Part shown: piece by piece, positions 1-64,000 of the stretch
Numbering within the stretch: position 1 is the stretch's first letter
Layout of the letters: each line of letters opens with the position of its first letter
Source of the DNA: a virus
Reading direction: 5' to 3' (one strand)
IMG/VR virus record: IMGVR_UViG_3300030107_007542
Location: 64,001-128,000 of that record
Length of the DNA: 64,000 bases
Program-made: the position numbers and the translations under genes
Notes under the pieces: model-generated
What the model saw: only the letters and a program-made list of their open reading frames with translations
What the model was told of the DNA's origin: nothing
Databases searched by the model: none

Positions 1-747
1 ACCAATGGTCACCTTATTAGACGTATAGTGGGCAACTGCAGTGCCGCCGATTCTCAGATAATTATTGTCCGCAATATTAGTGTCCTTGGCAAAGTATGCA
101 CCCTCAGAGGCTGTGAGTTGTGAGGTAACAGTGGTTACGTCTGCGGCAGCGTCACCCAGATATGCATTCCCTTGTGCCCTGAACGTTCCGCCGACATCCA
201 AGGTATACGAAGGAGAAGTGTCCATGATCCCTACTTTTTGGTCCCCTTGGATGTATAAAATATCCTGGCCGGTGCCGTCACCATCAGCATCAGCATACCA
301 AAATCTTAGTGACGCTTCATCTTGGGAACCCTGTGCTGCTGGATCTCCATAGATAGTCCAGTCCCACGAATTTCCGTACGGACCGTTGGTGTCTGCCGTA
401 TTGGTGAAACTGAGTCTGCCACCGGAATTTTGGTCCTCGTGTAGAACAAGCTGAGCATCATCTCCGGCGCTATTTTTAGAAACATGAACAGCCCCAGTTA
501 CCACAAGCTCATGACCCGGGGTTGCAGTAGAGCCAATATTAACACTGCTTGTAGTGTAAATGGCCGAGCCATTAATTTCTATAAAAGGTCCTGTGGTGTC
601 CTCTGCTCCTGCAAGAACCAATTCGGAATTCGAGTTTATGGCAATATAGCCATTGGCCGCAGGAGTGCCGCTATCAATTTCTTGTCCCAGATTGTCGACA
701 AGAAAACGAAGAAGTCTTCCTCTAGATTGTGCCTGCGAAAAACTCAT
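1..747 (-). CDS. Tail-fibre-like virion protein, N-terminal 249 aa (runs off the left edge; absent from the ORF track)
   Basis: Hand translation from ATG at 747 (ATGA overlap with the upstream stop) is open to base 1: MSFSQAQSRGRLLRFLVDNLG...SVNIGSTATPGHELVVTG...KVGIMDTSPSYTLDVGG...YTSNKVTIG. The VGI-x-T-x-P-x-x-x-LDV-x-G repeats are typical of phage fibre/spike shafts. Confidence 0.7.
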   Translation of the reverse strand, partial: MSFSQAQSRGRLLRFLVDNLGQEIDSGTPAANGYIAINSNSELVLAGAEDTTGPFIEINGSAIYTTSSVNIGSTATPGHELVVTGAVHVSKNSAGDDAQLVLHEDQNSGGRLSFTNTADTNGPYGNSWDWTIYGDPAAQGSQDEASLRFWYADADGDGTGQDILYIQGDQKVGIMDTSPSYTLDVGGTFRAQGNAYLGDAAADVTTVTSQLTASEGAYFAKDTNIADNNYLRIGGTAVAHYTSNKVTIG

Positions 748-1205
748 TTAACTATTTCGGTTGATAAAGCAAATATACCCAACGATGTAAGAGTTCCAAT
801 TCCAAAACCTAAAGCCACCAAAAACGGATCCTTGCCAGGCTTCTGTTGAACAACCAGATCCATAAGTCGGTCGTTCTCGGCAGTCTTCAAAATCATCATC
901 GACTCATATTTGTCTTTCCAAGAAGCAATCTCAATATCTTTATAATCTAATTGCAACTGGTATCTTTCTCCTTGTACATGAAGCTCGTAACTAATTCGAA
1001 GATCACACTCGGCATCTTCAAACTTCTTTTCGGTGGCAATCTTTGCCGCGGCATCAAGGGACAAAAGCACCCCATCAAATGGCACCACATCGCCTGCCTC
1101 TACTGGCAGCACAGTGTACTCTGGTGATGGATCCTCCTCCGCAAAAGCCATTGCGGGACATGCCAAAAAGGTTATTAAGTAAAGTGACAATATTTTCTTA
1201 ATCAT
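744..1205 (-). CDS. Exported membrane protein, candidate spanin component
   Basis: N-terminal signal peptide (MIKKILSLYLITFLAC-PAMAFA; weak lipobox FLAC or a signal peptidase I site), central coiled-coil and C-terminal TM helix (PFLVALGFGIGTLTSLGIFAL). Coupled to the upstream i-spanin-like gene. Confidence 0.45.
   Translation of the reverse strand: MIKKILSLYLITFLACPAMAFAEEDPSPEYTVLPVEAGDVVPFDGVLLSLDAAAKIATEKKFEDAECDLRISYELHVQGERYQLQLDYKDIEIASWKDKYESMMILKTAENDRLMDLVVQQKPGKDPFLVALGFGIGTLTSLGIFALSTEIVK
749..756 (-). promoter_or_regulatory. Candidate late-promoter motif AATAGTTA
   Basis: Matches the ANTANTTA consensus, 1 nt upstream of the fibre-gene ATG. It lies within coding sequence, so it may be coincidental. 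Confidence 0.25.
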
Positions 1206-1618
1206 TATTTTAATCCAAATGCCTCTGCTAACTCTTTGGCTAGCTTCTCAGGGTCATTATAACTCTCATCAATTAGTCTTTTAAGTTCAGCCTCTTTTTG
1301 CTTATCCAGAGTCTCTCCTCTTTTAGCAAACTCCTCCTCTATTTGTGCCCTTCTCTTAAGATGTTCTTCTAGGCGCGCATTCTTCTCGGATATTTCTGTG
1401 TCATGTATGCGTGTCAGAGTTTCCATCTCTTTATCGTGCGCCTCTCTTTTCGTCTCTAGGAGATCGAGAACGGCGGCGAAGAGCACTCCATTTCTAGTTA
1501 TCGCGCCGATTAATGCAGCGCACAGAAATAGCAACCCTATAACAATAATCCACCAAAACTTTTTACACCAGAGCCAAGCTTTTTTTAAAGCTGTTTTAAT
1601 TTTTATTGGTGCTATCAT
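1205..1618 (-). CDS. i-spanin-like protein (N-terminal TM + coiled-coil)
   Basis: Basic N-terminus, TM helix (FWWIIVIGLLFLCAALIGAI), then a long E/K/R-rich coiled-coil. Directly downstream of a holin-like gene. Confidence 0.5.
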   Translation of the reverse strand: MIAPIKIKTALKKAWLWCKKFWWIIVIGLLFLCAALIGAITRNGVLFAAVLDLLETKREAHDKEMETLTRIHDTEISEKNARLEEHLKRRAQIEEEFAKRGETLDKQKEAELKRLIDESYNDPEKLAKELAEAFGLK

Positions 1619-1800
1619 TTATAGCCCTTCAACTTTGCAACAGCATCAATAATCGTTTGTCCTCCGATATAAACCGTGGTAATGATTACCCAATCGCTGG
1701 ATGCCAAGTCTGCGAAAAGGAGCAAACAAGTGGCCGTTGCCCACGCCATCAGCTTTCGGGAAACTAGCTTCTCCAAGCCTTTATCTATAATATGTCTCAT
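1615..1800 (-). CDS. Holin-like small membrane protein (61 aa)
   Basis: SD AAGGAG 6 nt before the ATG at 1800 (the ORF-track start at 2010 overlaps the opposite-strand gene). Two hydrophobic segments after SRK (LMAWATATCLLLFA; WVIITTVYIGGQTIIDAV) and a basic C-terminus. Confidence 0.5.
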   Translation of the reverse strand: MRHIIDKGLEKLVSRKLMAWATATCLLLFADLASSDWVIITTVYIGGQTIIDAVAKLKGYK

Positions 1801-1815
1801 GGTCATCTCCTTCTT

Positions 1816-1825
1816 ACTAATTAGA
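1816..1825. promoter_or_regulatory. Palindromic CTAATTAG between back-to-back ribosome-binding sites; candidate bidirectional late promoter
   Basis: ACTAATTA on + (16 nt before ATG 1840) and TCTAATTA on - (17 nt before ATG 1800), each followed by an SD (AAAGGA / AAGGAG). Confidence 0.35.
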
Positions 1826-1839
1826 AAGGAATCAAATGT

Positions 1840-2541
1840 ATGTCTAAACAACTTAAATACAAGCTCAAAAAAACCCTTAAAAATGCAGAGTTTGTGCACG
1901 CTGATCTGGAGTACCACCAACAGCTCTCTCAAGAGGCCATGCGTGAATTTACAGAAGAGGTCAATAAGCTGCTTGCGAAGTTGTCCCCAGAAGATCAACA
2001 GAAAATACAAGACTTTTTAAATTCGAGAATGCCGCCGATACCGGTACGGCCTCCAGAAGATCTTGCAGAACAAGCAGAAGAAGAAATTGAACAGGAGGAC
2101 GACTCCTCAACCGAGATAGTCCCTACCGACATCGAGCCAGAAAACGAGAGTTCACCTCCCAAAGTCGATAAAGATGCCGAACTTAAAAAACTATTCCGAC
2201 GTATTGCAGAACATACTCATCCCGATAAAGCTAAAGCCAATGGATTTTCGGACCGAGAAGTCAGTCGAATGCTCAATCTTTTCATTCGAGCAAAGGAGGC
2301 GCAAGAAAGCGGCAATTGGTATATCCTTTATTCCATAGCCATCGAATTGGGTCTTGAGATAGATGACCCAACTGAAGAAGAGATTGAATGGATCGAAGAA
2401 GATATCAAGGGAACACTTGCGCAGATTGCCAATCTGGCTAATCTCACAGCATGGCACTGGTATCTGGGGGATGAAGGGGCAAAAAAAATGGCTTTAAAAT
2501 TTTACTTCCTGGAAGCCTTTGGATTTGATTACCCTCTTTGA
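1840..2541 (+). CDS. J-domain (DnaJ-like) protein with N-terminal coiled-coil
   Basis: ELKKLFRRIAEHTHPDK followed by a helix III-like segment (RMLNLFIRAKEAQE) gives the HPD motif. Acidic/Pro-rich linker, SD AAAGGA. The only credible plus-strand gene. Confidence 0.75.
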   Translation: MSKQLKYKLKKTLKNAEFVHADLEYHQQLSQEAMREFTEEVNKLLAKLSPEDQQKIQDFLNSRMPPIPVRPPEDLAEQAEEEIEQEDDSSTEIVPTDIEPENESSPPKVDKDAELKKLFRRIAEHTHPDKAKANGFSDREVSRMLNLFIRAKEAQESGNWYILYSIAIELGLEIDDPTEEEIEWIEEDIKGTLAQIANLANLTAWHWYLGDEGAKKMALKFYFLEAFGFDYPL

Positions 2542-2597
2542 TTCTTTTTCTTGAACTTTAAGCCACTCAGTAGCGCGTTCCAAAATGCTGTGTTCAT
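2529..2597 (-). CDS. Possible 22-aa peptide MNTAFWNALLSGLKFKKKNQRG
   Basis: ATG overlaps the TGA of the Mre11-Rad50 gene (ATGA). It fills the convergent gap and overlaps the 3' end of the J-domain gene. Confidence 0.25.
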   Translation of the reverse strand: MNTAFWNALLSGLKFKKKNQRG

Positions 2598-5500
2598 TGA
2601 TTTACCCTCGCAAAGCCGTCTTTCTTATCAATTGTAATCTCTAAGTCCACGATATCCTTAAGTGAATCAACGTGGGAGATTAATATAACTGTTTTGAAAT
2701 ACATCTTAATTAGCTGGAGAATACGAATGAACCCCTCCATGTTTTCAGCATCAAGGGCGGTTCCGGGTTCGTCGAGGATAAAAACATTACCCTTGGGAAG
2801 CGACGAGACCGAAAGGAGAGCCAAGCGAATGGCCATAGCTGCGACAGTCTTCTCCGCACCGGAGCCCATCTCGATAGGTCGAGGCTCATGCTTTGGGTGC
2901 TTAATCAGAATATCTAACTTCCGGCCGTCCTCCTGAAAGAAGGCGTCGAAATCTACAATATTAGAAAGTACCTTAGCTATCTCCCCATTAATGACTGGCA
3001 ACCGCTTCTTAATAATATCATAAGCAATCCCATTAGAATGAGTGCATCGCATGAACAAATCATAAGCCGCATATTCCTCTCGTATTTCGTTAATCTCTTG
3101 TTTCTTATCTTTTAGATCTTCGACTCTTTGTTCCATCGAGCCAAGCTGGCGGTGATGGAGGTTGATAGATTCTTCGACTTCGGTAATATCGGCCTGAAAT
3201 TCAGCAATCTTTTTGTCGACGGCAGTGCGTGAGTTAATAAGCTTCTCAATGTTTTTAATCAGATCTTTCTTCTCTTCATACAAATCAATCTTGTCGTTAG
3301 TAGCACGCAAGCCGTCGCGATAGCCTTTAATCTTTGCATAAAGCTTTTCAATAGATACCTTGTTATCTCTCTTCTCAATCTCAATATTGTTCTTGTAAAT
3401 GATGGTATTATTATAATTGTCAATAAGATTAATCATCTCCGCCGAATTTACTGATACAACTCGTGCCTTGTAATCCTTGGCTTCCTCGATCTTATTAACT
3501 ATTTCCACCTCTAGTGATGGCAAGTCCACCGCTGCTACATTTGCATCATGAATGAACTGGCACGTGGGGTACTTGTTGCCACAAGGTACCTCATCTAGCA
3601 AGTCTAACTTCTTGCTCATGGTCTTATAATTATTATCCAGAAGGCGGGCCCTGTTGACAGTATCCTCATACTTCTGTTTAAAGTCATCATAATCCTTTTT
3701 TTGGGCCAATAAATCCTCGATGTCGATAGTTGTCAAAAAATCATCATAATCTTTCAGCTTTTCATTATAGTGAGTATTTTCTTCTTTCAACTCTACAATA
3801 TTCACATCCGTATCTGCTATCTTCTTTTCCAAGGCAGAGCGCGTCTCTAGCAAATTCTTGATATCAAGACGTTCGGCAGGGATAGAATCAATCTGTTCTG
3901 TTAGGTCTGCTTGTTTTTGCAACGCCACAGAGAGATCGAGGCGTAACTGATCGCAGCTTTCAACTTCCTTATCGAGTGCTTTTTGTGCTTCCTCATGCTG
4001 AACCTCGGCAAGTGCAATATCATTATTATAATCTGTATCTCCGATACGCCGAATCACCGCTTTTAGGTCCGAACTATCCTCATGAGCCAACTTAAACTTT
4101 TTCTCAAAGATATCTAAATCCAAGAACTTAGCAAGGATTTCCTTCCGACGAGTAGAGCCTTCCTTAATAAACGACAAACTGTCGAGCTGGCTGGACATAG
4201 AGGTCAGCAAAAAGTCTTCCACTGTTCCAAAACGCTTGCGAATATGTGCATCCGTCTCGTTACGTGTAGTTCCATTGAGGCTCGTCTGCTCGCCGACTGC
4301 TGGGTCGAGGCCGCTGAACTCCAGAAAAGTGCGAGCCTCATTGGTCACTTCGCCCTTGAGCTTCTTCACATACTTCTCGGACTTACGTTCAATATTATAC
4401 GTCTTGTCACCAACTTGTAGTTCCAAACGACCTACGCAGTCTTTCTTGTTTTGATTGATAATGTTATAATTTTTACGCTCGTTCTTAGACGTTGTGTTGA
4501 ACATGGTATAAAGGAAGCCATCAATAATGCTTGACTTCCCTGAGAAGTTCTTTCCGAAGATGCCAACAATGCCATTCAAGTTGGTGAAGTCAACGCTGTT
4601 GCCCTCGCCGTAGTTGAAGAGATTGTCCCACTCAAACTTATTGAGATTCCAATTAACGTTTCGTGCAACCTCTTCGGTTTCCTCAATCTTCGAGTTATAC
4701 TTTCGATTAAGCTCAAAGACTCGCTCTAACATTTGCTCGCTGGGCTGATAGTCAACCAAATACTCACGGATGAGATCTTCCTGGACTCCTTTATCTCTGA
4801 GATTTTCGACCTTGAAGCCAGAGCCGACCTCGACGGTGCCACGCTCACCAGCAGCACGATTTAGAAACGTGATACTCTCGGGCTTGAAACGGTGCTTGGC
4901 AATCTCCACGGCCTTACGCATAACGTCAAGGGGAAGATTATTGTTGCTCACAAGACGCAAGCGTGAGGTCGGGGGAATCTTGGTGCCCTTTGGCATCCGC
5001 CCTTTTGGCGTGAGTTCGATTGTTACGAATGGTTTTGGATTAAGCAAAACATGGTGACTCACGCGAAATTCGTTTTTGTCTTCAATTTCCCAAATGAGAA
5101 ATCCCTTATCATTTGTCTCGCCATGATTCTGTTGAACGGTACTACCGCAATACCTCACGCGACCTTCTGTATCCAGAATTTGATTTGTTTTGTGGATGTC
5201 ACCCAACATTGCAAAGTCGTGGCCGGCGAAGACACCAACATCATGATCTCCATGATCCATCACCCAGCCGGTGTCAGTTTTAACGCCAGACACAGAACCA
5301 TGATAAAGCGCAATGTTGATGCGTGAGTTGTCGCTTGGAGCAACCCAATTCTCCTCGTCAAAAACAGATAGCACGTTGAGGGCGAGATCCGGCTCTAGAA
5401 CGGTCTCACCGGCATTCTTTAGCAGGTGTAGGTTCGGCAAATCCAAAGCCTTTACAATCGGCGACAGCGCGTCCTGGCGGGTGCTGTTCTTCAGGTTGCC

Positions 5501-5746
5501 ATCGTGGTTGCCCAAGATAATGTAGGTTGGTGCGATTTTCGCTAGATTTGCAAAAAAGTCGGAGCAAAGCTCAACGAACTCTGGTGAAATCTGTGTCTTA
5601 GTGTGGGCGATGTCGCCGCAGTGAACGATGTAGTCCACGCTCTCTTTCCGAAGAATCTCGTAAAGCTGTTCGAATACCTTCTTATATTCGTAATGAAATT
5701 TTAAGTTTTTTATATGCGTGTCCGCAAGATGCGCTATTTTATACAC
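2594..5746 (-). CDS. sbcD-sbcC: Fused Mre11/SbcD nuclease - Rad50/SbcC ATPase (T4 gp47-gp46-like recombination exonuclease)
   Basis: Phosphoesterase motifs DTH, GDIAH, GNHD, HG, GDIH. Walker A GKNFSGKSS, long coiled-coil with PCGNKYPTC hook, signature MGSGAEK, Walker B/D-loop ILDEPGTALD, H-loop ISH. GTG start with SD AGGGGA. Confidence 0.93.
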   Translation of the reverse strand: MYKIAHLADTHIKNLKFHYEYKKVFEQLYEILRKESVDYIVHCGDIAHTKTQISPEFVELCSDFFANLAKIAPTYIILGNHDGNLKNSTRQDALSPIVKALDLPNLHLLKNAGETVLEPDLALNVLSVFDEENWVAPSDNSRINIALYHGSVSGVKTDTGWVMDHGDHDVGVFAGHDFAMLGDIHKTNQILDTEGRVRYCGSTVQQNHGETNDKGFLIWEIEDKNEFRVSHHVLLNPKPFVTIELTPKGRMPKGTKIPPTSRLRLVSNNNLPLDVMRKAVEIAKHRFKPESITFLNRAAGERGTVEVGSGFKVENLRDKGVQEDLIREYLVDYQPSEQMLERVFELNRKYNSKIEETEEVARNVNWNLNKFEWDNLFNYGEGNSVDFTNLNGIVGIFGKNFSGKSSIIDGFLYTMFNTTSKNERKNYNIINQNKKDCVGRLELQVGDKTYNIERKSEKYVKKLKGEVTNEARTFLEFSGLDPAVGEQTSLNGTTRNETDAHIRKRFGTVEDFLLTSMSSQLDSLSFIKEGSTRRKEILAKFLDLDIFEKKFKLAHEDSSDLKAVIRRIGDTDYNNDIALAEVQHEEAQKALDKEVESCDQLRLDLSVALQKQADLTEQIDSIPAERLDIKNLLETRSALEKKIADTDVNIVELKEENTHYNEKLKDYDDFLTTIDIEDLLAQKKDYDDFKQKYEDTVNRARLLDNNYKTMSKKLDLLDEVPCGNKYPTCQFIHDANVAAVDLPSLEVEIVNKIEEAKDYKARVVSVNSAEMINLIDNYNNTIIYKNNIEIEKRDNKVSIEKLYAKIKGYRDGLRATNDKIDLYEEKKDLIKNIEKLINSRTAVDKKIAEFQADITEVEESINLHHRQLGSMEQRVEDLKDKKQEINEIREEYAAYDLFMRCTHSNGIAYDIIKKRLPVINGEIAKVLSNIVDFDAFFQEDGRKLDILIKHPKHEPRPIEMGSGAEKTVAAMAIRLALLSVSSLPKGNVFILDEPGTALDAENMEGFIRILQLIKMYFKTVILISHVDSLKDIVDLEITIDKKDGFARVNQ

Positions 5747-5772
5747 GTAGTTATCCCCTAGTCTATGATACT

Positions 5773-5800
5773 AGTATACAGGATGGGTAGGTGGTGTCAA
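5773..5800 (-). promoter_or_regulatory. Sigma70-type promoter for the Mre11-Rad50 gene
   Basis: TTGACA (5800-5795), 16-nt spacer, TATACT (5778-5773). A/T-rich UP-like tract upstream, in one of the few intergenic gaps. Confidence 0.75.
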
Positions 5801-5819
5801 GGATTATTTTTGACTTTTA

Positions 5820-6257
5820 TTAGTAATAGCCGCCGCCCTTGGGCTTATTGCGGTCACGGCTAGTGTCACTCGAAGGTCGTGCTGGTTTCTCGCGATCCTT
5901 TTTAGACTGGCCGCCGGTGCCCGTGGAACGATACTCCTCCATCGGAGCGTACATCGGGTTGGCGAGGAGGTGGCGAAGTTCAGCAACCATGTCGGCGTCT
6001 AAACTCATGGCGAAGTCTTTCAACTCTTCCCTGCTCATTGCCGCAAGAAGCTCTCTTGCTTTAATACGCCTAATCATTTGCTCTTTGGGTGTACCGCCAG
6101 TGAACTTTTCGTCCGATTGGAGGTCTCCCAGGCTCGGGGCATCGTCGCCATAGGCTGCACTGTGTGCCGCGCGGCCTGTCATATCGGGCGGAAAGCGATT
6201 CGCTTCATTAAGTTCTTCTCTAATAATCTCTTTGAGTCTTTGTTTGGTGATTTTCAT
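5820..6257 (-). CDS. Small protein with MKITKxRLKEIIxEELNE leader; candidate internal head protein
   Basis: Start at 6257 (SD GGAGAG, ATGA overlap). Leader nearly identical to that of the next gene. Low-complexity basic C-terminus ending GGGYY. Confidence 0.6.
   Translation of the reverse strand: MKITKQRLKEIIREELNEANRFPPDMTGRAAHSAAYGDDAPSLGDLQSDEKFTGGTPKEQMIRRIKARELLAAMSREELKDFAMSLDADMVAELRHLLANPMYAPMEEYRSTGTGGQSKKDREKPARPSSDTSRDRNKPKGGGYY
6201..6257 (-). repeat. Copy 1 of a 57-nt direct repeat encoding the shared leader
   Basis: 50/57 nt identical to 6518..6574 by manual comparison. Confidence 0.85.
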
Positions 6258-6574
6258 CGGTCTCTCCATCTCCCTGTTCTCGCTCCGTAAGCAAGTCTAT
6301 CAATTTCCCGCTGTGACGGGTTGCCGCTCAGTTCCATAGCCGGGGTTCGGTGCTCTTCGATGAATTCCTGAATCTTCAGAAGCTCTTCAAGAACATCAAT
6401 ATCTTCGCCAGCAGGTGAACTAACTACGACGGGGCGCCCTTGGCGCTCTTCGTGCTGTAGGCGATTAATCAAATTAAAGACGAGGCTAGCTGCATCGTCT
6501 AGTGCCGTGCGCTCTTCTGCTTCATTAAGCTCTTCCTTAATAATCTCTTTTAGTCTTGCTTTGGTGATTTTCAT
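6254..6574 (-). CDS. Small protein with MKITKARLKEIIKEELNE leader; candidate internal head protein
   Basis: Shared leader followed by unrelated sequence; ATGA-coupled on both sides. Confidence 0.6.
   Translation of the reverse strand: MKITKARLKEIIKEELNEAEERTALDDAASLVFNLINRLQHEERQGRPVVVSSPAGEDIDVLEELLKIQEFIEEHRTPAMELSGNPSQREIDRLAYGARTGRWRDR
6518..6574 (-). repeat. Copy 2 of the 57-nt direct repeat
   Basis: 50/57 nt identical to 6201..6257. Confidence 0.85.
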
Positions 6575-6987
6575 CTTGGTTCTCCGGGTCGATCGACGGT
6601 TACTAGCATTCCCAACGCCTCGGCCAACTCCCTCTGTGCTTGATCCATTTGGTCGGCGGCTGCGCTAAAGAGTGCTTGGATAGCTAGGTCAACAAAACCT
6701 TCGGGGGCTCCCAACTCTTGAGCGGCCGCGGTGATTTCGCGGTCCCAGCGCATTCGGCCGGCTTCCTTCATCGGTCCTGTGCACATTTCTTTGGCCTCAG
6801 GCTGGGATAGTCCCTTGGGTCGGTCGGCGTCTTCATCAGCCATTGCGCACATGTAGTTGCGCTGCTTTTCAGAGTGTACCTCTTTCAGCCTGTCCTCTCC
6901 CATATAGCGAATCTCATAGATCATCACAGCTCTCTTGTATAGCTCTTCTTGGATGATCTCTGTTAGTCGGGCGCGAGATATTTTCAT
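6571..6987 (-). CDS. Small protein with diverged leader MKISRARLTEIIQEEL; candidate internal head protein
   Basis: Third leader paralogue. Internal segment EVHSEKQRNYMC...EMCTGPMKE flanked by LKE/MKE. Confidence 0.55.
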   Translation of the reverse strand: MKISRARLTEIIQEELYKRAVMIYEIRYMGEDRLKEVHSEKQRNYMCAMADEDADRPKGLSQPEAKEMCTGPMKEAGRMRWDREITAAAQELGAPEGFVDLAIQALFSAAADQMDQAQRELAEALGMLVTVDRPGEPR

Positions 6988-6989
6988 TA

Positions 6990-7340
6990 CTAATCCAAAT
7001 CCGTAGACATTAGTCGTACTTCTTCAATAGCCGCGCGAACTTCGTCCATGAAGCCCATTCGAGTTCTACGATAATCTTCCGGGTCCTCTTCTGTGTTAAC
7101 ACCCAAGCCTTTGAGATCTGCAATTTTATCATAGATCTGGCTCATGAGATTATCCAATTCTTCATTGGCCACCTCAGAGTCGGCCACCATTTGAGCCAAT
7201 TGGCTACTCAAATCATCAACATCATCGGCGGGCTCGCTTGAATCAGACGGGCCCAGACCTGGGAGATCCAGCTGTGCCGGCGCTGGTGATTCCTGAGCTT
7301 CTGTCAGGAACTTCTTCCATTGTCCGGACACGAAGGTCAT
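6990..7340 (-). CDS. Small acidic protein with WKKFLTE-A leader; candidate internal head protein
   Basis: MTFVSGQWKKFLTEA resembles the T4 capsid-targeting sequence ending (F-x-x-E); very acidic body. Confidence 0.55.
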   Translation of the reverse strand: MTFVSGQWKKFLTEAQESPAPAQLDLPGLGPSDSSEPADDVDDLSSQLAQMVADSEVANEELDNLMSQIYDKIADLKGLGVNTEEDPEDYRRTRMGFMDEVRAAIEEVRLMSTDLD

Positions 7341-7343
7341 GGC

Positions 7344-7484
7344 CTAGCAAAGCCCTGCGAGAACAAGACCAGCGACGACGCCGGCAGCACCCTGAAGTGC
7401 CATGAGCACATAAACTTCTCGGGATCCCTGAAGAAGTGCAAGCTGTTTTGCAAGTGTTAAAGTATCTTTCATAAGTTGCTTCAT
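7344..7484 (-). CDS. 46-aa putative membrane peptide (not in the ORF track)
   Basis: SD GAGGAG, ATG 7484, TAG 7344: MKQLMKDTLTLAKQLALLQGSREVYVLMALQGAAGVVAGLVLAGLC. Gly-rich hydrophobic C-terminus; fills a gap exactly. Confidence 0.6.
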   Translation of the reverse strand: MKQLMKDTLTLAKQLALLQGSREVYVLMALQGAAGVVAGLVLAGLC

Positions 7485-7498
7485 TTTGATATACTCCT

Positions 7499-8434
7499 CT
7501 ATAATGACATTGTAAGTGTCAACAATAAATAGTTGTCAGGTGTAATAAGGGTCGCTTTTTGCAGGCATTTTTGGAATTGCTCCCTGCTCATTGATCCAAC
7601 ATCTTCATTATCGCCAATATCAACCTTCCAAACCTCGATATCAAACTCCAGTAAAGTCTTGATAATCTCAAGTTCTTTTTTCTTTGCATCCGGGTCGAGA
7701 GCGACGTAAACTCCTGCATCCTCTTTTACGATCTTGCGCAACAAAACAGAGTTCTGGCTTAACGTAGAGCCAAGAATAGGTACGGCATTCCGGCCTGCGG
7801 TGATCGCATCAAAAACTCCTTCAACCAAAACGATATCGGAAGTCCAATCCACGAAGAGATCGTTAAAGATAATGTTTTTACTCGCGGGAGGATTTTTGTA
7901 TTTAGGGTAAAACTTGCGATCATATGAGCGGGAAACAAAATAATTCAAATCACCGTCTTCATCGAACGAAGGAATAATGATACGACCTTCATACTCGCCG
8001 CTGGCACAGTATCCCATTTTCCACCATATAATATCCTGCTTGTCGGTACCGCGCTTTCGCAAATAATTACGCGCTGCGAACCCGGTAGGTGGAACATCCC
8101 GGTTAGCCAAAGACACGAACCCCGGGGGCATTTCAAGTACTTGCTTTTCTTCTACTTTTTCCGAAAAAAAGTCTTCGAGCTTGTCGTACTCAACAACATC
8201 CGTAAACTCTCGCCACTGCGCTTTATCATGTACGGAACCAAAGCGGCGAACAACACGATAGATATTTTTACCACGCGTGTCGCATACCCAGCACTTGTAG
8301 TAGCCCTTAGCCACATTAACAGAAAATTTACGCTTATGATGCTCGCAATAAGGACAAGTAAATAAATATTCATTATTGGATCTATAAAAAGGTCCAAGAA
8401 CATTAGTTAGAATTCTGAGTTTCTTGTCTTTCAC
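7499..8434 (-). CDS. DNA primase (Zn-finger + TOPRIM), T4 gp61/DnaG-like
   Basis: CPYCEHH...CWVC zinc-binding domain, GRIIIPSFD, TOPRIM motifs LVEGVFDAI and ALDPD. Probable GTG start at 8434 (the ORF track extends to 8455). Confidence 0.88.
   Translation of the reverse strand: MKDKKLRILTNVLGPFYRSNNEYLFTCPYCEHHKRKFSVNVAKGYYKCWVCDTRGKNIYRVVRRFGSVHDKAQWREFTDVVEYDKLEDFFSEKVEEKQVLEMPPGFVSLANRDVPPTGFAARNYLRKRGTDKQDIIWWKMGYCASGEYEGRIIIPSFDEDGDLNYFVSRSYDRKFYPKYKNPPASKNIIFNDLFVDWTSDIVLVEGVFDAITAGRNAVPILGSTLSQNSVLLRKIVKEDAGVYVALDPDAKKKELEIIKTLLEFDIEVWKVDIGDNEDVGSMSREQFQKCLQKATLITPDNYLLLTLTMSL
7526..7533 (-). promoter_or_regulatory. Candidate late-promoter motif ACTATTTA
   Basis: In the primase 3' end, 41 nt upstream of the 46-aa ORF that heads the internal-protein cluster. 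Confidence 0.3.
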
Positions 8435-8936
8435 GTATCCAGCCTGCCCTAGCAATCACATAGCTATCCGACCGGTCAGCGTAACCAGGTCTTGGATTTC
8501 CATGCCTAGTGTATTCTACCTCAAAGTCAGGAACGTTGTCAACAACAAATTGCAAAGAAACGGCTTTTGCTTTCTGTCCCTTGGGAACTTTAATCCCACA
8601 CAACTTGCGAGCAGAAGTGGCTGCAACAAACTGAGGTTCTGCTCCAAAAAGATTATAGCATATCCATGACACAATGCCATTAATTTTTGATAACAGCGAC
8701 AAAGTCTGCGCGGAAGAAAACCCCGAACGAAAAGACTGCAAGGATTGCTCCACATAAACATGTTCTATAAAATATGTGTTACGGATCCTGGCAAGGTGAC
8801 CCTCAATGGAAGCACATTTTTGAAAAAAATTCTTCTCTTTTCGTAAGTCGATGTGGTCACACTCTACGATTTGACCATCATTGTCCACAATAGTATATCC
8901 CGTAATACTTGTGGATATATCGAGTCCTAAAATCAT
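8403..8936 (-). CDS. RuvC-like Holliday junction resolvase
   Basis: RNase H-fold acidic motifs ILGLDISTSITG, VYVEQ and DRSDSYVIA. Confidence 0.8.
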   Translation of the reverse strand: MILGLDISTSITGYTIVDNDGQIVECDHIDLRKEKNFFQKCASIEGHLARIRNTYFIEHVYVEQSLQSFRSGFSSAQTLSLLSKINGIVSWICYNLFGAEPQFVAATSARKLCGIKVPKGQKAKAVSLQFVVDNVPDFEVEYTRHGNPRPGYADRSDSYVIARAGWIRERQETQNSN

Positions 8937-10234
8937 TAAATATCGATTTTGAGTTTGAACGTAAAATCTCTTGCCGCAGTCTTCTTGACTGGAGTGGCAG
9001 GCTTTGCAATTGCAATTAGATTTTCGTTCTCGTCATAAATCCCAATCTTCGAAACATAGGTTGTCTTTTCAAACGAACCTGTGGGATCATTATATGACGA
9101 TGAGACAATATTTTTAATGGCTCTTTTCGTATCTTGCAAATAAGAAGTCGATCCGGTCAACACATGACTGGCTGTAGAGAACTGAAGATATGTAGGGTTA
9201 TTGGAGTGATTCAGCTGTCCTTTGGGAAGTGTGGCGAACATGGTTAGAGATTGAATTGGCTGAGTGCCACTCATCTCTATTGTAAAAGAACTCTTCGGGG
9301 GCGCAACTCCGGTCTCCTGGGCACCTGCTGCAAAATAAGTCCAGGCAGGACTCAGGGCGGCGCCGCCAGTATAAGTATCAGTGCACGCATCGCCGCCAGT
9401 TCCTGCATCCGGGGCAAGGTTGTAAGCGCCTGTTAAAATTAACATCCCTTCGTTATAAAGTGCAAGACCAATAACCGTACCGGTTCGAGGGCCAGACGTT
9501 TCATACAGCAAACCATTTTGTGCAGTATCTTGGGCTCGGGCAATCAAAGTCCCTGTAAAATAGAACTTAAGATCGATTGTTCCCTTTTTGATGTTCTTTC
9601 CATAAAAAATGCTGGGAACACTTATGAGGCCAAGGTCTATACTGTTAAAGTTTCGAGAGCTATTAGAGTAAGCGAATTCCGGACTTATATAGTTATAATA
9701 ATTTATAGTGTTTTTAAGTGCTAAAATACGCGTCACTGAGGCTGCGGCGTTCACCGCGATTCCAGTGCCGGATGTCTTTTCAAAGGTAGCTTCTGTATAG
9801 CGTGCGGTGGCCGCGGCATAATAAGTCTTTTTGATGGACGCGGTCAAAGGATACGACCCATACATAATGTCACCAGGGCTTGTGCTATTAAAATTAGCCT
9901 TAGTGGTAGTGCGGAAACTCATGCGCGAGCCGTCTTTGGAAATCCATGGACGAATCAACTTATTATTTAAAACATCGTTCGGACCAAAAGTGCGAGGCGT
10001 CGGGTCAGCATCAGGGTCGGCCGAACTGCTCTCTTGACGATCAACATTCAACTCATAGAGGCTTACACCACCTGAACTGAGAAGATTGAGCGAACTTGTG
10101 AGTGAACCGAAAGCATTGGGGGCATCATTATAGAATGCGCCACCATCAAATATCGTAAATTTTACTTCAGGATAAGTCTTGATCGTGTTGACGTATACAT
10201 CATTTGATTTAAACTTATGAAAAAAGAGGGCCAT
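8936..10234 (-). CDS. Tail/baseplate-associated structural protein (paralogue of 10243..11391)
   Basis: C-terminus NPTY...IGIYDENENLIAIAKPATPVKK...FTFKLKIDI resembles the tail-collar-fibre C-terminal motif; located in the baseplate operon. Confidence 0.55.
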   Translation of the reverse strand: MALFFHKFKSNDVYVNTIKTYPEVKFTIFDGGAFYNDAPNAFGSLTSSLNLLSSGGVSLYELNVDRQESSSADPDADPTPRTFGPNDVLNNKLIRPWISKDGSRMSFRTTTKANFNSTSPGDIMYGSYPLTASIKKTYYAAATARYTEATFEKTSGTGIAVNAAASVTRILALKNTINYYNYISPEFAYSNSSRNFNSIDLGLISVPSIFYGKNIKKGTIDLKFYFTGTLIARAQDTAQNGLLYETSGPRTGTVIGLALYNEGMLILTGAYNLAPDAGTGGDACTDTYTGGAALSPAWTYFAAGAQETGVAPPKSSFTIEMSGTQPIQSLTMFATLPKGQLNHSNNPTYLQFSTASHVLTGSTSYLQDTKRAIKNIVSSSYNDPTGSFEKTTYVSKIGIYDENENLIAIAKPATPVKKTAARDFTFKLKIDI

Positions 10235-10242
10235 CCCATGTC

Positions 10243-11391
10243 CTAGTAATCCAAACGCACCCTAACCGTAAATTCATTCGACGGGTCCTTCTTCATTGGC
10301 TCTGAAAGCTTGGCAACAGCCAACAGTTCATTGTCGGGCGAATACAGGCCTACAGAGGTTGCATATGATACCGGGGTATCTTGAGAGTTGTTCTTCACAA
10401 CCAACTTACTTGCGCTCAAGTAGGTGGGGTTGGAAGAGTAGTTAAACTCGTTATGATTGGCCCGGCAGAAATAAATAGTAGAATTCAGCTCGGTTGTGTT
10501 GTTGAACTGAATGTTATAAATACGATGACGGAAGATGTCACACGCACCTGAAATTGCCGATGCACTAAGAGCCCCTGTAATATCGTTTGACGCGCTTACC
10601 ATCGGAAGGAGCGGCCCGGCGCCATTAGGCGACAACTGTGTTCCCGAGATGGACGATGATAAAAGGCCTAGACCGCTGTTGTTAAAGTTGGTCTTGGGAA
10701 GGGTATCGTAAGATCCAGAAAAGATAGAGGCCGTTACAACGACAATACCAGCCTGGTAAAAAATCAGGCCCGCTTTGGTCTGCATGTTTGTGTCAGCATT
10801 CTTGAGCGGTGTTCCCGAAGAATTGTTGGCATAAAGGATGCCATACTCGCCCGCTGGGGAGTTCACCTTATACTGCGTAGCTCCACTAATGTCTTGAAGT
10901 GTAATGCGTGTACCGAATGGATTTGCGACCGAAGCGCTAACACCAAGTTCCAAGGTAAAGCTTCCCTTTTTGATTTCATCCTTCTGAAGCAATCTGGTGA
11001 AATTCAGGAAGAATCCCGCGGTGATCTTTGTACCTCCGGTGAGGTCTCCGTCTTCGTCAAATTGTCGAACCGATCCTGTTTCATCGAAACCAACAACAAC
11101 CTGAGCCAACTCGTTGTAAATATTTTGCTTTTTAGCGTTGTTGAGGAATCCAGACCCAGAAAGATTCGAGCCGGAAGCAAAACCAAATGTTAGATCCATG
11201 ATATGATTTGCCGATGAACTTAAGTAAGGGTAATCATAAACTGATTGGAATATTCCATGAGAATAATTCTTAATATTGAGGTCATTATACGTGCCAGAGA
11301 CAATTGTTCCTGTCACAGGGATTGCTTCGTGAAGCATGGTTCTAGTTGAAACAACGTCTTTGGAGCGTAAAGTCTTAAATGTAGTAGCCAT
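10243..11391 (-). CDS. Tail/baseplate-associated structural protein (paralogue of 8936..10234)
   Basis: Shares N-terminal MAxxFxxLxSxDV, IKKGS/T, GLIFYQAG and C-terminal NPTY...VGLYSPDNELLAVAKLSEPMKK...FTVRVRLDY with its neighbour. Confidence 0.55.
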   Translation of the reverse strand: MATTFKTLRSKDVVSTRTMLHEAIPVTGTIVSGTYNDLNIKNYSHGIFQSVYDYPYLSSSANHIMDLTFGFASGSNLSGSGFLNNAKKQNIYNELAQVVVGFDETGSVRQFDEDGDLTGGTKITAGFFLNFTRLLQKDEIKKGSFTLELGVSASVANPFGTRITLQDISGATQYKVNSPAGEYGILYANNSSGTPLKNADTNMQTKAGLIFYQAGIVVVTASIFSGSYDTLPKTNFNNSGLGLLSSSISGTQLSPNGAGPLLPMVSASNDITGALSASAISGACDIFRHRIYNIQFNNTTELNSTIYFCRANHNEFNYSSNPTYLSASKLVVKNNSQDTPVSYATSVGLYSPDNELLAVAKLSEPMKKDPSNEFTVRVRLDY

Positions 11392-11403
11392 CTTTTATCC
11401 TTC

Positions 11404-12357
11404 TTAGGTCGATCTCACGAATCGAATGGGAATGTCAATTCGGTAGCCTGTGTTAACACCCGTCACTCGAACTGTCGTGTCAATGAAACGATATGCGCCG
11501 GATGAAAGGTTTGTCCCGGCATCGTTCGACAAGGCTGCAGTTGCAAGCGTACCCAGCTGTGTGAATAAATAGTCGCTGGTGCGAAGTTCGAGACTCGACA
11601 TGATTCTAAGTCCCAACTTGGTGCCGCGAGGGCCGGCGATGGAAGAATCTTCCGTTCCTCCCAAATTGGCCACGAAGCCGTTCGTATTGCGCAATGTAAA
11701 GTAGTACGAAGCAATATTGTCATCATCGATAAAGGAAGGCGTGGCGGCCGGAGTCTGAGTATCGGTCTCCAGAACCGTGTTTGAAACGCCTCCCGGCGGA
11801 GGGAAGATTGCGCCGAAGCGATTATCGATTTCAACAATATATGCTGTTTCCACCAGATCTCGGGCAAGAGGCTCTTCGTTCGAAAGTTCTGTAGTGTCAA
11901 GACCCTGATGGACTTCAACACGAGAAACGTCATCGTTCGGCTTAAAACCGTTCAGAATACCTGTACCAGGAGTGACCAGGGTATCTACAGTGTTCTTATC
12001 AACCGCCACGTTGAAGGCGCCATTAGCATTCTTGGCCGAGCCTTTTCCGGCGGTGGTGTAAAGTTCAAGAACCGGAAGGTATAAAATATCATTACGATTG
12101 ATCGATATCAATTTCGACTTCATGGTTGAAGTATTATTAGTGAAGGCCTCTAAAATGGGAGTCTGAAGCACGGTCAAATCGTAGTACGCAGACCCACTAG
12201 TATTATTTTTATCATATAGCCCGTAGTCAATTTCATCGTCGCCCAAGGCGAACTTGGAAATCTTGAAACTGCCGTCTCCCTTGGCTAGTCTCATCCTTCC
12301 GGTATCAGTTAAAACGGCATCAAGTATGATGTCGCCATCGTTTTGCAAGAATCCCAT
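11404..12357 (-). CDS. Tail-associated structural protein
   Basis: N-terminal DAVLTDTGRMRLAKGDGSFKISKFALGDDEIDY resembles the tail-collar-fibre N-terminal motif; strong SD AGGAGAGG. Confidence 0.5.
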   Translation of the reverse strand: MGFLQNDGDIILDAVLTDTGRMRLAKGDGSFKISKFALGDDEIDYGLYDKNNTSGSAYYDLTVLQTPILEAFTNNTSTMKSKLISINRNDILYLPVLELYTTAGKGSAKNANGAFNVAVDKNTVDTLVTPGTGILNGFKPNDDVSRVEVHQGLDTTELSNEEPLARDLVETAYIVEIDNRFGAIFPPPGGVSNTVLETDTQTPAATPSFIDDDNIASYYFTLRNTNGFVANLGGTEDSSIAGPRGTKLGLRIMSSLELRTSDYLFTQLGTLATAALSNDAGTNLSSGAYRFIDTTVRVTGVNTGYRIDIPIRFVRST

Positions 12358-12374
12358 ATCTTTTCCTCTCCTAT

Positions 12375-12382
12375 TAAATAGT
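12375..12382 (-). promoter_or_regulatory. Candidate late-promoter motif ACTATTTA
   Basis: Intergenic, 17 nt upstream of ATG 12357 with the SD in between. Confidence 0.4.
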
Positions 12383-12401
12383 TACGAAATACTAATTGTT
12401 C

Positions 12402-13733
12402 CTATGGATTAGTAACTCCCGTATTTTTCACAGTGATGTTCAAATCAAACTTCTTTCCAGTTTTAGCGCTGGTCACTCTAATTTTAAATTTCTTTTGCCA
12501 GACAGACTCTCCGTCTTCTTCTAGATATCCTAACACATTTGAAGGCGGTAAATTAGTTAATTTTATATTTTGTGGCCTATCTTGTACCTCATTTGATCCA
12601 TTAAACGCAGTCCTATTAAAGACTGACTGTTGCAAGGCGGGGGCAACATAAAGAAAGCGGCGCCCGGGCAGCACAACATTTTTTGGTGGAGGAGTGTCCA
12701 TATTTACCACCTTAAGTGTATAAGATATTTGACCATTATTGTCAATCATCTCAAGTTGAAAAACTTCAGTTGGATTTGAAATGTTTCCATGAATATCAAT
12801 CCCTCTGATGCAATAGTAATATTTTACATTTGGCTGAATTGTACTAACATACGCCGCTGGTGTCGCCGGCTTACCGGGGGCGATAAGCTCACTGACCGTG
12901 GCAATAGGATTTGGGCCAACATTAAAATCCTTATAAGAAGTTGGTTTTGTAGTAGTCCTAAAAATTTGGTATGTGGCCACTGGGTCATCACTTTTATAAT
13001 TTAAGGTGACAGGATTTTCTTCAATATAGGTTCGTACATCTTGCTGGGCCACAGACAATTTAAGCTGTGAATAAAGCTCTTCTGCTAAAAAGGCTGTATC
13101 GGTATCTTTAATTATAATCGGCGCGAGGTCCAAATCACCCATGTTTCCATCGAGCAAGAGAAGCACTTTATTGCTGATTCCCATGAAGGGTACAAAAACA
13201 ACGTCCGGAGCAATAGGGGGTTTATCCGTAACCATTGCCGTGCTTGACCAATACGGAAGGGTGGTGGCCTTCACATTACTATCATTTGTGTAAGTAATAG
13301 TGGCTGCCGGGTAACTGGGCATTTCAGGCTGGAATGTCTTTGAGCCATGTGGGCCCGTGCGAAGTGCAATTCTAAATGTATGTGAAGGCACTTCTTCAAG
13401 TGGATAGATAGGATAAGTCCGACGAAATTCAAACCGAATAACGGCCTGGCCGGCGGTGGGGGCGCTGTACGTTTCGGAAGAAGGAATTAAGGTAGGGACC
13501 ACCTCATAGAGATTCTTCGCATCTCCGTCGCCGTTGGCCCATGATTCTTCGAAAAGATTATTTATCTCGTCTACCATGGCCTGTAAGGTCATATAGTTGC
13601 CTGTGGTCTGACTATCGGACCAACTGCGATGGTCCCATGAGCGCGCCAAAGGACCCGCAGAAAACGAGTTATAAAGAACACCATCAAAATACTCTTCTAT
13701 ATCAAGATACCAGTTAATTGATTTAATTGCCAT
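12402..13733 (-). CDS. Structural protein with FN3/Ig-like beta domain
   Basis: YQIFR...YVSTIQPNVKYYYCIRGIDIHGNISNPT is an FN3-like pattern; located in the tail operon. Confidence 0.45.
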   Translation of the reverse strand: MAIKSINWYLDIEEYFDGVLYNSFSAGPLARSWDHRSWSDSQTTGNYMTLQAMVDEINNLFEESWANGDGDAKNLYEVVPTLIPSSETYSAPTAGQAVIRFEFRRTYPIYPLEEVPSHTFRIALRTGPHGSKTFQPEMPSYPAATITYTNDSNVKATTLPYWSSTAMVTDKPPIAPDVVFVPFMGISNKVLLLLDGNMGDLDLAPIIIKDTDTAFLAEELYSQLKLSVAQQDVRTYIEENPVTLNYKSDDPVATYQIFRTTTKPTSYKDFNVGPNPIATVSELIAPGKPATPAAYVSTIQPNVKYYYCIRGIDIHGNISNPTEVFQLEMIDNNGQISYTLKVVNMDTPPPKNVVLPGRRFLYVAPALQQSVFNRTAFNGSNEVQDRPQNIKLTNLPPSNVLGYLEEDGESVWQKKFKIRVTSAKTGKKFDLNITVKNTGVTNP

Positions 13734-13736
13734 TTC

Positions 13737-13744
13737 TAATTACT
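13737..13744 (-). promoter_or_regulatory. Candidate late-promoter motif AGTAATTA
   Basis: Overlaps the upstream TAA; 3 nt before ATG 13733; no SD. Confidence 0.25.
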
Positions 13745-16460
13745 TTCCAAACCGCATATTCAAACCCGTTGCCCCCTTGGGGCCCGCAAAGTTGGTAGCA
13801 GTGCTGGACTGTTCTTGCGGGGTGGGAGGACCGAGGACCTCTTTAAGTAGCGGATTCATTAGGTTTGTTGCATCTGTTTCACGCGGCTCAGCTACAACGG
13901 AGTCTAACATCTCCCTTACTTGAGTGTCCACTGTATTGTAAATACTGCGCGCAGCTAGTGAACGACTATCTGTTGTGGCAACCGATGACCCCAGAGTCGT
14001 CCCGGGGGCTACTGATCTGGCTCTCTCGCGTACGCGGCGGAGTTCTGCCAAAAGCCCATTTGCTCTAGCGCGATCGCCGCTTTCGAGAATATTCTCAAAA
14101 TTATTCACTATTTGATTAATAGTAGAGTCCAGTGCAGCCTGGCCGCCCGGGGATTCTCCCACTAGAATATCAATAGCCTGGCGATATAAAGTAACAGGAG
14201 ACTGTGATTCTTCGGCTTCTGCCTCGAAGCCGGGGGCCATGGTCGGGCTGAGTGAGTCCTCTGTGACCGGGATTTCAATATTATACCCTGTCATGCCCCC
14301 ATCTAGGCTACCGTCAGTGCCGAAGCCCGCATGAAGGTGAACAATTAAACCTGATAAATCGGCTTTGCCAGCTCGGATAGCCTGATAGTATTTGCCAAGT
14401 GGAGAATTCGGCGCCGAAGCCCGGTTTGCTGGCAATTGATTCTTAACTCTCAGCATCTGTGACATCGGAGCCGGCAATTTAAAGACAAAATGCCCGTGCT
14501 GTACGGTGGCGGGCTTTTGCTCTTGTCCGGGGCTTAAGTACTCATATTCTTGAGACGGGTCAAGTCCGTTGACTGTTATCGGGGCGCCGAGGACATCCTT
14601 TGTAAGATTATAGAACCCTAGGGCATTCCCGAGGGCCCTTCCTTCGCCGATCTTTTTGGCGCCGAAATCAAAATTAACCCCATCATAAGTGTAGCTGTTT
14701 CCAAAGATCATACGTACTTGCTTAACACGGTACTCATATCGCACCCCGTAACGAACTTGGGTATCAAGGTAACGAATAAGATCCCGATGGACCACATCTT
14801 TAGAAACCATAATGGTTTGAAGTACTTCTCCCGGGGAGTCACGATCTGTGCGCACTTCGCGCTTTTCGATAAGATACATTAAAGTCTCGCCGGGTGCTTC
14901 CTGGTTTTCGAACACTTCCTTCAAGGATCGACGTCGGTCTTCTAAAGCATCCTCAAGCTCTTGACTATTGGCTACCTTAATCGCATCTTTCACGTTTAGT
15001 TTAAACAACTCCTCCTTTTCCCATTCCCGAAGAAGTGTATAGTTAGACCCATCTGCCAATTCCTCTTTAGATTCGTTGTACACATCAAGCAAATAATCCA
15101 GCTCTCGATTCCTTAGCGCTTCTAGAAAAAGATCTAAATCACAAACGACTTCGCTATCCTGAGCCATTGAGACAAATTCAGATTTTGTGTCTCCGTTGAC
15201 TCCGGTGGCTTGAGTAACTAGGCCATCATATGAAGTGGACTCTACAGCTCCAGAGCGCATATTCTCCATAATGTAAAGTTGCATAAAAACAATAAAACTG
15301 CGCACATGATCGGCGTTGAGCTTTGAAGCAAAAAGAGAAGTAAAAAAGGAGTGAGCGGCAGGCTTGGCCCCAATTCCAAATACGTCATCTCGATCGAATC
15401 CAATGATCACTTCATTATAAAAAGGATAAAAGGCAGTAGACTTAAGATCATCCGACGTGTCGTTGGGGGTGCCCCGATCATCTCGAACATTATATTTTTT
15501 CAAAATATCCAAATCAGGATAAAGAATTGCGATGTTTTTAAATCGGCTTTCAAAATCCTCTTTAATGGAAGTAATATCTCCACTTTGAACCACAGCATCC
15601 ATGGCTTCAGAAAACTGCTGGTAATATGCTTTTCCAGATTCAGGACTTGTTTGGGTTTGATCCAAAAACCACACATCGAGTTCGGGCCCATCATAAAATT
15701 CTCCCGCTTTATTGAGAGTAAGCTGATCTGTGTAATTTACACTGGCCGTATTGATCATGTCCGATTCTAGCATATAGAGGTTGGGAAGTAGCAGCTCGCT
15801 GCCGCGGCCGGCGGATTCTACCACGGCTTCGTATGGCGGCATCGTATCCAAGTAAAAATTATAAAAAGAGTTGACGGCAACATTATAGTTGCTCCTCTCT
15901 AGAGCGCTAGCGTCGGTTGGAGGCATGCGATATAAAGTTACATGATCAGTAAACTCCGATGCCATCTCCAGGAGCGGAAGGACCGCAAGCCTCTGCTTCC
16001 GTTCACGCAAATAATACTTTTTATAATATGATGTTTGGCCAAGATTTCCCGCCAAATAGTGATAAAAATTGGGATCTCCACTAATAGCTTTAGTTGCCGG
16101 CTTGGCCAGATAGTTACGTAACTTCGCTTTATTAGCCTTGATTGCTTCATTCCAATTTTCATTGTCAAAATAAACTGTAAAAGAAGAATTAGTAAACCTA
16201 TGATCACCAGCCAGCTTTAAAGGTCGATAAATCTGCTTAGACCAATAAGGATGAAGACTATAATTAATCAGATTGTCACCGCCATCCTGAGAGCTTTTTG
16301 CTGTATAGTATCCTTGGGCTCCTCGAAAATTGTCTACGGTGCCCCACTCAGATCGTGCCAGAGGATGAAGATAGTAGTCTGTTTCTTTCTTGGTCTTGCG
16401 ATCCAGGATCCCTCTGGCTCCCGCATCAACTAAGAAGATAGAATTCTGATATGCGCCCAT
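13740..16460 (-). CDS. Large virion-associated protein (906 aa) with FN3-like segment
   Basis: YLIEKREV...RYLDTQVRYGVRYEYRV FN3-like motif; low-complexity helical C-terminus; operon context. Confidence 0.4.
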   Translation of the reverse strand: MGAYQNSIFLVDAGARGILDRKTKKETDYYLHPLARSEWGTVDNFRGAQGYYTAKSSQDGGDNLINYSLHPYWSKQIYRPLKLAGDHRFTNSSFTVYFDNENWNEAIKANKAKLRNYLAKPATKAISGDPNFYHYLAGNLGQTSYYKKYYLRERKQRLAVLPLLEMASEFTDHVTLYRMPPTDASALERSNYNVAVNSFYNFYLDTMPPYEAVVESAGRGSELLLPNLYMLESDMINTASVNYTDQLTLNKAGEFYDGPELDVWFLDQTQTSPESGKAYYQQFSEAMDAVVQSGDITSIKEDFESRFKNIAILYPDLDILKKYNVRDDRGTPNDTSDDLKSTAFYPFYNEVIIGFDRDDVFGIGAKPAAHSFFTSLFASKLNADHVRSFIVFMQLYIMENMRSGAVESTSYDGLVTQATGVNGDTKSEFVSMAQDSEVVCDLDLFLEALRNRELDYLLDVYNESKEELADGSNYTLLREWEKEELFKLNVKDAIKVANSQELEDALEDRRRSLKEVFENQEAPGETLMYLIEKREVRTDRDSPGEVLQTIMVSKDVVHRDLIRYLDTQVRYGVRYEYRVKQVRMIFGNSYTYDGVNFDFGAKKIGEGRALGNALGFYNLTKDVLGAPITVNGLDPSQEYEYLSPGQEQKPATVQHGHFVFKLPAPMSQMLRVKNQLPANRASAPNSPLGKYYQAIRAGKADLSGLIVHLHAGFGTDGSLDGGMTGYNIEIPVTEDSLSPTMAPGFEAEAEESQSPVTLYRQAIDILVGESPGGQAALDSTINQIVNNFENILESGDRARANGLLAELRRVRERARSVAPGTTLGSSVATTDSRSLAARSIYNTVDTQVREMLDSVVAEPRETDATNLMNPLLKEVLGPPTPQEQSSTATNFAGPKGATGLNMRFGK

Positions 16461-19400
16461 TTAATAATCTCCTCCGGGGGGACTCAGTGATGGAGTCTCG
16501 GGCGCCATGAATGTTTCCGCTGTCGGCCTAGGGCCATGTATTCGGACGAATCTACGCAAAGCGCGAGAAGCGCGCCAATTCCAGCCGCGGCCGCGCCAGG
16601 CCTTTTTCTTCGCATCCCATTCATTTTGAGCAATTTGAAGTGCAGTTAGGGGTGGCGCACCGGGCTCCCTAATTCTAAATATCATACCACTTGAGCTATA
16701 ATACTCAGATCCATAATTGGCTGCCGGGATGTTGATATTAGTCGCCATGCTTTTATCCAAACGAAGCAGTTTCCTAACATAGTTGTTATAGCGAGCACGA
16801 TACGTGGGTTTGATGAGCTGGGCACTTTCAAAAATATTATCCCCTATGGTAAACAAATAATTAAAAGGACTTAAATGATACGTGCGACCAGGAGACGTCA
16901 TAGTCGGACACCTTTTAATACGGCATAAAACTGTACTTCCTTCACCTTTCATTTCGTTCAGTCGTCCTTCGGAAAGGATAGACCAACGCGGTCGACGAAT
17001 ATCATTTCTTTCATACCCATCCAAAAATTCTATCTTTCTTAAAGAATTGTAGTTTATATCTCTCTCAAAAGAATTAAGATCTAAAAACTCATCCACATTC
17101 TGGCGCACCCGGGCCAAAGCTAGTGATCCCTCAATAAACTGTGTGCGACGAATTTTGGGAGGGGTAAAATCTTGTGATACTCCGTCCAAAAGTTTTTCAG
17201 AAAGTGGTCCTTCTAGGGCCCGAATAGTAGCTAGATCTACCTGCAGATTGGAGACCACAATATCTGCACTACCGCTGATGCGATCCTCCTTATCGGTTAT
17301 TTCTTCCGGAAATCCTCCTGGTGCAAAGTAGTCAAGCGACGAAGCAAGCTTTTGCTCCTTGGCGGGTCGCTTTCGCATTTCAACAAAAGAAGAGAGCCCT
17401 TCGCGCAGAGGTGACATGGTAATGCCTGCAGATCCTTGGATTCCCTGCATTTTTGAAATTTTAACATCCAAATCAGCTACGGCGCCGTCGGCGGCAAAAA
17501 GATTAATTCCCGGATTGACTTTATTGTCCAATATTACCAACCCATCTGATAACTCCAGGCCTGAGCGTGAAACGCTTTGCACCTCATAAGGAGTGTAAAG
17601 ATTATAGGGCGATAAGTACCCAAACTTATTAATCTCCGGGACATTGGGATTCCCTACTTGATATTTACGTAGCTCTCGATTTAATCGCTTTATCAAGCTG
17701 TCATAGTCAAATGTGGCAAATCCATTGGGTGATTCTTGAACGTGTGACCCAACACCCAAGTAATCAAACCCTACATTGTTTTCAGAGTGTTTTTTGACAC
17801 GACGCGGCTTATGAACATACTTAATTCTTTTTACCATGCCTCGTTGAGCACCTATCTTTGAGCGCTTACTAGATGCAGCTTCGCTGCGGCCCACAGGTGA
17901 CGCGGAGATCAGGTAGCGTAAATCATTAATATATTCACTTATAATCTCCGCAAACTTACGCATCGACTCTTCAGTAGCGCTCATCGGGTTTACCATGGTG
18001 GTCAGATTTTTCTTCCATAACATGGGAGATTGATCTCCAAACCCGGAGGATCCAAACAGAAACCACACAGAAGCCAAAAACTCATTAATTAAATCAAGCC
18101 ATGAATCATCGCTCTTAATTACTTTAGCATTAACCCTTAAATATTCTCCTACATCAAAGTTCTTTTTTCCAAGGCCTTCAAAGTTAGACATAAATGACTG
18201 AAATGCTGTAAAATCGTCTGTTAGTCTAGATACAGTTTGTTGAATGGCCAGAGCAGTGTAATCTACAAATTCAAAATTCAGAGTATATTCGTAAATATTT
18301 GTTTCATCCTCCTTCATTTGAAGGTCATTAATTAAAAAGTTCACAAAATTATCGTTAGCTGTATCAAAAGGAATAATGTTTCCTTTCTTAAGGTCCGCGA
18401 TGAGGACAGGCATCTCTAGGTTTTTTGTCTGGCTTTCGGCAGTTAATTGGCTAGCCAGCTTTGATCCTTCGTCAGGCCTCGCTCGTTTCTGCCTAAACAC
18501 TGTAACGTTGCTCACTCTATAGCATGAACGCAAGGAGGCCTTATTTGTAAACACTTCCGCGAGGCGACAATGATCATTGATAAAGGCGTCATAATCCATA
18601 GCTAACCAAAGCTTGAATTCTCCTCCAGTATTGCGCGCATAGAACAAGCGCGAAAAATATCTTTTTCCAACAGTAGAGCGGACTCTTTCAAAATGACGCA
18701 TGTTAGTCTTGTTAATGTTAGTTGCAGTGACTACAAAATTATCTAAGTTAAAGTTCTCAATGTCTTTTAAAAGACGCAAGTCTCGAACCTTTTGATTGCT
18801 AACTTTTACCCTTTTAAGCACACAACTAGGGTGGATTCCGGGGCGTTGGCCGGCGAAATATGTCGATCCCTGCATATGTACGGGGCCGACCCAAGCTTCG
18901 CCTTTTTGCCCCACGCTATCCACGGTCTCATCTAACATAAACAAAGAAGTAACGGAACTAGGCTTACCCCCCTTCATGATAGTCTCTACAACAGGAGGAC
19001 CAATTTCAAACTTTTTATTTTGAGGAACTCCTGCTTTGTTCATCTCCGAGGCTTCGCTATCTAATTCATACGCCACGCAATAAAGCCAAAGGTTCTGACC
19101 CTGTGTGAGATAAACATCAACATCTAACGGCACTTCTCGGGTTATAACACCGATACCGGAGTCTTTATTAATCACATGCTTGATCTTGCCCTCTGTAACA
19201 AAGTCTTCGATGCCAATATATTTCTTTACCATAGCGCTTTTTGTGGTGGCTGTCTTTTTGTTCGAGATTTCGTAACGCAGAGCGCTCTCTTTTTCTTTTA
19301 GGTTTTCTAGGGTCTTCGCATCATTTATGAGTGCTACAAACAACCCAAATGAGCGACCCTCTTCAATCTTAGACACCTGCAGGCTCAAATCTATTTTAAG

Positions 19401-19502
19401 ATTTGTCATATTAGGGTCTTCGTCGGAAATCATGATTTCTACGCTCTTAACCAAAGGAAGAGGAATCGGGCGCTCAAATGCTGAGGCTGCTATATTTCCC
19501 AT
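16461..19502 (-). CDS. Large hypothetical virion-associated protein (~1013 aa)
   Basis: Long ORF, TAATG-coupled start at 19502, within the tail operon; no recognisable family. Confidence 0.4.
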   Translation of the reverse strand: MGNIAASAFERPIPLPLVKSVEIMISDEDPNMTNLKIDLSLQVSKIEEGRSFGLFVALINDAKTLENLKEKESALRYEISNKKTATTKSAMVKKYIGIEDFVTEGKIKHVINKDSGIGVITREVPLDVDVYLTQGQNLWLYCVAYELDSEASEMNKAGVPQNKKFEIGPPVVETIMKGGKPSSVTSLFMLDETVDSVGQKGEAWVGPVHMQGSTYFAGQRPGIHPSCVLKRVKVSNQKVRDLRLLKDIENFNLDNFVVTATNINKTNMRHFERVRSTVGKRYFSRLFYARNTGGEFKLWLAMDYDAFINDHCRLAEVFTNKASLRSCYRVSNVTVFRQKRARPDEGSKLASQLTAESQTKNLEMPVLIADLKKGNIIPFDTANDNFVNFLINDLQMKEDETNIYEYTLNFEFVDYTALAIQQTVSRLTDDFTAFQSFMSNFEGLGKKNFDVGEYLRVNAKVIKSDDSWLDLINEFLASVWFLFGSSGFGDQSPMLWKKNLTTMVNPMSATEESMRKFAEIISEYINDLRYLISASPVGRSEAASSKRSKIGAQRGMVKRIKYVHKPRRVKKHSENNVGFDYLGVGSHVQESPNGFATFDYDSLIKRLNRELRKYQVGNPNVPEINKFGYLSPYNLYTPYEVQSVSRSGLELSDGLVILDNKVNPGINLFAADGAVADLDVKISKMQGIQGSAGITMSPLREGLSSFVEMRKRPAKEQKLASSLDYFAPGGFPEEITDKEDRISGSADIVVSNLQVDLATIRALEGPLSEKLLDGVSQDFTPPKIRRTQFIEGSLALARVRQNVDEFLDLNSFERDINYNSLRKIEFLDGYERNDIRRPRWSILSEGRLNEMKGEGSTVLCRIKRCPTMTSPGRTYHLSPFNYLFTIGDNIFESAQLIKPTYRARYNNYVRKLLRLDKSMATNINIPAANYGSEYYSSSGMIFRIREPGAPPLTALQIAQNEWDAKKKAWRGRGWNWRASRALRRFVRIHGPRPTAETFMAPETPSLSPPGGDY

Positions 19503-20542
19503 TAGCACGGCTCCTCATCGTCGGCAGCAATACCGAGAAAGTCACCCTGCTGGTCGTCCGGGGCTCTTTCGACATCAACGCGTCGGCTACCATAAAGATC
19601 ACCCTCTAGATCAATGCGATCGTCAGTCACGCCAGGTGTCAAACCTTCATTGTGAGTAATGGCTCTTTCATTAATGCCATACACAACCGCCGTATCCATG
19701 GGAATGTCAAAGTCGCATAAGAAATTTAAAAAATATTCCACATCGTCTTGAGTGGGGGCCGACAAGCGCTGATCCTGATAATTGAGTTGTCGCAATCCTT
19801 CGTCTGCGCCTGAAACGTACACTTCGCAATAAAAATTTTCCTTCTCGTACAGCGTGTTTTCTTCTTGCAGATCGATTAATATGTAATCCTCTTTGACTGC
19901 AATATTTATCCCCTTCTCGTTCGCGTTTGTTACAACCTTAAATTTATTTTTACTTCGAGAATCTGTCGTATAAAACATGCTATAATCCATAACAATATCA
20001 ATTTGAGGAATCTCTCTAATCACGCCATTATTGGTAGTGGCCGCACTGCTTGTTAGGTTAACTGTATAATAGTCTTGGCTTGCAGAAATCTCGTTACTAA
20101 GCATGGTGACGCCCCATGCTGGCGCATATTGAGAAGTAAGAGCGCTGGTTCCGATTGGATCGGTTGCAACAAAAAATTTCTGATCAAAGTGGGGTACCGA
20201 GTCAAAAGCATCTGCAAAATTAATCGAATTAAGTGATAAGCCTTTTTTATTGATATTGGATTCCACAGCCTTTTGAAACTGGCGCACCCTGGTTTCGACG
20301 CCGGTTGTGTTTGACTGGGGCTTTAGATTCGGTGTTTCGTAGCGGATTCGACGGTCAGCATCTTTAGGTTCTTCTACTCTGACTCCTTCGTTGGAAGACT
20401 CAACTTTAGCGACGTCGTAAAGTATCTCTTCATCATAAAAAGCATAAAATGCAGGCTTTAAGCGTCCTTGTGAAAGTAGGTATTTACCATACTCGGTCAA
20501 CTGAACGTCTAACACTTCTTCTTTTTTGTTAAAAAACTCCAT
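19502..20542 (-). CDS. Tail-associated structural protein (N-terminal paralogue of 11404..12357)
   Basis: DVQLTEYGKYLLSQGRLKPAFYAFYDEEILYD aligns by eye with DAVLTDTGRMRLAKG...KFALGDDEIDY. Confidence 0.5.
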   Translation of the reverse strand: MEFFNKKEEVLDVQLTEYGKYLLSQGRLKPAFYAFYDEEILYDVAKVESSNEGVRVEEPKDADRRIRYETPNLKPQSNTTGVETRVRQFQKAVESNINKKGLSLNSINFADAFDSVPHFDQKFFVATDPIGTSALTSQYAPAWGVTMLSNEISASQDYYTVNLTSSAATTNNGVIREIPQIDIVMDYSMFYTTDSRSKNKFKVVTNANEKGINIAVKEDYILIDLQEENTLYEKENFYCEVYVSGADEGLRQLNYQDQRLSAPTQDDVEYFLNFLCDFDIPMDTAVVYGINERAITHNEGLTPGVTDDRIDLEGDLYGSRRVDVERAPDDQQGDFLGIAADDEEPC

Positions 20543-20550
20543 TACCCTTC

Positions 20551-23500
20551 TCAGTCTTCCTGGTTATTGTTTAGATCGTTTAGGATCGCTGTTGCTTCTG
20601 CCTCCGTATAATCTCCAACGAACCGAGATTGTCCAGTAGGGTCCGAACCGGGCGAGGCGGCGAGTCTCGGTGCCGGCGGGGGATCCTCCCACGGGGCGGT
20701 ATCGAGTCCCTTGGACACATACTCCACATTCTCGTCAATTTTAAGTAGTTCTACTAGTGAGAAATAATCATACGGCCAGTTGAAGCTATAGGGAGATTCA
20801 ATGGACGCAGGCACCAGAGGCCTATCCTTTGTCAGACCTCGCTTAGAAAGGATATCATAATCCTTGGTAGCACGTTGCTTGACCTTAAATACCAACCACT
20901 GTATATCGCCTGTGCCGAAAATTCGATCCGTGAAGAAATCCGATATATTAACAGTGCTACTTTGCTTTTGCATCTTCTGGATGCTCTCAGGGGGCAGGTT
21001 TTGCCACATGTTTTGCAAATCCTTTTTAGAGAATGTTTGTGTGAATTCGAAAGCATCGAAAAAGACCGGTCGGACTGATCTATTGATAAGGAAATCAAGC
21101 GTGGGAGGTACAATGTACCGCTCTAAAATCTCAATTTGTCGATTGTAACGGCTGAGTTGTTCTTCCCAATAATTAACCGAAGCGGTGCGGCCGCTTTCTC
21201 TGGCTCTTTGAGCAAACTCAGCGGAGCGCTGGAGGTGGATAGTTCGCGGGAGTCTTATGAATTCCCTCTCTCCTCGCACAGATCGGAACGGAACCACAAG
21301 CACAGCTTCTCGCACTGTCTTACTAGTAGAAAGTTCACCGACCCTTTTGCTCCTACTATTGCCAAAGCCCACAACCTGACGCAAGGATTCAACCTCAATT
21401 GCACCATGTTTTTCTGAGTGATACTTCTTTGGTAGATCCTCAATCCCTAGGAACACTCCCTTGTCTGGCTCTGGCACCCGGCCATATTGGTGCCACATGC
21501 CTCGAATTTGGAACGGTGCTGTGGAAGAAGTCACATCAATTGGGGCTGCAGCACCGCCTCCAACAATTGATGAGGTGGGATGTGGCAAGCAAGGGGTGTC
21601 ATAAAAATCAAACATGGGGGTTTCAAACTTCGTTTGCACAACCCACTGGACTTTCTGCTGGCTGGTTCCTTCAGGGATTGCCAAGATCTTATCAAAAATA
21701 TTAACACTCGCACTCAATTGCATCTGAACATAGTCGTAATCCCTCTTTAGATCAGATCCCGTGACGTACCCAATACAACTCGCACTCAAGTTGGTGGAGG
21801 AACTTAACTGCAAATTATTCTCGATCCGGCGGCTATAAACAACATCGGCGGTGGAAACAATGTCTTGCAGTGTTGGACGATCATTATAAGGAGCTTGGAA
21901 TACAATGTCCGCATAAGCCAATCCATTATAATAAGGAGGCGTCAGGTGTGCGAAGGTAATGCCGGATCCACGACTTCCCGAAAGTGCCAACGGAGTTCCA
22001 AAGGCGCTAGCGCGACTATACATGCCAAAAGTTGGATTTCCAATATCATCCGAAGATCTCTCAAGTAAAACCCGCATGCCATAATACTTGTTTTTCTGGA
22101 CGGGCCGGAATGCATCTTCTTCCTTCGACACGTAACTAGTCAAACCATCTTGGAAAAAGTTAACTGTCTCGCATAAGAAATTATCAATTGCCAGCTCATA
22201 CATAGGATTAACCACGTTCCCATCCCAGCGAATCTTATTCTGACTTTGATTACCGAGTGTTCCGTAGCTGACAACGTCCACAATTGACCCGGATCCATCG
22301 TAACCATTAGTCCCCTCACCGGAGAAAGAGAAGACGGAGGAGTTCACACCGCGGACAGATGCAGCTATGCTCGAACTCATCGACACTCCTGTATCATATA
22401 ACCATCCAGCGCCGAGGCCCCCTTCGGGCTCGGCGGCTGCTGCCGAAGCCGTGTTCACAAGAACGCCAGCTGACCAACTGGGTGGTGGCACCACTTCAGA
22501 TCCAGAAGACAACGCCTTCGCAGACATATAATCCTGGGGTCGACGAATTGCCTCAAATGGTATCTTTTGCAGATAATACCCAAAACGAGAACCTGTCGCA
22601 GCTGTATAGATGGTGTTATAGGTATCGGCAGCTACCTGCCGGAATCTGATCGGCATCCAGGCTTTAATTCCGGCGCTGGAGCTATGGCCCACGTTAAGGC
22701 AAGCAAAGGAAGCCGAGTTAACCGACGACGACTGATATGACGCCGACGAATTAAAATTGAACTCCGAGTATCCTTCGAGGGGGGCCCAGTGCTGGTTATT
22801 TGTCGCATCGCCGGCGGCTTCCCAAGCAGAAGCAGACGCTGCTGCAGCACCGTAAACCTGACTGCCGGGGCGTTTTGCAGCGATACCAAGGGCACCGAGT
22901 TGATCGAAATCATAAGAGTCGCAATATTCTCCCTGTTTCAAATCGCCCGGGTTGGAGGCGGTATTGCGAATAATATAGTTCCCCACCGCCAATCCGGACT
23001 TTATGGTATTAAAAAGAATTCCTGGTGAGAACAGTGGTTCAAGCAGAATTCGAGAGAGCGTCTGATTCGGAGTGGCTGCTGGACTCTCTACACCGCCATT
23101 AATGGCGAATGAGGGTGCACTTCTTGTGCCTGGTAAGAATGAGCCCATGGATTGAGAGAAATATGAAGCAAGCTTAACAGTTCTTTCCGCAGGATAGAAG
23201 CCCTTATATGGCAGGAAAGATGTAAAAGCAGTTGCCTGCAGTGTGGTTCCATGGCGAACAATGTTATCATCTTCTGTGGTTCCACGTGGGCCGCGTAGTT
23301 CATCGTCGACCACCTTAAACAACTCTAAGAAATCTGTGGTGGCATACACGCTATAGAAATCTTTAGTCGTCGAGTCGAGAGAGGATCCAGTTAAGTCAAG
23401 CAAATTTCCTAACTTTGCCAAGAAACCATCAGAAGCGGGCTCAGTGGTCTCGTTACCCAAGTAAGTTTCTAAATGTTCGCTAATTCTATACTCGGGCACA

Positions 23501-26500
23501 ATCGAACAATCTTTTCCAGCAAGTCGAAGATTCTCCGAGTAGTCCACATAGGGCTGGTACGGATCAAGGTTTTCTTGATACTGGGCCACCCAAGGATGGA
23601 ACCCCATCAATGTATGATTGGCTGGAACGAGTTGCGCGGCTTTGTAGGGATAACCTCCCTGAACTCGGGCGGGTGTTTCAGGAAGAGGTCGAATATAACT
23701 GCACGCAGGGCGGCAGGAATTAGATATAACAGTGAGGATCGTCGCGGCGTTGCCGGCACTAAAGAAATAGCTGTATGTGTTTTGAAGCTCGCCGGCACCA
23801 GACCCGGTTCCAGCCCCTATCAGGTTCTGGAATAAAGAGCGAACCCCATTACCGAGCTGGTCTTCTCCCGAGAACAGAGCGAATGGTACCGCTCCTGTGA
23901 CAATGGCTGCAAGGCCGCCCGAGACCTTTTGCGCAATAGATGCCGTATTCTGAATTGCATACCCAGTGGAATTGTAAGATCCACTATTGGCAAGACCTAT
24001 CGAGGAGGTTATAAGGGTATATTTCTGTGGAGCATCAAGGGGCCACGGAGAGGCATCCAAAGAATTTACTGATTGTAGTTTAGCGCCGATACCGAAGAAG
24101 AATTCCGACGGGTCGACAGCATACGACGGAACGGCGCCAGTGGGAGCCTGGGGCGTTGGGACAAAATCATCCATCCCTTGTGAATTTAAAAACTTGCCAG
24201 TACGGAGGGGCCGATCTTTATTCCAAATGTTTTCTATAGAATAGTTTGGTCGTGTGCGCACACGCGTCTGGTATACATTTACAGATCGTGGGTAGACGCG
24301 CTCGCCGTATGATGCATACACGGCCATGTCTGCATCCCCAGTTTTGTCAATATAATCTTGAACTTCATTAAACGCCTGATTGTTTCTGACGTCCGGACGC
24401 AAGTCTAATCTGTTGTTAAGACCATTATTCGAAAAATAACCCATATTATTGCCATAAGAAACCTGAAGCGACACATCATTGCCGCGGTCGGGGTTTTCTG
24501 ACATGTCCTCAAAGGCGGCTACAAAGGGCTTGTACCTACTATCTATAGGCTGCTCAACATAGTCTATGGTTGCATTAGGAGACTTTCCGCGGAGGAAGTT
24601 GATAGCGTCTGTTCCGCCCTCTACAAACTGTGGTATCATAGCGGGTGGCTCCGCTATAGAAATCAGGTTGGCGTGTCGCAGGGCTCGCGCAACTGGGTGC
24701 TCCCCCGTTCGCACTTGCTTCCAGGAGGGGTGTTGATATGGGCCATTAAGATTTAACATGGCATGATTAAAGGTAACAAAAGAGTCGCTTAATCGGGAGC
24801 CGGAAATGTAACGATATTCATTTGAACCAGAAGCGTATTTACCCGCCCAGGCACCGGTGACGGGGTGGGCCCATACTTGTCGGTAAGAGGAACTTTCGTG
24901 CGCGGCGAGGCCTGGAGTAGTGGAACCCGTATGGATGCGGTATTCTGATATAACTTCGGACGCAGGATTGACCTCAGATGACCCTGTGGTGCCAGTATTA
25001 ATAGCATGTGCATCACCCACTACATCCTCAATGAATTGGTTTGTGGCACGTGAGCCCCCATTACCCATTCGATACCAATTGGTTAGATTGGCCTTGGGCT
25101 CCCAGTTATCCAAAATATTGCCACGACGCTCAAAAAGTTCCCCAACTTCAGGCGCGCTTAAAACTTTATTGTAAACTTGAAATTCATTAATTAAACCAAG
25201 GAAGGGATATCCTATGGTAGGCAAACCTATATTGCCCAATGCGATGGAGCCCTGACCGCCAGGTGCCGGGTAAGTTAACCCTTGAGAGGCACTGCTGTTG
25301 TTGAAGATGGTTCCAGAGGTAACTTGGCCTTTGCCATCCATGGAGACACCGTTAACATACATTTTTATAGCATCATAGTCGCGGTCCTTACCACCCGCAT
25401 GAAGTACACAAGATGGGTCCGTGCCATTATAGCTAACTGCCAAGTGGTACCATGTGTTCGGCATGAACACACCGCCGCGGCCGGTGGTCAAATTCCAGGC
25501 AGAACTTGTTATCCACATGCTGGCCTTTGAAGGGGAGCTTGTAATGCTCGTGCCTGTGGAAGATGAAAGGTCGCCAGCGCCTCCCGAAATTATTAATTCA
25601 GGGACCCAGCAAGCAACCGATGAAGAGTTATTTTGGCCGACCTGGACACGGGGCCACATGTATAATTGGACTGGAGCATCGGTGTAGACAACCCCGGAAC
25701 CAGCCGGCTTTGTCCAGCTGAACAGTGTCATGACCATGGCTTCCCGATAGGCAGCGTCCATTGAGCCGGAGCCGGGCCAATTCTCCCCGCTCCCAGCGAC
25801 AAGGGTCGAGCCTGTATTGGCTATAGCATTGATGAAAGAACCGCTATAATCAATCTTAAACCACGTAGCTATGGTCCACGCTGAATTTGGTCCCACTGAG
25901 TTTCCGCGACCAGTGGCCGAGGCACTATAGGCAATCGGTGCAGCATATTGGACCCAGTCGCTCGCGGCGCCACATAAAAAGTTTGGACCCTGTCCGCCGG
26001 CGGGGCCGTTTATGGAAATGCCGTGACCAGAGCCACTTATTCTCAGGGACTTGTTGTTCTCCTGAAGCGCAGGAGGTTCCAGCACATGTGTATCCAAATT
26101 CGCATAACGCATTACTTGCGGACTATAAGCAAAGCCAGCAATATTAACACTTGCGCTAGTGACTAGTGATGTCCAGTTCGGTTCCCAAAGCTGATTCATG
26201 GAAGTGGCAGCATCGTCCGCGGTGCCATAGGTGCCGGAGGGACGTCCCTGGAAAGGATAGCGGCCAGGGAAGTAATTACCTGAGGGGCTTGTTAGGCCTC
26301 GCTCAACGTATGCAGAAATTTCAGAGATCTTTGGAGCCGTAGTCGCGCCGTCTGGGGGGACGATCTGCTGATCAAACCCATAAAACGGAACATCTGCTTC
26401 CAGAGATGCTGTAACCCACGCGTAGTTTCGCTCAGCATTGGGAACACCATGTTGTTCATACAGGTTGTCATACACAGAACCCGTAATGATTGGCCAATCG

Positions 26501-29500
26501 GAGGGACTGCTTGGAATCAAAGATTGATAGGTGCCGTAGCCATCAAAACCGTTGGCCGCTATGAGATCGCAACCGAAGCCGGCATTAAAGAACTCCGCCG
26601 CCTTCGGTGCCACGTTATATATGTTAAAGGAATCCCGATGATTCATCACGCCATCGTCTGGTTTTTTCCATATGCTGCTGTCGGAGAATCGCCACCAAAC
26701 CGCAAGATTATCAATTTTCATTTTGGCCAAATCATACAGTTGGTGATGATTATAGATTCGTGATACTTCAGCGGCACTTAGCTCAACATTCCATATTCCC
26801 ATGTTACTTAGATTGCCGGCAAACTGGCCAGAAGCAGCGACTGGATTAAGGGTATTAGCAAAATACCCCAGCCATATATTGCCGGTGGTTCCGGTATATA
26901 TATCCGTGGGACTATTAAGTTGTTGTACAACAGTGGTATCTAGGACTCCATCAATGTATATTTTCATATAGTTGGCAGTATTGCTCCCACCAGGATCCCC
27001 ACCCGCAAAAGTACAAACTACGTGAATCCACGACCCGGCTGCGACTACCCCGGAACTTTTCACGACGCCGTCCTGGGTGCCCTCTATGCCAAAGCGAAGG
27101 GTGTTATCACTATTTTGTATGTATATACCACGCTTAACATTACCACCAGAGGAGCCGTCACTAAAAATCCCCTGGCCGGTGCTGCCAGCTCCGAGTACGC
27201 CTTCGTTCATCCAAAAGGAAATACTAAAGGCTTTAGCGTTCGAGCCGGCGCCGCCGATAAGATTACTCCAAGCTGTACTGTCCCACGCTCCTAGGCTGAG
27301 CCGGTCGCCGTCGTCGGGGTAGAAATGTATTGATCGAGTTTCCCGGGCAAGTTTGAGCCTCTTTTTTGTATTCCTTTGTGTCTTGTGAAAACTAGCAGAA
27401 GTAACAATGCCATCGCCAAGGATGCCATCGCTGTTGCCAACCTGAGAAGCTGACAAAGTTAGCTCGCCAAATGCTGAGTCGGCGCCGAAAGGACCACAAT
27501 GAAGTGTCGAAAGCTGATTTAACCCACGTGGGTGGTCAATCTGATCCAAGGGAGCAACGATAGATGCTGAGGCTGGGGCGCTGGCGCTCGTGGGTATGCC
27601 ATAGTCAATGACAGTCCGATTGCGATAAGGAAGTGCGTTATAAACCGAGAACTCTTCATGCGCGGGATCCATGTAACCTTGAGATCTTACGTCATAGCCG
27701 CCTGGAGCACTGAATCGATTAACAATTACCGTTTGGTTTGAGTTGGAGCCTGTTCGAATTGGGAGTGCATAATCAAGGGTGCCGCTTGGGTTTGTTGTTG
27801 GCCCCCAGCCGCCAACCATGGGACTATCTGTCGTTATCGCAGTCGACGCCAAGTTGGTCGCCGTACCGTCCCATGAAGAAGAGTTGGCGCTGTGAATTGT
27901 GCCGTTATATGTATCGACAGCATCCCCAAGGATTGCTTTTCCGTCGCCCAGAGGCCACCAAGAAACAAGGCCATCGCCTACCAGTTCTACGATGTTAATA
28001 CGGCGCCCTTCTCCATACAATGTGGTAACTTCTGCCGCACTTAGCTCTCGACCCCAGACGGCCGCATCACACATATATTGCTCGCCTTCGACCGCGCCCA
28101 AGCCGCCACCGTTTGCCGCAAGAGTAAAACCATAAGTGGAAAGAGCGACGCCTGGGGTGGAATTCGCGGTTGCGGTTGACGCCAACGTCCCATCCACATA
28201 AATTTGAGGTACCGCGGTTGCGCCGCCAGCAAACGTAACAACTACGTGGTGCCATGTATCTAGAGCGACCACATTAGAAGTCGTATAGGCGTAGTTGCCC
28301 GTCCCGGTCCCGCACATTAACTTCCCGGTGGTACCATAATATACAAAGCGGCGGAAGCCGGTGGCGTAGACGCCGAAAGTCCAAATGTATTCATAATTCA
28401 CAAAGGCAGTAGTTGGTTTAATCCACGTTGAAACAGTAAAAGGCTTTTGGTTGCCACTAGCGCCGCCGACGATCGGGTCCCAGGCTGCCGCGGTGCCAAA
28501 GCTGGCATAGTCATCCGACCCATCGAAATATATACTCTTGGTAGGCGGATCCATAAGAACAGTGCGGCCGCGGGTGGCAGGAGTTTCCGGATTGGGAGCA
28601 AACGTAAATGTCCCCTCACGGAAATAAGGATCGTTCTGCGATCTTCCCGCGGTTTGAATGACTTCGTAGTTCTTCGTATAGTTGCCAATTCGATTATGAT
28701 CGATTGTCCCGGACATGGACTGACTCAAAGACGCCGTCGTCATGAGAATGTTCTTGATGTTTACGGGGCGCTTGGCATGCTCTCCGCGCGGCAGGTTTGC
28801 TTTGGGTCTGTCATAGAGGTTTGTAGTGCCGCCGGCTGTGTCCAACTCAGGATACTGCGGCGAGACCACCTGTAGATGGCCCGAGGATGCCTTCCAGGGG
28901 CTTCCGGAGTTGGAGCCCGTGAACTCGTGACCCATCTGCACTCGGAAGCCTTCAGGGCGATTCACACGGCTGTCAAGGCCATTGAAGTTATTGGCCATGG
29001 TGAGCGGATCGGAAATACTGTCGGGGGATCCAGATTGGTTCAGCTCAATATGACGGTGCTGTCGGCCTCCAACAAACTTCTCAGTAAAGGGCCCCTGCAT
29101 TGGAACATCTGTCTGATCTGAGGCAAGGTCAGCATGCATGTTGGTGATGATTGTGCTGCCAGTAAAGTTCGACATCTCGCTTGATAGAGCATCACTAATA
29201 GATGAGCTGTACAGACTAAAGGGTGCAACCGTGGCACCGTCGGCGTCTCTCTCGTACACTTCATAACTTGCCGACTGGACTCCCATTCCAAATCCATAAC
29301 GAACTTTCTGAGCTGGGAAATATTCATCTGAGGAACTGATCAGGCTTTCTACATCAGCAGACTTTGCCACCATGATGTTGCTCGGTACAGCACCATAGGT
29401 TCCCTGACCCACTGTGGGGCCGGCTGGTGCCGTCGCCTCATACACCACACCCTTGCGCTGACTTGGGTGTCTGGCGACGCCTCCGAGGACCACAGAGCCT

Positions 29501-32500
29501 CCTCCGCTAAATCGGTATGGCCGGCCTAGGGTTCGGTTATTGGAAGACTTGATGGCGTTAAGAAGGACCTGGCGGTCAGCCAAAGCACCAGAAGGCATGC
29601 CTCCGGTGGCATTCAAGACCATGAGTTCAGCGTCACCGCCTCGATCGGCACGGTTTTGCCACCAGGCCAAAGAGCCCGAGTCCTGTTGTGGTCGGGCCCC
29701 GGCGGCCCAAGAAGCCGTGGGAAGGGGGGCGTGGTCATACTTCCAGTTGTTTAGGTTGGAAATATTTGGCATTCCCGTAACGCGCTTTGTCGGGGCTTGC
29801 GCAGATTCAAATCCTGTTCCCTGTGCATCATTGATAATAGAATTAACAGCAATTGGTGTAGCGATAGTTCCAATAGATCCTGTTATATCCGGGTCGGACT
29901 GTGCCAAAAATGGGAACTTGTTCTGATACTTGCTGCGCTCAAGAATGTGGCTCTCAATTAGCGTACGTATATTGGGATCAAAATCAAGAGAAACCGGAGC
30001 GAGTTGACCAAGGAGGACGCCAAGGGTCCCGTCGATCCACTTATAATATTCAAAGAACTTCTCAAAATCTATTTCTTCATTAGAAACACTTTCAAAGAAA
30101 CGCTGACGTAAGAACTTAAGTCCCTTATATTCGCTACGATATCGATTAACCGGAGCGCCGATGAGGGTGTTAAGGTCACTTAAAGTAGCAAAGTAGTTGA
30201 TCATCTGATCAGAGATCGCCTGTTGCATACTCTTCTCAAACGTTAAGAAGTAATTTTGAGGCCTAGATGTGCGTGAGAACTCAACGTCGTCCTGTTGAGA
30301 CAAGACTGTTATCATGTCTGCGGATTCGAGGGATTCAGGCAGATTCTGCTTCGAGGCCACCACATAGTCTTTGTCGAGAACGGTACTGGTGCTAGCCGAG
30401 AAGTTTGAGCCAGAGCCAGGATGCTGGTAGTAAAGAATATTGCCGAGCCAACTATTCTGAGTAGAAGCCTTGGTGGCGGAACCAGAGGACAAGTCAGCAA
30501 CTCTAAATCCACCGTTAGCATCAGAACCAGTATTCTGGTTGAAATCCCAGTTCAGCATGAGTGTATTGATACGCGGGAGATCACCATAACTGGCTGTGGC
30601 CTGGAACGGGAAGGCATACAGTCCCGTGTCTGCCACACCATAATTGGTAGGATCAAGGGCGTGAGCCTTAATTGTCTCCTGACTGAGTTTATCGAGCCAC
30701 AGCCTGCATGCACCAATCTTGGCATCGCAGCGCTGGAGGATGGTGCCTGTCATGTTGGTGCGGTGGGCGCCGACAAAGGCGCGGCGGGAGCCAGTTATGA
30801 AAGCAGCGCCCGGGGCAGTGGCGGTCCCTGTCACATTAAAGCTGTTAACAATCACGCCAGCGTCGACATTTACTCCTTGGAATTCAATATCATAGTTCGC
30901 TATTGGCGCGGTAGGAACATAAGCTGTCCATGGGTAGCGAGAGGGACTAATCTTAACGGCAAAGTTCCATTTATTATCGTTATAAACATCATAAAACATA
31001 GAACTCGTAAGGGTGGGCATTTTGCCACCAGTAGAACTCTTTAAGATAAAAGTAACATTGGGAGATTCTTTTGTTTCGCGAACCGCATAAACTTGGAAGT
31101 TGGTCGCATCATCTGTTGGGAAAACCGTATTTGTCTGGGCATTCTCAGAACCGGGAGTATCACTTATTTGTGTGTTTGTGGCGTGCACACCAAAGAGAGA
31201 ACACGAGATGATGTTTGTATCCTGATAAAAGTCATGACTCTGAGTGAATTTTTCTGGGAACAGGACCTCTGCTTCCATAGTAAAGGCGAACCCGCCGGTT
31301 AAATGAGTACTTGAAGAAATAAAACCATAAGTATTGGTAGTGTCTCCCGGGTCGCGAATCTGATAAACATTAGCATCCATACTGGCATATGAGTTAAAAT
31401 TAGCATACTTCTTACCATAGGATTGGTTGGTTCGATTCGTTGTAAAATCAAACTCAACATTATTGGCATACATGTTAATCTTTATCAGCTCATCATCGAC
31501 ACCAAAGCACCTAATCAAATTTCTAAATGCTTTCTCGGTTCCTTTAGACTTATAAATGTAGCTTAAGTTGTTGTAAATATTCTGATAAATAAGGTTCTTG
31601 ATCTCGGTGAGACTCTTTTCAAAAACTCGGTCCTCGCTCCTGTCGGCCAGCTTTTCGAGCACCGAAGCGTCAACAAATAACTCAGGAGCTACCAAGCCGG
31701 TGGACATAAGCAAGCGTTCCGCAAAGACATTGGCCTTGTCAGAACCACTTACATATTGAATATCCTTTAATTTATTTAATGATTCTATCTGGAGATGCAG
31801 TGTGTCCAGATAGCTGGCCATGATTTGTGTTACATTATGAAGCCCCCCGCCTCGCTCCGTATCTTCTTCTGTTATCCAAGCCGGCAGAGACTTATATATG
31901 GATGCCGCATTGGATGCATCATGATCAGAGCCCGATGTAACAAGCTGTGCGCGAAGGGCGACGACCGCGGGGTCAAAAGAATAGATAATGGGGTCTTCAA
32001 ACTCTTTAATGGCTGCACTAGAGGAAATAATTGCCGAACCAGTATTTCGAGAATCGCTACTATAGCCAGTCCAGGCGCCATTCGAAACGCGGCCGGAATA
32101 ATCTAGAACCGTGCTATCCACGGAACTGGTTCCGGTGATTCCCTCGTTAAATTTATAATAGACCCCCAAATTGGTGTTGGCCACTTCAGTGGTATCCATG
32201 AAGGGCATGGGATCATTATTGACACCGCCTCCGACTTGCGTAAACCAAAACCGACCGATTTCCTGACTGCTTCGTTGAGTTTTCCAGTATCGGAACTCAT
32301 CGATTGATCCGGAAAGCTTTCCGGCGTACTGTGCGCCTCCGCCGAGGGTTGTCACGAGGGCACCCATCGTGGCTTGCATCGCTCCAGTTACTTCACTCAG
32401 AGCATCGCTACCGAGAGTAGATTCTTGATTAAGCGCACCGTCAACATATACGCGGCTAGTGATACCTGCACTGGCATTTTTAAAGGAGAAGGCATAGTGG

Positions 32501-33291
32501 TGCCAAGCCGAATCAGCTATAGTAACAGAACTACCGATCGAAGATTCACTTACTCCGTCGGAACCCGAAAGGAGAGTGGCCAAGAAAACCGCACCCCCTT
32601 CGTTTGTTGAATTTAGGGCCAGAGAAAGGCGCCCATAATGAGCCTGCCCTTCTGCGACTCCATTCCACATGTCGAACAAAACCTCTTTGGTGGTCAGGGA
32701 GGACGCATATGCATCCTTCTTCATCCAAAATTCTACTGTTACACCGTCTCCCGATAAGTCATACTTGAGATTAGAGGTACGATTTGAGCCGGTATCGTAA
32801 TAGTTAGATCCCGTAAATTGCAGATACAGCGGCGACATGCCGTCGGGGTTAGGATTGGGGCCGCCTTTAAAATAAATATATTCTAAAGAATTGGGCAGAC
32901 CATAGCCATTCTCCAAGGTACCATTCCTGGTTCCCCAACCATCAGCCGACAATAAGCCATAACCAGTACGACGTGGATAAAGATTGTTAAGAATATAAAG
33001 GTCGATCTCTGTCGACTCATTTTCCCACTTAAGGCGCTCTCGAAGCGAGCCATCATACGGGTAGGTCTTATAAATTCTATCTAATGATTCACCATAATAC
33101 TTCTCGGCTGAGCCATACCGAGCAAAATTAGAGGCAGTTGTATAATCAACCGCAGGAATAAACCTGCGCTCCTTAATGATATCCTGTTTTTGGTATTCCG
33201 CAGACTCTACTACCGACCCAACCTGCTCTGCAGATTGATCGGAAAGTGATTTAAGAGTTTGCGCTTTTTCAAAAAGATGTTTAAAGCTCAT
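20551..33291 (-). CDS. Giant (4246 aa) baseplate wedge/receptor-binding protein with multiple LamG (ConA-like) domains
   Basis: YIYKSKGTEKAFRNLIRCFG resembles the T4 gp7 / P2 gpI wedge motif. Four clear LamG domains (TVEFWMK/WHHYAFS/VYVDG/IDEFRYW; TVSTWIK/WHHVVVT/IYVDG; SISFWM/WIHVVCT/IYIDG; TIATWFK/WYHLAVS/MYVNG/INEFQVY) plus one degenerate. Lies downstream of gp25 and gp6. Confidence 0.75.
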   Translation of the reverse strand: MSFKHLFEKAQTLKSLSDQSAEQVGSVVESAEYQKQDIIKERRFIPAVDYTTASNFARYGSAEKYYGESLDRIYKTYPYDGSLRERLKWENESTEIDLYILNNLYPRRTGYGLLSADGWGTRNGTLENGYGLPNSLEYIYFKGGPNPNPDGMSPLYLQFTGSNYYDTGSNRTSNLKYDLSGDGVTVEFWMKKDAYASSLTTKEVLFDMWNGVAEGQAHYGRLSLALNSTNEGGAVFLATLLSGSDGVSESSIGSSVTIADSAWHHYAFSFKNASAGITSRVYVDGALNQESTLGSDALSEVTGAMQATMGALVTTLGGGAQYAGKLSGSIDEFRYWKTQRSSQEIGRFWFTQVGGGVNNDPMPFMDTTEVANTNLGVYYKFNEGITGTSSVDSTVLDYSGRVSNGAWTGYSSDSRNTGSAIISSSAAIKEFEDPIIYSFDPAVVALRAQLVTSGSDHDASNAASIYKSLPAWITEEDTERGGGLHNVTQIMASYLDTLHLQIESLNKLKDIQYVSGSDKANVFAERLLMSTGLVAPELFVDASVLEKLADRSEDRVFEKSLTEIKNLIYQNIYNNLSYIYKSKGTEKAFRNLIRCFGVDDELIKINMYANNVEFDFTTNRTNQSYGKKYANFNSYASMDANVYQIRDPGDTTNTYGFISSSTHLTGGFAFTMEAEVLFPEKFTQSHDFYQDTNIISCSLFGVHATNTQISDTPGSENAQTNTVFPTDDATNFQVYAVRETKESPNVTFILKSSTGGKMPTLTSSMFYDVYNDNKWNFAVKISPSRYPWTAYVPTAPIANYDIEFQGVNVDAGVIVNSFNVTGTATAPGAAFITGSRRAFVGAHRTNMTGTILQRCDAKIGACRLWLDKLSQETIKAHALDPTNYGVADTGLYAFPFQATASYGDLPRINTLMLNWDFNQNTGSDANGGFRVADLSSGSATKASTQNSWLGNILYYQHPGSGSNFSASTSTVLDKDYVVASKQNLPESLESADMITVLSQQDDVEFSRTSRPQNYFLTFEKSMQQAISDQMINYFATLSDLNTLIGAPVNRYRSEYKGLKFLRQRFFESVSNEEIDFEKFFEYYKWIDGTLGVLLGQLAPVSLDFDPNIRTLIESHILERSKYQNKFPFLAQSDPDITGSIGTIATPIAVNSIINDAQGTGFESAQAPTKRVTGMPNISNLNNWKYDHAPLPTASWAAGARPQQDSGSLAWWQNRADRGGDAELMVLNATGGMPSGALADRQVLLNAIKSSNNRTLGRPYRFSGGGSVVLGGVARHPSQRKGVVYEATAPAGPTVGQGTYGAVPSNIMVAKSADVESLISSSDEYFPAQKVRYGFGMGVQSASYEVYERDADGATVAPFSLYSSSISDALSSEMSNFTGSTIITNMHADLASDQTDVPMQGPFTEKFVGGRQHRHIELNQSGSPDSISDPLTMANNFNGLDSRVNRPEGFRVQMGHEFTGSNSGSPWKASSGHLQVVSPQYPELDTAGGTTNLYDRPKANLPRGEHAKRPVNIKNILMTTASLSQSMSGTIDHNRIGNYTKNYEVIQTAGRSQNDPYFREGTFTFAPNPETPATRGRTVLMDPPTKSIYFDGSDDYASFGTAAAWDPIVGGASGNQKPFTVSTWIKPTTAFVNYEYIWTFGVYATGFRRFVYYGTTGKLMCGTGTGNYAYTTSNVVALDTWHHVVVTFAGGATAVPQIYVDGTLASTATANSTPGVALSTYGFTLAANGGGLGAVEGEQYMCDAAVWGRELSAAEVTTLYGEGRRINIVELVGDGLVSWWPLGDGKAILGDAVDTYNGTIHSANSSSWDGTATNLASTAITTDSPMVGGWGPTTNPSGTLDYALPIRTGSNSNQTVIVNRFSAPGGYDVRSQGYMDPAHEEFSVYNALPYRNRTVIDYGIPTSASAPASASIVAPLDQIDHPRGLNQLSTLHCGPFGADSAFGELTLSASQVGNSDGILGDGIVTSASFHKTQRNTKKRLKLARETRSIHFYPDDGDRLSLGAWDSTAWSNLIGGAGSNAKAFSISFWMNEGVLGAGSTGQGIFSDGSSGGNVKRGIYIQNSDNTLRFGIEGTQDGVVKSSGVVAAGSWIHVVCTFAGGDPGGSNTANYMKIYIDGVLDTTVVQQLNSPTDIYTGTTGNIWLGYFANTLNPVAASGQFAGNLSNMGIWNVELSAAEVSRIYNHHQLYDLAKMKIDNLAVWWRFSDSSIWKKPDDGVMNHRDSFNIYNVAPKAAEFFNAGFGCDLIAANGFDGYGTYQSLIPSSPSDWPIITGSVYDNLYEQHGVPNAERNYAWVTASLEADVPFYGFDQQIVPPDGATTAPKISEISAYVERGLTSPSGNYFPGRYPFQGRPSGTYGTADDAATSMNQLWEPNWTSLVTSASVNIAGFAYSPQVMRYANLDTHVLEPPALQENNKSLRISGSGHGISINGPAGGQGPNFLCGAASDWVQYAAPIAYSASATGRGNSVGPNSAWTIATWFKIDYSGSFINAIANTGSTLVAGSGENWPGSGSMDAAYREAMVMTLFSWTKPAGSGVVYTDAPVQLYMWPRVQVGQNNSSSVACWVPELIISGGAGDLSSSTGTSITSSPSKASMWITSSAWNLTTGRGGVFMPNTWYHLAVSYNGTDPSCVLHAGGKDRDYDAIKMYVNGVSMDGKGQVTSGTIFNNSSASQGLTYPAPGGQGSIALGNIGLPTIGYPFLGLINEFQVYNKVLSAPEVGELFERRGNILDNWEPKANLTNWYRMGNGGSRATNQFIEDVVGDAHAINTGTTGSSEVNPASEVISEYRIHTGSTTPGLAAHESSSYRQVWAHPVTGAWAGKYASGSNEYRYISGSRLSDSFVTFNHAMLNLNGPYQHPSWKQVRTGEHPVARALRHANLISIAEPPAMIPQFVEGGTDAINFLRGKSPNATIDYVEQPIDSRYKPFVAAFEDMSENPDRGNDVSLQVSYGNNMGYFSNNGLNNRLDLRPDVRNNQAFNEVQDYIDKTGDADMAVYASYGERVYPRSVNVYQTRVRTRPNYSIENIWNKDRPLRTGKFLNSQGMDDFVPTPQAPTGAVPSYAVDPSEFFFGIGAKLQSVNSLDASPWPLDAPQKYTLITSSIGLANSGSYNSTGYAIQNTASIAQKVSGGLAAIVTGAVPFALFSGEDQLGNGVRSLFQNLIGAGTGSGAGELQNTYSYFFSAGNAATILTVISNSCRPACSYIRPLPETPARVQGGYPYKAAQLVPANHTLMGFHPWVAQYQENLDPYQPYVDYSENLRLAGKDCSIVPEYRISEHLETYLGNETTEPASDGFLAKLGNLLDLTGSSLDSTTKDFYSVYATTDFLELFKVVDDELRGPRGTTEDDNIVRHGTTLQATAFTSFLPYKGFYPAERTVKLASYFSQSMGSFLPGTRSAPSFAINGGVESPAATPNQTLSRILLEPLFSPGILFNTIKSGLAVGNYIIRNTASNPGDLKQGEYCDSYDFDQLGALGIAAKRPGSQVYGAAAASASAWEAAGDATNNQHWAPLEGYSEFNFNSSASYQSSSVNSASFACLNVGHSSSAGIKAWMPIRFRQVAADTYNTIYTAATGSRFGYYLQKIPFEAIRRPQDYMSAKALSSGSEVVPPPSWSAGVLVNTASAAAAEPEGGLGAGWLYDTGVSMSSSIAASVRGVNSSVFSFSGEGTNGYDGSGSIVDVVSYGTLGNQSQNKIRWDGNVVNPMYELAIDNFLCETVNFFQDGLTSYVSKEEDAFRPVQKNKYYGMRVLLERSSDDIGNPTFGMYSRASAFGTPLALSGSRGSGITFAHLTPPYYNGLAYADIVFQAPYNDRPTLQDIVSTADVVYSRRIENNLQLSSSTNLSASCIGYVTGSDLKRDYDYVQMQLSASVNIFDKILAIPEGTSQQKVQWVVQTKFETPMFDFYDTPCLPHPTSSIVGGGAAAPIDVTSSTAPFQIRGMWHQYGRVPEPDKGVFLGIEDLPKKYHSEKHGAIEVESLRQVVGFGNSRSKRVGELSTSKTVREAVLVVPFRSVRGEREFIRLPRTIHLQRSAEFAQRARESGRTASVNYWEEQLSRYNRQIEILERYIVPPTLDFLINRSVRPVFFDAFEFTQTFSKKDLQNMWQNLPPESIQKMQKQSSTVNISDFFTDRIFGTGDIQWLVFKVKQRATKDYDILSKRGLTKDRPLVPASIESPYSFNWPYDYFSLVELLKIDENVEYVSKGLDTAPWEDPPPAPRLAASPGSDPTGQSRFVGDYTEAEATAILNDLNNNQED

Positions 33292-33295
33292 ATCC

Positions 33296-33303
33296 TAATT
33301 ATT
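33296..33303 (-). promoter_or_regulatory. Candidate late-promoter motif AATAATTA
   Basis: Overlaps the upstream TAA; 4 nt before the giant-gene ATG. Confidence 0.25.
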
Positions 33304-34852
33304 CATCAACCCTAAATTTAAACGTTTCTGATTGCTCCACCCAAGTTGCTATACTACCATTATAATAAGAGAATTTAATCCCATACATGTATCCAGCCTC
33401 TAATTCCATCATATCCAGATCAAAATAATTACCGCTCACGTCATAAGAAAGATAAGTAGAATACTCGCTGCCGGTACCATACGGAAGCACCTCATAGTCG
33501 TCAACCATTCTCAAAATGCGATACGATGCACTCTCAATTATCTCCGTGGGATTAACGCTTGTAGCCACCGTATAAATGGTGGGACTCCAATTCTTATCTC
33601 GCACGAAAGTTCTAAAACGTACAGTCTGATTCCTTCGATAGGAAGGCTGCAAATTCTTAATGGCCGTCACCCTCTCAAACGTTGGGGCGCCTTCAAAGTT
33701 ACGGAAAGTTTTAGTGACCACAGAACCAGTCTTATATTGAATTGACCCTGTTGGTAACGACGTCCACACATCGAACAGTTTAGATGGCGCGCCGTTAGCT
33801 GAGGATGAGGTCATGCAAACAGAAGCCGTATAGATTCCTGTGCTGATCAAGCCGCCGGTGACGCAAACAGCATTTCCGGCGCCTGCCCCCGAAAGAGCCT
33901 GGATCCCAGATGGTTTCGTATTTCCAGCATTCCCCGAGTAGAAAGAGACATACAGAAGGTTATTGGTAAGATTGGGAATATTAGTGAGCTGCCCGCGAAC
34001 ATAATTATACAAATAGATGGTGTTCAAGTTGTCAATTGCCGGAGCCATGGAGCTACTATAATAAAAGGATCCTCTCTCATCGGTAACCCGGGAGTCCCAG
34101 CGCGCCTCGATCCACGGGCGCTTAAAGAAATATTCACTTGAACGAGCAAAAAACTTCTTCGTATAATAGGATGTCTCTGCGCCACCGGTGTTTGCAATAA
34201 CACCATGAGCTGCGGCGGCGGCGGCATATGCTTCCTGGCTGGAAGTTAAGAAAATACCTAATCCATAATTATCAACATGCTTCGCGGAGCCGGAGGATTG
34301 CATCCATCGCTCTACGGTCGGAGTAATGTTGATCTCCAAATCTTCATAACCTAACTCAAACGTCTGCCGATAAACAGGCGAGTCGGAGTCTTCATTGTCA
34401 TCTCGATAATCTCCGCCATTATTTGCCCATGCAACAGTAGTAGAAGCGGACATCCAATTAGATTTTCCAAGATCGGAATACTCATCCATGTCTAGTCCAG
34501 TACCTTCGGCCCAGGACCGAGATACCGAGGCCACAACCAATGTAAAATCCTGAGGCAATGTCCAGGGGTGCTTGGCGTTGCTCAATTTAAGAAAGAAGTT
34601 AACACTTCCAGAAGCCGGAATAGTGCCAGCAGTACGATCAGCAGCAACAGTAGAAACGGGAAATTGTATAAGTATTCGAGAAAGCTCTTGAGACTGTCCT
34701 CCTGCGGAGGATGAATTTTGTCCATATATCGAGAAAACTTCTAGGGAATCGGCGTAACCCATGTTGGAGCCCGAGCCGCGATTACTCAGATTAGATTTAT
34801 ACGCATTAGTAATAGTATTATCGGCGCTGGCTGTATACCTCTTGAAAGCCAT
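33299..34852 (-). CDS. Baseplate-associated protein with DNRLRE/CBM96-like beta domain and C-terminal Ig-like domain
   Basis: SRILIQF...SRSWAEGTG...W..GGDY...DLEINITPTVERW...NYG pattern; sits between gp6 and the giant wedge gene. Confidence 0.5.
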   Translation of the reverse strand: MAFKRYTASADNTITNAYKSNLSNRGSGSNMGYADSLEVFSIYGQNSSSAGGQSQELSRILIQFPVSTVAADRTAGTIPASGSVNFFLKLSNAKHPWTLPQDFTLVVASVSRSWAEGTGLDMDEYSDLGKSNWMSASTTVAWANNGGDYRDDNEDSDSPVYRQTFELGYEDLEINITPTVERWMQSSGSAKHVDNYGLGIFLTSSQEAYAAAAAAHGVIANTGGAETSYYTKKFFARSSEYFFKRPWIEARWDSRVTDERGSFYYSSSMAPAIDNLNTIYLYNYVRGQLTNIPNLTNNLLYVSFYSGNAGNTKPSGIQALSGAGAGNAVCVTGGLISTGIYTASVCMTSSSANGAPSKLFDVWTSLPTGSIQYKTGSVVTKTFRNFEGAPTFERVTAIKNLQPSYRRNQTVRFRTFVRDKNWSPTIYTVATSVNPTEIIESASYRILRMVDDYEVLPYGTGSEYSTYLSYDVSGNYFDLDMMELEAGYMYGIKFSYYNGSIATWVEQSETFKFRVDE

Positions 34853-36642
34853 TATTTAATACTCCCCTTAATGTCTGTATTTGGAAACTTCATTTCAAAA
34901 ACAACGTTCTCTTCTGCTAAAATACGCAGGTTATCTGCACTAGTGGCGGCCCTAAAATCATAAGAGTCGCCGCTGTAATTGGATCCTGTTTTCTCAACGA
35001 TCTTGACCTTAATGACATCCAGCAATCCTTCTACCTTATTAAGGGTCTTATAGATATCCGAGATATTGATGGATTCTCCGATATCATAAGAATGCGCAAA
35101 CTTGGCTGCTAAAGCCCTGGAGGCCGCATTAATAACATTAAAACGATTTGCGTTCAAATCGATTGAGACCTCATATTCAATTCCAAAATTAATAATTTTT
35201 GCATCTAGTATATCAATGGTATCATTAACCATTTTATACTGTGCTAACCAATTTTTAAGGTTAGTTTTTAAGGTAGAGTTAGCAGTCACCAATTTACCAC
35301 TAGCATTTTCCGAAATAACATACAGGTTAAGATTCCGCTTAAATGCATCGAAGTCACGAACAATCGCAGCGCGTTTCACTTTGCCGAACTTGGCCGGCAT
35401 GCCGTAACTAATAGCTTTATAATCTTCGCCAGTGACTGCGCGATTTTGTGTTGCAAAGTAACTGTAGGCCCGTTGTTTAATTTCGTCTGAATCTGGGAGT
35501 GCAACACTTCCTACAAATTGTTCCTCGTTCACTACCTGCAAAGATTCTGTCACGCCGGCTCTCTTTGCTGCTGTTAAAAGATTCTCTTCTTTAAAAACTA
35601 TAAGCGCGCGACTTACTTCGTTGATGGAATTTACTGAGGCGTTAACATCAGTGGTGGTGTTATATCGAAATGAAATTATTAAATCAGTGTTGGCCGGTGC
35701 AATGCCAAACTTATCTGTGTCCAGAAGTTTTGTGGGATCGAACCCGGCATCTGTTACATAGTCACGGCCGTTCATGTTCAGCATTAAATTCGAGGGGTCG
35801 ATTACCGATCCATTGGTTAATTCAGAATCAGACCCATATCCAAATTGTAAAAACGTTTTGCCGTTTTCAAACTCAACTGTAAATCGGCGAGGAACTGGAA
35901 AAGGCTTAAGAATATTAGGAACAGTGGCTCTGGTGGTGGTGGTGTTTCTCACGGCTTTATAAATAACATTCTGCGTGAGGTGATCCACTTCATAAAACCT
36001 ATGACCCTCTAAGTCATAAACACTCACAACATTATTAATTTTGGCGATCGAAAGAGGCACGCGGCGGAAGCGTTCAAAATTTCCGATGCTCACCTTGTCT
36101 CGGCCCAGGCGACCGGAGACCGCGCGACCTTGAGCACGAATAACGAAATGAGTGGGGGCACCAGTGGTGCTCGCATCACTCACAACAATTTGATTTTGTT
36201 CTTTTGCAAAATCAACGTCGTCTACCAAAGTATAATAACCGCCCGCATCGGATGTAAATTCAGAGCCGGCCTTTAATACCGGAATATAGTTGGTATCGGG
36301 GCCCTGTGTAGTAGTAGATGCTGGTACCTTAATATAAAAGGTTACTACACCATACGAAGAATGGTTGGGGTTAAGCTTGAGACCCATTTGGCGAACGAGG
36401 CGAACTACATTGTTATATTCAATCGCGGTATCGAGAAAGGTTTCATTAGCTTGATAATCGAGATAGAAGGAAAGAATGTCTCCGATATAAGAAACAGTAT
36501 CCAGCATGAGAGAGCCGAAGCCGGCTTCACTGAAGTCTCGATAAGTATTTGGATAATAGCGGCGCGCAAAGTTCTCTAGATCGCGACGGATAGATGCGAA
36601 ATCTCTACTAGTATAATCAATGGCTTCTAACTTCTTTGACAT
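34852..36642 (-). CDS. gp6: Baseplate wedge protein, T4 gp6 / Baseplate-J-like
   Basis: IDYTSRDFASIRRDL...DFSEAGFGSLMLDTVSYIGDILSFYLDYQANETFLDTA and QNRAVTGEDY are diagnostic gp6 motifs. Confidence 0.9.
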   Translation of the reverse strand: MSKKLEAIDYTSRDFASIRRDLENFARRYYPNTYRDFSEAGFGSLMLDTVSYIGDILSFYLDYQANETFLDTAIEYNNVVRLVRQMGLKLNPNHSSYGVVTFYIKVPASTTTQGPDTNYIPVLKAGSEFTSDAGGYYTLVDDVDFAKEQNQIVVSDASTTGAPTHFVIRAQGRAVSGRLGRDKVSIGNFERFRRVPLSIAKINNVVSVYDLEGHRFYEVDHLTQNVIYKAVRNTTTTRATVPNILKPFPVPRRFTVEFENGKTFLQFGYGSDSELTNGSVIDPSNLMLNMNGRDYVTDAGFDPTKLLDTDKFGIAPANTDLIISFRYNTTTDVNASVNSINEVSRALIVFKEENLLTAAKRAGVTESLQVVNEEQFVGSVALPDSDEIKQRAYSYFATQNRAVTGEDYKAISYGMPAKFGKVKRAAIVRDFDAFKRNLNLYVISENASGKLVTANSTLKTNLKNWLAQYKMVNDTIDILDAKIINFGIEYEVSIDLNANRFNVINAASRALAAKFAHSYDIGESINISDIYKTLNKVEGLLDVIKVKIVEKTGSNYSGDSYDFRAATSADNLRILAEENVVFEMKFPNTDIKGSIK

Positions 36643-36657
36643 ATGTCTACCTCGCTA

Positions 36658-36665
36658 TAATTAGT
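36658..36665 (-). promoter_or_regulatory. Candidate late-promoter motif ACTAATTA
   Basis: 15 nt upstream of the gp6 ATG with SD GAGGT in between; includes the gp25 stop. Confidence 0.35.
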
Positions 36666-37044
36666 CCAAGTTTGTATCAAGATGCAGAGTTCCTGTCATC
36701 TGCAGTGGTACAATCTTATACGTAATACTTACGCGCATATCATGAGGATAAAGATCCGGGCTGTTTTCTTTGTCTCCAAACTCTATTTTTTGAATCTCCA
36801 GAAAGGACATATACCTCGAAACTTGCTCCCGAATACGAGATGCAATATCTTGATAAGTAAAATTATCATTCAGCTCAAATAAATACCTTTTAAGTCCCAC
36901 ACCAAAATTAACATCCATCATTCTTTCCCCGGGAACCGTAAGAACAAGCATTTTCAAGTTTTGTCTTACCAGCGCAGGATAGGTGGTAATCATGTCAAAC
37001 CTGCTTGATTCGATAGGTAATAAAGGTGTTAAGCCATTTGCCAT
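36661..37044 (-). CDS. gp25: Baseplate wedge subunit gp25-like (GPW/gp25 family)
   Basis: VRQNLKMLVLTVPGERMMDVNFGVGLKRYLFE; start at 37044 with SD GAGAGGA. Confidence 0.9.
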   Translation of the reverse strand: MANGLTPLLPIESSRFDMITTYPALVRQNLKMLVLTVPGERMMDVNFGVGLKRYLFELNDNFTYQDIASRIREQVSRYMSFLEIQKIEFGDKENSPDLYPHDMRVSITYKIVPLQMTGTLHLDTNLD

Positions 37045-37059
37045 TTGTCGTCCTCTCAA

Positions 37060-37067
37060 TAATTACT
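37060..37067 (-). promoter_or_regulatory. Candidate late-promoter motif AGTAATTA
   Basis: Intergenic (not a stop codon), 15 nt upstream of the gp25 ATG with the SD in between. Confidence 0.4.
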
Positions 37068-37082
37068 TAAAAAAGATGTTTT

Positions 37083-40000
37083 TTAACAAACATTCGAACT
37101 TTGTCCGTCTGCTGCGTTCTGCTGCGAGTTTCCGGTTCCCGATTCTGCGTCCACTTCATCATTGTTTTGTCCTTCTTCTAAAAGCATCAGTAAGAGATAA
37201 ATTATACCCAATGGGCTCGGCGGCATGCAGAACAAGCCGACGATAGTCCCAGTGAAATCAACACCTCTGGTTGTCATCTTCGGACCGAGAGAAGGAGCCT
37301 CTAGAGGCCCAGGTGGATCAGGAAGGGCGTTAGTAGCTTCTGCATTCATAGTATTAAGGCCGCAGAATGCCAAAGCCAATAACTGTTCGCCCTCAAGATC
37401 CTTCAGCATAGGCTTGATAGGTGACTCGTCTGGCTGTACGGCCACCGCAACGTCAATTCCTTGATCGATGGCATCGATAACAAAAGAAAAGACCTGACCA
37501 GTGATTTCACGAACAATCTTCCAAATCGCCACATGAGGATCAATCATCTCTGCCAAGCCCTTAAGAATCTTAATTGGCGTCTCGCGGAGCATTTTCATAA
37601 TGAACTCGCGCGCGGACATTCCCATATCGGATTCGCCGGCGGAGCCTAGGCTGTTGGTCAGCGCCGTGGAGGCGCTGTCCTCCGGGCCACCTACGGGGGG
37701 AGCCATATCCGTTCGAGACATCATCCCAAAGAGATCCAGTATCACTTGCTTGGTTGTATTAAAATTATCTTCAATTCCCTCAAAGAAAGTGTTGGTAAGT
37801 CCCAAGTTATAAAGGAGCGGCACCATCAAAATCATCTCGGGGTTAAATGTTTGAGAGATAAAACGAGAATATTCCACATCTTCCTTAATACGAGGAACGT
37901 GGACTGCAGGGGACGTACGATTAAATCTCTTGATCTTATCAAGCCTACTATCCATGGAGGTGCCTGTGTTGGCGTTATTAGGGTTTGGGTTCGTTGCAAG
38001 GCCGGTAACCATGCTAGCAGAGGGAAGCGCTTGATTTGAGTTGGAACTTGCGGCGTTAGCCTCTAGTTCATTGGGATTAAAATCACCTATAGCGTAAATA
38101 TCCACCGTTAAAAGGTCCCCTAGAATCTGGGCTCCAGGGTTCGACGCATCCAGATCTGTCTGCGCTGCGTCTAGAATAGAATCATGTCCAACCGCGCGGC
38201 CTTGCAAATTCATTGCCTTGACCATAAGGTTTCGTACGGGCCCTGATCTAAACGACTGAACAAAGGGAGAATTGGATTGATCCCAATCGTTCTCTGCCGT
38301 ACTGCTGCCGCCGCGGTAGTGCGGGAAGTTGAACATTAATTTATAGCCTACCTTCAAGTTTTCAAAAATCGGAAGAGTTCCTTCCGTAAGTTCAATAAGA
38401 TCAATAAAATCTACTGCAGTGTTAGTGCGTACTGGCATGGCTCCGCCAGCGGAGGAGCCCAATATATCTTGCAACGTTAAGACATGGCGGGGGAGGCTCC
38501 CATCGGGGCGCGCACCAACCGTAGCCTGGTGCCAGTCGACGTGAGTGGTGTGACCAGTGACATGGATCCCGCCGGCGGCGAACCAATCCTGTACGGCGTT
38601 CTCCCAGGAGGTGTCCCAGGCGCCCTGCGCTCTTTCAAGCTCACGCGGATGCCAGGGAACCTGGACCTCAGAAGAACTAAGATCTTCCCAGTTTGAAATT
38701 CCATCCCAGTATGCATACTTGGCAAAAAAGACTCGGCCCTCACCAGATTTCATAGGTGCATTTTTGCGCCCATAAGGCGCCTTATAGATTCCTAAAACCT
38801 CTTTAATAAAAATGTCTTCATAACTCGAATCAGCGCCAGTGGTGCTTAAGATATTATTAATAGACTGCATCGTATTAACCATCTGACCACAAACCTCATA
38901 AGTAAAGCCCATGCGCTCTTCAATCAGATATTGAATTATCTTACTAAATGGTAGACTATTCATATCGGTACCCGTTTTGAGGTATGGAACTACCGTATCG
39001 CGTGCAAAGGAGTGGGTGATACCTCCAGCTGCCATGGCCCTGGTCCTATTCAACATTTTCTCAAATCGATCCCGCAAAAAGACATCCAGGCCTGCGCCGC
39101 CTTCGCCCAATTTAGCTGATATCTGGTTGACCATGCTTGTCATGAACAACTCTCGCAAAAGAGGCTTTTCAAAAATTTCCTCAAACTGAAATGCACTGAC
39201 AACAAAAATATTCTTTATTAAGAATTCAACAATATAAACCTGGATGAACAGATTGATGAGTCCCATTTTTAGGGCGTCTCTGGCGCAATCTTTCGCGTCT
39301 CCCTCATCATTGCAGGCTGCTTCGCCAAAATCTTCTTTAAGTTGGGCCAATATTCCCCTAACATCTAGTAGATCGCCTGTCTGGGCTGGGTCACAGTTTG
39401 TGTTGTCTTTAAAAAGATTTAAAGAATTTAACTTTGCCAGGGTAAAAATTCCATTTCGCTGGATGTACCCAAAGATTCTTTTCACCATTCCATTCATAGC
39501 TGTTGGGAACACTTGCTTTTGCAGCTTATTTTGTAGATATTTCTTGTTAGCTGCGCTCAGTGGTGCATCCGCAAGGCTTATCAGTTGCTTCTGGAGAGGG
39601 TATGTAAAATTAAAGATATAGGGATTGAAATCGCTCTCTGTCCCGAACCCAGACACAGCATCTTCAGGATCTGCGCCGGCGCCGTACAGAGGCGTAAAAG
39701 AAGGGTCGTCGACGATGCCCTCAAGCCAGCCTTGCTCGACGCCGGGGAGCAAACCATTTGGGATTCCCATACGGAATGGAGGTCGGCCGGCCATAATATC
39801 ATTGTTGGAATAGAATTCCAGATTGAGTGGGTCGATCTTTGGCACGACTTTACTCAAGAATCGATATTGCATTCTTAATCGCCCGTATTCGTCGTTGGTC
39901 TTGTCCGTCAGCATGCGCGAGTAATAGGTTTGGTCACCACCGGGGGATTCCGTCCGAGTACGCCACACATTATTCGGCTTATCACTACCCGCTATCTCAA

Positions 40001-43000
40001 CATACTCCGGAGGCGTTTGTCGTGCCATGGCCATGAAATTATTATAGAAATTACGCGAGAAGACATACGTCACGTTGGGAGGTGACCCACCACCGTCGTC
40101 CATTGTAGCCTTAATATCAGCAATCTTATTATTTACATCTGCTATGGCGGCTTGCGCTTCACCACCTTGGGCTAAAACATCTTCAATGATGCCGTTTATT
40201 ATAGGAAGCATTTCCTCGAATGCCTCCAGGCTACCTCCGAGCTTATTCAGATTAACATCGGGACAGACCTCCGGGTCGATGTTAAGTCCCACATTAGATA
40301 TCTCTTCAAAAATATCAGACAAAGTAGAAAGAAACCTAGTATCCATCTTAGGTGGATCAACACAATCATCTCCCACTTTTCCATGCACACACAGTTGTTT
40401 TAAAGCTTCATCTACCGCGGGATTACCACCACCACCATTAGCACCCCCGGCCCCAGCCACAACCTTGGGCTCTAGTAGAGTAGCTCGGCTGGCCTCTACT
40501 GAGTATACAAACTGCATCTTTACATTGTCAACGGTGCTATTAAAGATGGAAGGAATAACACGGTCTATGACGGGGTTAGCCAAAAATTGAGGGTGCTCGG
40601 GACATAAAAGATTCGGTAGAAGTGAGCTAGGGTCAATTGGAATGCCGTCATTTAACATGGAAGCGAGCTTTTGAATGCTCTCTTGGTCAGCCAGAGGAGA
40701 AAGATCAGCTTCATTTAAACAATAGTTCTCTATAGCTGCTCTTAGGTCCACATCATTTATCAAATCATTGCAAACCGTTTCCATGTTGGCAAGAGGTGCC
40801 AAAGCGCCGAAGAACGACAGAACAAGGTTGCGACTCTGAAGAACTTGAATTTGTGGCTCTGGCCATGTTGTATTAAAGATAGCAATTTTTTGAATTGTGG
40901 TATCTTGCACATCCGCACGAGAATTGAAGAGGCGGCATACCTCCAGAGGTGTAAGGACCGCGCTCACTGCTGACAAATAATCAAAACCCCTGTCCTGATC
41001 TAAGCCAAACTGGTCGAAGGCGTTGTTAAGCAGATCCTCCATGTCTGGAGTTATGGGAGGGCCGCCTTTCAAATTATCCTTCATTGCTTGGGCTGCATCA
41101 ACCGCACCCAATTGTTCAGGGCGGTTCAATAGATTATCACAATTAAATTTAATTATTTCAGCTAAGCCCGAGACGAGATCCATTGCTAATTCCATTAAGA
41201 TTTCCAAAAGCATGTCAACAATCTGCTTCCACAATGGAGGATCACCGGTGATCGGATTGGGTATTACTATCTCTGGAAATTCAGGAATCTCTAGGAGCGG
41301 CTTAGGAATTTTTGGAGGCTCATAGTCCTCTATCATTTGAGCTATATCTAATCCTGAGTTTATTGCATCTTTGATCCTATCAAGCGAAAAATTAGTTCCC
41401 ATTGTTAGGCAAATCAATGCTTCACCAATTAACTCGATGATTCCAAAGCGCGCGAGGACTTCGTCCATGATCTCCAGAGTATCCCGAACCTGCTTAACAC
41501 CACCCCCTTCTCTGGAAGATGTCCTATCGCGAGTTAAGTCTGCTCGCGCCCGGTCCAGGACTCGTTGCGCGTCTTCAATACGGAGACCGTCGCCGGAGTC
41601 CATGGCAGCCTGTAGATCCTGCTCAGCAGTCTCCACTTTGCTCTCTAACTCGCGTCGTTCTTCCACTGCGGCAGAAATCCCCTTGGCTTCCTTAACCATG
41701 GCGATAACATCATCAATGACCTGTTTAATGGGAAATTTCGCTTCAAAGGTTTTGTTTGCGTTTTCTAAGAACAAAGCCGCTTGCGCGTCTGGGTCATTAA
41801 GAGCAACTTCTAAAGCTGCTACTTCTTCGGATCTCAAAAACGTGCTCAAAGTGGCAGCGAGCGCGACCGGGTTACTTACATCAAGTTTGGTGGAACTCTC
41901 GGCAGCCTGAAATATCGAATTGTACAAAAACGGGTTTACACCAGGAGGTGCAGGCGCTTGAAACTCTACCTCTATTGAGGCGCCATCGTCCGATGACAAT
42001 CGAACGGGCGCAGCGGCCGTCATCAAAGCGGCAGGAGTCAGGCCGAGAAGTGGCCCATATGTACTCTGGATAAATTCAAGTAATGAACTGAGGCCCGTGG
42101 TTCCGCGTGCATTCACATCAAAATCGGAAATTATCCTACGATGATTTCTTAGCGTCTCTATCAGCCATGGATCTTTCGCAGTGCGGTTGTACTTAATGAG
42201 AGAAAACAAACCGATCTTGAGAGCCCCCATTTCAAGGCCATCTAAAGTATCCAACTCATAGGTAGCAGAAAGGATGTTTTGATTAGGCCCAAGTTGAATT
42301 CGAAGGACATCATCGTCTCCTAGAGTACCAGAGTTCTTACCCGATAAATTCAAATCACGACGGACTGCGGCGACCAAATCTCCCACAAACATCCGTATCT
42401 CTGTACTGATTGCTTCCAGATCTAAAGGAATCTTCAGAGGGGCAGGATAACGTATAATCTGCTTATTATAGGCATTGAGTGTTGCTGTCAGGTCTCGGGT
42501 CATCTGTGCAGCAGTTCCCAGATTAATAATAATCTCGCCTCCAGGGTTACGCTGATCGGATTGATAATATTGCTCTATAAAATATTGTCTTGCTTCCGTG
42601 TAGCTCGGAAATCCAGAACTATATGAAGGAACCCCCGGAGTTTGGCCCGGGAGCAAACAAGGATCACCACTTACTGCAGCCTGAATTGTAGCGGTCGTCG
42701 CATTTGCAGCCTCTTGCACTTGAGGGTTATATTCTCGCAAGCCTTGGCGTATTCGCTTAAAATTTATGGTGCCAGGGGAGGTCATAAAATAATATTTAGG
42801 TGCGATAGGCGATGCGCTATCAAGATCGGCGGCGCCTTGATCGGATTTTATAAACTCAAGATTAGCAAGAATTTGACCACGAATAGTGTTGTAACTGTCT
42901 GTGGCACCGGTCGGGAGCGAAGGTATCGTTGGCTGCGGGGATAGGCTAGCTTTCGACTGGCGCTTACCCTTTTTAGCGGAGCGTCGGGACGTCTTAGGCT

Positions 43001-43226
43001 TAGCTTTTGGTGCACCCTGAGTTAAAGGATAGAACTCTGGTAAATAATATTCTATTAAAGCATTCACCGCAGATTCTTTTAGCGATTCTGGGGTGGGCAT
43101 TTCTTTGGCTCCTCGTTGTAGAGCTGGCTGCACCAATACCGCGTACGCTCCCTTATCCAAATCAAACCATGGGATGAAAGGAGAAAACTTTTGAAATACA
43201 TTTAAGCTGTTAAAGTCGATTGTCAT
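37083..43226 (-). CDS. 2047-aa hypothetical virion protein (helical; candidate tape-measure/ejection or hub-associated)
   Basis: Predominantly helical, with a coiled-coil (EERRELESKVETAEQDLQ), K/R patch (KAKPKTSRRSAKKGKRQSK) and C-terminal hydrophobic segment (GTIVGLFCMPPSPLGIIYLLLMLL). Lies between the spike-like gene and gp25. Confidence 0.4.
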   Translation of the reverse strand: MTIDFNSLNVFQKFSPFIPWFDLDKGAYAVLVQPALQRGAKEMPTPESLKESAVNALIEYYLPEFYPLTQGAPKAKPKTSRRSAKKGKRQSKASLSPQPTIPSLPTGATDSYNTIRGQILANLEFIKSDQGAADLDSASPIAPKYYFMTSPGTINFKRIRQGLREYNPQVQEAANATTATIQAAVSGDPCLLPGQTPGVPSYSSGFPSYTEARQYFIEQYYQSDQRNPGGEIIINLGTAAQMTRDLTATLNAYNKQIIRYPAPLKIPLDLEAISTEIRMFVGDLVAAVRRDLNLSGKNSGTLGDDDVLRIQLGPNQNILSATYELDTLDGLEMGALKIGLFSLIKYNRTAKDPWLIETLRNHRRIISDFDVNARGTTGLSSLLEFIQSTYGPLLGLTPAALMTAAAPVRLSSDDGASIEVEFQAPAPPGVNPFLYNSIFQAAESSTKLDVSNPVALAATLSTFLRSEEVAALEVALNDPDAQAALFLENANKTFEAKFPIKQVIDDVIAMVKEAKGISAAVEERRELESKVETAEQDLQAAMDSGDGLRIEDAQRVLDRARADLTRDRTSSREGGGVKQVRDTLEIMDEVLARFGIIELIGEALICLTMGTNFSLDRIKDAINSGLDIAQMIEDYEPPKIPKPLLEIPEFPEIVIPNPITGDPPLWKQIVDMLLEILMELAMDLVSGLAEIIKFNCDNLLNRPEQLGAVDAAQAMKDNLKGGPPITPDMEDLLNNAFDQFGLDQDRGFDYLSAVSAVLTPLEVCRLFNSRADVQDTTIQKIAIFNTTWPEPQIQVLQSRNLVLSFFGALAPLANMETVCNDLINDVDLRAAIENYCLNEADLSPLADQESIQKLASMLNDGIPIDPSSLLPNLLCPEHPQFLANPVIDRVIPSIFNSTVDNVKMQFVYSVEASRATLLEPKVVAGAGGANGGGGNPAVDEALKQLCVHGKVGDDCVDPPKMDTRFLSTLSDIFEEISNVGLNIDPEVCPDVNLNKLGGSLEAFEEMLPIINGIIEDVLAQGGEAQAAIADVNNKIADIKATMDDGGGSPPNVTYVFSRNFYNNFMAMARQTPPEYVEIAGSDKPNNVWRTRTESPGGDQTYYSRMLTDKTNDEYGRLRMQYRFLSKVVPKIDPLNLEFYSNNDIMAGRPPFRMGIPNGLLPGVEQGWLEGIVDDPSFTPLYGAGADPEDAVSGFGTESDFNPYIFNFTYPLQKQLISLADAPLSAANKKYLQNKLQKQVFPTAMNGMVKRIFGYIQRNGIFTLAKLNSLNLFKDNTNCDPAQTGDLLDVRGILAQLKEDFGEAACNDEGDAKDCARDALKMGLINLFIQVYIVEFLIKNIFVVSAFQFEEIFEKPLLRELFMTSMVNQISAKLGEGGAGLDVFLRDRFEKMLNRTRAMAAGGITHSFARDTVVPYLKTGTDMNSLPFSKIIQYLIEERMGFTYEVCGQMVNTMQSINNILSTTGADSSYEDIFIKEVLGIYKAPYGRKNAPMKSGEGRVFFAKYAYWDGISNWEDLSSSEVQVPWHPRELERAQGAWDTSWENAVQDWFAAGGIHVTGHTTHVDWHQATVGARPDGSLPRHVLTLQDILGSSAGGAMPVRTNTAVDFIDLIELTEGTLPIFENLKVGYKLMFNFPHYRGGSSTAENDWDQSNSPFVQSFRSGPVRNLMVKAMNLQGRAVGHDSILDAAQTDLDASNPGAQILGDLLTVDIYAIGDFNPNELEANAASSNSNQALPSASMVTGLATNPNPNNANTGTSMDSRLDKIKRFNRTSPAVHVPRIKEDVEYSRFISQTFNPEMILMVPLLYNLGLTNTFFEGIEDNFNTTKQVILDLFGMMSRTDMAPPVGGPEDSASTALTNSLGSAGESDMGMSAREFIMKMLRETPIKILKGLAEMIDPHVAIWKIVREITGQVFSFVIDAIDQGIDVAVAVQPDESPIKPMLKDLEGEQLLALAFCGLNTMNAEATNALPDPPGPLEAPSLGPKMTTRGVDFTGTIVGLFCMPPSPLGIIYLLLMLLEEGQNNDEVDAESGTGNSQQNAADGQSSNVC

Positions 43227-43228
43227 GA

Positions 43229-44218
43229 TTAATTTGTATTATTGTATCTACTCAAAATAAAACGCTTTCCACGAATTCCGCCCGGGCTCAGCAAATATCG
43301 CGACTTAATTCCAATTGCACCATCTTTGCCATCTAAAAGATCTGAGGTGTAAGCTGGTACTTCCACATTCAATGCAGCATTAACCACACTCTCTAAAATC
43401 CTAGGCATTGCAGTAAAAGAAGGTGAGCCATCTAAGCCATAAAACGGAGATTTATGAGTGTGAGTAAGCAGTTCGGTATTGATCGTTCGTTGATAATCGG
43501 CCATTGCCAGTACACGGTCACGCAATTGATTAACATTATTGATGATGGCATTCAAACATGCCACAAGATTGGCCCCCTTAACTAGGGGCTGCATATCTGT
43601 ATCATCATTCATCCCAATGAGGTCAATGCCATACTGCCCTTGCCAGGTCGTGGCACACTCTCCTCCTTGAGAGTTCTTCGCATCTGTCCGTGTGACAAGC
43701 TTAATATTTTCGCGTGCGATTACACGAATCGTGTCGGCCTTCAGAGCGATCGTAGAGCGCGGGGCGTCCAAAGTTACATTCCCTACAACTCCCTTTGGAA
43801 GATCAAAGTAGGTGGGGTCGTCTACTGCTGCCTTTTGACTGAGATAAATTCGTGCGGCATCTTTCTTAAAATTAGGATTGACACCGATATCTCCCTCGGT
43901 CGTAAGACTTCGCCGCGCTTCAAAACCCATCAGCCCCGCCACTATATCAATTGAGGAACATCTAATATTGCCTTTTCCTCCATAGCCGCTTGCTTTACTA
44001 TGAGTACGATCATATCCTAGTACAATAAGGGAGTTGCCCTTTTTATACACCTTCTCGTTGGAAGTGGCAAGATATTTAGGAGCATCATATTGTCGCCTTG
44101 CGCCGACGCCGCCCATGCCCATCCACCTGCTCTTAAGGCCTCCTGGTAGGTTGTCGAACTCTTCACCAACAGCGGGTGGCATAATTGAACGCCATGCTGC
44201 TTCTACTGTCTTTCCCAT
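43229..44218 (-). CDS. Baseplate spike-like protein (gp5 C-terminal/gpV-like)
   Basis: Beta-strand run AARIYLSQ...STIALKADTIRVIARENIKLVT; C-terminal HTHKSP as in metal-binding spike tips; follows the OB-lysozyme gene. Confidence 0.5.
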   Translation of the reverse strand: MGKTVEAAWRSIMPPAVGEEFDNLPGGLKSRWMGMGGVGARRQYDAPKYLATSNEKVYKKGNSLIVLGYDRTHSKASGYGGKGNIRCSSIDIVAGLMGFEARRSLTTEGDIGVNPNFKKDAARIYLSQKAAVDDPTYFDLPKGVVGNVTLDAPRSTIALKADTIRVIARENIKLVTRTDAKNSQGGECATTWQGQYGIDLIGMNDDTDMQPLVKGANLVACLNAIINNVNQLRDRVLAMADYQRTINTELLTHTHKSPFYGLDGSPSFTAMPRILESVVNAALNVEVPAYTSDLLDGKDGAIGIKSRYLLSPGGIRGKRFILSRYNNTN

Positions 44219-44230
44219 GCCTTGTTCCTT

Positions 44231-45583
44231 CTATTCAAACTTGTAGCTAGCCTTATTGGTTGAATTAATAGCGCGGTCAACTGCCGGGCCTGTTTTACCC
44301 CAGCCAGCATTTGCACGAGCCACAACAATGTTTGCTTCTTCTTGGGTCGTCGCGCTGTTAATGTCGCCTGAAACAGGAGAAGCGCTCATTTTCAGGCGCC
44401 GTACTAGAAAATTAACAGCCGCATGAGAGGCGTGCTCAGGGTTGTTCATTAGATCAGGCGATCCTACAAAATCCACACCTATTCTATCACCTGAATTTTT
44501 GTACGACCCTCGAAACGTTATTTGATTCATGCCTCGGCCGCGATAATCATACCCGTCGCTGGTTCCAGGACGGTTGCCATATTTTTCAAAATTCTTAAAG
44601 TGGCCGCCGTAGATATGGTTAAAAAACTTTTTGTCATCTGCAGCCAGGGCCTTAAGCTCGGTATCATTAAAGTCTTTAACTCGTGACCCAAAGATCTCTC
44701 GAATTCGCCTTACAGAAGCATTCCCATATCCTTTTTCTTCTTGTGGCATTAGCGCCGACTCCTTAGCTATAACACTGAGTAACGCAATCTTCATATATCG
44801 ATTTGTAAGTCCATACTGCGTCATATACCGCTCAATAATTTTAAGATTAGCATTTCGAGTGCCTCTGGCATAGACTCCCTTTCCTTTGATGGGACCAGTG
44901 TCGTCTGCACGTACATTCGAGTTATTAGGCGCCGGTGTGTCAATACCTCCAGAACTGTTATCAGAGGAGCTACCACGAGAACTGTTGGGCGCTGCTGATG
45001 TCCCTAGCTTAAAAGCTTGTTTGGTTGATGGTGGCTGCTGCATAGCAGGCGTTACAAGACCAGGGATATTTTCTCCAATTTCAATAATTTTTGGATCGGC
45101 CAAAGTGTGAGTATTTCCAAAAAAGACTTTCACTTGTGTGCCAGGAGGAATAGCTCCCTGGACCTGGTTAGCTCCGATGTCGACCGGTACCCAAGGCGCC
45201 ATGGTCATGAAATAATTAAACTTATCTTTGTCCTTCCAATCATCGCATTCTAAAAGATTATAAGTCGTTCCCGCTAATCCAGGGATCCATACCTTGTAAA
45301 GATAGTTAAATACTTCAAAACTGGCGCGTTTTGCCGCCGAATAGCGCAACCTGTCGATCATATAGGCAGGAGATGGAGATGTGATTGCCTTGTAAGCAAC
45401 AACAACACCCTCCATCGGATTAGAAAATACTACTTCTTTTTTAAAAGTCTCGCCGCGAAGAGCTTGAGAGATCGCTGTAGAAGGCTTAAGGGTCCGAGGA
45501 TTTCCCACATGACCGGGTGTCTCGACTGTGTTAGCCTCCAGCATAGATTTTTCAACTTTACAAATTAAAGTATCTTCGGCCAT
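44231..45583 (-). CDS. gp5-like baseplate protein: OB-fold-like N-terminus + GH19 lysozyme/chitinase-like domain
   Basis: PPGTQVKVFF OB-like motif, S/P-rich linker, then GH19 motifs IAKESALMPQEE, YGNRPGTSDGYDYRGRGMNQITFRGSY and VDFVGSPDLM. Confidence 0.8.
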   Translation of the reverse strand: MAEDTLICKVEKSMLEANTVETPGHVGNPRTLKPSTAISQALRGETFKKEVVFSNPMEGVVVAYKAITSPSPAYMIDRLRYSAAKRASFEVFNYLYKVWIPGLAGTTYNLLECDDWKDKDKFNYFMTMAPWVPVDIGANQVQGAIPPGTQVKVFFGNTHTLADPKIIEIGENIPGLVTPAMQQPPSTKQAFKLGTSAAPNSSRGSSSDNSSGGIDTPAPNNSNVRADDTGPIKGKGVYARGTRNANLKIIERYMTQYGLTNRYMKIALLSVIAKESALMPQEEKGYGNASVRRIREIFGSRVKDFNDTELKALAADDKKFFNHIYGGHFKNFEKYGNRPGTSDGYDYRGRGMNQITFRGSYKNSGDRIGVDFVGSPDLMNNPEHASHAAVNFLVRRLKMSASPVSGDINSATTQEEANIVVARANAGWGKTGPAVDRAINSTNKASYKFE

Positions 45584-45888
45584 CAGTCATCCCCCTGATC
45601 ATTCAGTAGATCAAAAATCTGTTCCTTATCATCGGCACTAAGTCCGATCTGATCAGACTTTTGTTTTTGCAGGAGGGCGGCCAACTTTACCATCTGTTCG
45701 TTGGAGCGCTGTAAATTTTCTACATATTTAGCAGCAATGGATCCCATTTCGCGTCGCGCGGAATCCGATAGCTTCATGTCATTGATGGCATCCATCAGAA
45801 GGGACTTCGCCATGGCCCGATCCTCACGGATATTGGTGGTGGTCTCTTCGATATAGTCGTCTAAATTTAAATTTCGCCGCTTTCCCAT
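45583..45888 (-). CDS. Hypothetical coiled-coil protein (101 aa)
   Basis: Helical ORF between the sigma factor and the gp5-like gene; coupled overlaps. Confidence 0.55.
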   Translation of the reverse strand: MGKRRNLNLDDYIEETTTNIREDRAMAKSLLMDAINDMKLSDSARREMGSIAAKYVENLQRSNEQMVKLAALLQKQKSDQIGLSADDKEQIFDLLNDQGDD

Positions 45889-46574
45889 TTGTTTTTAAAC
45901 ACCTTATAACGCTTTCTCAATTTATTAAGATTATTCACAACTTGTTTAGTATTAAGTCCGGTAATCTCTCGCAAGTATAAGTAAATAGCTTTTTTGTTGA
46001 AAATTTCTATTTGATCTGCGGAGTCTAAAAGTATGCGCACTGCCATTAAAACCTTTTTTTCGTTTTCCTTTAACATAAACGAATCCCAAGTGCCCATCTC
46101 GCCATGAAACGAAGTCCAAAATTCAATGTCCTGACGCTTTGATTCATAGGTGGGTTCCCGTGAAATAAGATCCTCATCTAACTCATTAACAACGTCCTCT
46201 AGATAAACCTCGGTCCGATTTTGTTTTTGAGTCTTCTTTACTTTGTGGATAAACCAATTTTTCGTAACAACCGAGAAGTATGAAAATGCTTTGGATCCCT
46301 TGGAGGGATCGTACTTGTTGAGAATTGTGGTGAGCCATATCTTACACTCATCTTTTAAAGAATCAATGTTTGGGAGACTGGTAAAGCGATAAGTATAAAT
46401 TATCTTGTCTACCATTTGATCAAAGGCAGGTTGTATGTACTCTATATACAGTTTTGATCGAAGCTCTCGATCTGTTGTACTGGCGTACTTAATAATCGCA
46501 TCTTCATGAACCTTAGTAAAATAATGGTTCTTACTCGATTTCTTGCGGCGTGTACGCCTCTTCGGAGCGGCCAT
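45867..46574 (-). CDS. Phage late sigma factor, T4 gp55-like
   Basis: NHYFT...region 2-like KYDPSKGSKAFSYFSVVTKNWFI resembles the gp55 FDP-x-K...PFAYFT motif; sits immediately ahead of the baseplate operon. Confidence 0.7.
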   Translation of the reverse strand: MAAPKRRTRRKKSSKNHYFTKVHEDAIIKYASTTDRELRSKLYIEYIQPAFDQMVDKIIYTYRFTSLPNIDSLKDECKIWLTTILNKYDPSKGSKAFSYFSVVTKNWFIHKVKKTQKQNRTEVYLEDVVNELDEDLISREPTYESKRQDIEFWTSFHGEMGTWDSFMLKENEKKVLMAVRILLDSADQIEIFNKKAIYLYLREITGLNTKQVVNNLNKLRKRYKVFKNKWESGEI

Positions 46575-46869
46575 AAAATTCTTCCTCTTCTTCTTCGTCT
46601 AATGTATATTCAAATGTATCCCTAAACATCTCTATTTCGCTTGTAACGTCCTTAACCCGAAATATCAATTCTTGTATAAGGGGCTCCCCATGATAGCTGT
46701 CCATGCTATATAAACTTTTAGCAAAAGCTTGAAAGTCTTTAGTAACGATAAACAGACTTGTGATATTTTCTGATATGTATAGCAGCTTTTGGAGGAGCCT
46801 TACCACATACCAGATTAGCAGAATGTTTAGAAGTATCGAAAGGACCCCAGCAATAATAAAATTTGTCAT
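46531..46869 (-). CDS. Single-pass membrane protein with acidic tail
   Basis: N-terminal TM (FIIAGVLSILLNILLIWYVV); C-terminal DEEEEEE. Confidence 0.6.
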   Translation of the reverse strand: MTNFIIAGVLSILLNILLIWYVVRLLQKLLYISENITSLFIVTKDFQAFAKSLYSMDSYHGEPLIQELIFRVKDVTSEIEMFRDTFEYTLDEEEEEEFYGRSEEAYTPQEIE

Positions 46870-47114
46870 CTCTGATCTTCTAATTCTTTCTTCTGTTGGC
46901 GCAACTCATCGCGGGAAGTCTGTATAAACTTCTCCGTGGTGTCGCCTACTTTTTGTTTTCGAAGCTGCTTTTTGTTTGTGCGAAAGGTGGTAAGCTGCTT
47001 TGTAAGCGAACCTTGTGTTTCACACTTAGGACAGTCGTTCACCACTTCATCCGACAGATGTTGGATTGTGATATCAGTGTCACACTTGTCACACCTATAA
47101 GCATACCTCGGCAT
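46866..47114 (-). CDS. FmdB-family zinc-ribbon protein
   Basis: MPRYAYRCDKC...CPKC motif. Confidence 0.8.
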   Translation of the reverse strand: MPRYAYRCDKCDTDITIQHLSDEVVNDCPKCETQGSLTKQLTTFRTNKKQLRKQKVGDTTEKFIQTSRDELRQQKKELEDQR

Positions 47115-47116
47115 CG

Positions 47117-47329
47117 CTATTCCTCTATAGAGGAAATGAGATCGCCTAGCTCAGTGTTTTCTAAACTCACTACAGGAGGGTTAGTAATAACGAGAGCGCT
47201 TTGAGATTGATCCTCGGGATCAACTTGAAAGTTCATCTCTTTCAAAAGCGGTACAATGTCTGTTTGTTCCAATAAGGATTTTTGGAGCGCCATCATGAGG
47301 GCGCCCATGGCTTGGTCGGTAAGTTTCAT
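47117..47329 (-). CDS. Hypothetical protein (70 aa)
   Basis: ATGA-coupled ORF filling the gap; no recognisable domain. Confidence 0.55.
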   Translation of the reverse strand: MKLTDQAMGALMMALQKSLLEQTDIVPLLKEMNFQVDPEDQSQSALVITNPPVVSLENTELGDLISSIEE

Positions 47330-47886
47330 TTCTGCTTTCTCTCTAGCCGCAAAATACGCTCATGAATATCGTGGAGGTGGCTTTCCATATGCCTTGAGTG
47401 CTCTTGAAATGCGGTGCGCAGCATCTGATCTATAACCTCGCGGATCGTCCCTTCCGACAGGGCCGGAGTTGTTGGAGTTGTCTTTTTCTTCATTTTATTA
47501 GTCCCTTCTAATATTTCAGTGGTTGAGTAGGCTCCCACGCGCTCAAAGTAACATACTTCTTTTGCAAACCGTGCTCCTACAATTGGTTTACCCTTCCAGT
47601 CCGAACCCACCACCATATAGGCCGGACGAAAGCGTTTAATACATCTTCCTAATTCTTGTGGTGTTCGAAATATCACCACTTCATCGACGCATCTTAAAGA
47701 GTTTAGCATAGCTTTACGATCTTCTTCAGTATTAAAAGGCCGATCTAAACCCTTATCCTTTTTGACTTTTTGATCTGAATCGATGCCGACCACAAGCCGA
47801 GTGCCCAAAGATTTTGCATATTCCAGCATTTCTATGTGCCCTCGATGAAGAACATCAAAACATCCATTTGTCCATACAGTTGTCAT
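47326..47886 (-). CDS. HldE/RfaE domain II-like sugar-phosphate nucleotidyltransferase with a 55-aa C-terminal extension
   Basis: TNGCFDVLHRGH (HxGH), VGIDSD...KG..RP, VVGSDW, YSTT. Start at 47886 (ATGA overlap). Confidence 0.85.
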   Translation of the reverse strand: MTTVWTNGCFDVLHRGHIEMLEYAKSLGTRLVVGIDSDQKVKKDKGLDRPFNTEEDRKAMLNSLRCVDEVVIFRTPQELGRCIKRFRPAYMVVGSDWKGKPIVGARFAKEVCYFERVGAYSTTEILEGTNKMKKKTTPTTPALSEGTIREVIDQMLRTAFQEHSRHMESHLHDIHERILRLERKQK

Positions 47887-48620
47887 TGGGCTGTGTTGAC
47901 TCCTCGCTTTTGAACCACTTGAGTGGCACATTGATTCGCGTACTCGATTGCCTCACTGATGTCGGGGTTGTGATTATAACTTACAGCAAGAGCTGCCATG
48001 AAGGTGTCTCCCGCTCCCGTAACATCTTTGATCTCCACTTCACTAACTGGGTATGTCACCCCTCCATGAAGGCACCCTTTGGAACCAAGGGTAACAATTA
48101 ATTTTTCCTCAATATCGGGCGTGATGGTGGCTTCTGTTTGTGAAAACTCGTAATTATTTATTTTGATATATTTAATCCCTGCGCAGTACGGGCCCAAGGG
48201 GCGTTTGGTGTCCAGGAAAACCGTATCATGTTGAGAGGCCACATAGGCTATACTTTCTTCTGTCAAGAACCCCTTGCAGTAATCAGATATAACGACAAGG
48301 GCGTATTGTTTGAAATCAATAGCCTTAACATCACAAGGTTCGATAACATCGTCATTGACATCAATGCGAATAAACATCTGATTTGTGTTCTTGTGAATAT
48401 ACCGAGTTTTAATAACATGGGCCCAATTATGGTTTGTTACAATGTCACATTCTGTCCCTAGAGAAACGATGTTTTGTCGGACATTCATAGCCATCCCACA
48501 GTTCTCTACCTGACTAATAGGATTAAACACCGGGGCAGGCGCTTCTGGGCAAAGTCGGTCAACATTGCCATAGCAAAAGACATCCTTACAAGTTTCACCT
48601 ATCACCAATATTTTCTTCAT
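47883..48620 (-). CDS. HldE/RfaE domain I-like PfkB sugar kinase
   Basis: GETCKD...RLCPEAPAPV, GMAMNVRQN, ISDYCKG and the PfkB anion-hole motif DVTGAGDTF. Confidence 0.85.
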   Translation of the reverse strand: MKKILVIGETCKDVFCYGNVDRLCPEAPAPVFNPISQVENCGMAMNVRQNIVSLGTECDIVTNHNWAHVIKTRYIHKNTNQMFIRIDVNDDVIEPCDVKAIDFKQYALVVISDYCKGFLTEESIAYVASQHDTVFLDTKRPLGPYCAGIKYIKINNYEFSQTEATITPDIEEKLIVTLGSKGCLHGGVTYPVSEVEIKDVTGAGDTFMAALAVSYNHNPDISEAIEYANQCATQVVQKRGVNTAQ

Positions 48621-48622
48621 TT

Positions 48623-49630
48623 TTACCTTGACAAAAAATTTCGCCCTGAGCTGACGCGGTCACGCCAATAATCTAAAAGATCCTGCATGGTAGTTTCGAA
48701 CGAAATCTCCGGTGTCCATCCCGTATGAGTAGTAAACTTAGTCGTGTCAGGAACTTGCAGGTCGGCATCGATCGGTCGCAAGCGACTTTGCTCTACTTCG
48801 ACCTGAATTCCTTCCATGGTCGAAAGACCAACCAGATGTTTCAGCATATCTCCCACCGTACAGGAGAATGTTCCTCCGATGTTATAATACTCTCCCCCCG
48901 TAGGATTCACTGTAACAAGCATGTGATACGCGCGGACCGCATCTCGGACATCAGACCAAGTCCTAAGAGAGCTTAGATTTCCTACCTTTATAACAGGGGG
49001 CAATTGGCCGGCCTCAATCATTGCAATTTGTTTTGCAAAAGTAGACTCAGCAAAAACGTCTCCGCGGCGAGGGCCGGTGTGAGTAAACATTCGGGTGGTC
49101 ATCACTGTAAGGCCATATGCCTGTGCATAGTAACGACCAATCAGATCTGTACCCACTTTTGAGATTGCATAAGGCGACGCCGGATGAAATGGTACCTCTT
49201 CATGAATCGGCAGATATTCCTTGGGGACTTGGCCGAAGACTTCAGAAGAGGCGCAAACATGAATAATAGGACGACAATCCGACTTTCGGATTGCATCAAG
49301 AAGCTTGGCGGTCCCTAGGATATTAGTGTTAAGTGTGTCGAGGGGCGCCTCGAAACTTGTTTGAGGGTAACTCTGCGCAGCCAAATGGAACACATAATTT
49401 GGTTCTGTCACTTGAATAGTGTAAATCAGCGAAGACAGATCATTGAGATCTCCGTATACCAATTCCACTCGACCCTTTTTGTTGATCTCTGGAAGGAGAT
49501 GGTTCAAATTGTCTAGGTCGTCATTCCACCGCGCTAGGCCATAGATTTTCCAATCAGTATTAGCTATGAGATAGTCGGCCAAATGAGATCCAACCATCCC
49601 GGTAATACCTGTGATTAATGCTGATGTCAT
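48623..49630 (-). CDS. gmd: GDP-mannose 4,6-dehydratase-like SDR
   Basis: ITGITGMVGSHL, HLAAQS, SSEVFG, PASPYAISK, GNLSSLRTWSDVRD. A Gmd versus Rmd assignment cannot be settled by eye. Confidence 0.75.
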   Translation of the reverse strand: MTSALITGITGMVGSHLADYLIANTDWKIYGLARWNDDLDNLNHLLPEINKKGRVELVYGDLNDLSSLIYTIQVTEPNYVFHLAAQSYPQTSFEAPLDTLNTNILGTAKLLDAIRKSDCRPIIHVCASSEVFGQVPKEYLPIHEEVPFHPASPYAISKVGTDLIGRYYAQAYGLTVMTTRMFTHTGPRRGDVFAESTFAKQIAMIEAGQLPPVIKVGNLSSLRTWSDVRDAVRAYHMLVTVNPTGGEYYNIGGTFSCTVGDMLKHLVGLSTMEGIQVEVEQSRLRPIDADLQVPDTTKFTTHTGWTPEISFETTMQDLLDYWRDRVSSGRNFLSR

Positions 49631-50580
49631 AGAATGTTCTCCTTATACCAGGCTAATGTGCGTTTAATACCCTCATCGAGTGAGATTTGTGGCGACCATC
49701 CCAATTCGCGCGAAGCTTTTGTGCAATCCAGAAACAAACTTGTTTTGATAGTAGGTTTTGAAAGGTCATGCTTTATAGCGAGGGTGCGGCCTGAGGTGCT
49801 GATTATCTTCTTTACAAGATCCACAACTGGGACGGCTGCTCCTAGGCCCACATTAAATAGCCCAAAAGGTGCTTTTTGGTGGGTTAGGGCTGCGTCAACA
49901 AAATTAACCAAGTCATCAACGTGGAGAAGATCGCGCTCTTCCTCACCTGTACCCCACACATTTACGATACCAGTTTCATTGGTCATCACCTTGGTAACTG
50001 TAGCACCAAAAACATGGCTGCGCTCTAGATCGTACTTGTCGTAAGGACCATACATATTAGAGTGTCGCATCACAGTGTGGGTGGTTCGTCCCAAGCCCGC
50101 ATAGAATTCACACATCTTCTCAATGTAAATCTTTGTGTTCCCTACTCCAAAATAGCGATCAAGAAGTCGCTTATTACCATCGAAGTCTTCCTCTGTGGTT
50201 GGGTCTTCTTTGGGTTGGTACATTACAGTACAACTCGGAAATACAAAATGTTCAACCTCGAAGTCAAAAGCCGCTCTCAAAAGCAGCGAGTTCATAACAG
50301 CATTATCAGTAACATGTATGTATGGTCGATTAACTATATCATTTGCGCCCGACGTAGTGGCCGCAAACTGGAGTATGATGTCAACCCCTTCAGTGACACG
50401 TCGAACATCTGCCTCATTGTTCAGGTCTGCCTTTACCCACTCTACATTGTACTGTGTAAGTGCTGGTCTCTTATTCCAGACTGCGCGTACATGGTAGCGT
50501 TCGTCGTCAACATACCTTTCTAATAGGTTTCGTCCGATAAACCCTGTAGCGCCGCATAACAGTAGTGTCTTCTTACTCAT
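49627..50580 (-). CDS. GDP-fucose-synthase-like NAD(P)-dependent epimerase/reductase (atypical active site)
   Basis: GATGFIG, NMYGPYDKYDLERSHV, VWGTGEEERDLLHVDD; the YxxxK position reads VGNTK. Confidence 0.75.
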   Translation of the reverse strand: MSKKTLLLCGATGFIGRNLLERYVDDERYHVRAVWNKRPALTQYNVEWVKADLNNEADVRRVTEGVDIILQFAATTSGANDIVNRPYIHVTDNAVMNSLLLRAAFDFEVEHFVFPSCTVMYQPKEDPTTEEDFDGNKRLLDRYFGVGNTKIYIEKMCEFYAGLGRTTHTVMRHSNMYGPYDKYDLERSHVFGATVTKVMTNETGIVNVWGTGEEERDLLHVDDLVNFVDAALTHQKAPFGLFNVGLGAAVPVVDLVKKIISTSGRTLAIKHDLSKPTIKTSLFLDCTKASRELGWSPQISLDEGIKRTLAWYKENIL

Positions 50581-51298
50581 AATAATTCCTTAAAAACAAC
50601 TCTACCACATCGCTCGAAGTCCGTTCGGGATAAGGGTAAAGATTCTCCACCTCTATAAGATCATTCAAGCTTGTTTCGTATGTATAATGTCCAAATCTTA
50701 CGTTTTTATTATAGTGTTCCGCCAAGTCCAGTAGCCTCACACCCTCAGATGCTACAAAATTGTACGTACCTGATCGGGCAAGGAGTTCATCGTTGGTAAC
50801 TGCTTCTAATATATCATTTTGTAATACATAATTAAAGATTGATTCTGAATGAAGGGTTAATTCCTTCTCCTCCATCAAGCGAATTAAAGAATTCTTTCTC
50901 ATCGTAGGCCCCAAAATAGCTGGTAACCTGAGAATCAATGCGTCGGCCTGTCGCTTTGTGATAAAATCTTCTGCGCAGCGCTTCATGAAGCTATAAGGAG
51001 TAAAAGATCCATATACATCAATACTGGAAAAATACACAAATTTAACGCTATACAAATATAATAAATCTTCGGTTAAGAAAATGTTGTCTTCTATGTATTG
51101 ACTATAATCTGTAACATCTCTTTTGGTATTAAAGGCGGCATGTAATACTACCAAATTTTCAGCCTTTTCAGCAGCATCTAAAATCTCATATTTATTATCA
51201 CGTGAAAGACCAAGAGCCCCGGGAAGGTTTTCATAAAGAAATTTCCCGAGGCCCGATCCTACTCCTGTAATAAGATATGTTTTATTTTCGGAAGGCAT
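50573..51298 (-). CDS. Short NAD-dependent epimerase/reductase (SDR)
   Basis: ITGVGSGLG, FSSIDVYG, YSFMK (YxxxK), LRLPAILG. Confidence 0.7.
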   Translation of the reverse strand: MPSENKTYLITGVGSGLGKFLYENLPGALGLSRDNKYEILDAAEKAENLVVLHAAFNTKRDVTDYSQYIEDNIFLTEDLLYLYSVKFVYFSSIDVYGSFTPYSFMKRCAEDFITKRQADALILRLPAILGPTMRKNSLIRLMEEKELTLHSESIFNYVLQNDILEAVTNDELLARSGTYNFVASEGVRLLDLAEHYNKNVRFGHYTYETSLNDLIEVENLYPYPERTSSDVVELFLRNYYE

Positions 51299-52250
51299 TG
51301 TGTCGATTATCTACAATCTCCTGGTTCTCCTTGAACCATTTAATGGTGTCTACGATTCCCTCTTCGATACTAACAGTTGGTTCGAAGCCGTGGGACTTTG
51401 CGCGAGTCATGTCAAACACCCTGCGTGCATCGCCTGTGGGCTTTGTTGTATCCCATCGTACCTCGATGTCTTTACCGCAGTGCTTGACTACTAGATCCAC
51501 AATGGTCTTAATTTGCACTCCATCGCCGGAGCCTAAATTAATAGGGTCCGTAACCCCGTTCTCCACCGCGTGTAGCATACCTAGTGCAACATCCCGGGAA
51601 TGAATAAAGTCCCTAATAGGAGACCCGTCGCCCCATACTTCAAGGTGGTCATTCTCTAGGGCCTTACGCACCAGTGATGGAACTACCATAGCATTCTCAG
51701 GGTCAAAGTTGTCGTATGGACCATACACGTTTGCCGGCCGGACTATAGAAACGCAGTCCCAACCGTACTGTATGGAATACGCCTGTGCTTGTAGCTCCCC
51801 GATCCTCTTGGCCCAACCAGCAAAGCGGTCGTTATCAGAGGGAAAAGTACTCCACACATCATCTTCCTTAAAAACCTCAGCTGGGTGATATACCCCAACA
51901 CTGCTAGTATAGAGGTACCACTTAACTCCTTGGGCTCGTGCAGCCTCCATCATGTTGGTATTAAACTGCAACATTGGTACCATGAAGTCTGCTGGTTGTT
52001 CTCGGCACATCTTGGGTGAACCCTTAACTCCGACGAGGTTGAAAACGTAGTCCATCCCCTCACAAATCTCCAGACACTTATCAAAGTATCGCAAGTCTGC
52101 CTTAACAAACTGTACACTCTCTGGGAGTCCCTGTGGGGTATCTAGTGAGACTACATATACCTGGGCTCCTCTCTCCACTAGCAAATCTACTAGAGGCCGG
52201 CCTATCATCCCAGTACCCCCTGTTACTAATACCTTTTGTCCCTCAAACAT
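51282..52250 (-). CDS. GDP-fucose-synthase-like epimerase/reductase (atypical active site)
   Basis: VTGGTGMIG, PANVYGPYDNF, VWGDGSPIRDFIHSRD; the YxxxK position reads AGWAK. Confidence 0.75.
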   Translation of the reverse strand: MFEGQKVLVTGGTGMIGRPLVDLLVERGAQVYVVSLDTPQGLPESVQFVKADLRYFDKCLEICEGMDYVFNLVGVKGSPKMCREQPADFMVPMLQFNTNMMEAARAQGVKWYLYTSSVGVYHPAEVFKEDDVWSTFPSDNDRFAGWAKRIGELQAQAYSIQYGWDCVSIVRPANVYGPYDNFDPENAMVVPSLVRKALENDHLEVWGDGSPIRDFIHSRDVALGMLHAVENGVTDPINLGSGDGVQIKTIVDLVVKHCGKDIEVRWDTTKPTGDARRVFDMTRAKSHGFEPTVSIEEGIVDTIKWFKENQEIVDNRHNAFRK

Positions 52251-53424
52251 TGTTTATCCTTTCACACAAGTCAATTATTTGTTCTCTCGTTAAGTCAATA
52301 TGATTTCCCACATATAAACTAAAGTCATGGATGTGGTCGGCTACGTCCAGACGACCCACAATCTTATATTCATAGAGTCCTTCTCTCAGGTATGGCTGGC
52401 GGGCCTGGTTGCCCCCTCCTGCCGTACCGAGGCGATACTCTACCCCAACCTCCTCTAGGACGCCTGCAATGCGGCAGAGAAGCTCCTTGTCCGTCTCCTG
52501 CAGGATTAAGGGTAGTGCAAAGTTACTATTACCCTCTAGTGCATAGTCGGTGAAGAACCGCTGGGAGTTTAGGTGTGAAACCCAGCATTCCAAATTCTCA
52601 ACGCGGCGAGCGATATTTGAATCAAGCCGTTGCAGCTGTTCCAGTCCCAGGACTGCGTTCATCTCCATGCTGCGTAGATTATATCCGGGCACAGCAAAAG
52701 TAAAGAGAGGATTGAGATCTGGATAATTCTTCTTATAACGATCTTGGAAAGCCGGAGATGCCTCGCGGGTCATACCATGGGATCGAAACAAACGCGCGTA
52801 CTCATGGATCTCCGGGTTATTTGTGCAAACAACGCCGCCTTCAATTGTTGTGATGTGGTGGCCAAAATAAAACGAGAAGTTAGACATATCACCGAAGGCG
52901 CCAATTTTCTCACCATTGTATGTGGCCCCATGAGATTCACAACAGTCCTCAATCAACAGAATGTTGTATCGATCAGCTAGTTCTCGTAGCTCAGTTGACA
53001 TGGCGTTAAAGCCCATCGCATGCACCAAAACAATAGCCTTTGTGTAGGGGGTGACTGCTTCTTGGATATTCTCAAACGTCATTGAAAAATTGCTTTTATC
53101 AACATCAACAAAAACAGGCGTCATCCCTAGATTAACCACAGGAGCAATATCCGAAACCCAACCAATGGGAGGCACAATAACCTCCCCAACTCCTTTAAGC
53201 TCTTTAACGATTGACATCATGATATAGTTGGCCGAGGCGCCCGAATTTACAAACGTGGTGTGATTGACCTGCAACCACTCAGACCACTTGCTTTCAAACT
53301 CTCGTACCTTGGGTCCATTTGTAAAACGAACGTTAGGGGTCTTAATAAAATCAATCAAAGCCTGCTTATCAGACTCAGTAATGTTGTCATTAATCAAAGG
53401 CCACGTAAATTTATTTGGTGCCAT
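52243..53424 (-). CDS. ColD-like PLP-dependent GDP-4-keto-6-deoxymannose 3-dehydratase (DegT family, His-type)
   Basis: WPL, VNSGASAN, IEDCCESHGA, and FSFYFGHHITTIEGG with His at the usual Lys position. Start at 53424 with SD GGAG. Confidence 0.75.
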   Translation of the reverse strand: MAPNKFTWPLINDNITESDKQALIDFIKTPNVRFTNGPKVREFESKWSEWLQVNHTTFVNSGASANYIMMSIVKELKGVGEVIVPPIGWVSDIAPVVNLGMTPVFVDVDKSNFSMTFENIQEAVTPYTKAIVLVHAMGFNAMSTELRELADRYNILLIEDCCESHGATYNGEKIGAFGDMSNFSFYFGHHITTIEGGVVCTNNPEIHEYARLFRSHGMTREASPAFQDRYKKNYPDLNPLFTFAVPGYNLRSMEMNAVLGLEQLQRLDSNIARRVENLECWVSHLNSQRFFTDYALEGNSNFALPLILQETDKELLCRIAGVLEEVGVEYRLGTAGGGNQARQPYLREGLYEYKIVGRLDVADHIHDFSLYVGNHIDLTREQIIDLCERINNV

Positions 53425-53947
53425 AATATTCTCCATATTCAACTATAAGAGTGGGTCGAGCGTCGTCTCGTTCGTAGGCTTTCTGAAAGGCCGGAAAGAT
53501 CTCTTCTGGCTCCTTAAGCTCAACCACATCCACATAAGTGAGCATTTTCCGAAATGCCTCAGTATGGTTCTGGGTATGCTGAGGGCCGGCGTCAATGGGT
53601 GTTTTCGCTCCAATAGCCACTCTAATGATAACGCGTGGGCGCATATCCCCGGACGACATTACATTAATCTTATCCAAATGATTCACAAGCTGGTTACACG
53701 CCAAAATAAAGAAATCAAAACGAGGATACATTGTAATCGGAACAAGACCCGTAAGGGCCATGCCCGTAGACAGCCCCAATTGTGTCTCTTCAAAGACCGG
53801 TAGTTCTACACGCTTGTCCAAGGGGACATTCACCAGTGTGCTAGAAATAGCGTGACCGCTAACGCGGCATGCCTGCCCCAGAAAGATTGTGTCTTTCTGT
53901 TGCCCAAGCCAGTCCATAGACCGGATTAATTCATCGCGATATTTCAT
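53411..53947 (-). CDS. Truncated ThDP-enzyme E1 beta-like subunit (pyrimidine-binding domain only, 178 aa)
   Basis: ELPVFEETQLGLSTGMALTG, PRFDFFILACNQLVNHLDK, GPQHTQ; no transketolase C-terminal domain. Confidence 0.75.
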   Translation of the reverse strand: MKYRDELIRSMDWLGQQKDTIFLGQACRVSGHAISSTLVNVPLDKRVELPVFEETQLGLSTGMALTGLVPITMYPRFDFFILACNQLVNHLDKINVMSSGDMRPRVIIRVAIGAKTPIDAGPQHTQNHTEAFRKMLTYVDVVELKEPEEIFPAFQKAYERDDARPTLIVEYGEYYGTK

Positions 53948-53949
53948 AA

Positions 53950-54582
53950 CTAAAAATTCACCCATTTTCCAGTACCATGATGGGGGTATTCCATCTCGTA
54001 CGCATAATATATAACATCATCTGGAATGGGTTGTTTGACCCCCCACGCCATATCCGTCGGAGTGTGGACGCTCATATTGTTATCTTCAATAACCCACTGC
54101 AAGGGAAGGTCAAAGTTTTTGGCATATTTATAGCTTTCATAAAATACGCCCCCTTCGGCGGTCATATCTCCAACAAAACACCACACTCGGTTGGGCGATT
54201 TAAGCTTCTTTAGGCCAGCTGCAGCGCCCAGGGCCATCGGGATAATCCCTCCAACAATCGAAGATGCATAAAAATTAGGATTGACGTTGTTCGTTCCCAT
54301 GCTGTGTCCTTTGACAATGTTCGCAAACAGCTTATCTTCGGGGACACCGTGTAACAAGGCGTGATAATGATTTCGCCAGGGAACAAAAACCCAGTCTTTC
54401 TCGCTTACGTGTTGAAAAATCTCAATGAGTTGTTCCTCATTGTTTTTTGCTAGGTGAATAGGGCCAGCTATTTCTCCGGCCTCGTACTTGTCTCGCACTC
54501 GCGACTCAAAATCTATAAGTTCTTGAGCGGTGTACAACGGTTCCCGAACCTTCTTCAGATGTGATGGTATTTTTAGTGTCAT
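53950..54582 (-). CDS. Truncated ThDP-enzyme E1 alpha-like subunit (210 aa)
   Basis: GPIHL...NEEQL, WRNHYHALLHG, SSIVGG and the ThDP motif GDMTAEGG...EDNN. Confidence 0.78.
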   Translation of the reverse strand: MTLKIPSHLKKVREPLYTAQELIDFESRVRDKYEAGEIAGPIHLAKNNEEQLIEIFQHVSEKDWVFVPWRNHYHALLHGVPEDKLFANIVKGHSMGTNNVNPNFYASSIVGGIIPMALGAAAGLKKLKSPNRVWCFVGDMTAEGGVFYESYKYAKNFDLPLQWVIEDNNMSVHTPTDMAWGVKQPIPDDVIYYAYEMEYPHHGTGKWVNF

Positions 54583-55058
54583 TATTTATCTCTCGGTTGT
54601 AAAATAGGGTTATCAATTGGCCAGTCAATATTCCAGGAAGAATCGTCCCACTTAATGGTGAACTGATCGTTAACATCTGGGTATGATCCAGGGTACAACC
54701 ACTTATAGTGGAACACCGATTCATCGCTCAGGACCAGAAATCCATTTCCAACGCCCGGGGGCAAAAGAACTTGTTTGCGACTTCTTGAATCTAGTATCAT
54801 CGAATCCCATTGTTTATTCGTTGAAGAAGTGGGTCGTGGATCAGCTACCACAAAGTATAGTTCCCCGTATAAGCAGGTCACTAGCTTCCAAGATTTTTGG
54901 TCGCCATGAATTCCCCGTAGGACATTGCGTCGCGAAGTTGAGACTTTATCATGATTGAAATTGAACCTGTGCGTATCAGAATTCCATAAAGTCCAAAGAT
55001 CTCCTCTATAGTCTGTGTACACATCTGGCTGCATAACTTCAACGCCTTCAATCTTCAT
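54582..55058 (-). CDS. rmlC: dTDP-4-dehydrorhamnose 3,5-epimerase family (RmlC-like cupin)
   Basis: DYRG, STSRRNVLRGIH, KLVTC, LLPPGVGNGFLVLSD, IKWDD. Confidence 0.85.
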   Translation of the reverse strand: MKIEGVEVMQPDVYTDYRGDLWTLWNSDTHRFNFNHDKVSTSRRNVLRGIHGDQKSWKLVTCLYGELYFVVADPRPTSSTNKQWDSMILDSRSRKQVLLPPGVGNGFLVLSDESVFHYKWLYPGSYPDVNDQFTIKWDDSSWNIDWPIDNPILQPRDK

Positions 55059-55467
55059 TATCGCTCCAGCTAATCTCCCAATCTTTAAACTCGGCCGCCA
55101 AACAATCTATTTTATAATCCTTACGGCCGCCGGCGAGTTCTTGGATCTTGTTCTTTGCTGTATTTCGAATACCATTAAGCCCATGGGTCAGTTCCAGATT
55201 ATTGCCATCCCTGATCCCTTTCCGGTAGTTTGACTCATTATGCCAAATATGTAAATTCATCTGCGATAGAACAACTATCGCCCGCACAACCTCAGCATTT
55301 ATTTCTTCGGCTTCGTTCAAACACACATCGATATCGTGACAAATGTCTTTAATTTCCTGTGCGTATTCCTCTTTATGGTCTGTTATAAAGACTTCTTTCA
55401 GCTGGGTGATAGACAGCCGGTCAACCAGTTCAGCTAAAGTGGGAAGGTATTTTCGTTCACTTGTCAT
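55048..55467 (-). CDS. Hypothetical helical protein (DUF4254-like)
   Basis: LAELVDRLSITQLK and IWHNE motifs; within the sugar cluster. Confidence 0.45.
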   Translation of the reverse strand: MTSERKYLPTLAELVDRLSITQLKEVFITDHKEEYAQEIKDICHDIDVCLNEAEEINAEVVRAIVVLSQMNLHIWHNESNYRKGIRDGNNLELTHGLNGIRNTAKNKIQELAGGRKDYKIDCLAAEFKDWEISWSDNED

Positions 55468-56320
55468 TCAAAGTCCTTTGTAGATTATCAGCAAATGTGT
55501 CGGCCATTGACATATAGTTTTTGGCAGTCTCAAAGTTTTCCTTCACTGCATCATATCTTTTATGATACTCTTCTGGCGATAAATTGTCAAGTATTTTAAA
55601 TAATTCTTTTCCATCATTAAACGACAGAATTCCATCAGTATTGAAATACTCCCCTATGTTATCACATCCCCAGAAAATTGGAATGGTGCCATGCCTGAAC
55701 ACGTCGACCAAGGTTTCCGTAAAATAGTTGTCCTGCTTTGAGTTCATAACCGTTATGCTAAAATAATAATCTTTAAGCGGCTCCGTCTTACCCTCTTGTT
55801 GAGCAGCGCCAGTACCAATCTCAGGGTTGCCCCATGGGCGATAAGCTTCGCCCCACAAGTCAACATCATAGCGGTCCTGGACCGAGCTGGCAACTACATG
55901 GCGTAACCGATGGCCTACGGTCCAGTTCTTTTTAGACGCTATTAGAGACATAAGCTTAGTCTTGTCATGTAGACCCGCATCAGCATCAGCTACTCGCGAG
56001 GATGCAATAATACTCTTAACATATTTTGGACCTCTATCCAGAAGAGTTTGATCAAACGTAAAGATATGATCAAATTTATGCTCCGTCTGAAGTATGTGAT
56101 CATAGGCAAACGGATGAACTTCCCGGCACTCTAAAATCCAAGCAACCTTTTTAGTGCACTGTACCTTATCTACCCACGGTGACAATAAGTCCTTATCAGT
56201 AAAGACCGCAGGACCATCAAATGCTGGCTGACCATGAACCCACTCAATCTTCTCCTGCGAGTGTTCCTTATACCCTTCTGGCGTAAGACTATCAAATAAA
56301 TTGGCTCTAAAGGTCGTCAT
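55457..56320 (-). CDS. Glycosyltransferase family 10-like (fucosyltransferase fold)
   Basis: SLIASKK...GHRLRH and LKDYYFSITVMNSKQDNYFTETLVDVFRHGTIPIFWG. Probable start at 56320. Confidence 0.7.
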   Translation of the reverse strand: MTTFRANLFDSLTPEGYKEHSQEKIEWVHGQPAFDGPAVFTDKDLLSPWVDKVQCTKKVAWILECREVHPFAYDHILQTEHKFDHIFTFDQTLLDRGPKYVKSIIASSRVADADAGLHDKTKLMSLIASKKNWTVGHRLRHVVASSVQDRYDVDLWGEAYRPWGNPEIGTGAAQQEGKTEPLKDYYFSITVMNSKQDNYFTETLVDVFRHGTIPIFWGCDNIGEYFNTDGILSFNDGKELFKILDNLSPEEYHKRYDAVKENFETAKNYMSMADTFADNLQRTLNDK

Positions 56321-56612
56321 CAAAAAAGTCCCTGCTATTAATGGCTTTATCATCAATAAAAATGTCGTAATGAGGCTTCCCTAGTTTAAGTTCATGATGT
56401 TTAGCTCCCCACTCTTCTAACTGGTTGGTTGTTAGCTCAGTCCAGTCCCGGCCTGTTACACCGCCGCGAGCAGTCCAATAAACTATAGTATGACCGTCGT
56501 CATATAACTCATTAATTTTTTTGATGTTCTCGCGGAGAGGCTTTGCATCCGGATAATATCTTTCTCCAGCATAGAAACAAATTGTTTCATCTATATCCAC
56601 GTAATATATCAT
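56307..56612 (-). CDS. Small HAD-superfamily phosphatase (capsule biosynthesis phosphatase-like)
   Basis: YVDIDETI, YWTARG, GKPHYDIFIDDK. Confidence 0.8.
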   Translation of the reverse strand: MIYYVDIDETICFYAGERYYPDAKPLRENIKKINELYDDGHTIVYWTARGGVTGRDWTELTTNQLEEWGAKHHELKLGKPHYDIFIDDKAINSRDFFDDDL

Positions 56613-56614
56613 TC

Positions 56615-56956
56615 CTAGTCTCCCTTCTGTATTCTGTGACTGTCGCTATCGAAATGTTCTGTTGAAAACTCAAACAATTCTGAGTCCTCTAGAGCGATCA
56701 TCTGATGTCGCAGGCCGCGGTACACATGAAAGTTGTCGCCGGCATTAAGGATCAATTCAGTTGCTTGATCTAGATCGTCGTCGTCGGAATATTTGACTAT
56801 CATCTTACCACTTTGCAAATAGAACACTTCATCCTTTAACACATGATAATGCCACGAACAACGCTTGCCTTTATTAAAATATAAAAGCTTTCCGCAATAC
56901 TCTGGCTTGTTAACAATCCAGCGCTCCCAGCCCCATCCTTTGTCTACATGTTGCAT
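56615..56956 (-). CDS. Cupin, sugar isomerase-like (mannose-6-P isomerase type II-like)
   Basis: KGWGWE...CSWHYHVLKDEVF...H motif; start at 56956. Confidence 0.75.
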   Translation of the reverse strand: MQHVDKGWGWERWIVNKPEYCGKLLYFNKGKRCSWHYHVLKDEVFYLQSGKMIVKYSDDDDLDQATELILNAGDNFHVYRGLRHQMIALEDSELFEFSTEHFDSDSHRIQKGD

Positions 56957-56957
56957 A

Positions 56958-57908
56958 TTACCACCTAAAGTTGTTTCTACATTCTTCGACGATCTTAGTG
57001 ATCTCTTCATGGAATTTTTTCTTAGGCTCCCAGCCTAAAGCGCGCAGCTTAGAATCATCTAGAGCATAGCGTACGTCCTGACCTAGACGAACAACAGAAA
57101 AATCTACATATTGTTCCCAGTTTTCGTCGGTGCCATAAAATGCTTTCACGATTTGCTTTACTGTCTCCCGATTACTCTGCTCAAAGCCGCCGGCTACGTT
57201 ATAAATCTCGTCCACCACGCCAGCCTCCACAATGGTGACAACTGCTGCCGCAGTGTCTTCAGCATGCAACCAGTTTCGCACGGGGGTTCCCTGGTTATGA
57301 AGTCGAATAGGGTTGTCGCGCGTAAGATTCTTTACAGCAATAGGGATTAATTTCTCTGGGTATTGTCCGATACCGTAGTTATTTGTCGGTCGCAAAATAA
57401 TATAGTTGATATCATAGGTCCTGGCCCACGCATGAATAAGCATATCTGCAGCAGCCTTGGCGGCTGAGTATGGGTTGCTAGGCTTAAGAAGGTCTGTTTC
57501 GGTGTGATCACCGTCTGCAATATCTCCATACACTTCATCTGTGCTTACATGAAAGAAGATGGGTCGATTATTGCAGTTTAATGGCTTATGACGGACCAAA
57601 TCAAGAAGGTTTTTGACCCCCACAATATTACTGTTGATAAATTCGTCGCTGTTAATGATGCTGTTGCCCACATGTGACTCTGCCGCGAAGTTAATAACAT
57701 AATCACAATCATAAAGATGCGTTAGATTACAGATATCTTCGCGTAAAAACCTAAAATTATAATAGGATTCGAACTCTTCCAACAAAGACTCATTAGCTAC
57801 GTAGGTACATTTGTCTATACCATACACTTTCCAGCCCAGTTCTAGGCATTTTCGTGTCGTATATGACCCTATAAAGCCCAAGCATCCTGTAATATAAACA
57901 ATTTTCAT
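56958..57908 (-). CDS. rmlB: dTDP-glucose 4,6-dehydratase-like
   Basis: TGCLGFIG, FAAESHV, HVSTDEVYGD, PSNPYSAAK, NNYGIGQYPEKLIP, GQDVRYALD. Confidence 0.88.
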   Translation of the reverse strand: MKIVYITGCLGFIGSYTTRKCLELGWKVYGIDKCTYVANESLLEEFESYYNFRFLREDICNLTHLYDCDYVINFAAESHVGNSIINSDEFINSNIVGVKNLLDLVRHKPLNCNNRPIFFHVSTDEVYGDIADGDHTETDLLKPSNPYSAAKAAADMLIHAWARTYDINYIILRPTNNYGIGQYPEKLIPIAVKNLTRDNPIRLHNQGTPVRNWLHAEDTAAAVVTIVEAGVVDEIYNVAGGFEQSNRETVKQIVKAFYGTDENWEQYVDFSVVRLGQDVRYALDDSKLRALGWEPKKKFHEEITKIVEECRNNFRW

Positions 57909-59245
57909 TGATACTTCTCCATAAATCGATTCACAGAGCCTTCAATATAGTCTAATTTTTCATCAGTAATCCCGGCGAAAGTGCCCAAAAAGAAGGAATT
58001 AGTGGTGATTTTATAGGCTACCGGGAATGTCTCTTTAAGATTTTCGTACTGTCGGCCAAGCTCTGAGTATCCGGGGTGGAACAAAATGTTGCCGGCAAAA
58101 TAACTGCGTGTTTGAATTTTATCCCCTTCCAGGTGGCGCACGATATCTTCACGCGTGAAGGGTGCATCCTCCCTAAGTGTTAGCAAAAAGGCAAACCAAC
58201 AGGGATCTGATTTGGGTGTGGGCTCTGGGAGGTGGCAGTACTTGGCATAGGGCTCGAAAATCTCATGCAAACGTGCAAAGTTTTTGCGGCGGGCTCCGTC
58301 CATCATCGGAAGCTTCTTAAGCTGTTGTAATCCCATAGCTGCTTGCAGTTCTAGGGGCTTGATATTATAGCCAATTTCTTCGAAAACATAACGATGGTCT
58401 GCAATGATCTCTCTCGCACCCGGGAGCCAGTTCTTGAACCTGTTGCCGCAAGCTGTCCCACTTAGGACACATCCCGGCTTAACAGAATTGCAATAGCAAG
58501 CGCGGCCCCAATCACGGAAACTGCTGATGATTTTTTCTAGTCGAGCGGAGTTCATCGCGACGAAGCCGCCTTCGCCCATAGTCATATGATGAGCAGGGTA
58601 AAATGAACAGGTTGAGATATCCCCAAAAGAGCCGAGCTTCTTGCCGTCATATGTTGAACCCAAAGCATCGCAAGCGTCTTCTAAGAAAAGTAAGTCATAT
58701 TTCTCTACTAGGGCCATTACACGATCCATGTCGGGAGGATTCCCCAGCACATGAGCAAACATAAGAGCCTTGATCTCTTTGTTGGTGTCGGCAGCTAAGG
58801 CCGCTTCAACTTGATCAAGATCAAGATTTAAGTCTGGAAGAGTGACGTCCACGAAAACTGGTTTAAAGCCATTCTGGATAATCGGATTAAGAGTCGTAGG
58901 GAAGCATACAACGGGGGTAATAATTTTAGACCCCTCCGGGAGTTGCTTCCATCTTTTGGATTTAAGCGCCGACACCATAAGTAGGTTTGCAGAGCTACCT
59001 GAGTTTGTCAGGACTCCATGAGTCTTTCCTAGGTGTGCGGGGAACTCAACTTCAAATTGACGCCCCTTTTTGCCTAATACAAGCCATCGACTAAGCAGGC
59101 TTTCCACAGCAGCCACGTATTCGTCACTATTATATACGTTGCCTGAATAGGCAATCCAGTCCTCGCCAGGGGTCCAACTCTCGGCGCCCTCGCATTCTTT
59201 AATATATTCATCAACCAAAGTTAAGATAGTGTCTAACTTAGACAT
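57905..59245 (-). CDS. rfbH: RfbH/AscC (E1)-like NDP-4-keto-6-deoxyglucose 3-dehydrase
   Basis: NSGSSANL, HVLGNP, EDACDALGS, SFYPAHHMTMGEGG (His-type), and the Cys-rich Fe-S segment WGRACYC...C...CGNRF. Confidence 0.88.
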   Translation of the reverse strand: MSKLDTILTLVDEYIKECEGAESWTPGEDWIAYSGNVYNSDEYVAAVESLLSRWLVLGKKGRQFEVEFPAHLGKTHGVLTNSGSSANLLMVSALKSKRWKQLPEGSKIITPVVCFPTTLNPIIQNGFKPVFVDVTLPDLNLDLDQVEAALAADTNKEIKALMFAHVLGNPPDMDRVMALVEKYDLLFLEDACDALGSTYDGKKLGSFGDISTCSFYPAHHMTMGEGGFVAMNSARLEKIISSFRDWGRACYCNSVKPGCVLSGTACGNRFKNWLPGAREIIADHRYVFEEIGYNIKPLELQAAMGLQQLKKLPMMDGARRKNFARLHEIFEPYAKYCHLPEPTPKSDPCWFAFLLTLREDAPFTREDIVRHLEGDKIQTRSYFAGNILFHPGYSELGRQYENLKETFPVAYKITTNSFFLGTFAGITDEKLDYIEGSVNRFMEKYQ

Positions 59246-60062
59246 TTTGTTCCCTCTCCATGACCTGACGGATTCCTTCCTGTAATCCTACCAGATCTAG
59301 ACCTAGTTCCTCCAGCCGAGCGCCGGAGCCGGTGTATGTATAAGCATATCCTTGCTTTTCTAATATAATGCCTGTGCTATTCGTTGTCAAGTTGTTCAGT
59401 TCTTGTGCAACCTCTAACAAACTGCTTTTATCAGGATAACACATGTTATAGTCTACATGTGTTGTGTGTTTTCGCGTCATCAAATGTTCTATCACCTTGA
59501 TAAGATCTCCCACATAAAAGAAATCCATCTTTCGATCTTGAAGGATAAAAACAGGAAGGCCCTCTCTTATTCTCGCCATTGAATTCTTAATGAATCTCGT
59601 ACTTTTCTCCATTGTACCAAAACATCCGAACAAACGCAAGTTAATAATATTCTTATTATGCAGAATAATCTCGCGAGCAATTAAATTCTTGGCTAGTCCG
59701 TAATAATCCGTGGGAATACATCCATAGATATTTTCTTCAACAGCATTCTCGACATTTGAGTACCTATCAAATGCTGCGCCGGAGCCAAACGAAAACATCC
59801 ACTTATACTTATCGGCATGCGCCTTAAGATTGTGAAACATATTTAAGTTAGCCCTAAGGGATGCGAAGCTATTGTCTGCTCTAACAGCAGTGTGGAGTAC
59901 AACATCAATCCGGTGGTTAGAAAAAAAGCTCTCCACCTGTGTTGCATCTGTAAGATCTAGCGTTTGCCGTGGTGCGGCGATGACCTCATGAGTAGTTCGA
60001 GAAAAGTGCTCTACAAACTCTTTACCGAGAAAACCATTTGCTCCGGTTATTAATATCTTCAT
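59238..60062 (-). CDS. NAD-dependent sugar epimerase/4-reductase (SDR)
   Basis: ITGANGFLG, FGSGA, YGLAK (YxxxK), LRLFGCFG. Confidence 0.8.
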   Translation of the reverse strand: MKILITGANGFLGKEFVEHFSRTTHEVIAAPRQTLDLTDATQVESFFSNHRIDVVLHTAVRADNSFASLRANLNMFHNLKAHADKYKWMFSFGSGAAFDRYSNVENAVEENIYGCIPTDYYGLAKNLIAREIILHNKNIINLRLFGCFGTMEKSTRFIKNSMARIREGLPVFILQDRKMDFFYVGDLIKVIEHLMTRKHTTHVDYNMCYPDKSSLLEVAQELNNLTTNSTGIILEKQGYAYTYTGSGARLEELGLDLVGLQEGIRQVMEREQNV

Positions 60063-60073
60063 TTAACACTAGA

Positions 60074-61009
60074 TTATTCCACCCACTTCGCCGATTTTCT
60101 AAGCTCAGTTAGTTGCTCATCTTTAATCGAATATGAGTAGGTTTCTCCCGGGAAGGCTCCACTGTGTACATCTGCCACGTACTGCTCGATAGCCATTTTG
60201 GCCAACACTAGCAAACCATCGCCTCGCTGAGTGCGACCCAGTTGGCGAAGATCTCCGGCGGCTGAAAGATATTCAGTAAACCTACCTACAACCTCCGGTA
60301 CATAACACTTTGCAAACCAAGGTCGGAAAGACTGATAGAAGCCCATCAGATCATGCATAATGACAAGTTGTCCGTCAACACCTCCGCCGGCGCCGATGCC
60401 ATAAATAGGAATTTCCAGCTGCGCTGCGATCTGGGCCGCTGGTTCTGCTGGCATCGCTTCAAGCAAAATAGCAAAGACGCCAGCCTCTTGTAATGCCAAT
60501 GCATCTTCAAGAGTATCCTCGAAGCTCTTTACAGTCTTTCCCTGGACTCGATATCCACCAAAGGAGGTTGTACTCTGAGGAGTGAGCCCCAGGTGCCCCA
60601 CAACCGGAATACCTGCATCAACAATTGCGCGTACGCGAGTGGATACTCGGCGCCCTCCTTCTAGCTTGATAGCATCAGATGCGCACTCTTTTACAAAGCG
60701 CATTGCATTTCTAACTGCTTCCTCATCACTAATCTCATATGACCCCTGAGGCATGTCTCCCACAATAAACGTATTTGGGGCGCCTCTGCGAGCAGAGGAG
60801 GCCATGAAAATCATTTCATCCATCGTAACCGGATTTGTGGTGTCGTATCCTAGTTGTACCATCCCCCCAGAATCGCCAACAAGAATCATATCAACTCCCG
60901 CTTCTTCCGTGACCTGAGCAAACGGCAAATCATAAGCCGTAATCCAAGTTAATGGAGTACCGTTCTTCTTCATGGATACAAAATCTAATATTGTTTTCTT
61001 AGTTGCCAT
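60074..61009 (-). CDS. panB: Ketopantoate hydroxymethyltransferase (PanB)-family protein
   Basis: ITAYD, LVGDS, DMPQGSY, IKLEGG, GHLGLTPQ, LLEAMP, GIGAG, DGQLVIMHDLMG; carries an extra segment near the C-terminus. Confidence 0.85.
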   Translation of the reverse strand: MATKKTILDFVSMKKNGTPLTWITAYDLPFAQVTEEAGVDMILVGDSGGMVQLGYDTTNPVTMDEMIFMASSARRGAPNTFIVGDMPQGSYEISDEEAVRNAMRFVKECASDAIKLEGGRRVSTRVRAIVDAGIPVVGHLGLTPQSTTSFGGYRVQGKTVKSFEDTLEDALALQEAGVFAILLEAMPAEPAAQIAAQLEIPIYGIGAGGGVDGQLVIMHDLMGFYQSFRPWFAKCYVPEVVGRFTEYLSAAGDLRQLGRTQRGDGLLVLAKMAIEQYVADVHSGAFPGETYSYSIKDEQLTELRKSAKWVE

Positions 61010-62796
61010 TATTCCTCCTCAAGTGGTGCGACTACCATATTCTCGTAAAATTCTTCTCTGTCCAGGAAAGGAAGCATGTCCTCTAGCGGTCTAGAAATAA
61101 GGCGACCGTCGGGGAGCTTTTTCGAACCAATTGTTGGTAAGACCGCATCCCACTTTTTACACATCACTTCACAAATTACTGGACCCTTGTATTCTAACAC
61201 CCTTTTGATGCTTCTTTTAAGGCCTTTAAGCTTCGAGGCTCTAAAATATTTAATGCCATAAGCGTTGGCGATTTTTTGAAAATTAGGAAATGAAACTCCC
61301 GATTCCTCATCGGTACCAATAAACCTATCCTCAAAAAATTTTCTTTGTGTTGTGCGAATGGAAAGATAACCATTGTTGTTCCACACAAATATCTTCACCG
61401 GAAATTTATTATAGACGATCGTTTGAAGTTCCTGAATGTTACTTTGGAATGAGCCGTCGCCAGTAATGCCAATAACATCTTTGTTTCCGCGAGCAACACA
61501 TGCGCCAATGCTTGCAGGGAGTGTAAAGCCCATATCGGCTTGACCGCCTGATGTAATATAGCGCTGTTTATTGGTTACCTGAAGCGCCTGGGATGTTACA
61601 TAAAAGGCCGAGCCTGCATCCGATACCACCACATCGTCCGGTCGCATAGAATCAGACAGCACCTTCATAAAGGCATAAAGACTTATGCCATCTTCGTCAC
61701 TTTCAAAATGTTCTGGGAGAGAGACTGGCCACTTTGTTTTCCAGGCCAAACATTTCTGTGCCCATGGAGTGGGAGCCGGAGGGAATCCAACTTTTAGCAA
61801 AAACTCCTTAGCGTCTGCCACAATCAGATGGTCGATTCGGACGGTGTTCTTCTGGTGTTCGAACTTATCAATGTCTACAACAATGAGCTTGGCCTCTCGA
61901 CCAAACAACTCGTAACGATAACCAGTAACAGGGACGCCCAAGCGCGTGCCAATAGCCAAAATTACATCGGCATTTTGCATGGCAAAATTAGCTGCTCGAT
62001 TTCCTTTAATTCCTACGCGCCCAATATTGAGGGGATCGTTAGATGGCAAAAGATCTGCAGCCAGATATGTGTTCACTACAGGAATATTATGCAAATGCAC
62101 AAACTCAGCAAAAATCTCTTGTGCGCCAGCCAATCGAATGCCGTTGCCTGCCAGAATTACGGGACGCTCTGCTTGTGCGAGATATCGACTAACAGCAGCG
62201 AGGTCCTCCACTTCTGGAACGAAGGATTCTTTTTCGGGTGTAAACCTCTTGAGCTTTTCAGGCTCGATAAGAGCGCCCTGGACATCCATCGGAATATCAA
62301 GCCAGACTGGGCCCGGGCGGCCACTGAACGCTAGGTGTACAGCCTTATCAATATGGTAAGCAATCATTTCAGGGTCATTAATCATGACCGCATATTTCGT
62401 CAATGATTCAACAATGGCAATAATATTGGCCTCTTGAACGCCAAGTTGTCGCAAAGGCAAATTAATATTATGTGTGGCCTGCTCTTTATTAACCTGACCA
62501 GAAATAAAAAAGGTAGGAAGGTTGTCCTGCCAAGCTTCCAGGAGCCCCGTTATAGTATTGGTGCTCCCGCACCCCGTTGTGGGCATCACAACGCCCATTT
62601 TGCCACTGTATTTGCCATAGCCAACCGCGGCCATTGCCGAAGCTTGCTCATGATGGCTACAGACTGCTTGTAGTTTTGGATGTTTGGCAACGCCGTCGTT
62701 TAAAAACATAGCACCGCCGCCGGTCAAGGTGAAAACATGTTCTACCCCCAGGTCAACGATTCGCTGTGCTACATAATCTACAACGCGGGTAGGCAT
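61009..62796 (-). CDS. AHAS-like ThDP-binding protein (YerE-like)
   Basis: GGGAMFLND, HHEQASAMAA, TTGCGSTN, SGRPGPVWLDIPMDVQ, QADMGFTLPA, and GDGSFQSNIQEL...NNNGY. Confidence 0.85.
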   Translation of the reverse strand: MPTRVVDYVAQRIVDLGVEHVFTLTGGGAMFLNDGVAKHPKLQAVCSHHEQASAMAAVGYGKYSGKMGVVMPTTGCGSTNTITGLLEAWQDNLPTFFISGQVNKEQATHNINLPLRQLGVQEANIIAIVESLTKYAVMINDPEMIAYHIDKAVHLAFSGRPGPVWLDIPMDVQGALIEPEKLKRFTPEKESFVPEVEDLAAVSRYLAQAERPVILAGNGIRLAGAQEIFAEFVHLHNIPVVNTYLAADLLPSNDPLNIGRVGIKGNRAANFAMQNADVILAIGTRLGVPVTGYRYELFGREAKLIVVDIDKFEHQKNTVRIDHLIVADAKEFLLKVGFPPAPTPWAQKCLAWKTKWPVSLPEHFESDEDGISLYAFMKVLSDSMRPDDVVVSDAGSAFYVTSQALQVTNKQRYITSGGQADMGFTLPASIGACVARGNKDVIGITGDGSFQSNIQELQTIVYNKFPVKIFVWNNNGYLSIRTTQRKFFEDRFIGTDEESGVSFPNFQKIANAYGIKYFRASKLKGLKRSIKRVLEYKGPVICEVMCKKWDAVLPTIGSKKLPDGRLISRPLEDMLPFLDREEFYENMVVAPLEEE

Positions 62797-63533
62797 TAAT
62801 CGTCCCTACCCCAGGTACCCTTCCAATAGCCGCGGATAGTATCATCGTAATTGGTGGTTTCTTTGTGCATTCCCCATGTTGCTTGCCCGGGGTGCCACCG
62901 GTACTTATATCCTAACCAACGATCAGCTGGAAAAATGAACACGTTTTTATCGGCTAATCTAAAATACAGGTGATAATCGGCAGCGCCTAGGTACTGCGGA
63001 TCCCATTGCAACAGGCGACGCTCTTTAAGCTCTCGACTATACACCATGGTGGGAGTGTTGACAGGGCTTTTCTGGAACAAAAGTTCCTTAAACTCAGCCA
63101 TGCTCTTGTAATGATGTGCCACCTCTCCTAGAAAGGTCTCTTCTTTTCCTTCAATTCCTTGAATCGGACTCTGGAATGCCAGAATTTTAACAGGAGCCTT
63201 TTCAATATACTCCATAAAATTAGCCACATAAGTGGGAATTATATAGTCATCGGCGCCTAAAATAGTGATATAATCACCGGTGCACAACTTAAGACCCTCA
63301 GTAACTGGCTCATCCCAAGACCATCGATACAGATTAGGAGCCGTTGAAATAACTAATTCAGGGTGATCTTTTTGAATACCCCGGGCAATCTCTAGACTCT
63401 TGTCCGTGCTCTCATTATCAACGAAAATAACCTCTGTATTTTCATAAGTTTGATCAAGGGCCGAGAGAATGCATTTTTCAATCCAATCTTCGGCGTTATA
63501 ACATGGTATTAAGATAGTAACTTTGAGACTCAT
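62796..63533 (-). CDS. Glycosyltransferase family 2
   Basis: ILIPCYNAEDWI, VIFVDNESTDKS, LGADD, DYHLYFR. Confidence 0.88.
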   Translation of the reverse strand: MSLKVTILIPCYNAEDWIEKCILSALDQTYENTEVIFVDNESTDKSLEIARGIQKDHPELVISTAPNLYRWSWDEPVTEGLKLCTGDYITILGADDYIIPTYVANFMEYIEKAPVKILAFQSPIQGIEGKEETFLGEVAHHYKSMAEFKELLFQKSPVNTPTMVYSRELKERRLLQWDPQYLGAADYHLYFRLADKNVFIFPADRWLGYKYRWHPGQATWGMHKETTNYDDTIRGYWKGTWGRDD

Positions 63534-64000
63534 TGCATCAATCCTATGATAAGATCGGGGATTTCATCCCTCTTGGCGCGCATTTTATTAACTAAGTCGG
63601 AGCCCTTAAGTTTGAACCAACTTTCTTGTGTAGCTCCAACTAATTTATTGGTAATGACTTTCATTCCCATCATTCGACTTTCCACCACTATTCGAGACAG
63701 TGTTTCAGGTGTTTGGGGAAAGAAGACTAGCGTATCATTTTCCCCGAGTTGTTCCAGAAATGTATGATAATTGGCACCGGAACACAGAACGTAATCTCGT
63801 TGCGTCGCTTTACAGTATTTGACTGCCGTGGGCGTGTTCTTGTGGACAATAGGGGAATCTAAAACAGCGCAGCGCTCCTTCTTTTCCGTGGTAGCCAGAG
63901 ACTCTAGTTTTTCCAAAGCTTCCTCACTCCACAGATTTCCTCCAACACTCTCTATATTCTCCAACTTCAAATTCTTTTTAACTATATTAGCATGAAAGGA
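63530..64000 (-). CDS. Glycosyltransferase (GT-B/GT4-like), C-terminal part; runs in from the right edge
   Basis: Frame is open to base 64000; FFPQTPETLSRIVVESRMMGMKVITN resembles the GT-B E-x7-E motif. Confidence 0.6.
   Translation of the reverse strand, partial: SFHANIVKKNLKLENIESVGGNLWSEEALEKLESLATTEKKERCAVLDSPIVHKNTPTAVKYCKATQRDYVLCSGANYHTFLEQLGENDTLVFFPQTPETLSRIVVESRMMGMKVITNKLVGATQESWFKLKGSDLVNKMRAKRDEIPDLIIGLMQ

Follow-up and report, generated by a model that had tools for sequence, protein, structure and literature searches.

Acyl-branched sugars are formed by routes that have been brought together in a ‘unifying scheme’ covering yersiniose A (YerE/YerF), erwiniose (ErwI/ErwJ-ErwE-ErwF), caryophyllose (MMAR_2331/2332) and gastriose (PMC9306805). 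YerE-like enzymes accept 4-hydroxy-2-oxo acids that arise from the reaction of a neighbouring enzyme (PMC9306805), and JanthE and PpYerE function as ketone-accepting carboligases (PMC12247030, PMC9306805). A GDP-3,6-dideoxy-heptose pathway has been defined in Campylobacter jejuni HS:5/HS:11 (PMC10440746). With respect to phages, LPS/cell-wall gene clusters occur in large cyanomyoviruses such as P-SSM2, S-SCSM1 and S-SCSM2R (PMC12801897), and virion glycosylation is described for mycobacteriophages (Freeman et al. 2023, as cited in PMC12619734). What the locus analysed here has in common with these systems is a lytic tailed phage that encodes soluble glycosyltransferases, whether or not accompanied by nucleotide-sugar genes; for those phages, however, we found no report of a C-branching ThDP enzyme, an E1-type dehydrase with PanB, or a dideoxy-heptose route. 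Likewise, no paper on a YerE-like enzyme in a phage, or on a sugar-synthesis role for a viral PanB, was found in the literature searched.

The window, a 64,000-nt stretch of the 194-kb genome of an uncultured, marine, T4-like phage, contains 20 complete sugar-chemistry genes and the 5′ part of another, encoding a 277-aa protein, at positions 47326–64000, all on the minus strand (Table 1). The array continues back-to-back for 2.9 kb past the window end, to genome base ∼130,899, where the remainder of the cut gene and two GT4 glycosyltransferase genes are followed by a PD-(D/E)XK nuclease gene, giving ∼23 genes in total. Reading frames overlap or abut throughout, and the sole apparent gap (47205–47325) is occupied by a small ORF. 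The original prediction of at least 21 contiguous genes was borne out, the phage context is T4-like, and Pfam and NCBIfam searches recovered every enzyme class named there, each at the coordinates given, including an HldE-like kinase/nucleotidyltransferase pair. The island, flanked by the PD-(D/E)XK nuclease and PhoH, has the same GC content as the remaining genome; the entire array was found again in another IMG/VR contig (76–98 % amino-acid identity), and pieces of it are present in dozens of further viral contigs that share its phage flank. Mis-assembled host DNA, the concern attached to the predicted phage origin, is ruled out by the matching GC content and this recurrence; the island is genuine phage DNA. 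Promoter scans gave no information on timing. Most likely, the array builds two rare sugars, in each of which two hydroxyls are missing and a carbon side chain has been added, and then attaches them to a target. Each of the two parallel routes would have its own ThDP carbon-branching enzyme, one YerE-like and the other E1 alpha/beta-like, as had been anticipated.

Table 1. Sugar-chemistry genes of the island within the window, with predicted products and the principal match or motif for each
Gene	Predicted product	Length (aa)	Coordinates	Strand	Match or motif
g01	HldE domain II-like sugar-1-phosphate nucleotidyltransferase	201	47326..47931	-	PF01467; TIGR02199 rfaE_dom_II 120 bits, under cut-off
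g02	PfkB/HldE domain I-like sugar kinase	245	47883..48620	-	PF00294; TIGR02198 117 bits, under cut-off
g03	NDP-heptose 4,6-dehydratase-like SDR	335	48623..49630	-	Best solved relative 7us5
g04	GDP-fucose-synthase-like SDR, probable epimerase/C4-reductase	317	49627..50580	-	PF01370; NF047922 115 bits
g05	Divergent SDR-like protein	241	50573..51298	-	Weak PF01370 (E 0.0019); phrog_540 nucleotide-sugar epimerase
g06	GDP-fucose-synthase-like SDR	322	51282..52250	-	NF047922 150 bits; solved GDP-fucose synthases 120 bits
g07	ColD-type PLP/PMP sugar 3-dehydratase	399	52243..53442	-	ColD/WbdK (2gms) 178 bits
g08	Minimal E1 beta-like subunit, PYR domain only	184	53411..53965	-	PF02779; PDH E1 beta N-terminal half
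g09	Minimal E1 alpha-like subunit, ThDP diphosphate-binding (PP) domain only	210	53950..54582	-	PF00676; GDM...NN
g10	NDP-4-keto-heptose 3,5-epimerase-like cupin	158	54582..55058	-	C. jejuni GDP-heptose 3,5-epimerases 8db5, 8dco
g11	Helical DUF6165-like protein	139	55048..55467	-	Viral clusters only in Atlas
g12	GT10 (fucosyltransferase)-like glycosyltransferase	299	55457..56356	-	PF00852 E 5e-10
g13	Short HAD-like protein, candidate sugar bisphosphate phosphatase	101	56307..56612	-	phrog_1238 E 2.5e-31
g14	Small cupin, candidate keto-sugar isomerase/epimerase	131	56615..57010	-	PF07883; phrog_7851 E 4e-56
g15	RmlB-like NDP-glucose 4,6-dehydratase	316	56958..57908	-	TIGR01181 293 bits (cut-off 365)
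g16	E1/RfbH-type PMP and iron-sulfur sugar 3-dehydrase	446	57905..59245	-	NF011936 472 bits (cut-off 423)
g17	RmlD-like SDR, candidate side-chain or C4 ketoreductase (YerF-like role)	274	59238..60062	-	PF01370, PF04321
g18	PanB-type 2-oxoacid hydroxymethyltransferase	311	60074..61009	-	TIGR00222 288 bits (cut-off 207)
g19	YerE/JanthE-like ThDP carboligase	595	61009..62796	-	Pfam N, M and C domains of AHAS fold; GDG...NN
g20	GT2 glycosyltransferase	245	62796..63533	-	PF00535 E 1e-25
g22	Virus-specific protein, cut at window end	277	63530..64000	-	Fold occurs fused to GT2/GT1 domains

The first of these routes resembles the unifying-scheme clusters in combining a 4,6-dehydratase with an E1-type 3-dehydrase, which would yield a 3,6-dideoxy-4-keto sugar, and in its AHAS-fold ThDP enzyme for acyl branching, neighbouring enzyme for a 4-hydroxy-2-oxo-acid donor and SDR for reduction. 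It differs from them in being carried by a lytic-type phage, in a 4,6-dehydratase whose scores place it with the dTDP type and not the CDP type (70 bits against the CDP-glucose model), and in the enzyme placed to supply the donor, which is PanB (a methylene-tetrahydrofolate hydroxymethyltransferase) and not a pyruvate aldolase. The dehydrase g16 scored 342 bits against 3bcx, and in the alignment the cysteines of the iron-sulfur region are kept at the CDALG, CYC, PGC and C positions, whilst YPAHHMT lies opposite YPAHHIT. In the second 3-dehydratase, g07, GHHIT is found opposite SHHIA of ColD, and no cysteine is present in the stretch aligned to the E1 cysteine region, i.e. the Fe-S insertion is missing. 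As both of these DegT-family proteins carry histidine in place of the PLP lysine, they are expected to be dehydratases and not aminotransferases, in keeping with the prediction of two C3-deoxygenation systems; one is of E1/RfbH type and the other of ColD type. Also unlike the unifying-scheme clusters, the phage does not encode an E3 (AscD/DdhD) partner for g16, and no Fer2 or NAD_binding_1 domain was detected in its genome; nor does the genome contain an RmlA/DdhA-type nucleotidyltransferase. The phage would thus rely on host pools and host electron donors. General cellular reductases can serve the E1 homologue SpnQ, so the missing E3 need not prevent g16 from functioning. The SDR g17 retains its position adjoining PanB and E1 in viral loci, and for the small cupin g14 no useful solved relative was found.

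The prediction that a PanB lies embedded among deoxygenation and branching genes likewise held. The g18 protein keeps the catalytic motifs LVGDS, GDMP, KLEGG, GHLGLTPQS and LLE, has an insertion of ∼30 aa, and its metal-binding and catalytic motifs are conserved relative to 1oy0 and 1m3u. Lying above the equivalog cut-off, it scores as an ordinary PanB, and a virome survey cites ketopantoate hydroxymethyltransferase/pantothenate literature for viral auxiliary genes (PMC8940887); both points would fit PanB and the ‘acetolactate synthase’ being ordinary auxiliary metabolic genes for pantothenate/CoA and branched-chain amino acids that happen to lie near sugar genes. We consider this very unlikely. 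The putative acetolactate synthase, g19, falls under every AHAS cut-off, with scores of 436 bits to JanthE (8rph), 266 to PpYerE (5ahk) and ∼257 to AHAS. Judged by these scores it is nearer to the ketone-accepting carboligases than to AHAS, and carboligation of a 2-oxo acid onto a keto-sugar is predicted; its ThDP motif comprises GDG at residues 446–448 and NN at 473–474. Moreover, the genome lacks a small AHAS subunit, IlvC, IlvD, PanC and PanE (ApbA), and both genes are located inside a tightly packed run of sugar genes, with g15–g16 only 1.8 kb from g19 in the same array.

The distribution of the pair points in the same direction. PanB relatives are encoded in 163 viral contigs, and in all of the best 80 of these loci an AHAS-family ThDP gene lies within 6 kb of PanB (≤ 300 bp in 72 of the 80), always among sugar genes. 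By contrast, PanB was found in none of 80 bacterial loci with the closest YerE-like enzymes, where viral loci were picked via PanB and bacterial loci via the ThDP enzyme, the best 80 of each, such that the zero refers to the sampled loci only; an RfbH-like gene is present within 10 kb in ∼55 of the same 80. The clade containing g19 is all-viral (43 sequences, 41 of them PanB-linked), and the gene order ThDP-PanB-SDR-E1 persists in loci whose PanB is as little as 46 % identical. Two proteins were found in which PanB is fused to an NDP-sugar-type SDR; no PanB-ThDP fusion was found. Given this linkage in the viral loci but not in the sampled bacterial ones, PanB is the probable source of the 4-hydroxy-2-oxo acid that serves as branch donor. 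In the pathway that we infer, as regards both substrates and the order of steps, g15 would dehydrate NDP-glucose made by the host, g16 would deoxygenate C3 with electrons from host ferredoxin/flavodoxin systems, and g19 would place an acyl branch on the C4 ketone. Its donor would be supplied by g18, hydroxymethylating a host 2-oxo acid with methylene-tetrahydrofolate and so standing in for the pyruvate aldolase of erwiniose-type clusters, and g17 would finally reduce one ketone.

Two nucleotide-sugar routes had been predicted, and two are indeed present; the second, however, is a C. jejuni-like heptose route, and not a GDP-mannose/colitose route or an RmlB/RmlC pairing. By best solved matches it fits the C. 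jejuni 3,6-dideoxy-heptose kind, as all four activities are represented: heptose 4,6-dehydratase (g03), PLP-dependent C3-dehydratase (g07), cupin epimerase (g10) and SDR C4-reductase (g04/g06). Assignment of g03 as Gmd was ruled out by scores of ∼146 bits to true Gmd vs 349 to 7us5, a GDP-D-glycero-D-manno-heptose 4,6-dehydratase. Similarly, g10 was rejected as RmlC (83 bits, vs 150 to the C. jejuni GDP-heptose 3,5-epimerases), and this closeness to the heptose enzymes is why we group it with the heptose route and not with RmlB. Differences from C. jejuni are the HldE-like activation genes in place of HddA/HddC, the presence of two fucose-synthase-like SDRs plus a degenerate SDR, and a ThDP E1 alpha/beta pair between dehydratase and epimerase. 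An HddA/GmhB/HddC supply of GDP-alpha-heptose was not found, the genome having neither an NTP_transferase family gene nor an SIS isomerase, and no GmhA isomerase is encoded. As HldE-like activation is of the ADP-beta-heptose type, whereas the dehydratase and epimerase relatives act on GDP-alpha-heptose, the nucleotide is uncertain. The candidate phosphatase g13 shows a weak match to TIGR01689 (capsule biosynthesis phosphatase) and a DxDxT start (N-terminal DIDET). The g11 protein, for which the predicted model is helical (pLDDT 67) with no fold match, is 73–97 % identical in all but one of the listed phage loci, compared with 40–70 % for neighbouring genes. In the proposed scheme, a heptose phosphate would be activated by g02, g13 and g01, and then converted by g03, g07 (at C3), g10 and the g04/g06 reductases to a 3,6-dideoxy-heptose, to which g08/g09 would probably add a two-carbon branch from pyruvate. 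Insertion of the pair in this route thus predicts a branch that is missing from the C. jejuni sugars.

Full-length E1 subunits are ∼320 aa each. The alignment of g08 is confined to the first ∼180 residues of E1 beta chains of 324–369 aa, and that of g09 covers only residues 92–212 of a 368-aa E1 alpha. The pair falls within a large, distinct short family that is abundant in marine metagenomes: for g09, 495 clusters were retrieved at E ≤ 1e-10, most among those listed being ∼190–260 aa, and the ∼400-aa forms are alpha-beta fusions. The g08 sequence is 47 % identical to the C-terminal half of one such fused homologue (P0136). As these fusions exist, the adjacent, overlapping g08 and g09 genes are expected to specify one enzyme. 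Two-subunit E1-like ThDP enzymes of deoxysugar pathways resemble the phage pair in having no E2/E3 partners (none were seen within the island) and in the ThDP motif and cofactor-activating glutamate region. Unlike that system, in which KbDH is the only assayed enzyme, g09/g08 are bare PP and PYR domains.

With regard to the acceptor, three or more glycosyltransferases had been expected in the window; two are clear (GT10-like and GT2) and a third gene, cut at the window end, is glycosyltransferase-associated, whilst the two GT4 genes lie outside. No transmembrane segment was predicted in any cluster protein, and ORFs elsewhere in the genome have at most three. Furthermore, no thymidylate-synthase-family hydroxymethylase was detected in the complete genome, although the same search detected control genomes. 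The PD-(D/E)XK-GT-GT-x-GT2 anchor is kept in the cultured Flavobacterium phage immuto, where the sugar cassette is different. Together, these three observations favour a cytoplasmic acceptor, e.g. virion proteins, over DNA. Glycosylation of phage DNA, as hypermodification of bases against restriction, was considered because the glycosyltransferases are soluble, a PD-(D/E)XK nuclease and PhoH flank the island, and T4-like and other phages put diverse glycans on hydroxymethylated pyrimidines (Pyle et al. 2024, as cited in PMC12619734). In agreement with the original prediction, which rated it the less likely target, we regard DNA as an extremely improbable one: besides the lack of a hydroxymethylase, the island shows no further base-modifying gene, and in the literature consulted YerE-like branched-sugar enzymes serve cell-surface glycans (PMC12247030).

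That same literature describes YerE-like enzymes as serving LPS, and it is possible, if rather unlikely, that the same sugar chemistry is directed at the host surface, with LPS or capsule being remodelled during infection via the lipid carrier, flippase and polymerase of the host so as to prevent superinfection or alter recognition by grazers. This is the usual reading of LPS/cell-wall clusters in large marine cyanomyoviruses (PMC12801897); the GT2 protein is similar to GtrB-like O-antigen conversion families (PHROGs), bacterial loci with g19/g16 relatives also hold other nucleotide-sugar genes, and lipid-linked host glycans can be substrates for peripheral glycosyltransferases that lack membrane spans. 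Set against this, the phage encodes no Wzx, Wzy, ligase or initiating phosphoglycosyltransferase, in addition to its lack of multi-span membrane proteins, and there is little time in a T4-like lytic cycle for the surface to turn over. In addition, the cultured phages with the anchor have Flavobacterium, Microcystis and Rhodothermus as hosts, a spread that is easier to reconcile with a phage-encoded acceptor than with a host-specific, lipid-linked one. Virion proteins are our leading guess, the sugars being moved onto them in the cytoplasm by the soluble glycosyltransferases (GT4, GT4, the 277-aa associated protein, GT2 and the GT10-like protein). S/T-rich fibre proteins are present in the genome, as is usual for phage fibres; they are no proof of glycosylation.

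On balance, we favour the view that this is a phage-borne glycan island, in which conserved soluble glycosyltransferases are joined to a swappable nucleotide-sugar cassette, here with two predicted 3,6-dideoxy-4-keto sugar routes and a presumed cytoplasmic acceptor. Acyl-branched deoxysugars are rare surface sugars, and ThDP branching enzymes are wanted as catalysts for chiral tertiary alcohols; a 2025 review named viruses as an unexplored source of them (PMC12247030). Phages hold large and diverse clades: more than 440 viral contigs encode an E1-type dehydrase, and at least 80 a PanB-ThDP pair. If PanB makes the donor, new side chains are to be expected. More tentatively, an entire aquatic lineage of large myoviruses extending from Immutovirus to the marine phage studied may coat its own virions via a hypervariable ‘serotype’ island, here with two sugars unknown to chemistry. 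If so, the first would be a 3,6-dideoxyhexose whose hydroxyacyl branch derives from PanB and the second a C-branched 3,6-dideoxy-heptose made via a minimal two-domain ThDP enzyme; forming donors for sugar branching would be a second natural function of PanB, and the reading of ‘panB’ and ‘ilvB’ in ocean viromes would change from pantothenate and acetolactate synthase genes to glycan genes. As immuto is cultured and shares the anchor, the acceptor is accessible to bench work. The combination of a conserved glycosyltransferase anchor with a swappable sugar cassette suggests that lytic phages carrying it are under selection to vary a glycan.

The sugar-gene island is genuine phage DNA, since its GC content is that of the remaining genome and the array recurs in other viral contigs, being found in its entirety in one of them at 76-98 % protein identity and in pieces in dozens more. 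Mis-assembly of host DNA, a concern raised with the original prediction, is ruled out on these grounds. All ORFs from position 47326 to the window end lie on the minus strand in overlapping or abutting reading frames, and the single apparent gap in the array is coding as well. Beyond the window the array continues with the remainder of a gene for a 277 aa protein and two GT4 glycosyltransferase genes, and is closed by a PD-(D/E)XK nuclease gene. Using Pfam and NCBIfam, 19 of the 21 window genes were assigned to sugar-chemistry families; the HAD-like g13 is covered by a PHROG family, and g11 is the sole gene with no family assignment.

The virus record (193,778 bp), of which the window covers bases 64,001-128,000, is rated complete by CheckV, and the phage is a distant T4-like myovirus. 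It carries a gp23-family capsid gene and encodes an SbcCD-like nuclease as well as baseplate wedge proteins resembling gp6; a gp55-like late sigma factor (weak match) is found immediately downstream of the island. The spacing of the two Gp23 matches in the capsid protein (see the table) suggests a large insertion domain. Among cultured phages, Microcystis phage Mel-JY01 and Flavobacterium phage immuto come closest, with wedge protein identity of only ~28 %, and megablast of the island against cultured phages returned no match. Nominal 'phage' matches to AHAS (26-33 % identity), and most of those to PanB (37-46 %), came from records bearing host names such as Listeria, Salmonella and Staphylococcus, and were rejected as probable host contamination.

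Features located in the phage genome and in related viral loci
Feature	Location	Strand	Description
Giant ORF	window 20551-33291	minus	4,246 aa, amid baseplate/tail genes; Ser+Thr 17 %, numerous [ST][GAS][ST] motifs
Giant ORF	window 37083-43226	minus	2,047 aa, amid baseplate/tail genes
FmdB-family zinc-ribbon protein	window 46866-47114		between island and gp55-like gene
Small ORF	window 47128-47329		~66 aa; between island and gp55-like gene
g11	window 55048-55467	minus	139 aa, helical, DUF6165-like
gp23-like major capsid protein	genome 40,093-41,961		outside window; 622-623 aa; two Pfam Gp23 matches ~230 residues apart
Second cytidylyltransferase-like gene	genome ~133,896-134,435		~3 kb past island, just upstream of PIN-PhoH gene; weakly HldE domain II-like
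Nuclease-glycosyltransferase gene order in immuto	MW353176.1 47,964-59,944		PD-(D/E)XK nuclease-GT-GT-x-GT2
PanB-ThDP pair in a 186-kb viral contig	L198:1-12831		beside B12-binding radical SAM, SPASM radical SAM, methyltransferase and GT47/RXYLT1-like glycosyltransferase

The chemistry originally predicted for the island largely stands, with a correction to its heptose part. For the hexose route, g15 is an RmlB-like 4,6-dehydratase (NCBIfam), whilst the 3-dehydrase g16 scored above the RfbH equivalog cut-off and could be aligned over its full length to Yersinia E1 (3bcx), the PLP lysine being replaced by His and the cluster cysteines retained. The ThDP carboligase g19 has an AHAS fold, yet falls under all AHAS cut-offs; among solved structures it is closest to JanthE (436 bits) and PpYerE (266 bits), both ketone-accepting YerE-like carboligases (PMC12247030, PMC12188165). 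We surveyed 80 bacterial and archaeal loci that contain the closest relatives of g19 (42-61 % identical, from many phyla) and found an RfbH-like gene within 10 kb in ∼55, which ties the g19 family to 3,6-dideoxy-4-keto sugars; PanB was present in none of the 80.

The g18 product is a complete PanB, passing the equivalog cut-off and retaining all catalytic motifs, with one ~30-residue insertion. PanB relatives are encoded by 163 IMG/VR contigs, and in the best 80 of these an AHAS-family ThDP gene was always found within 6 kb (within 300 bp in 72); the order ThDP-PanB-SDR-E1 is maintained to PanB identity as low as 46 %. A tree built from 171 ThDP enzymes placed g19 inside an all-viral clade of 43 members, 41 of them PanB-linked, whose sister comprises bacterial YerE-like enzymes without PanB; additional PanB-linked viral clades are also present. 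At a second type of locus, PanB and a ThDP enzyme occur with GT2, a methyltransferase, an SDR, a B12-radical SAM enzyme and a GT47-like gene, which is, by predicted function, glycan chemistry again; the gene set at L198 suggests more elaborate sugar chemistry still. A search for a PanB-ThDP fusion found none; most long forms of PanB combine it with PanE or PanC. Two metagenomic proteins of ~647 aa (P0415 and P0420) are PanB-SDR fusions, with an N-terminal NDP-sugar-type extended SDR and a C-terminal PanB 46-48 % identical to g18.

No PanC, PanE or IlvD is encoded in the phage genome. The products of PanB are 4-hydroxy-2-oxo acids, as taken by YerE-like enzymes, and on this basis, together with gene linkage and precedent, we infer that g18 would make the 4-hydroxy-2-oxo-acid donor for the YerE-like branching enzyme. 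In the published 'unifying scheme', the YerE-like ErwE, MMAR_2332 and MyGE use such acids, which are supplied by an aldolase encoded nearby (PMC9306805), whereas at the phage locus PanB would occupy that position. A virome survey has given a viral auxiliary-gene account citing ketopantoate hydroxymethyltransferase and pantothenate literature (PMC8940887).

The second route is of heptose type. Originally described as Gmd-like, g03 instead matches a heptose 4,6-dehydratase (349 bits for GDP-D-glycero-D-manno-heptose 4,6-dehydratase versus ~146 for Gmd), and g10, taken to be RmlC-like, matches heptose 3,5-epimerases (150 bits for the C. jejuni enzymes versus 83 for RmlC). The ColD-like 3-dehydratase g07 carries the His substitution, and g04 and g06 are fucose-synthase-like SDRs. 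The C. jejuni 3,6-dideoxy-heptose pathway (PMC10440746) has four activities, all of which appear to be matched by g03, g07, g10 and g04/g06. Furthermore, the kinase g02, the HAD-like g13 and the nucleotidyltransferase g01 are similar to the enzymes of HldE/GmhB activation. As neither GmhA nor an RmlA-type transferase is encoded in the phage genome, the nucleotide carrier is uncertain.

Between the 3-dehydratase and epimerase genes lie g08 and g09. The former is a bare PYR domain of E1 beta type and the latter a bare PP domain of E1 alpha type, with the ThDP motif intact. This mini-E1 family comprises 495 clusters at E ≤ 1e-10, most listed members being ~190-260 aa, and it is found in great abundance in marine data (identity of 71-90 % for the 120 closest relatives). 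Relatives of ~400 aa are alpha-beta fusions, and therefore g08 and g09 probably act together. Some g09 homologues (P0155 and P0165) are interrupted by an intein or LAGLIDADG homing-endonuclease domain. The g11 protein is 73-97 % identical over the phage loci listed, one excepted, with neighbouring enzymes at only 40-70 %, and is found also beside PanB-ThDP pairs without E1; its AlphaFold model (pLDDT 67) had no Foldseek match in the PDB.

Expression signals were not apparent: the T4 late promoter TATAAATA showed no enrichment (three sites versus 3.1 expected), sigma-70 and terminator scans were at background level, and no late motif applicable within the island emerged from k-mer enrichment of the intergenic gaps.

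With regard to the acceptor, immuto retains the nuclease-glycosyltransferase gene order of the island, but continues with a different, amino-sugar type cassette, in which aminotransferase genes are joined by a methyltransferase and an acetyltransferase-like gene. Microcystis phage Mel-JY01 has the glycosyltransferase anchor as well. The clusters that contain the 277 aa protein are exclusively viral, and proteins exist in which its fold is fused to GT2/GT1 domains. No membrane spans were predicted in any cluster protein, and no genome ORF had more than three. As the glycosyltransferase scaffold is conserved whilst the sugar supply is swappable, a phage-encoded acceptor fits best. Remodelling of the host surface with these sugars is a serious rival. 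Modification of phage DNA by the sugars is unlikely, as the genome lacks a hydroxymethylase for bases. Fibre and baseplate proteins show a higher density of S/T-rich motifs; such density is normal for phage fibres, and was therefore rejected as evidence of glycosylation. Being cultured, immuto could serve as an experimental model in the search for the acceptor.

Large marine myoviruses with sugar and LPS gene clusters are already known (PMC12801897), and virion glycosylation has been demonstrated for mycobacteriophages, as cited in PMC12619734. In the literature searched, neither YerE-like enzymes of phages nor a part for PanB in sugar branching was the subject of any paper that we found. The island is a real, unusually rich phage glycan island, in which donor supply by PanB and the mini-E1 enzyme would represent new variants of known branching systems.
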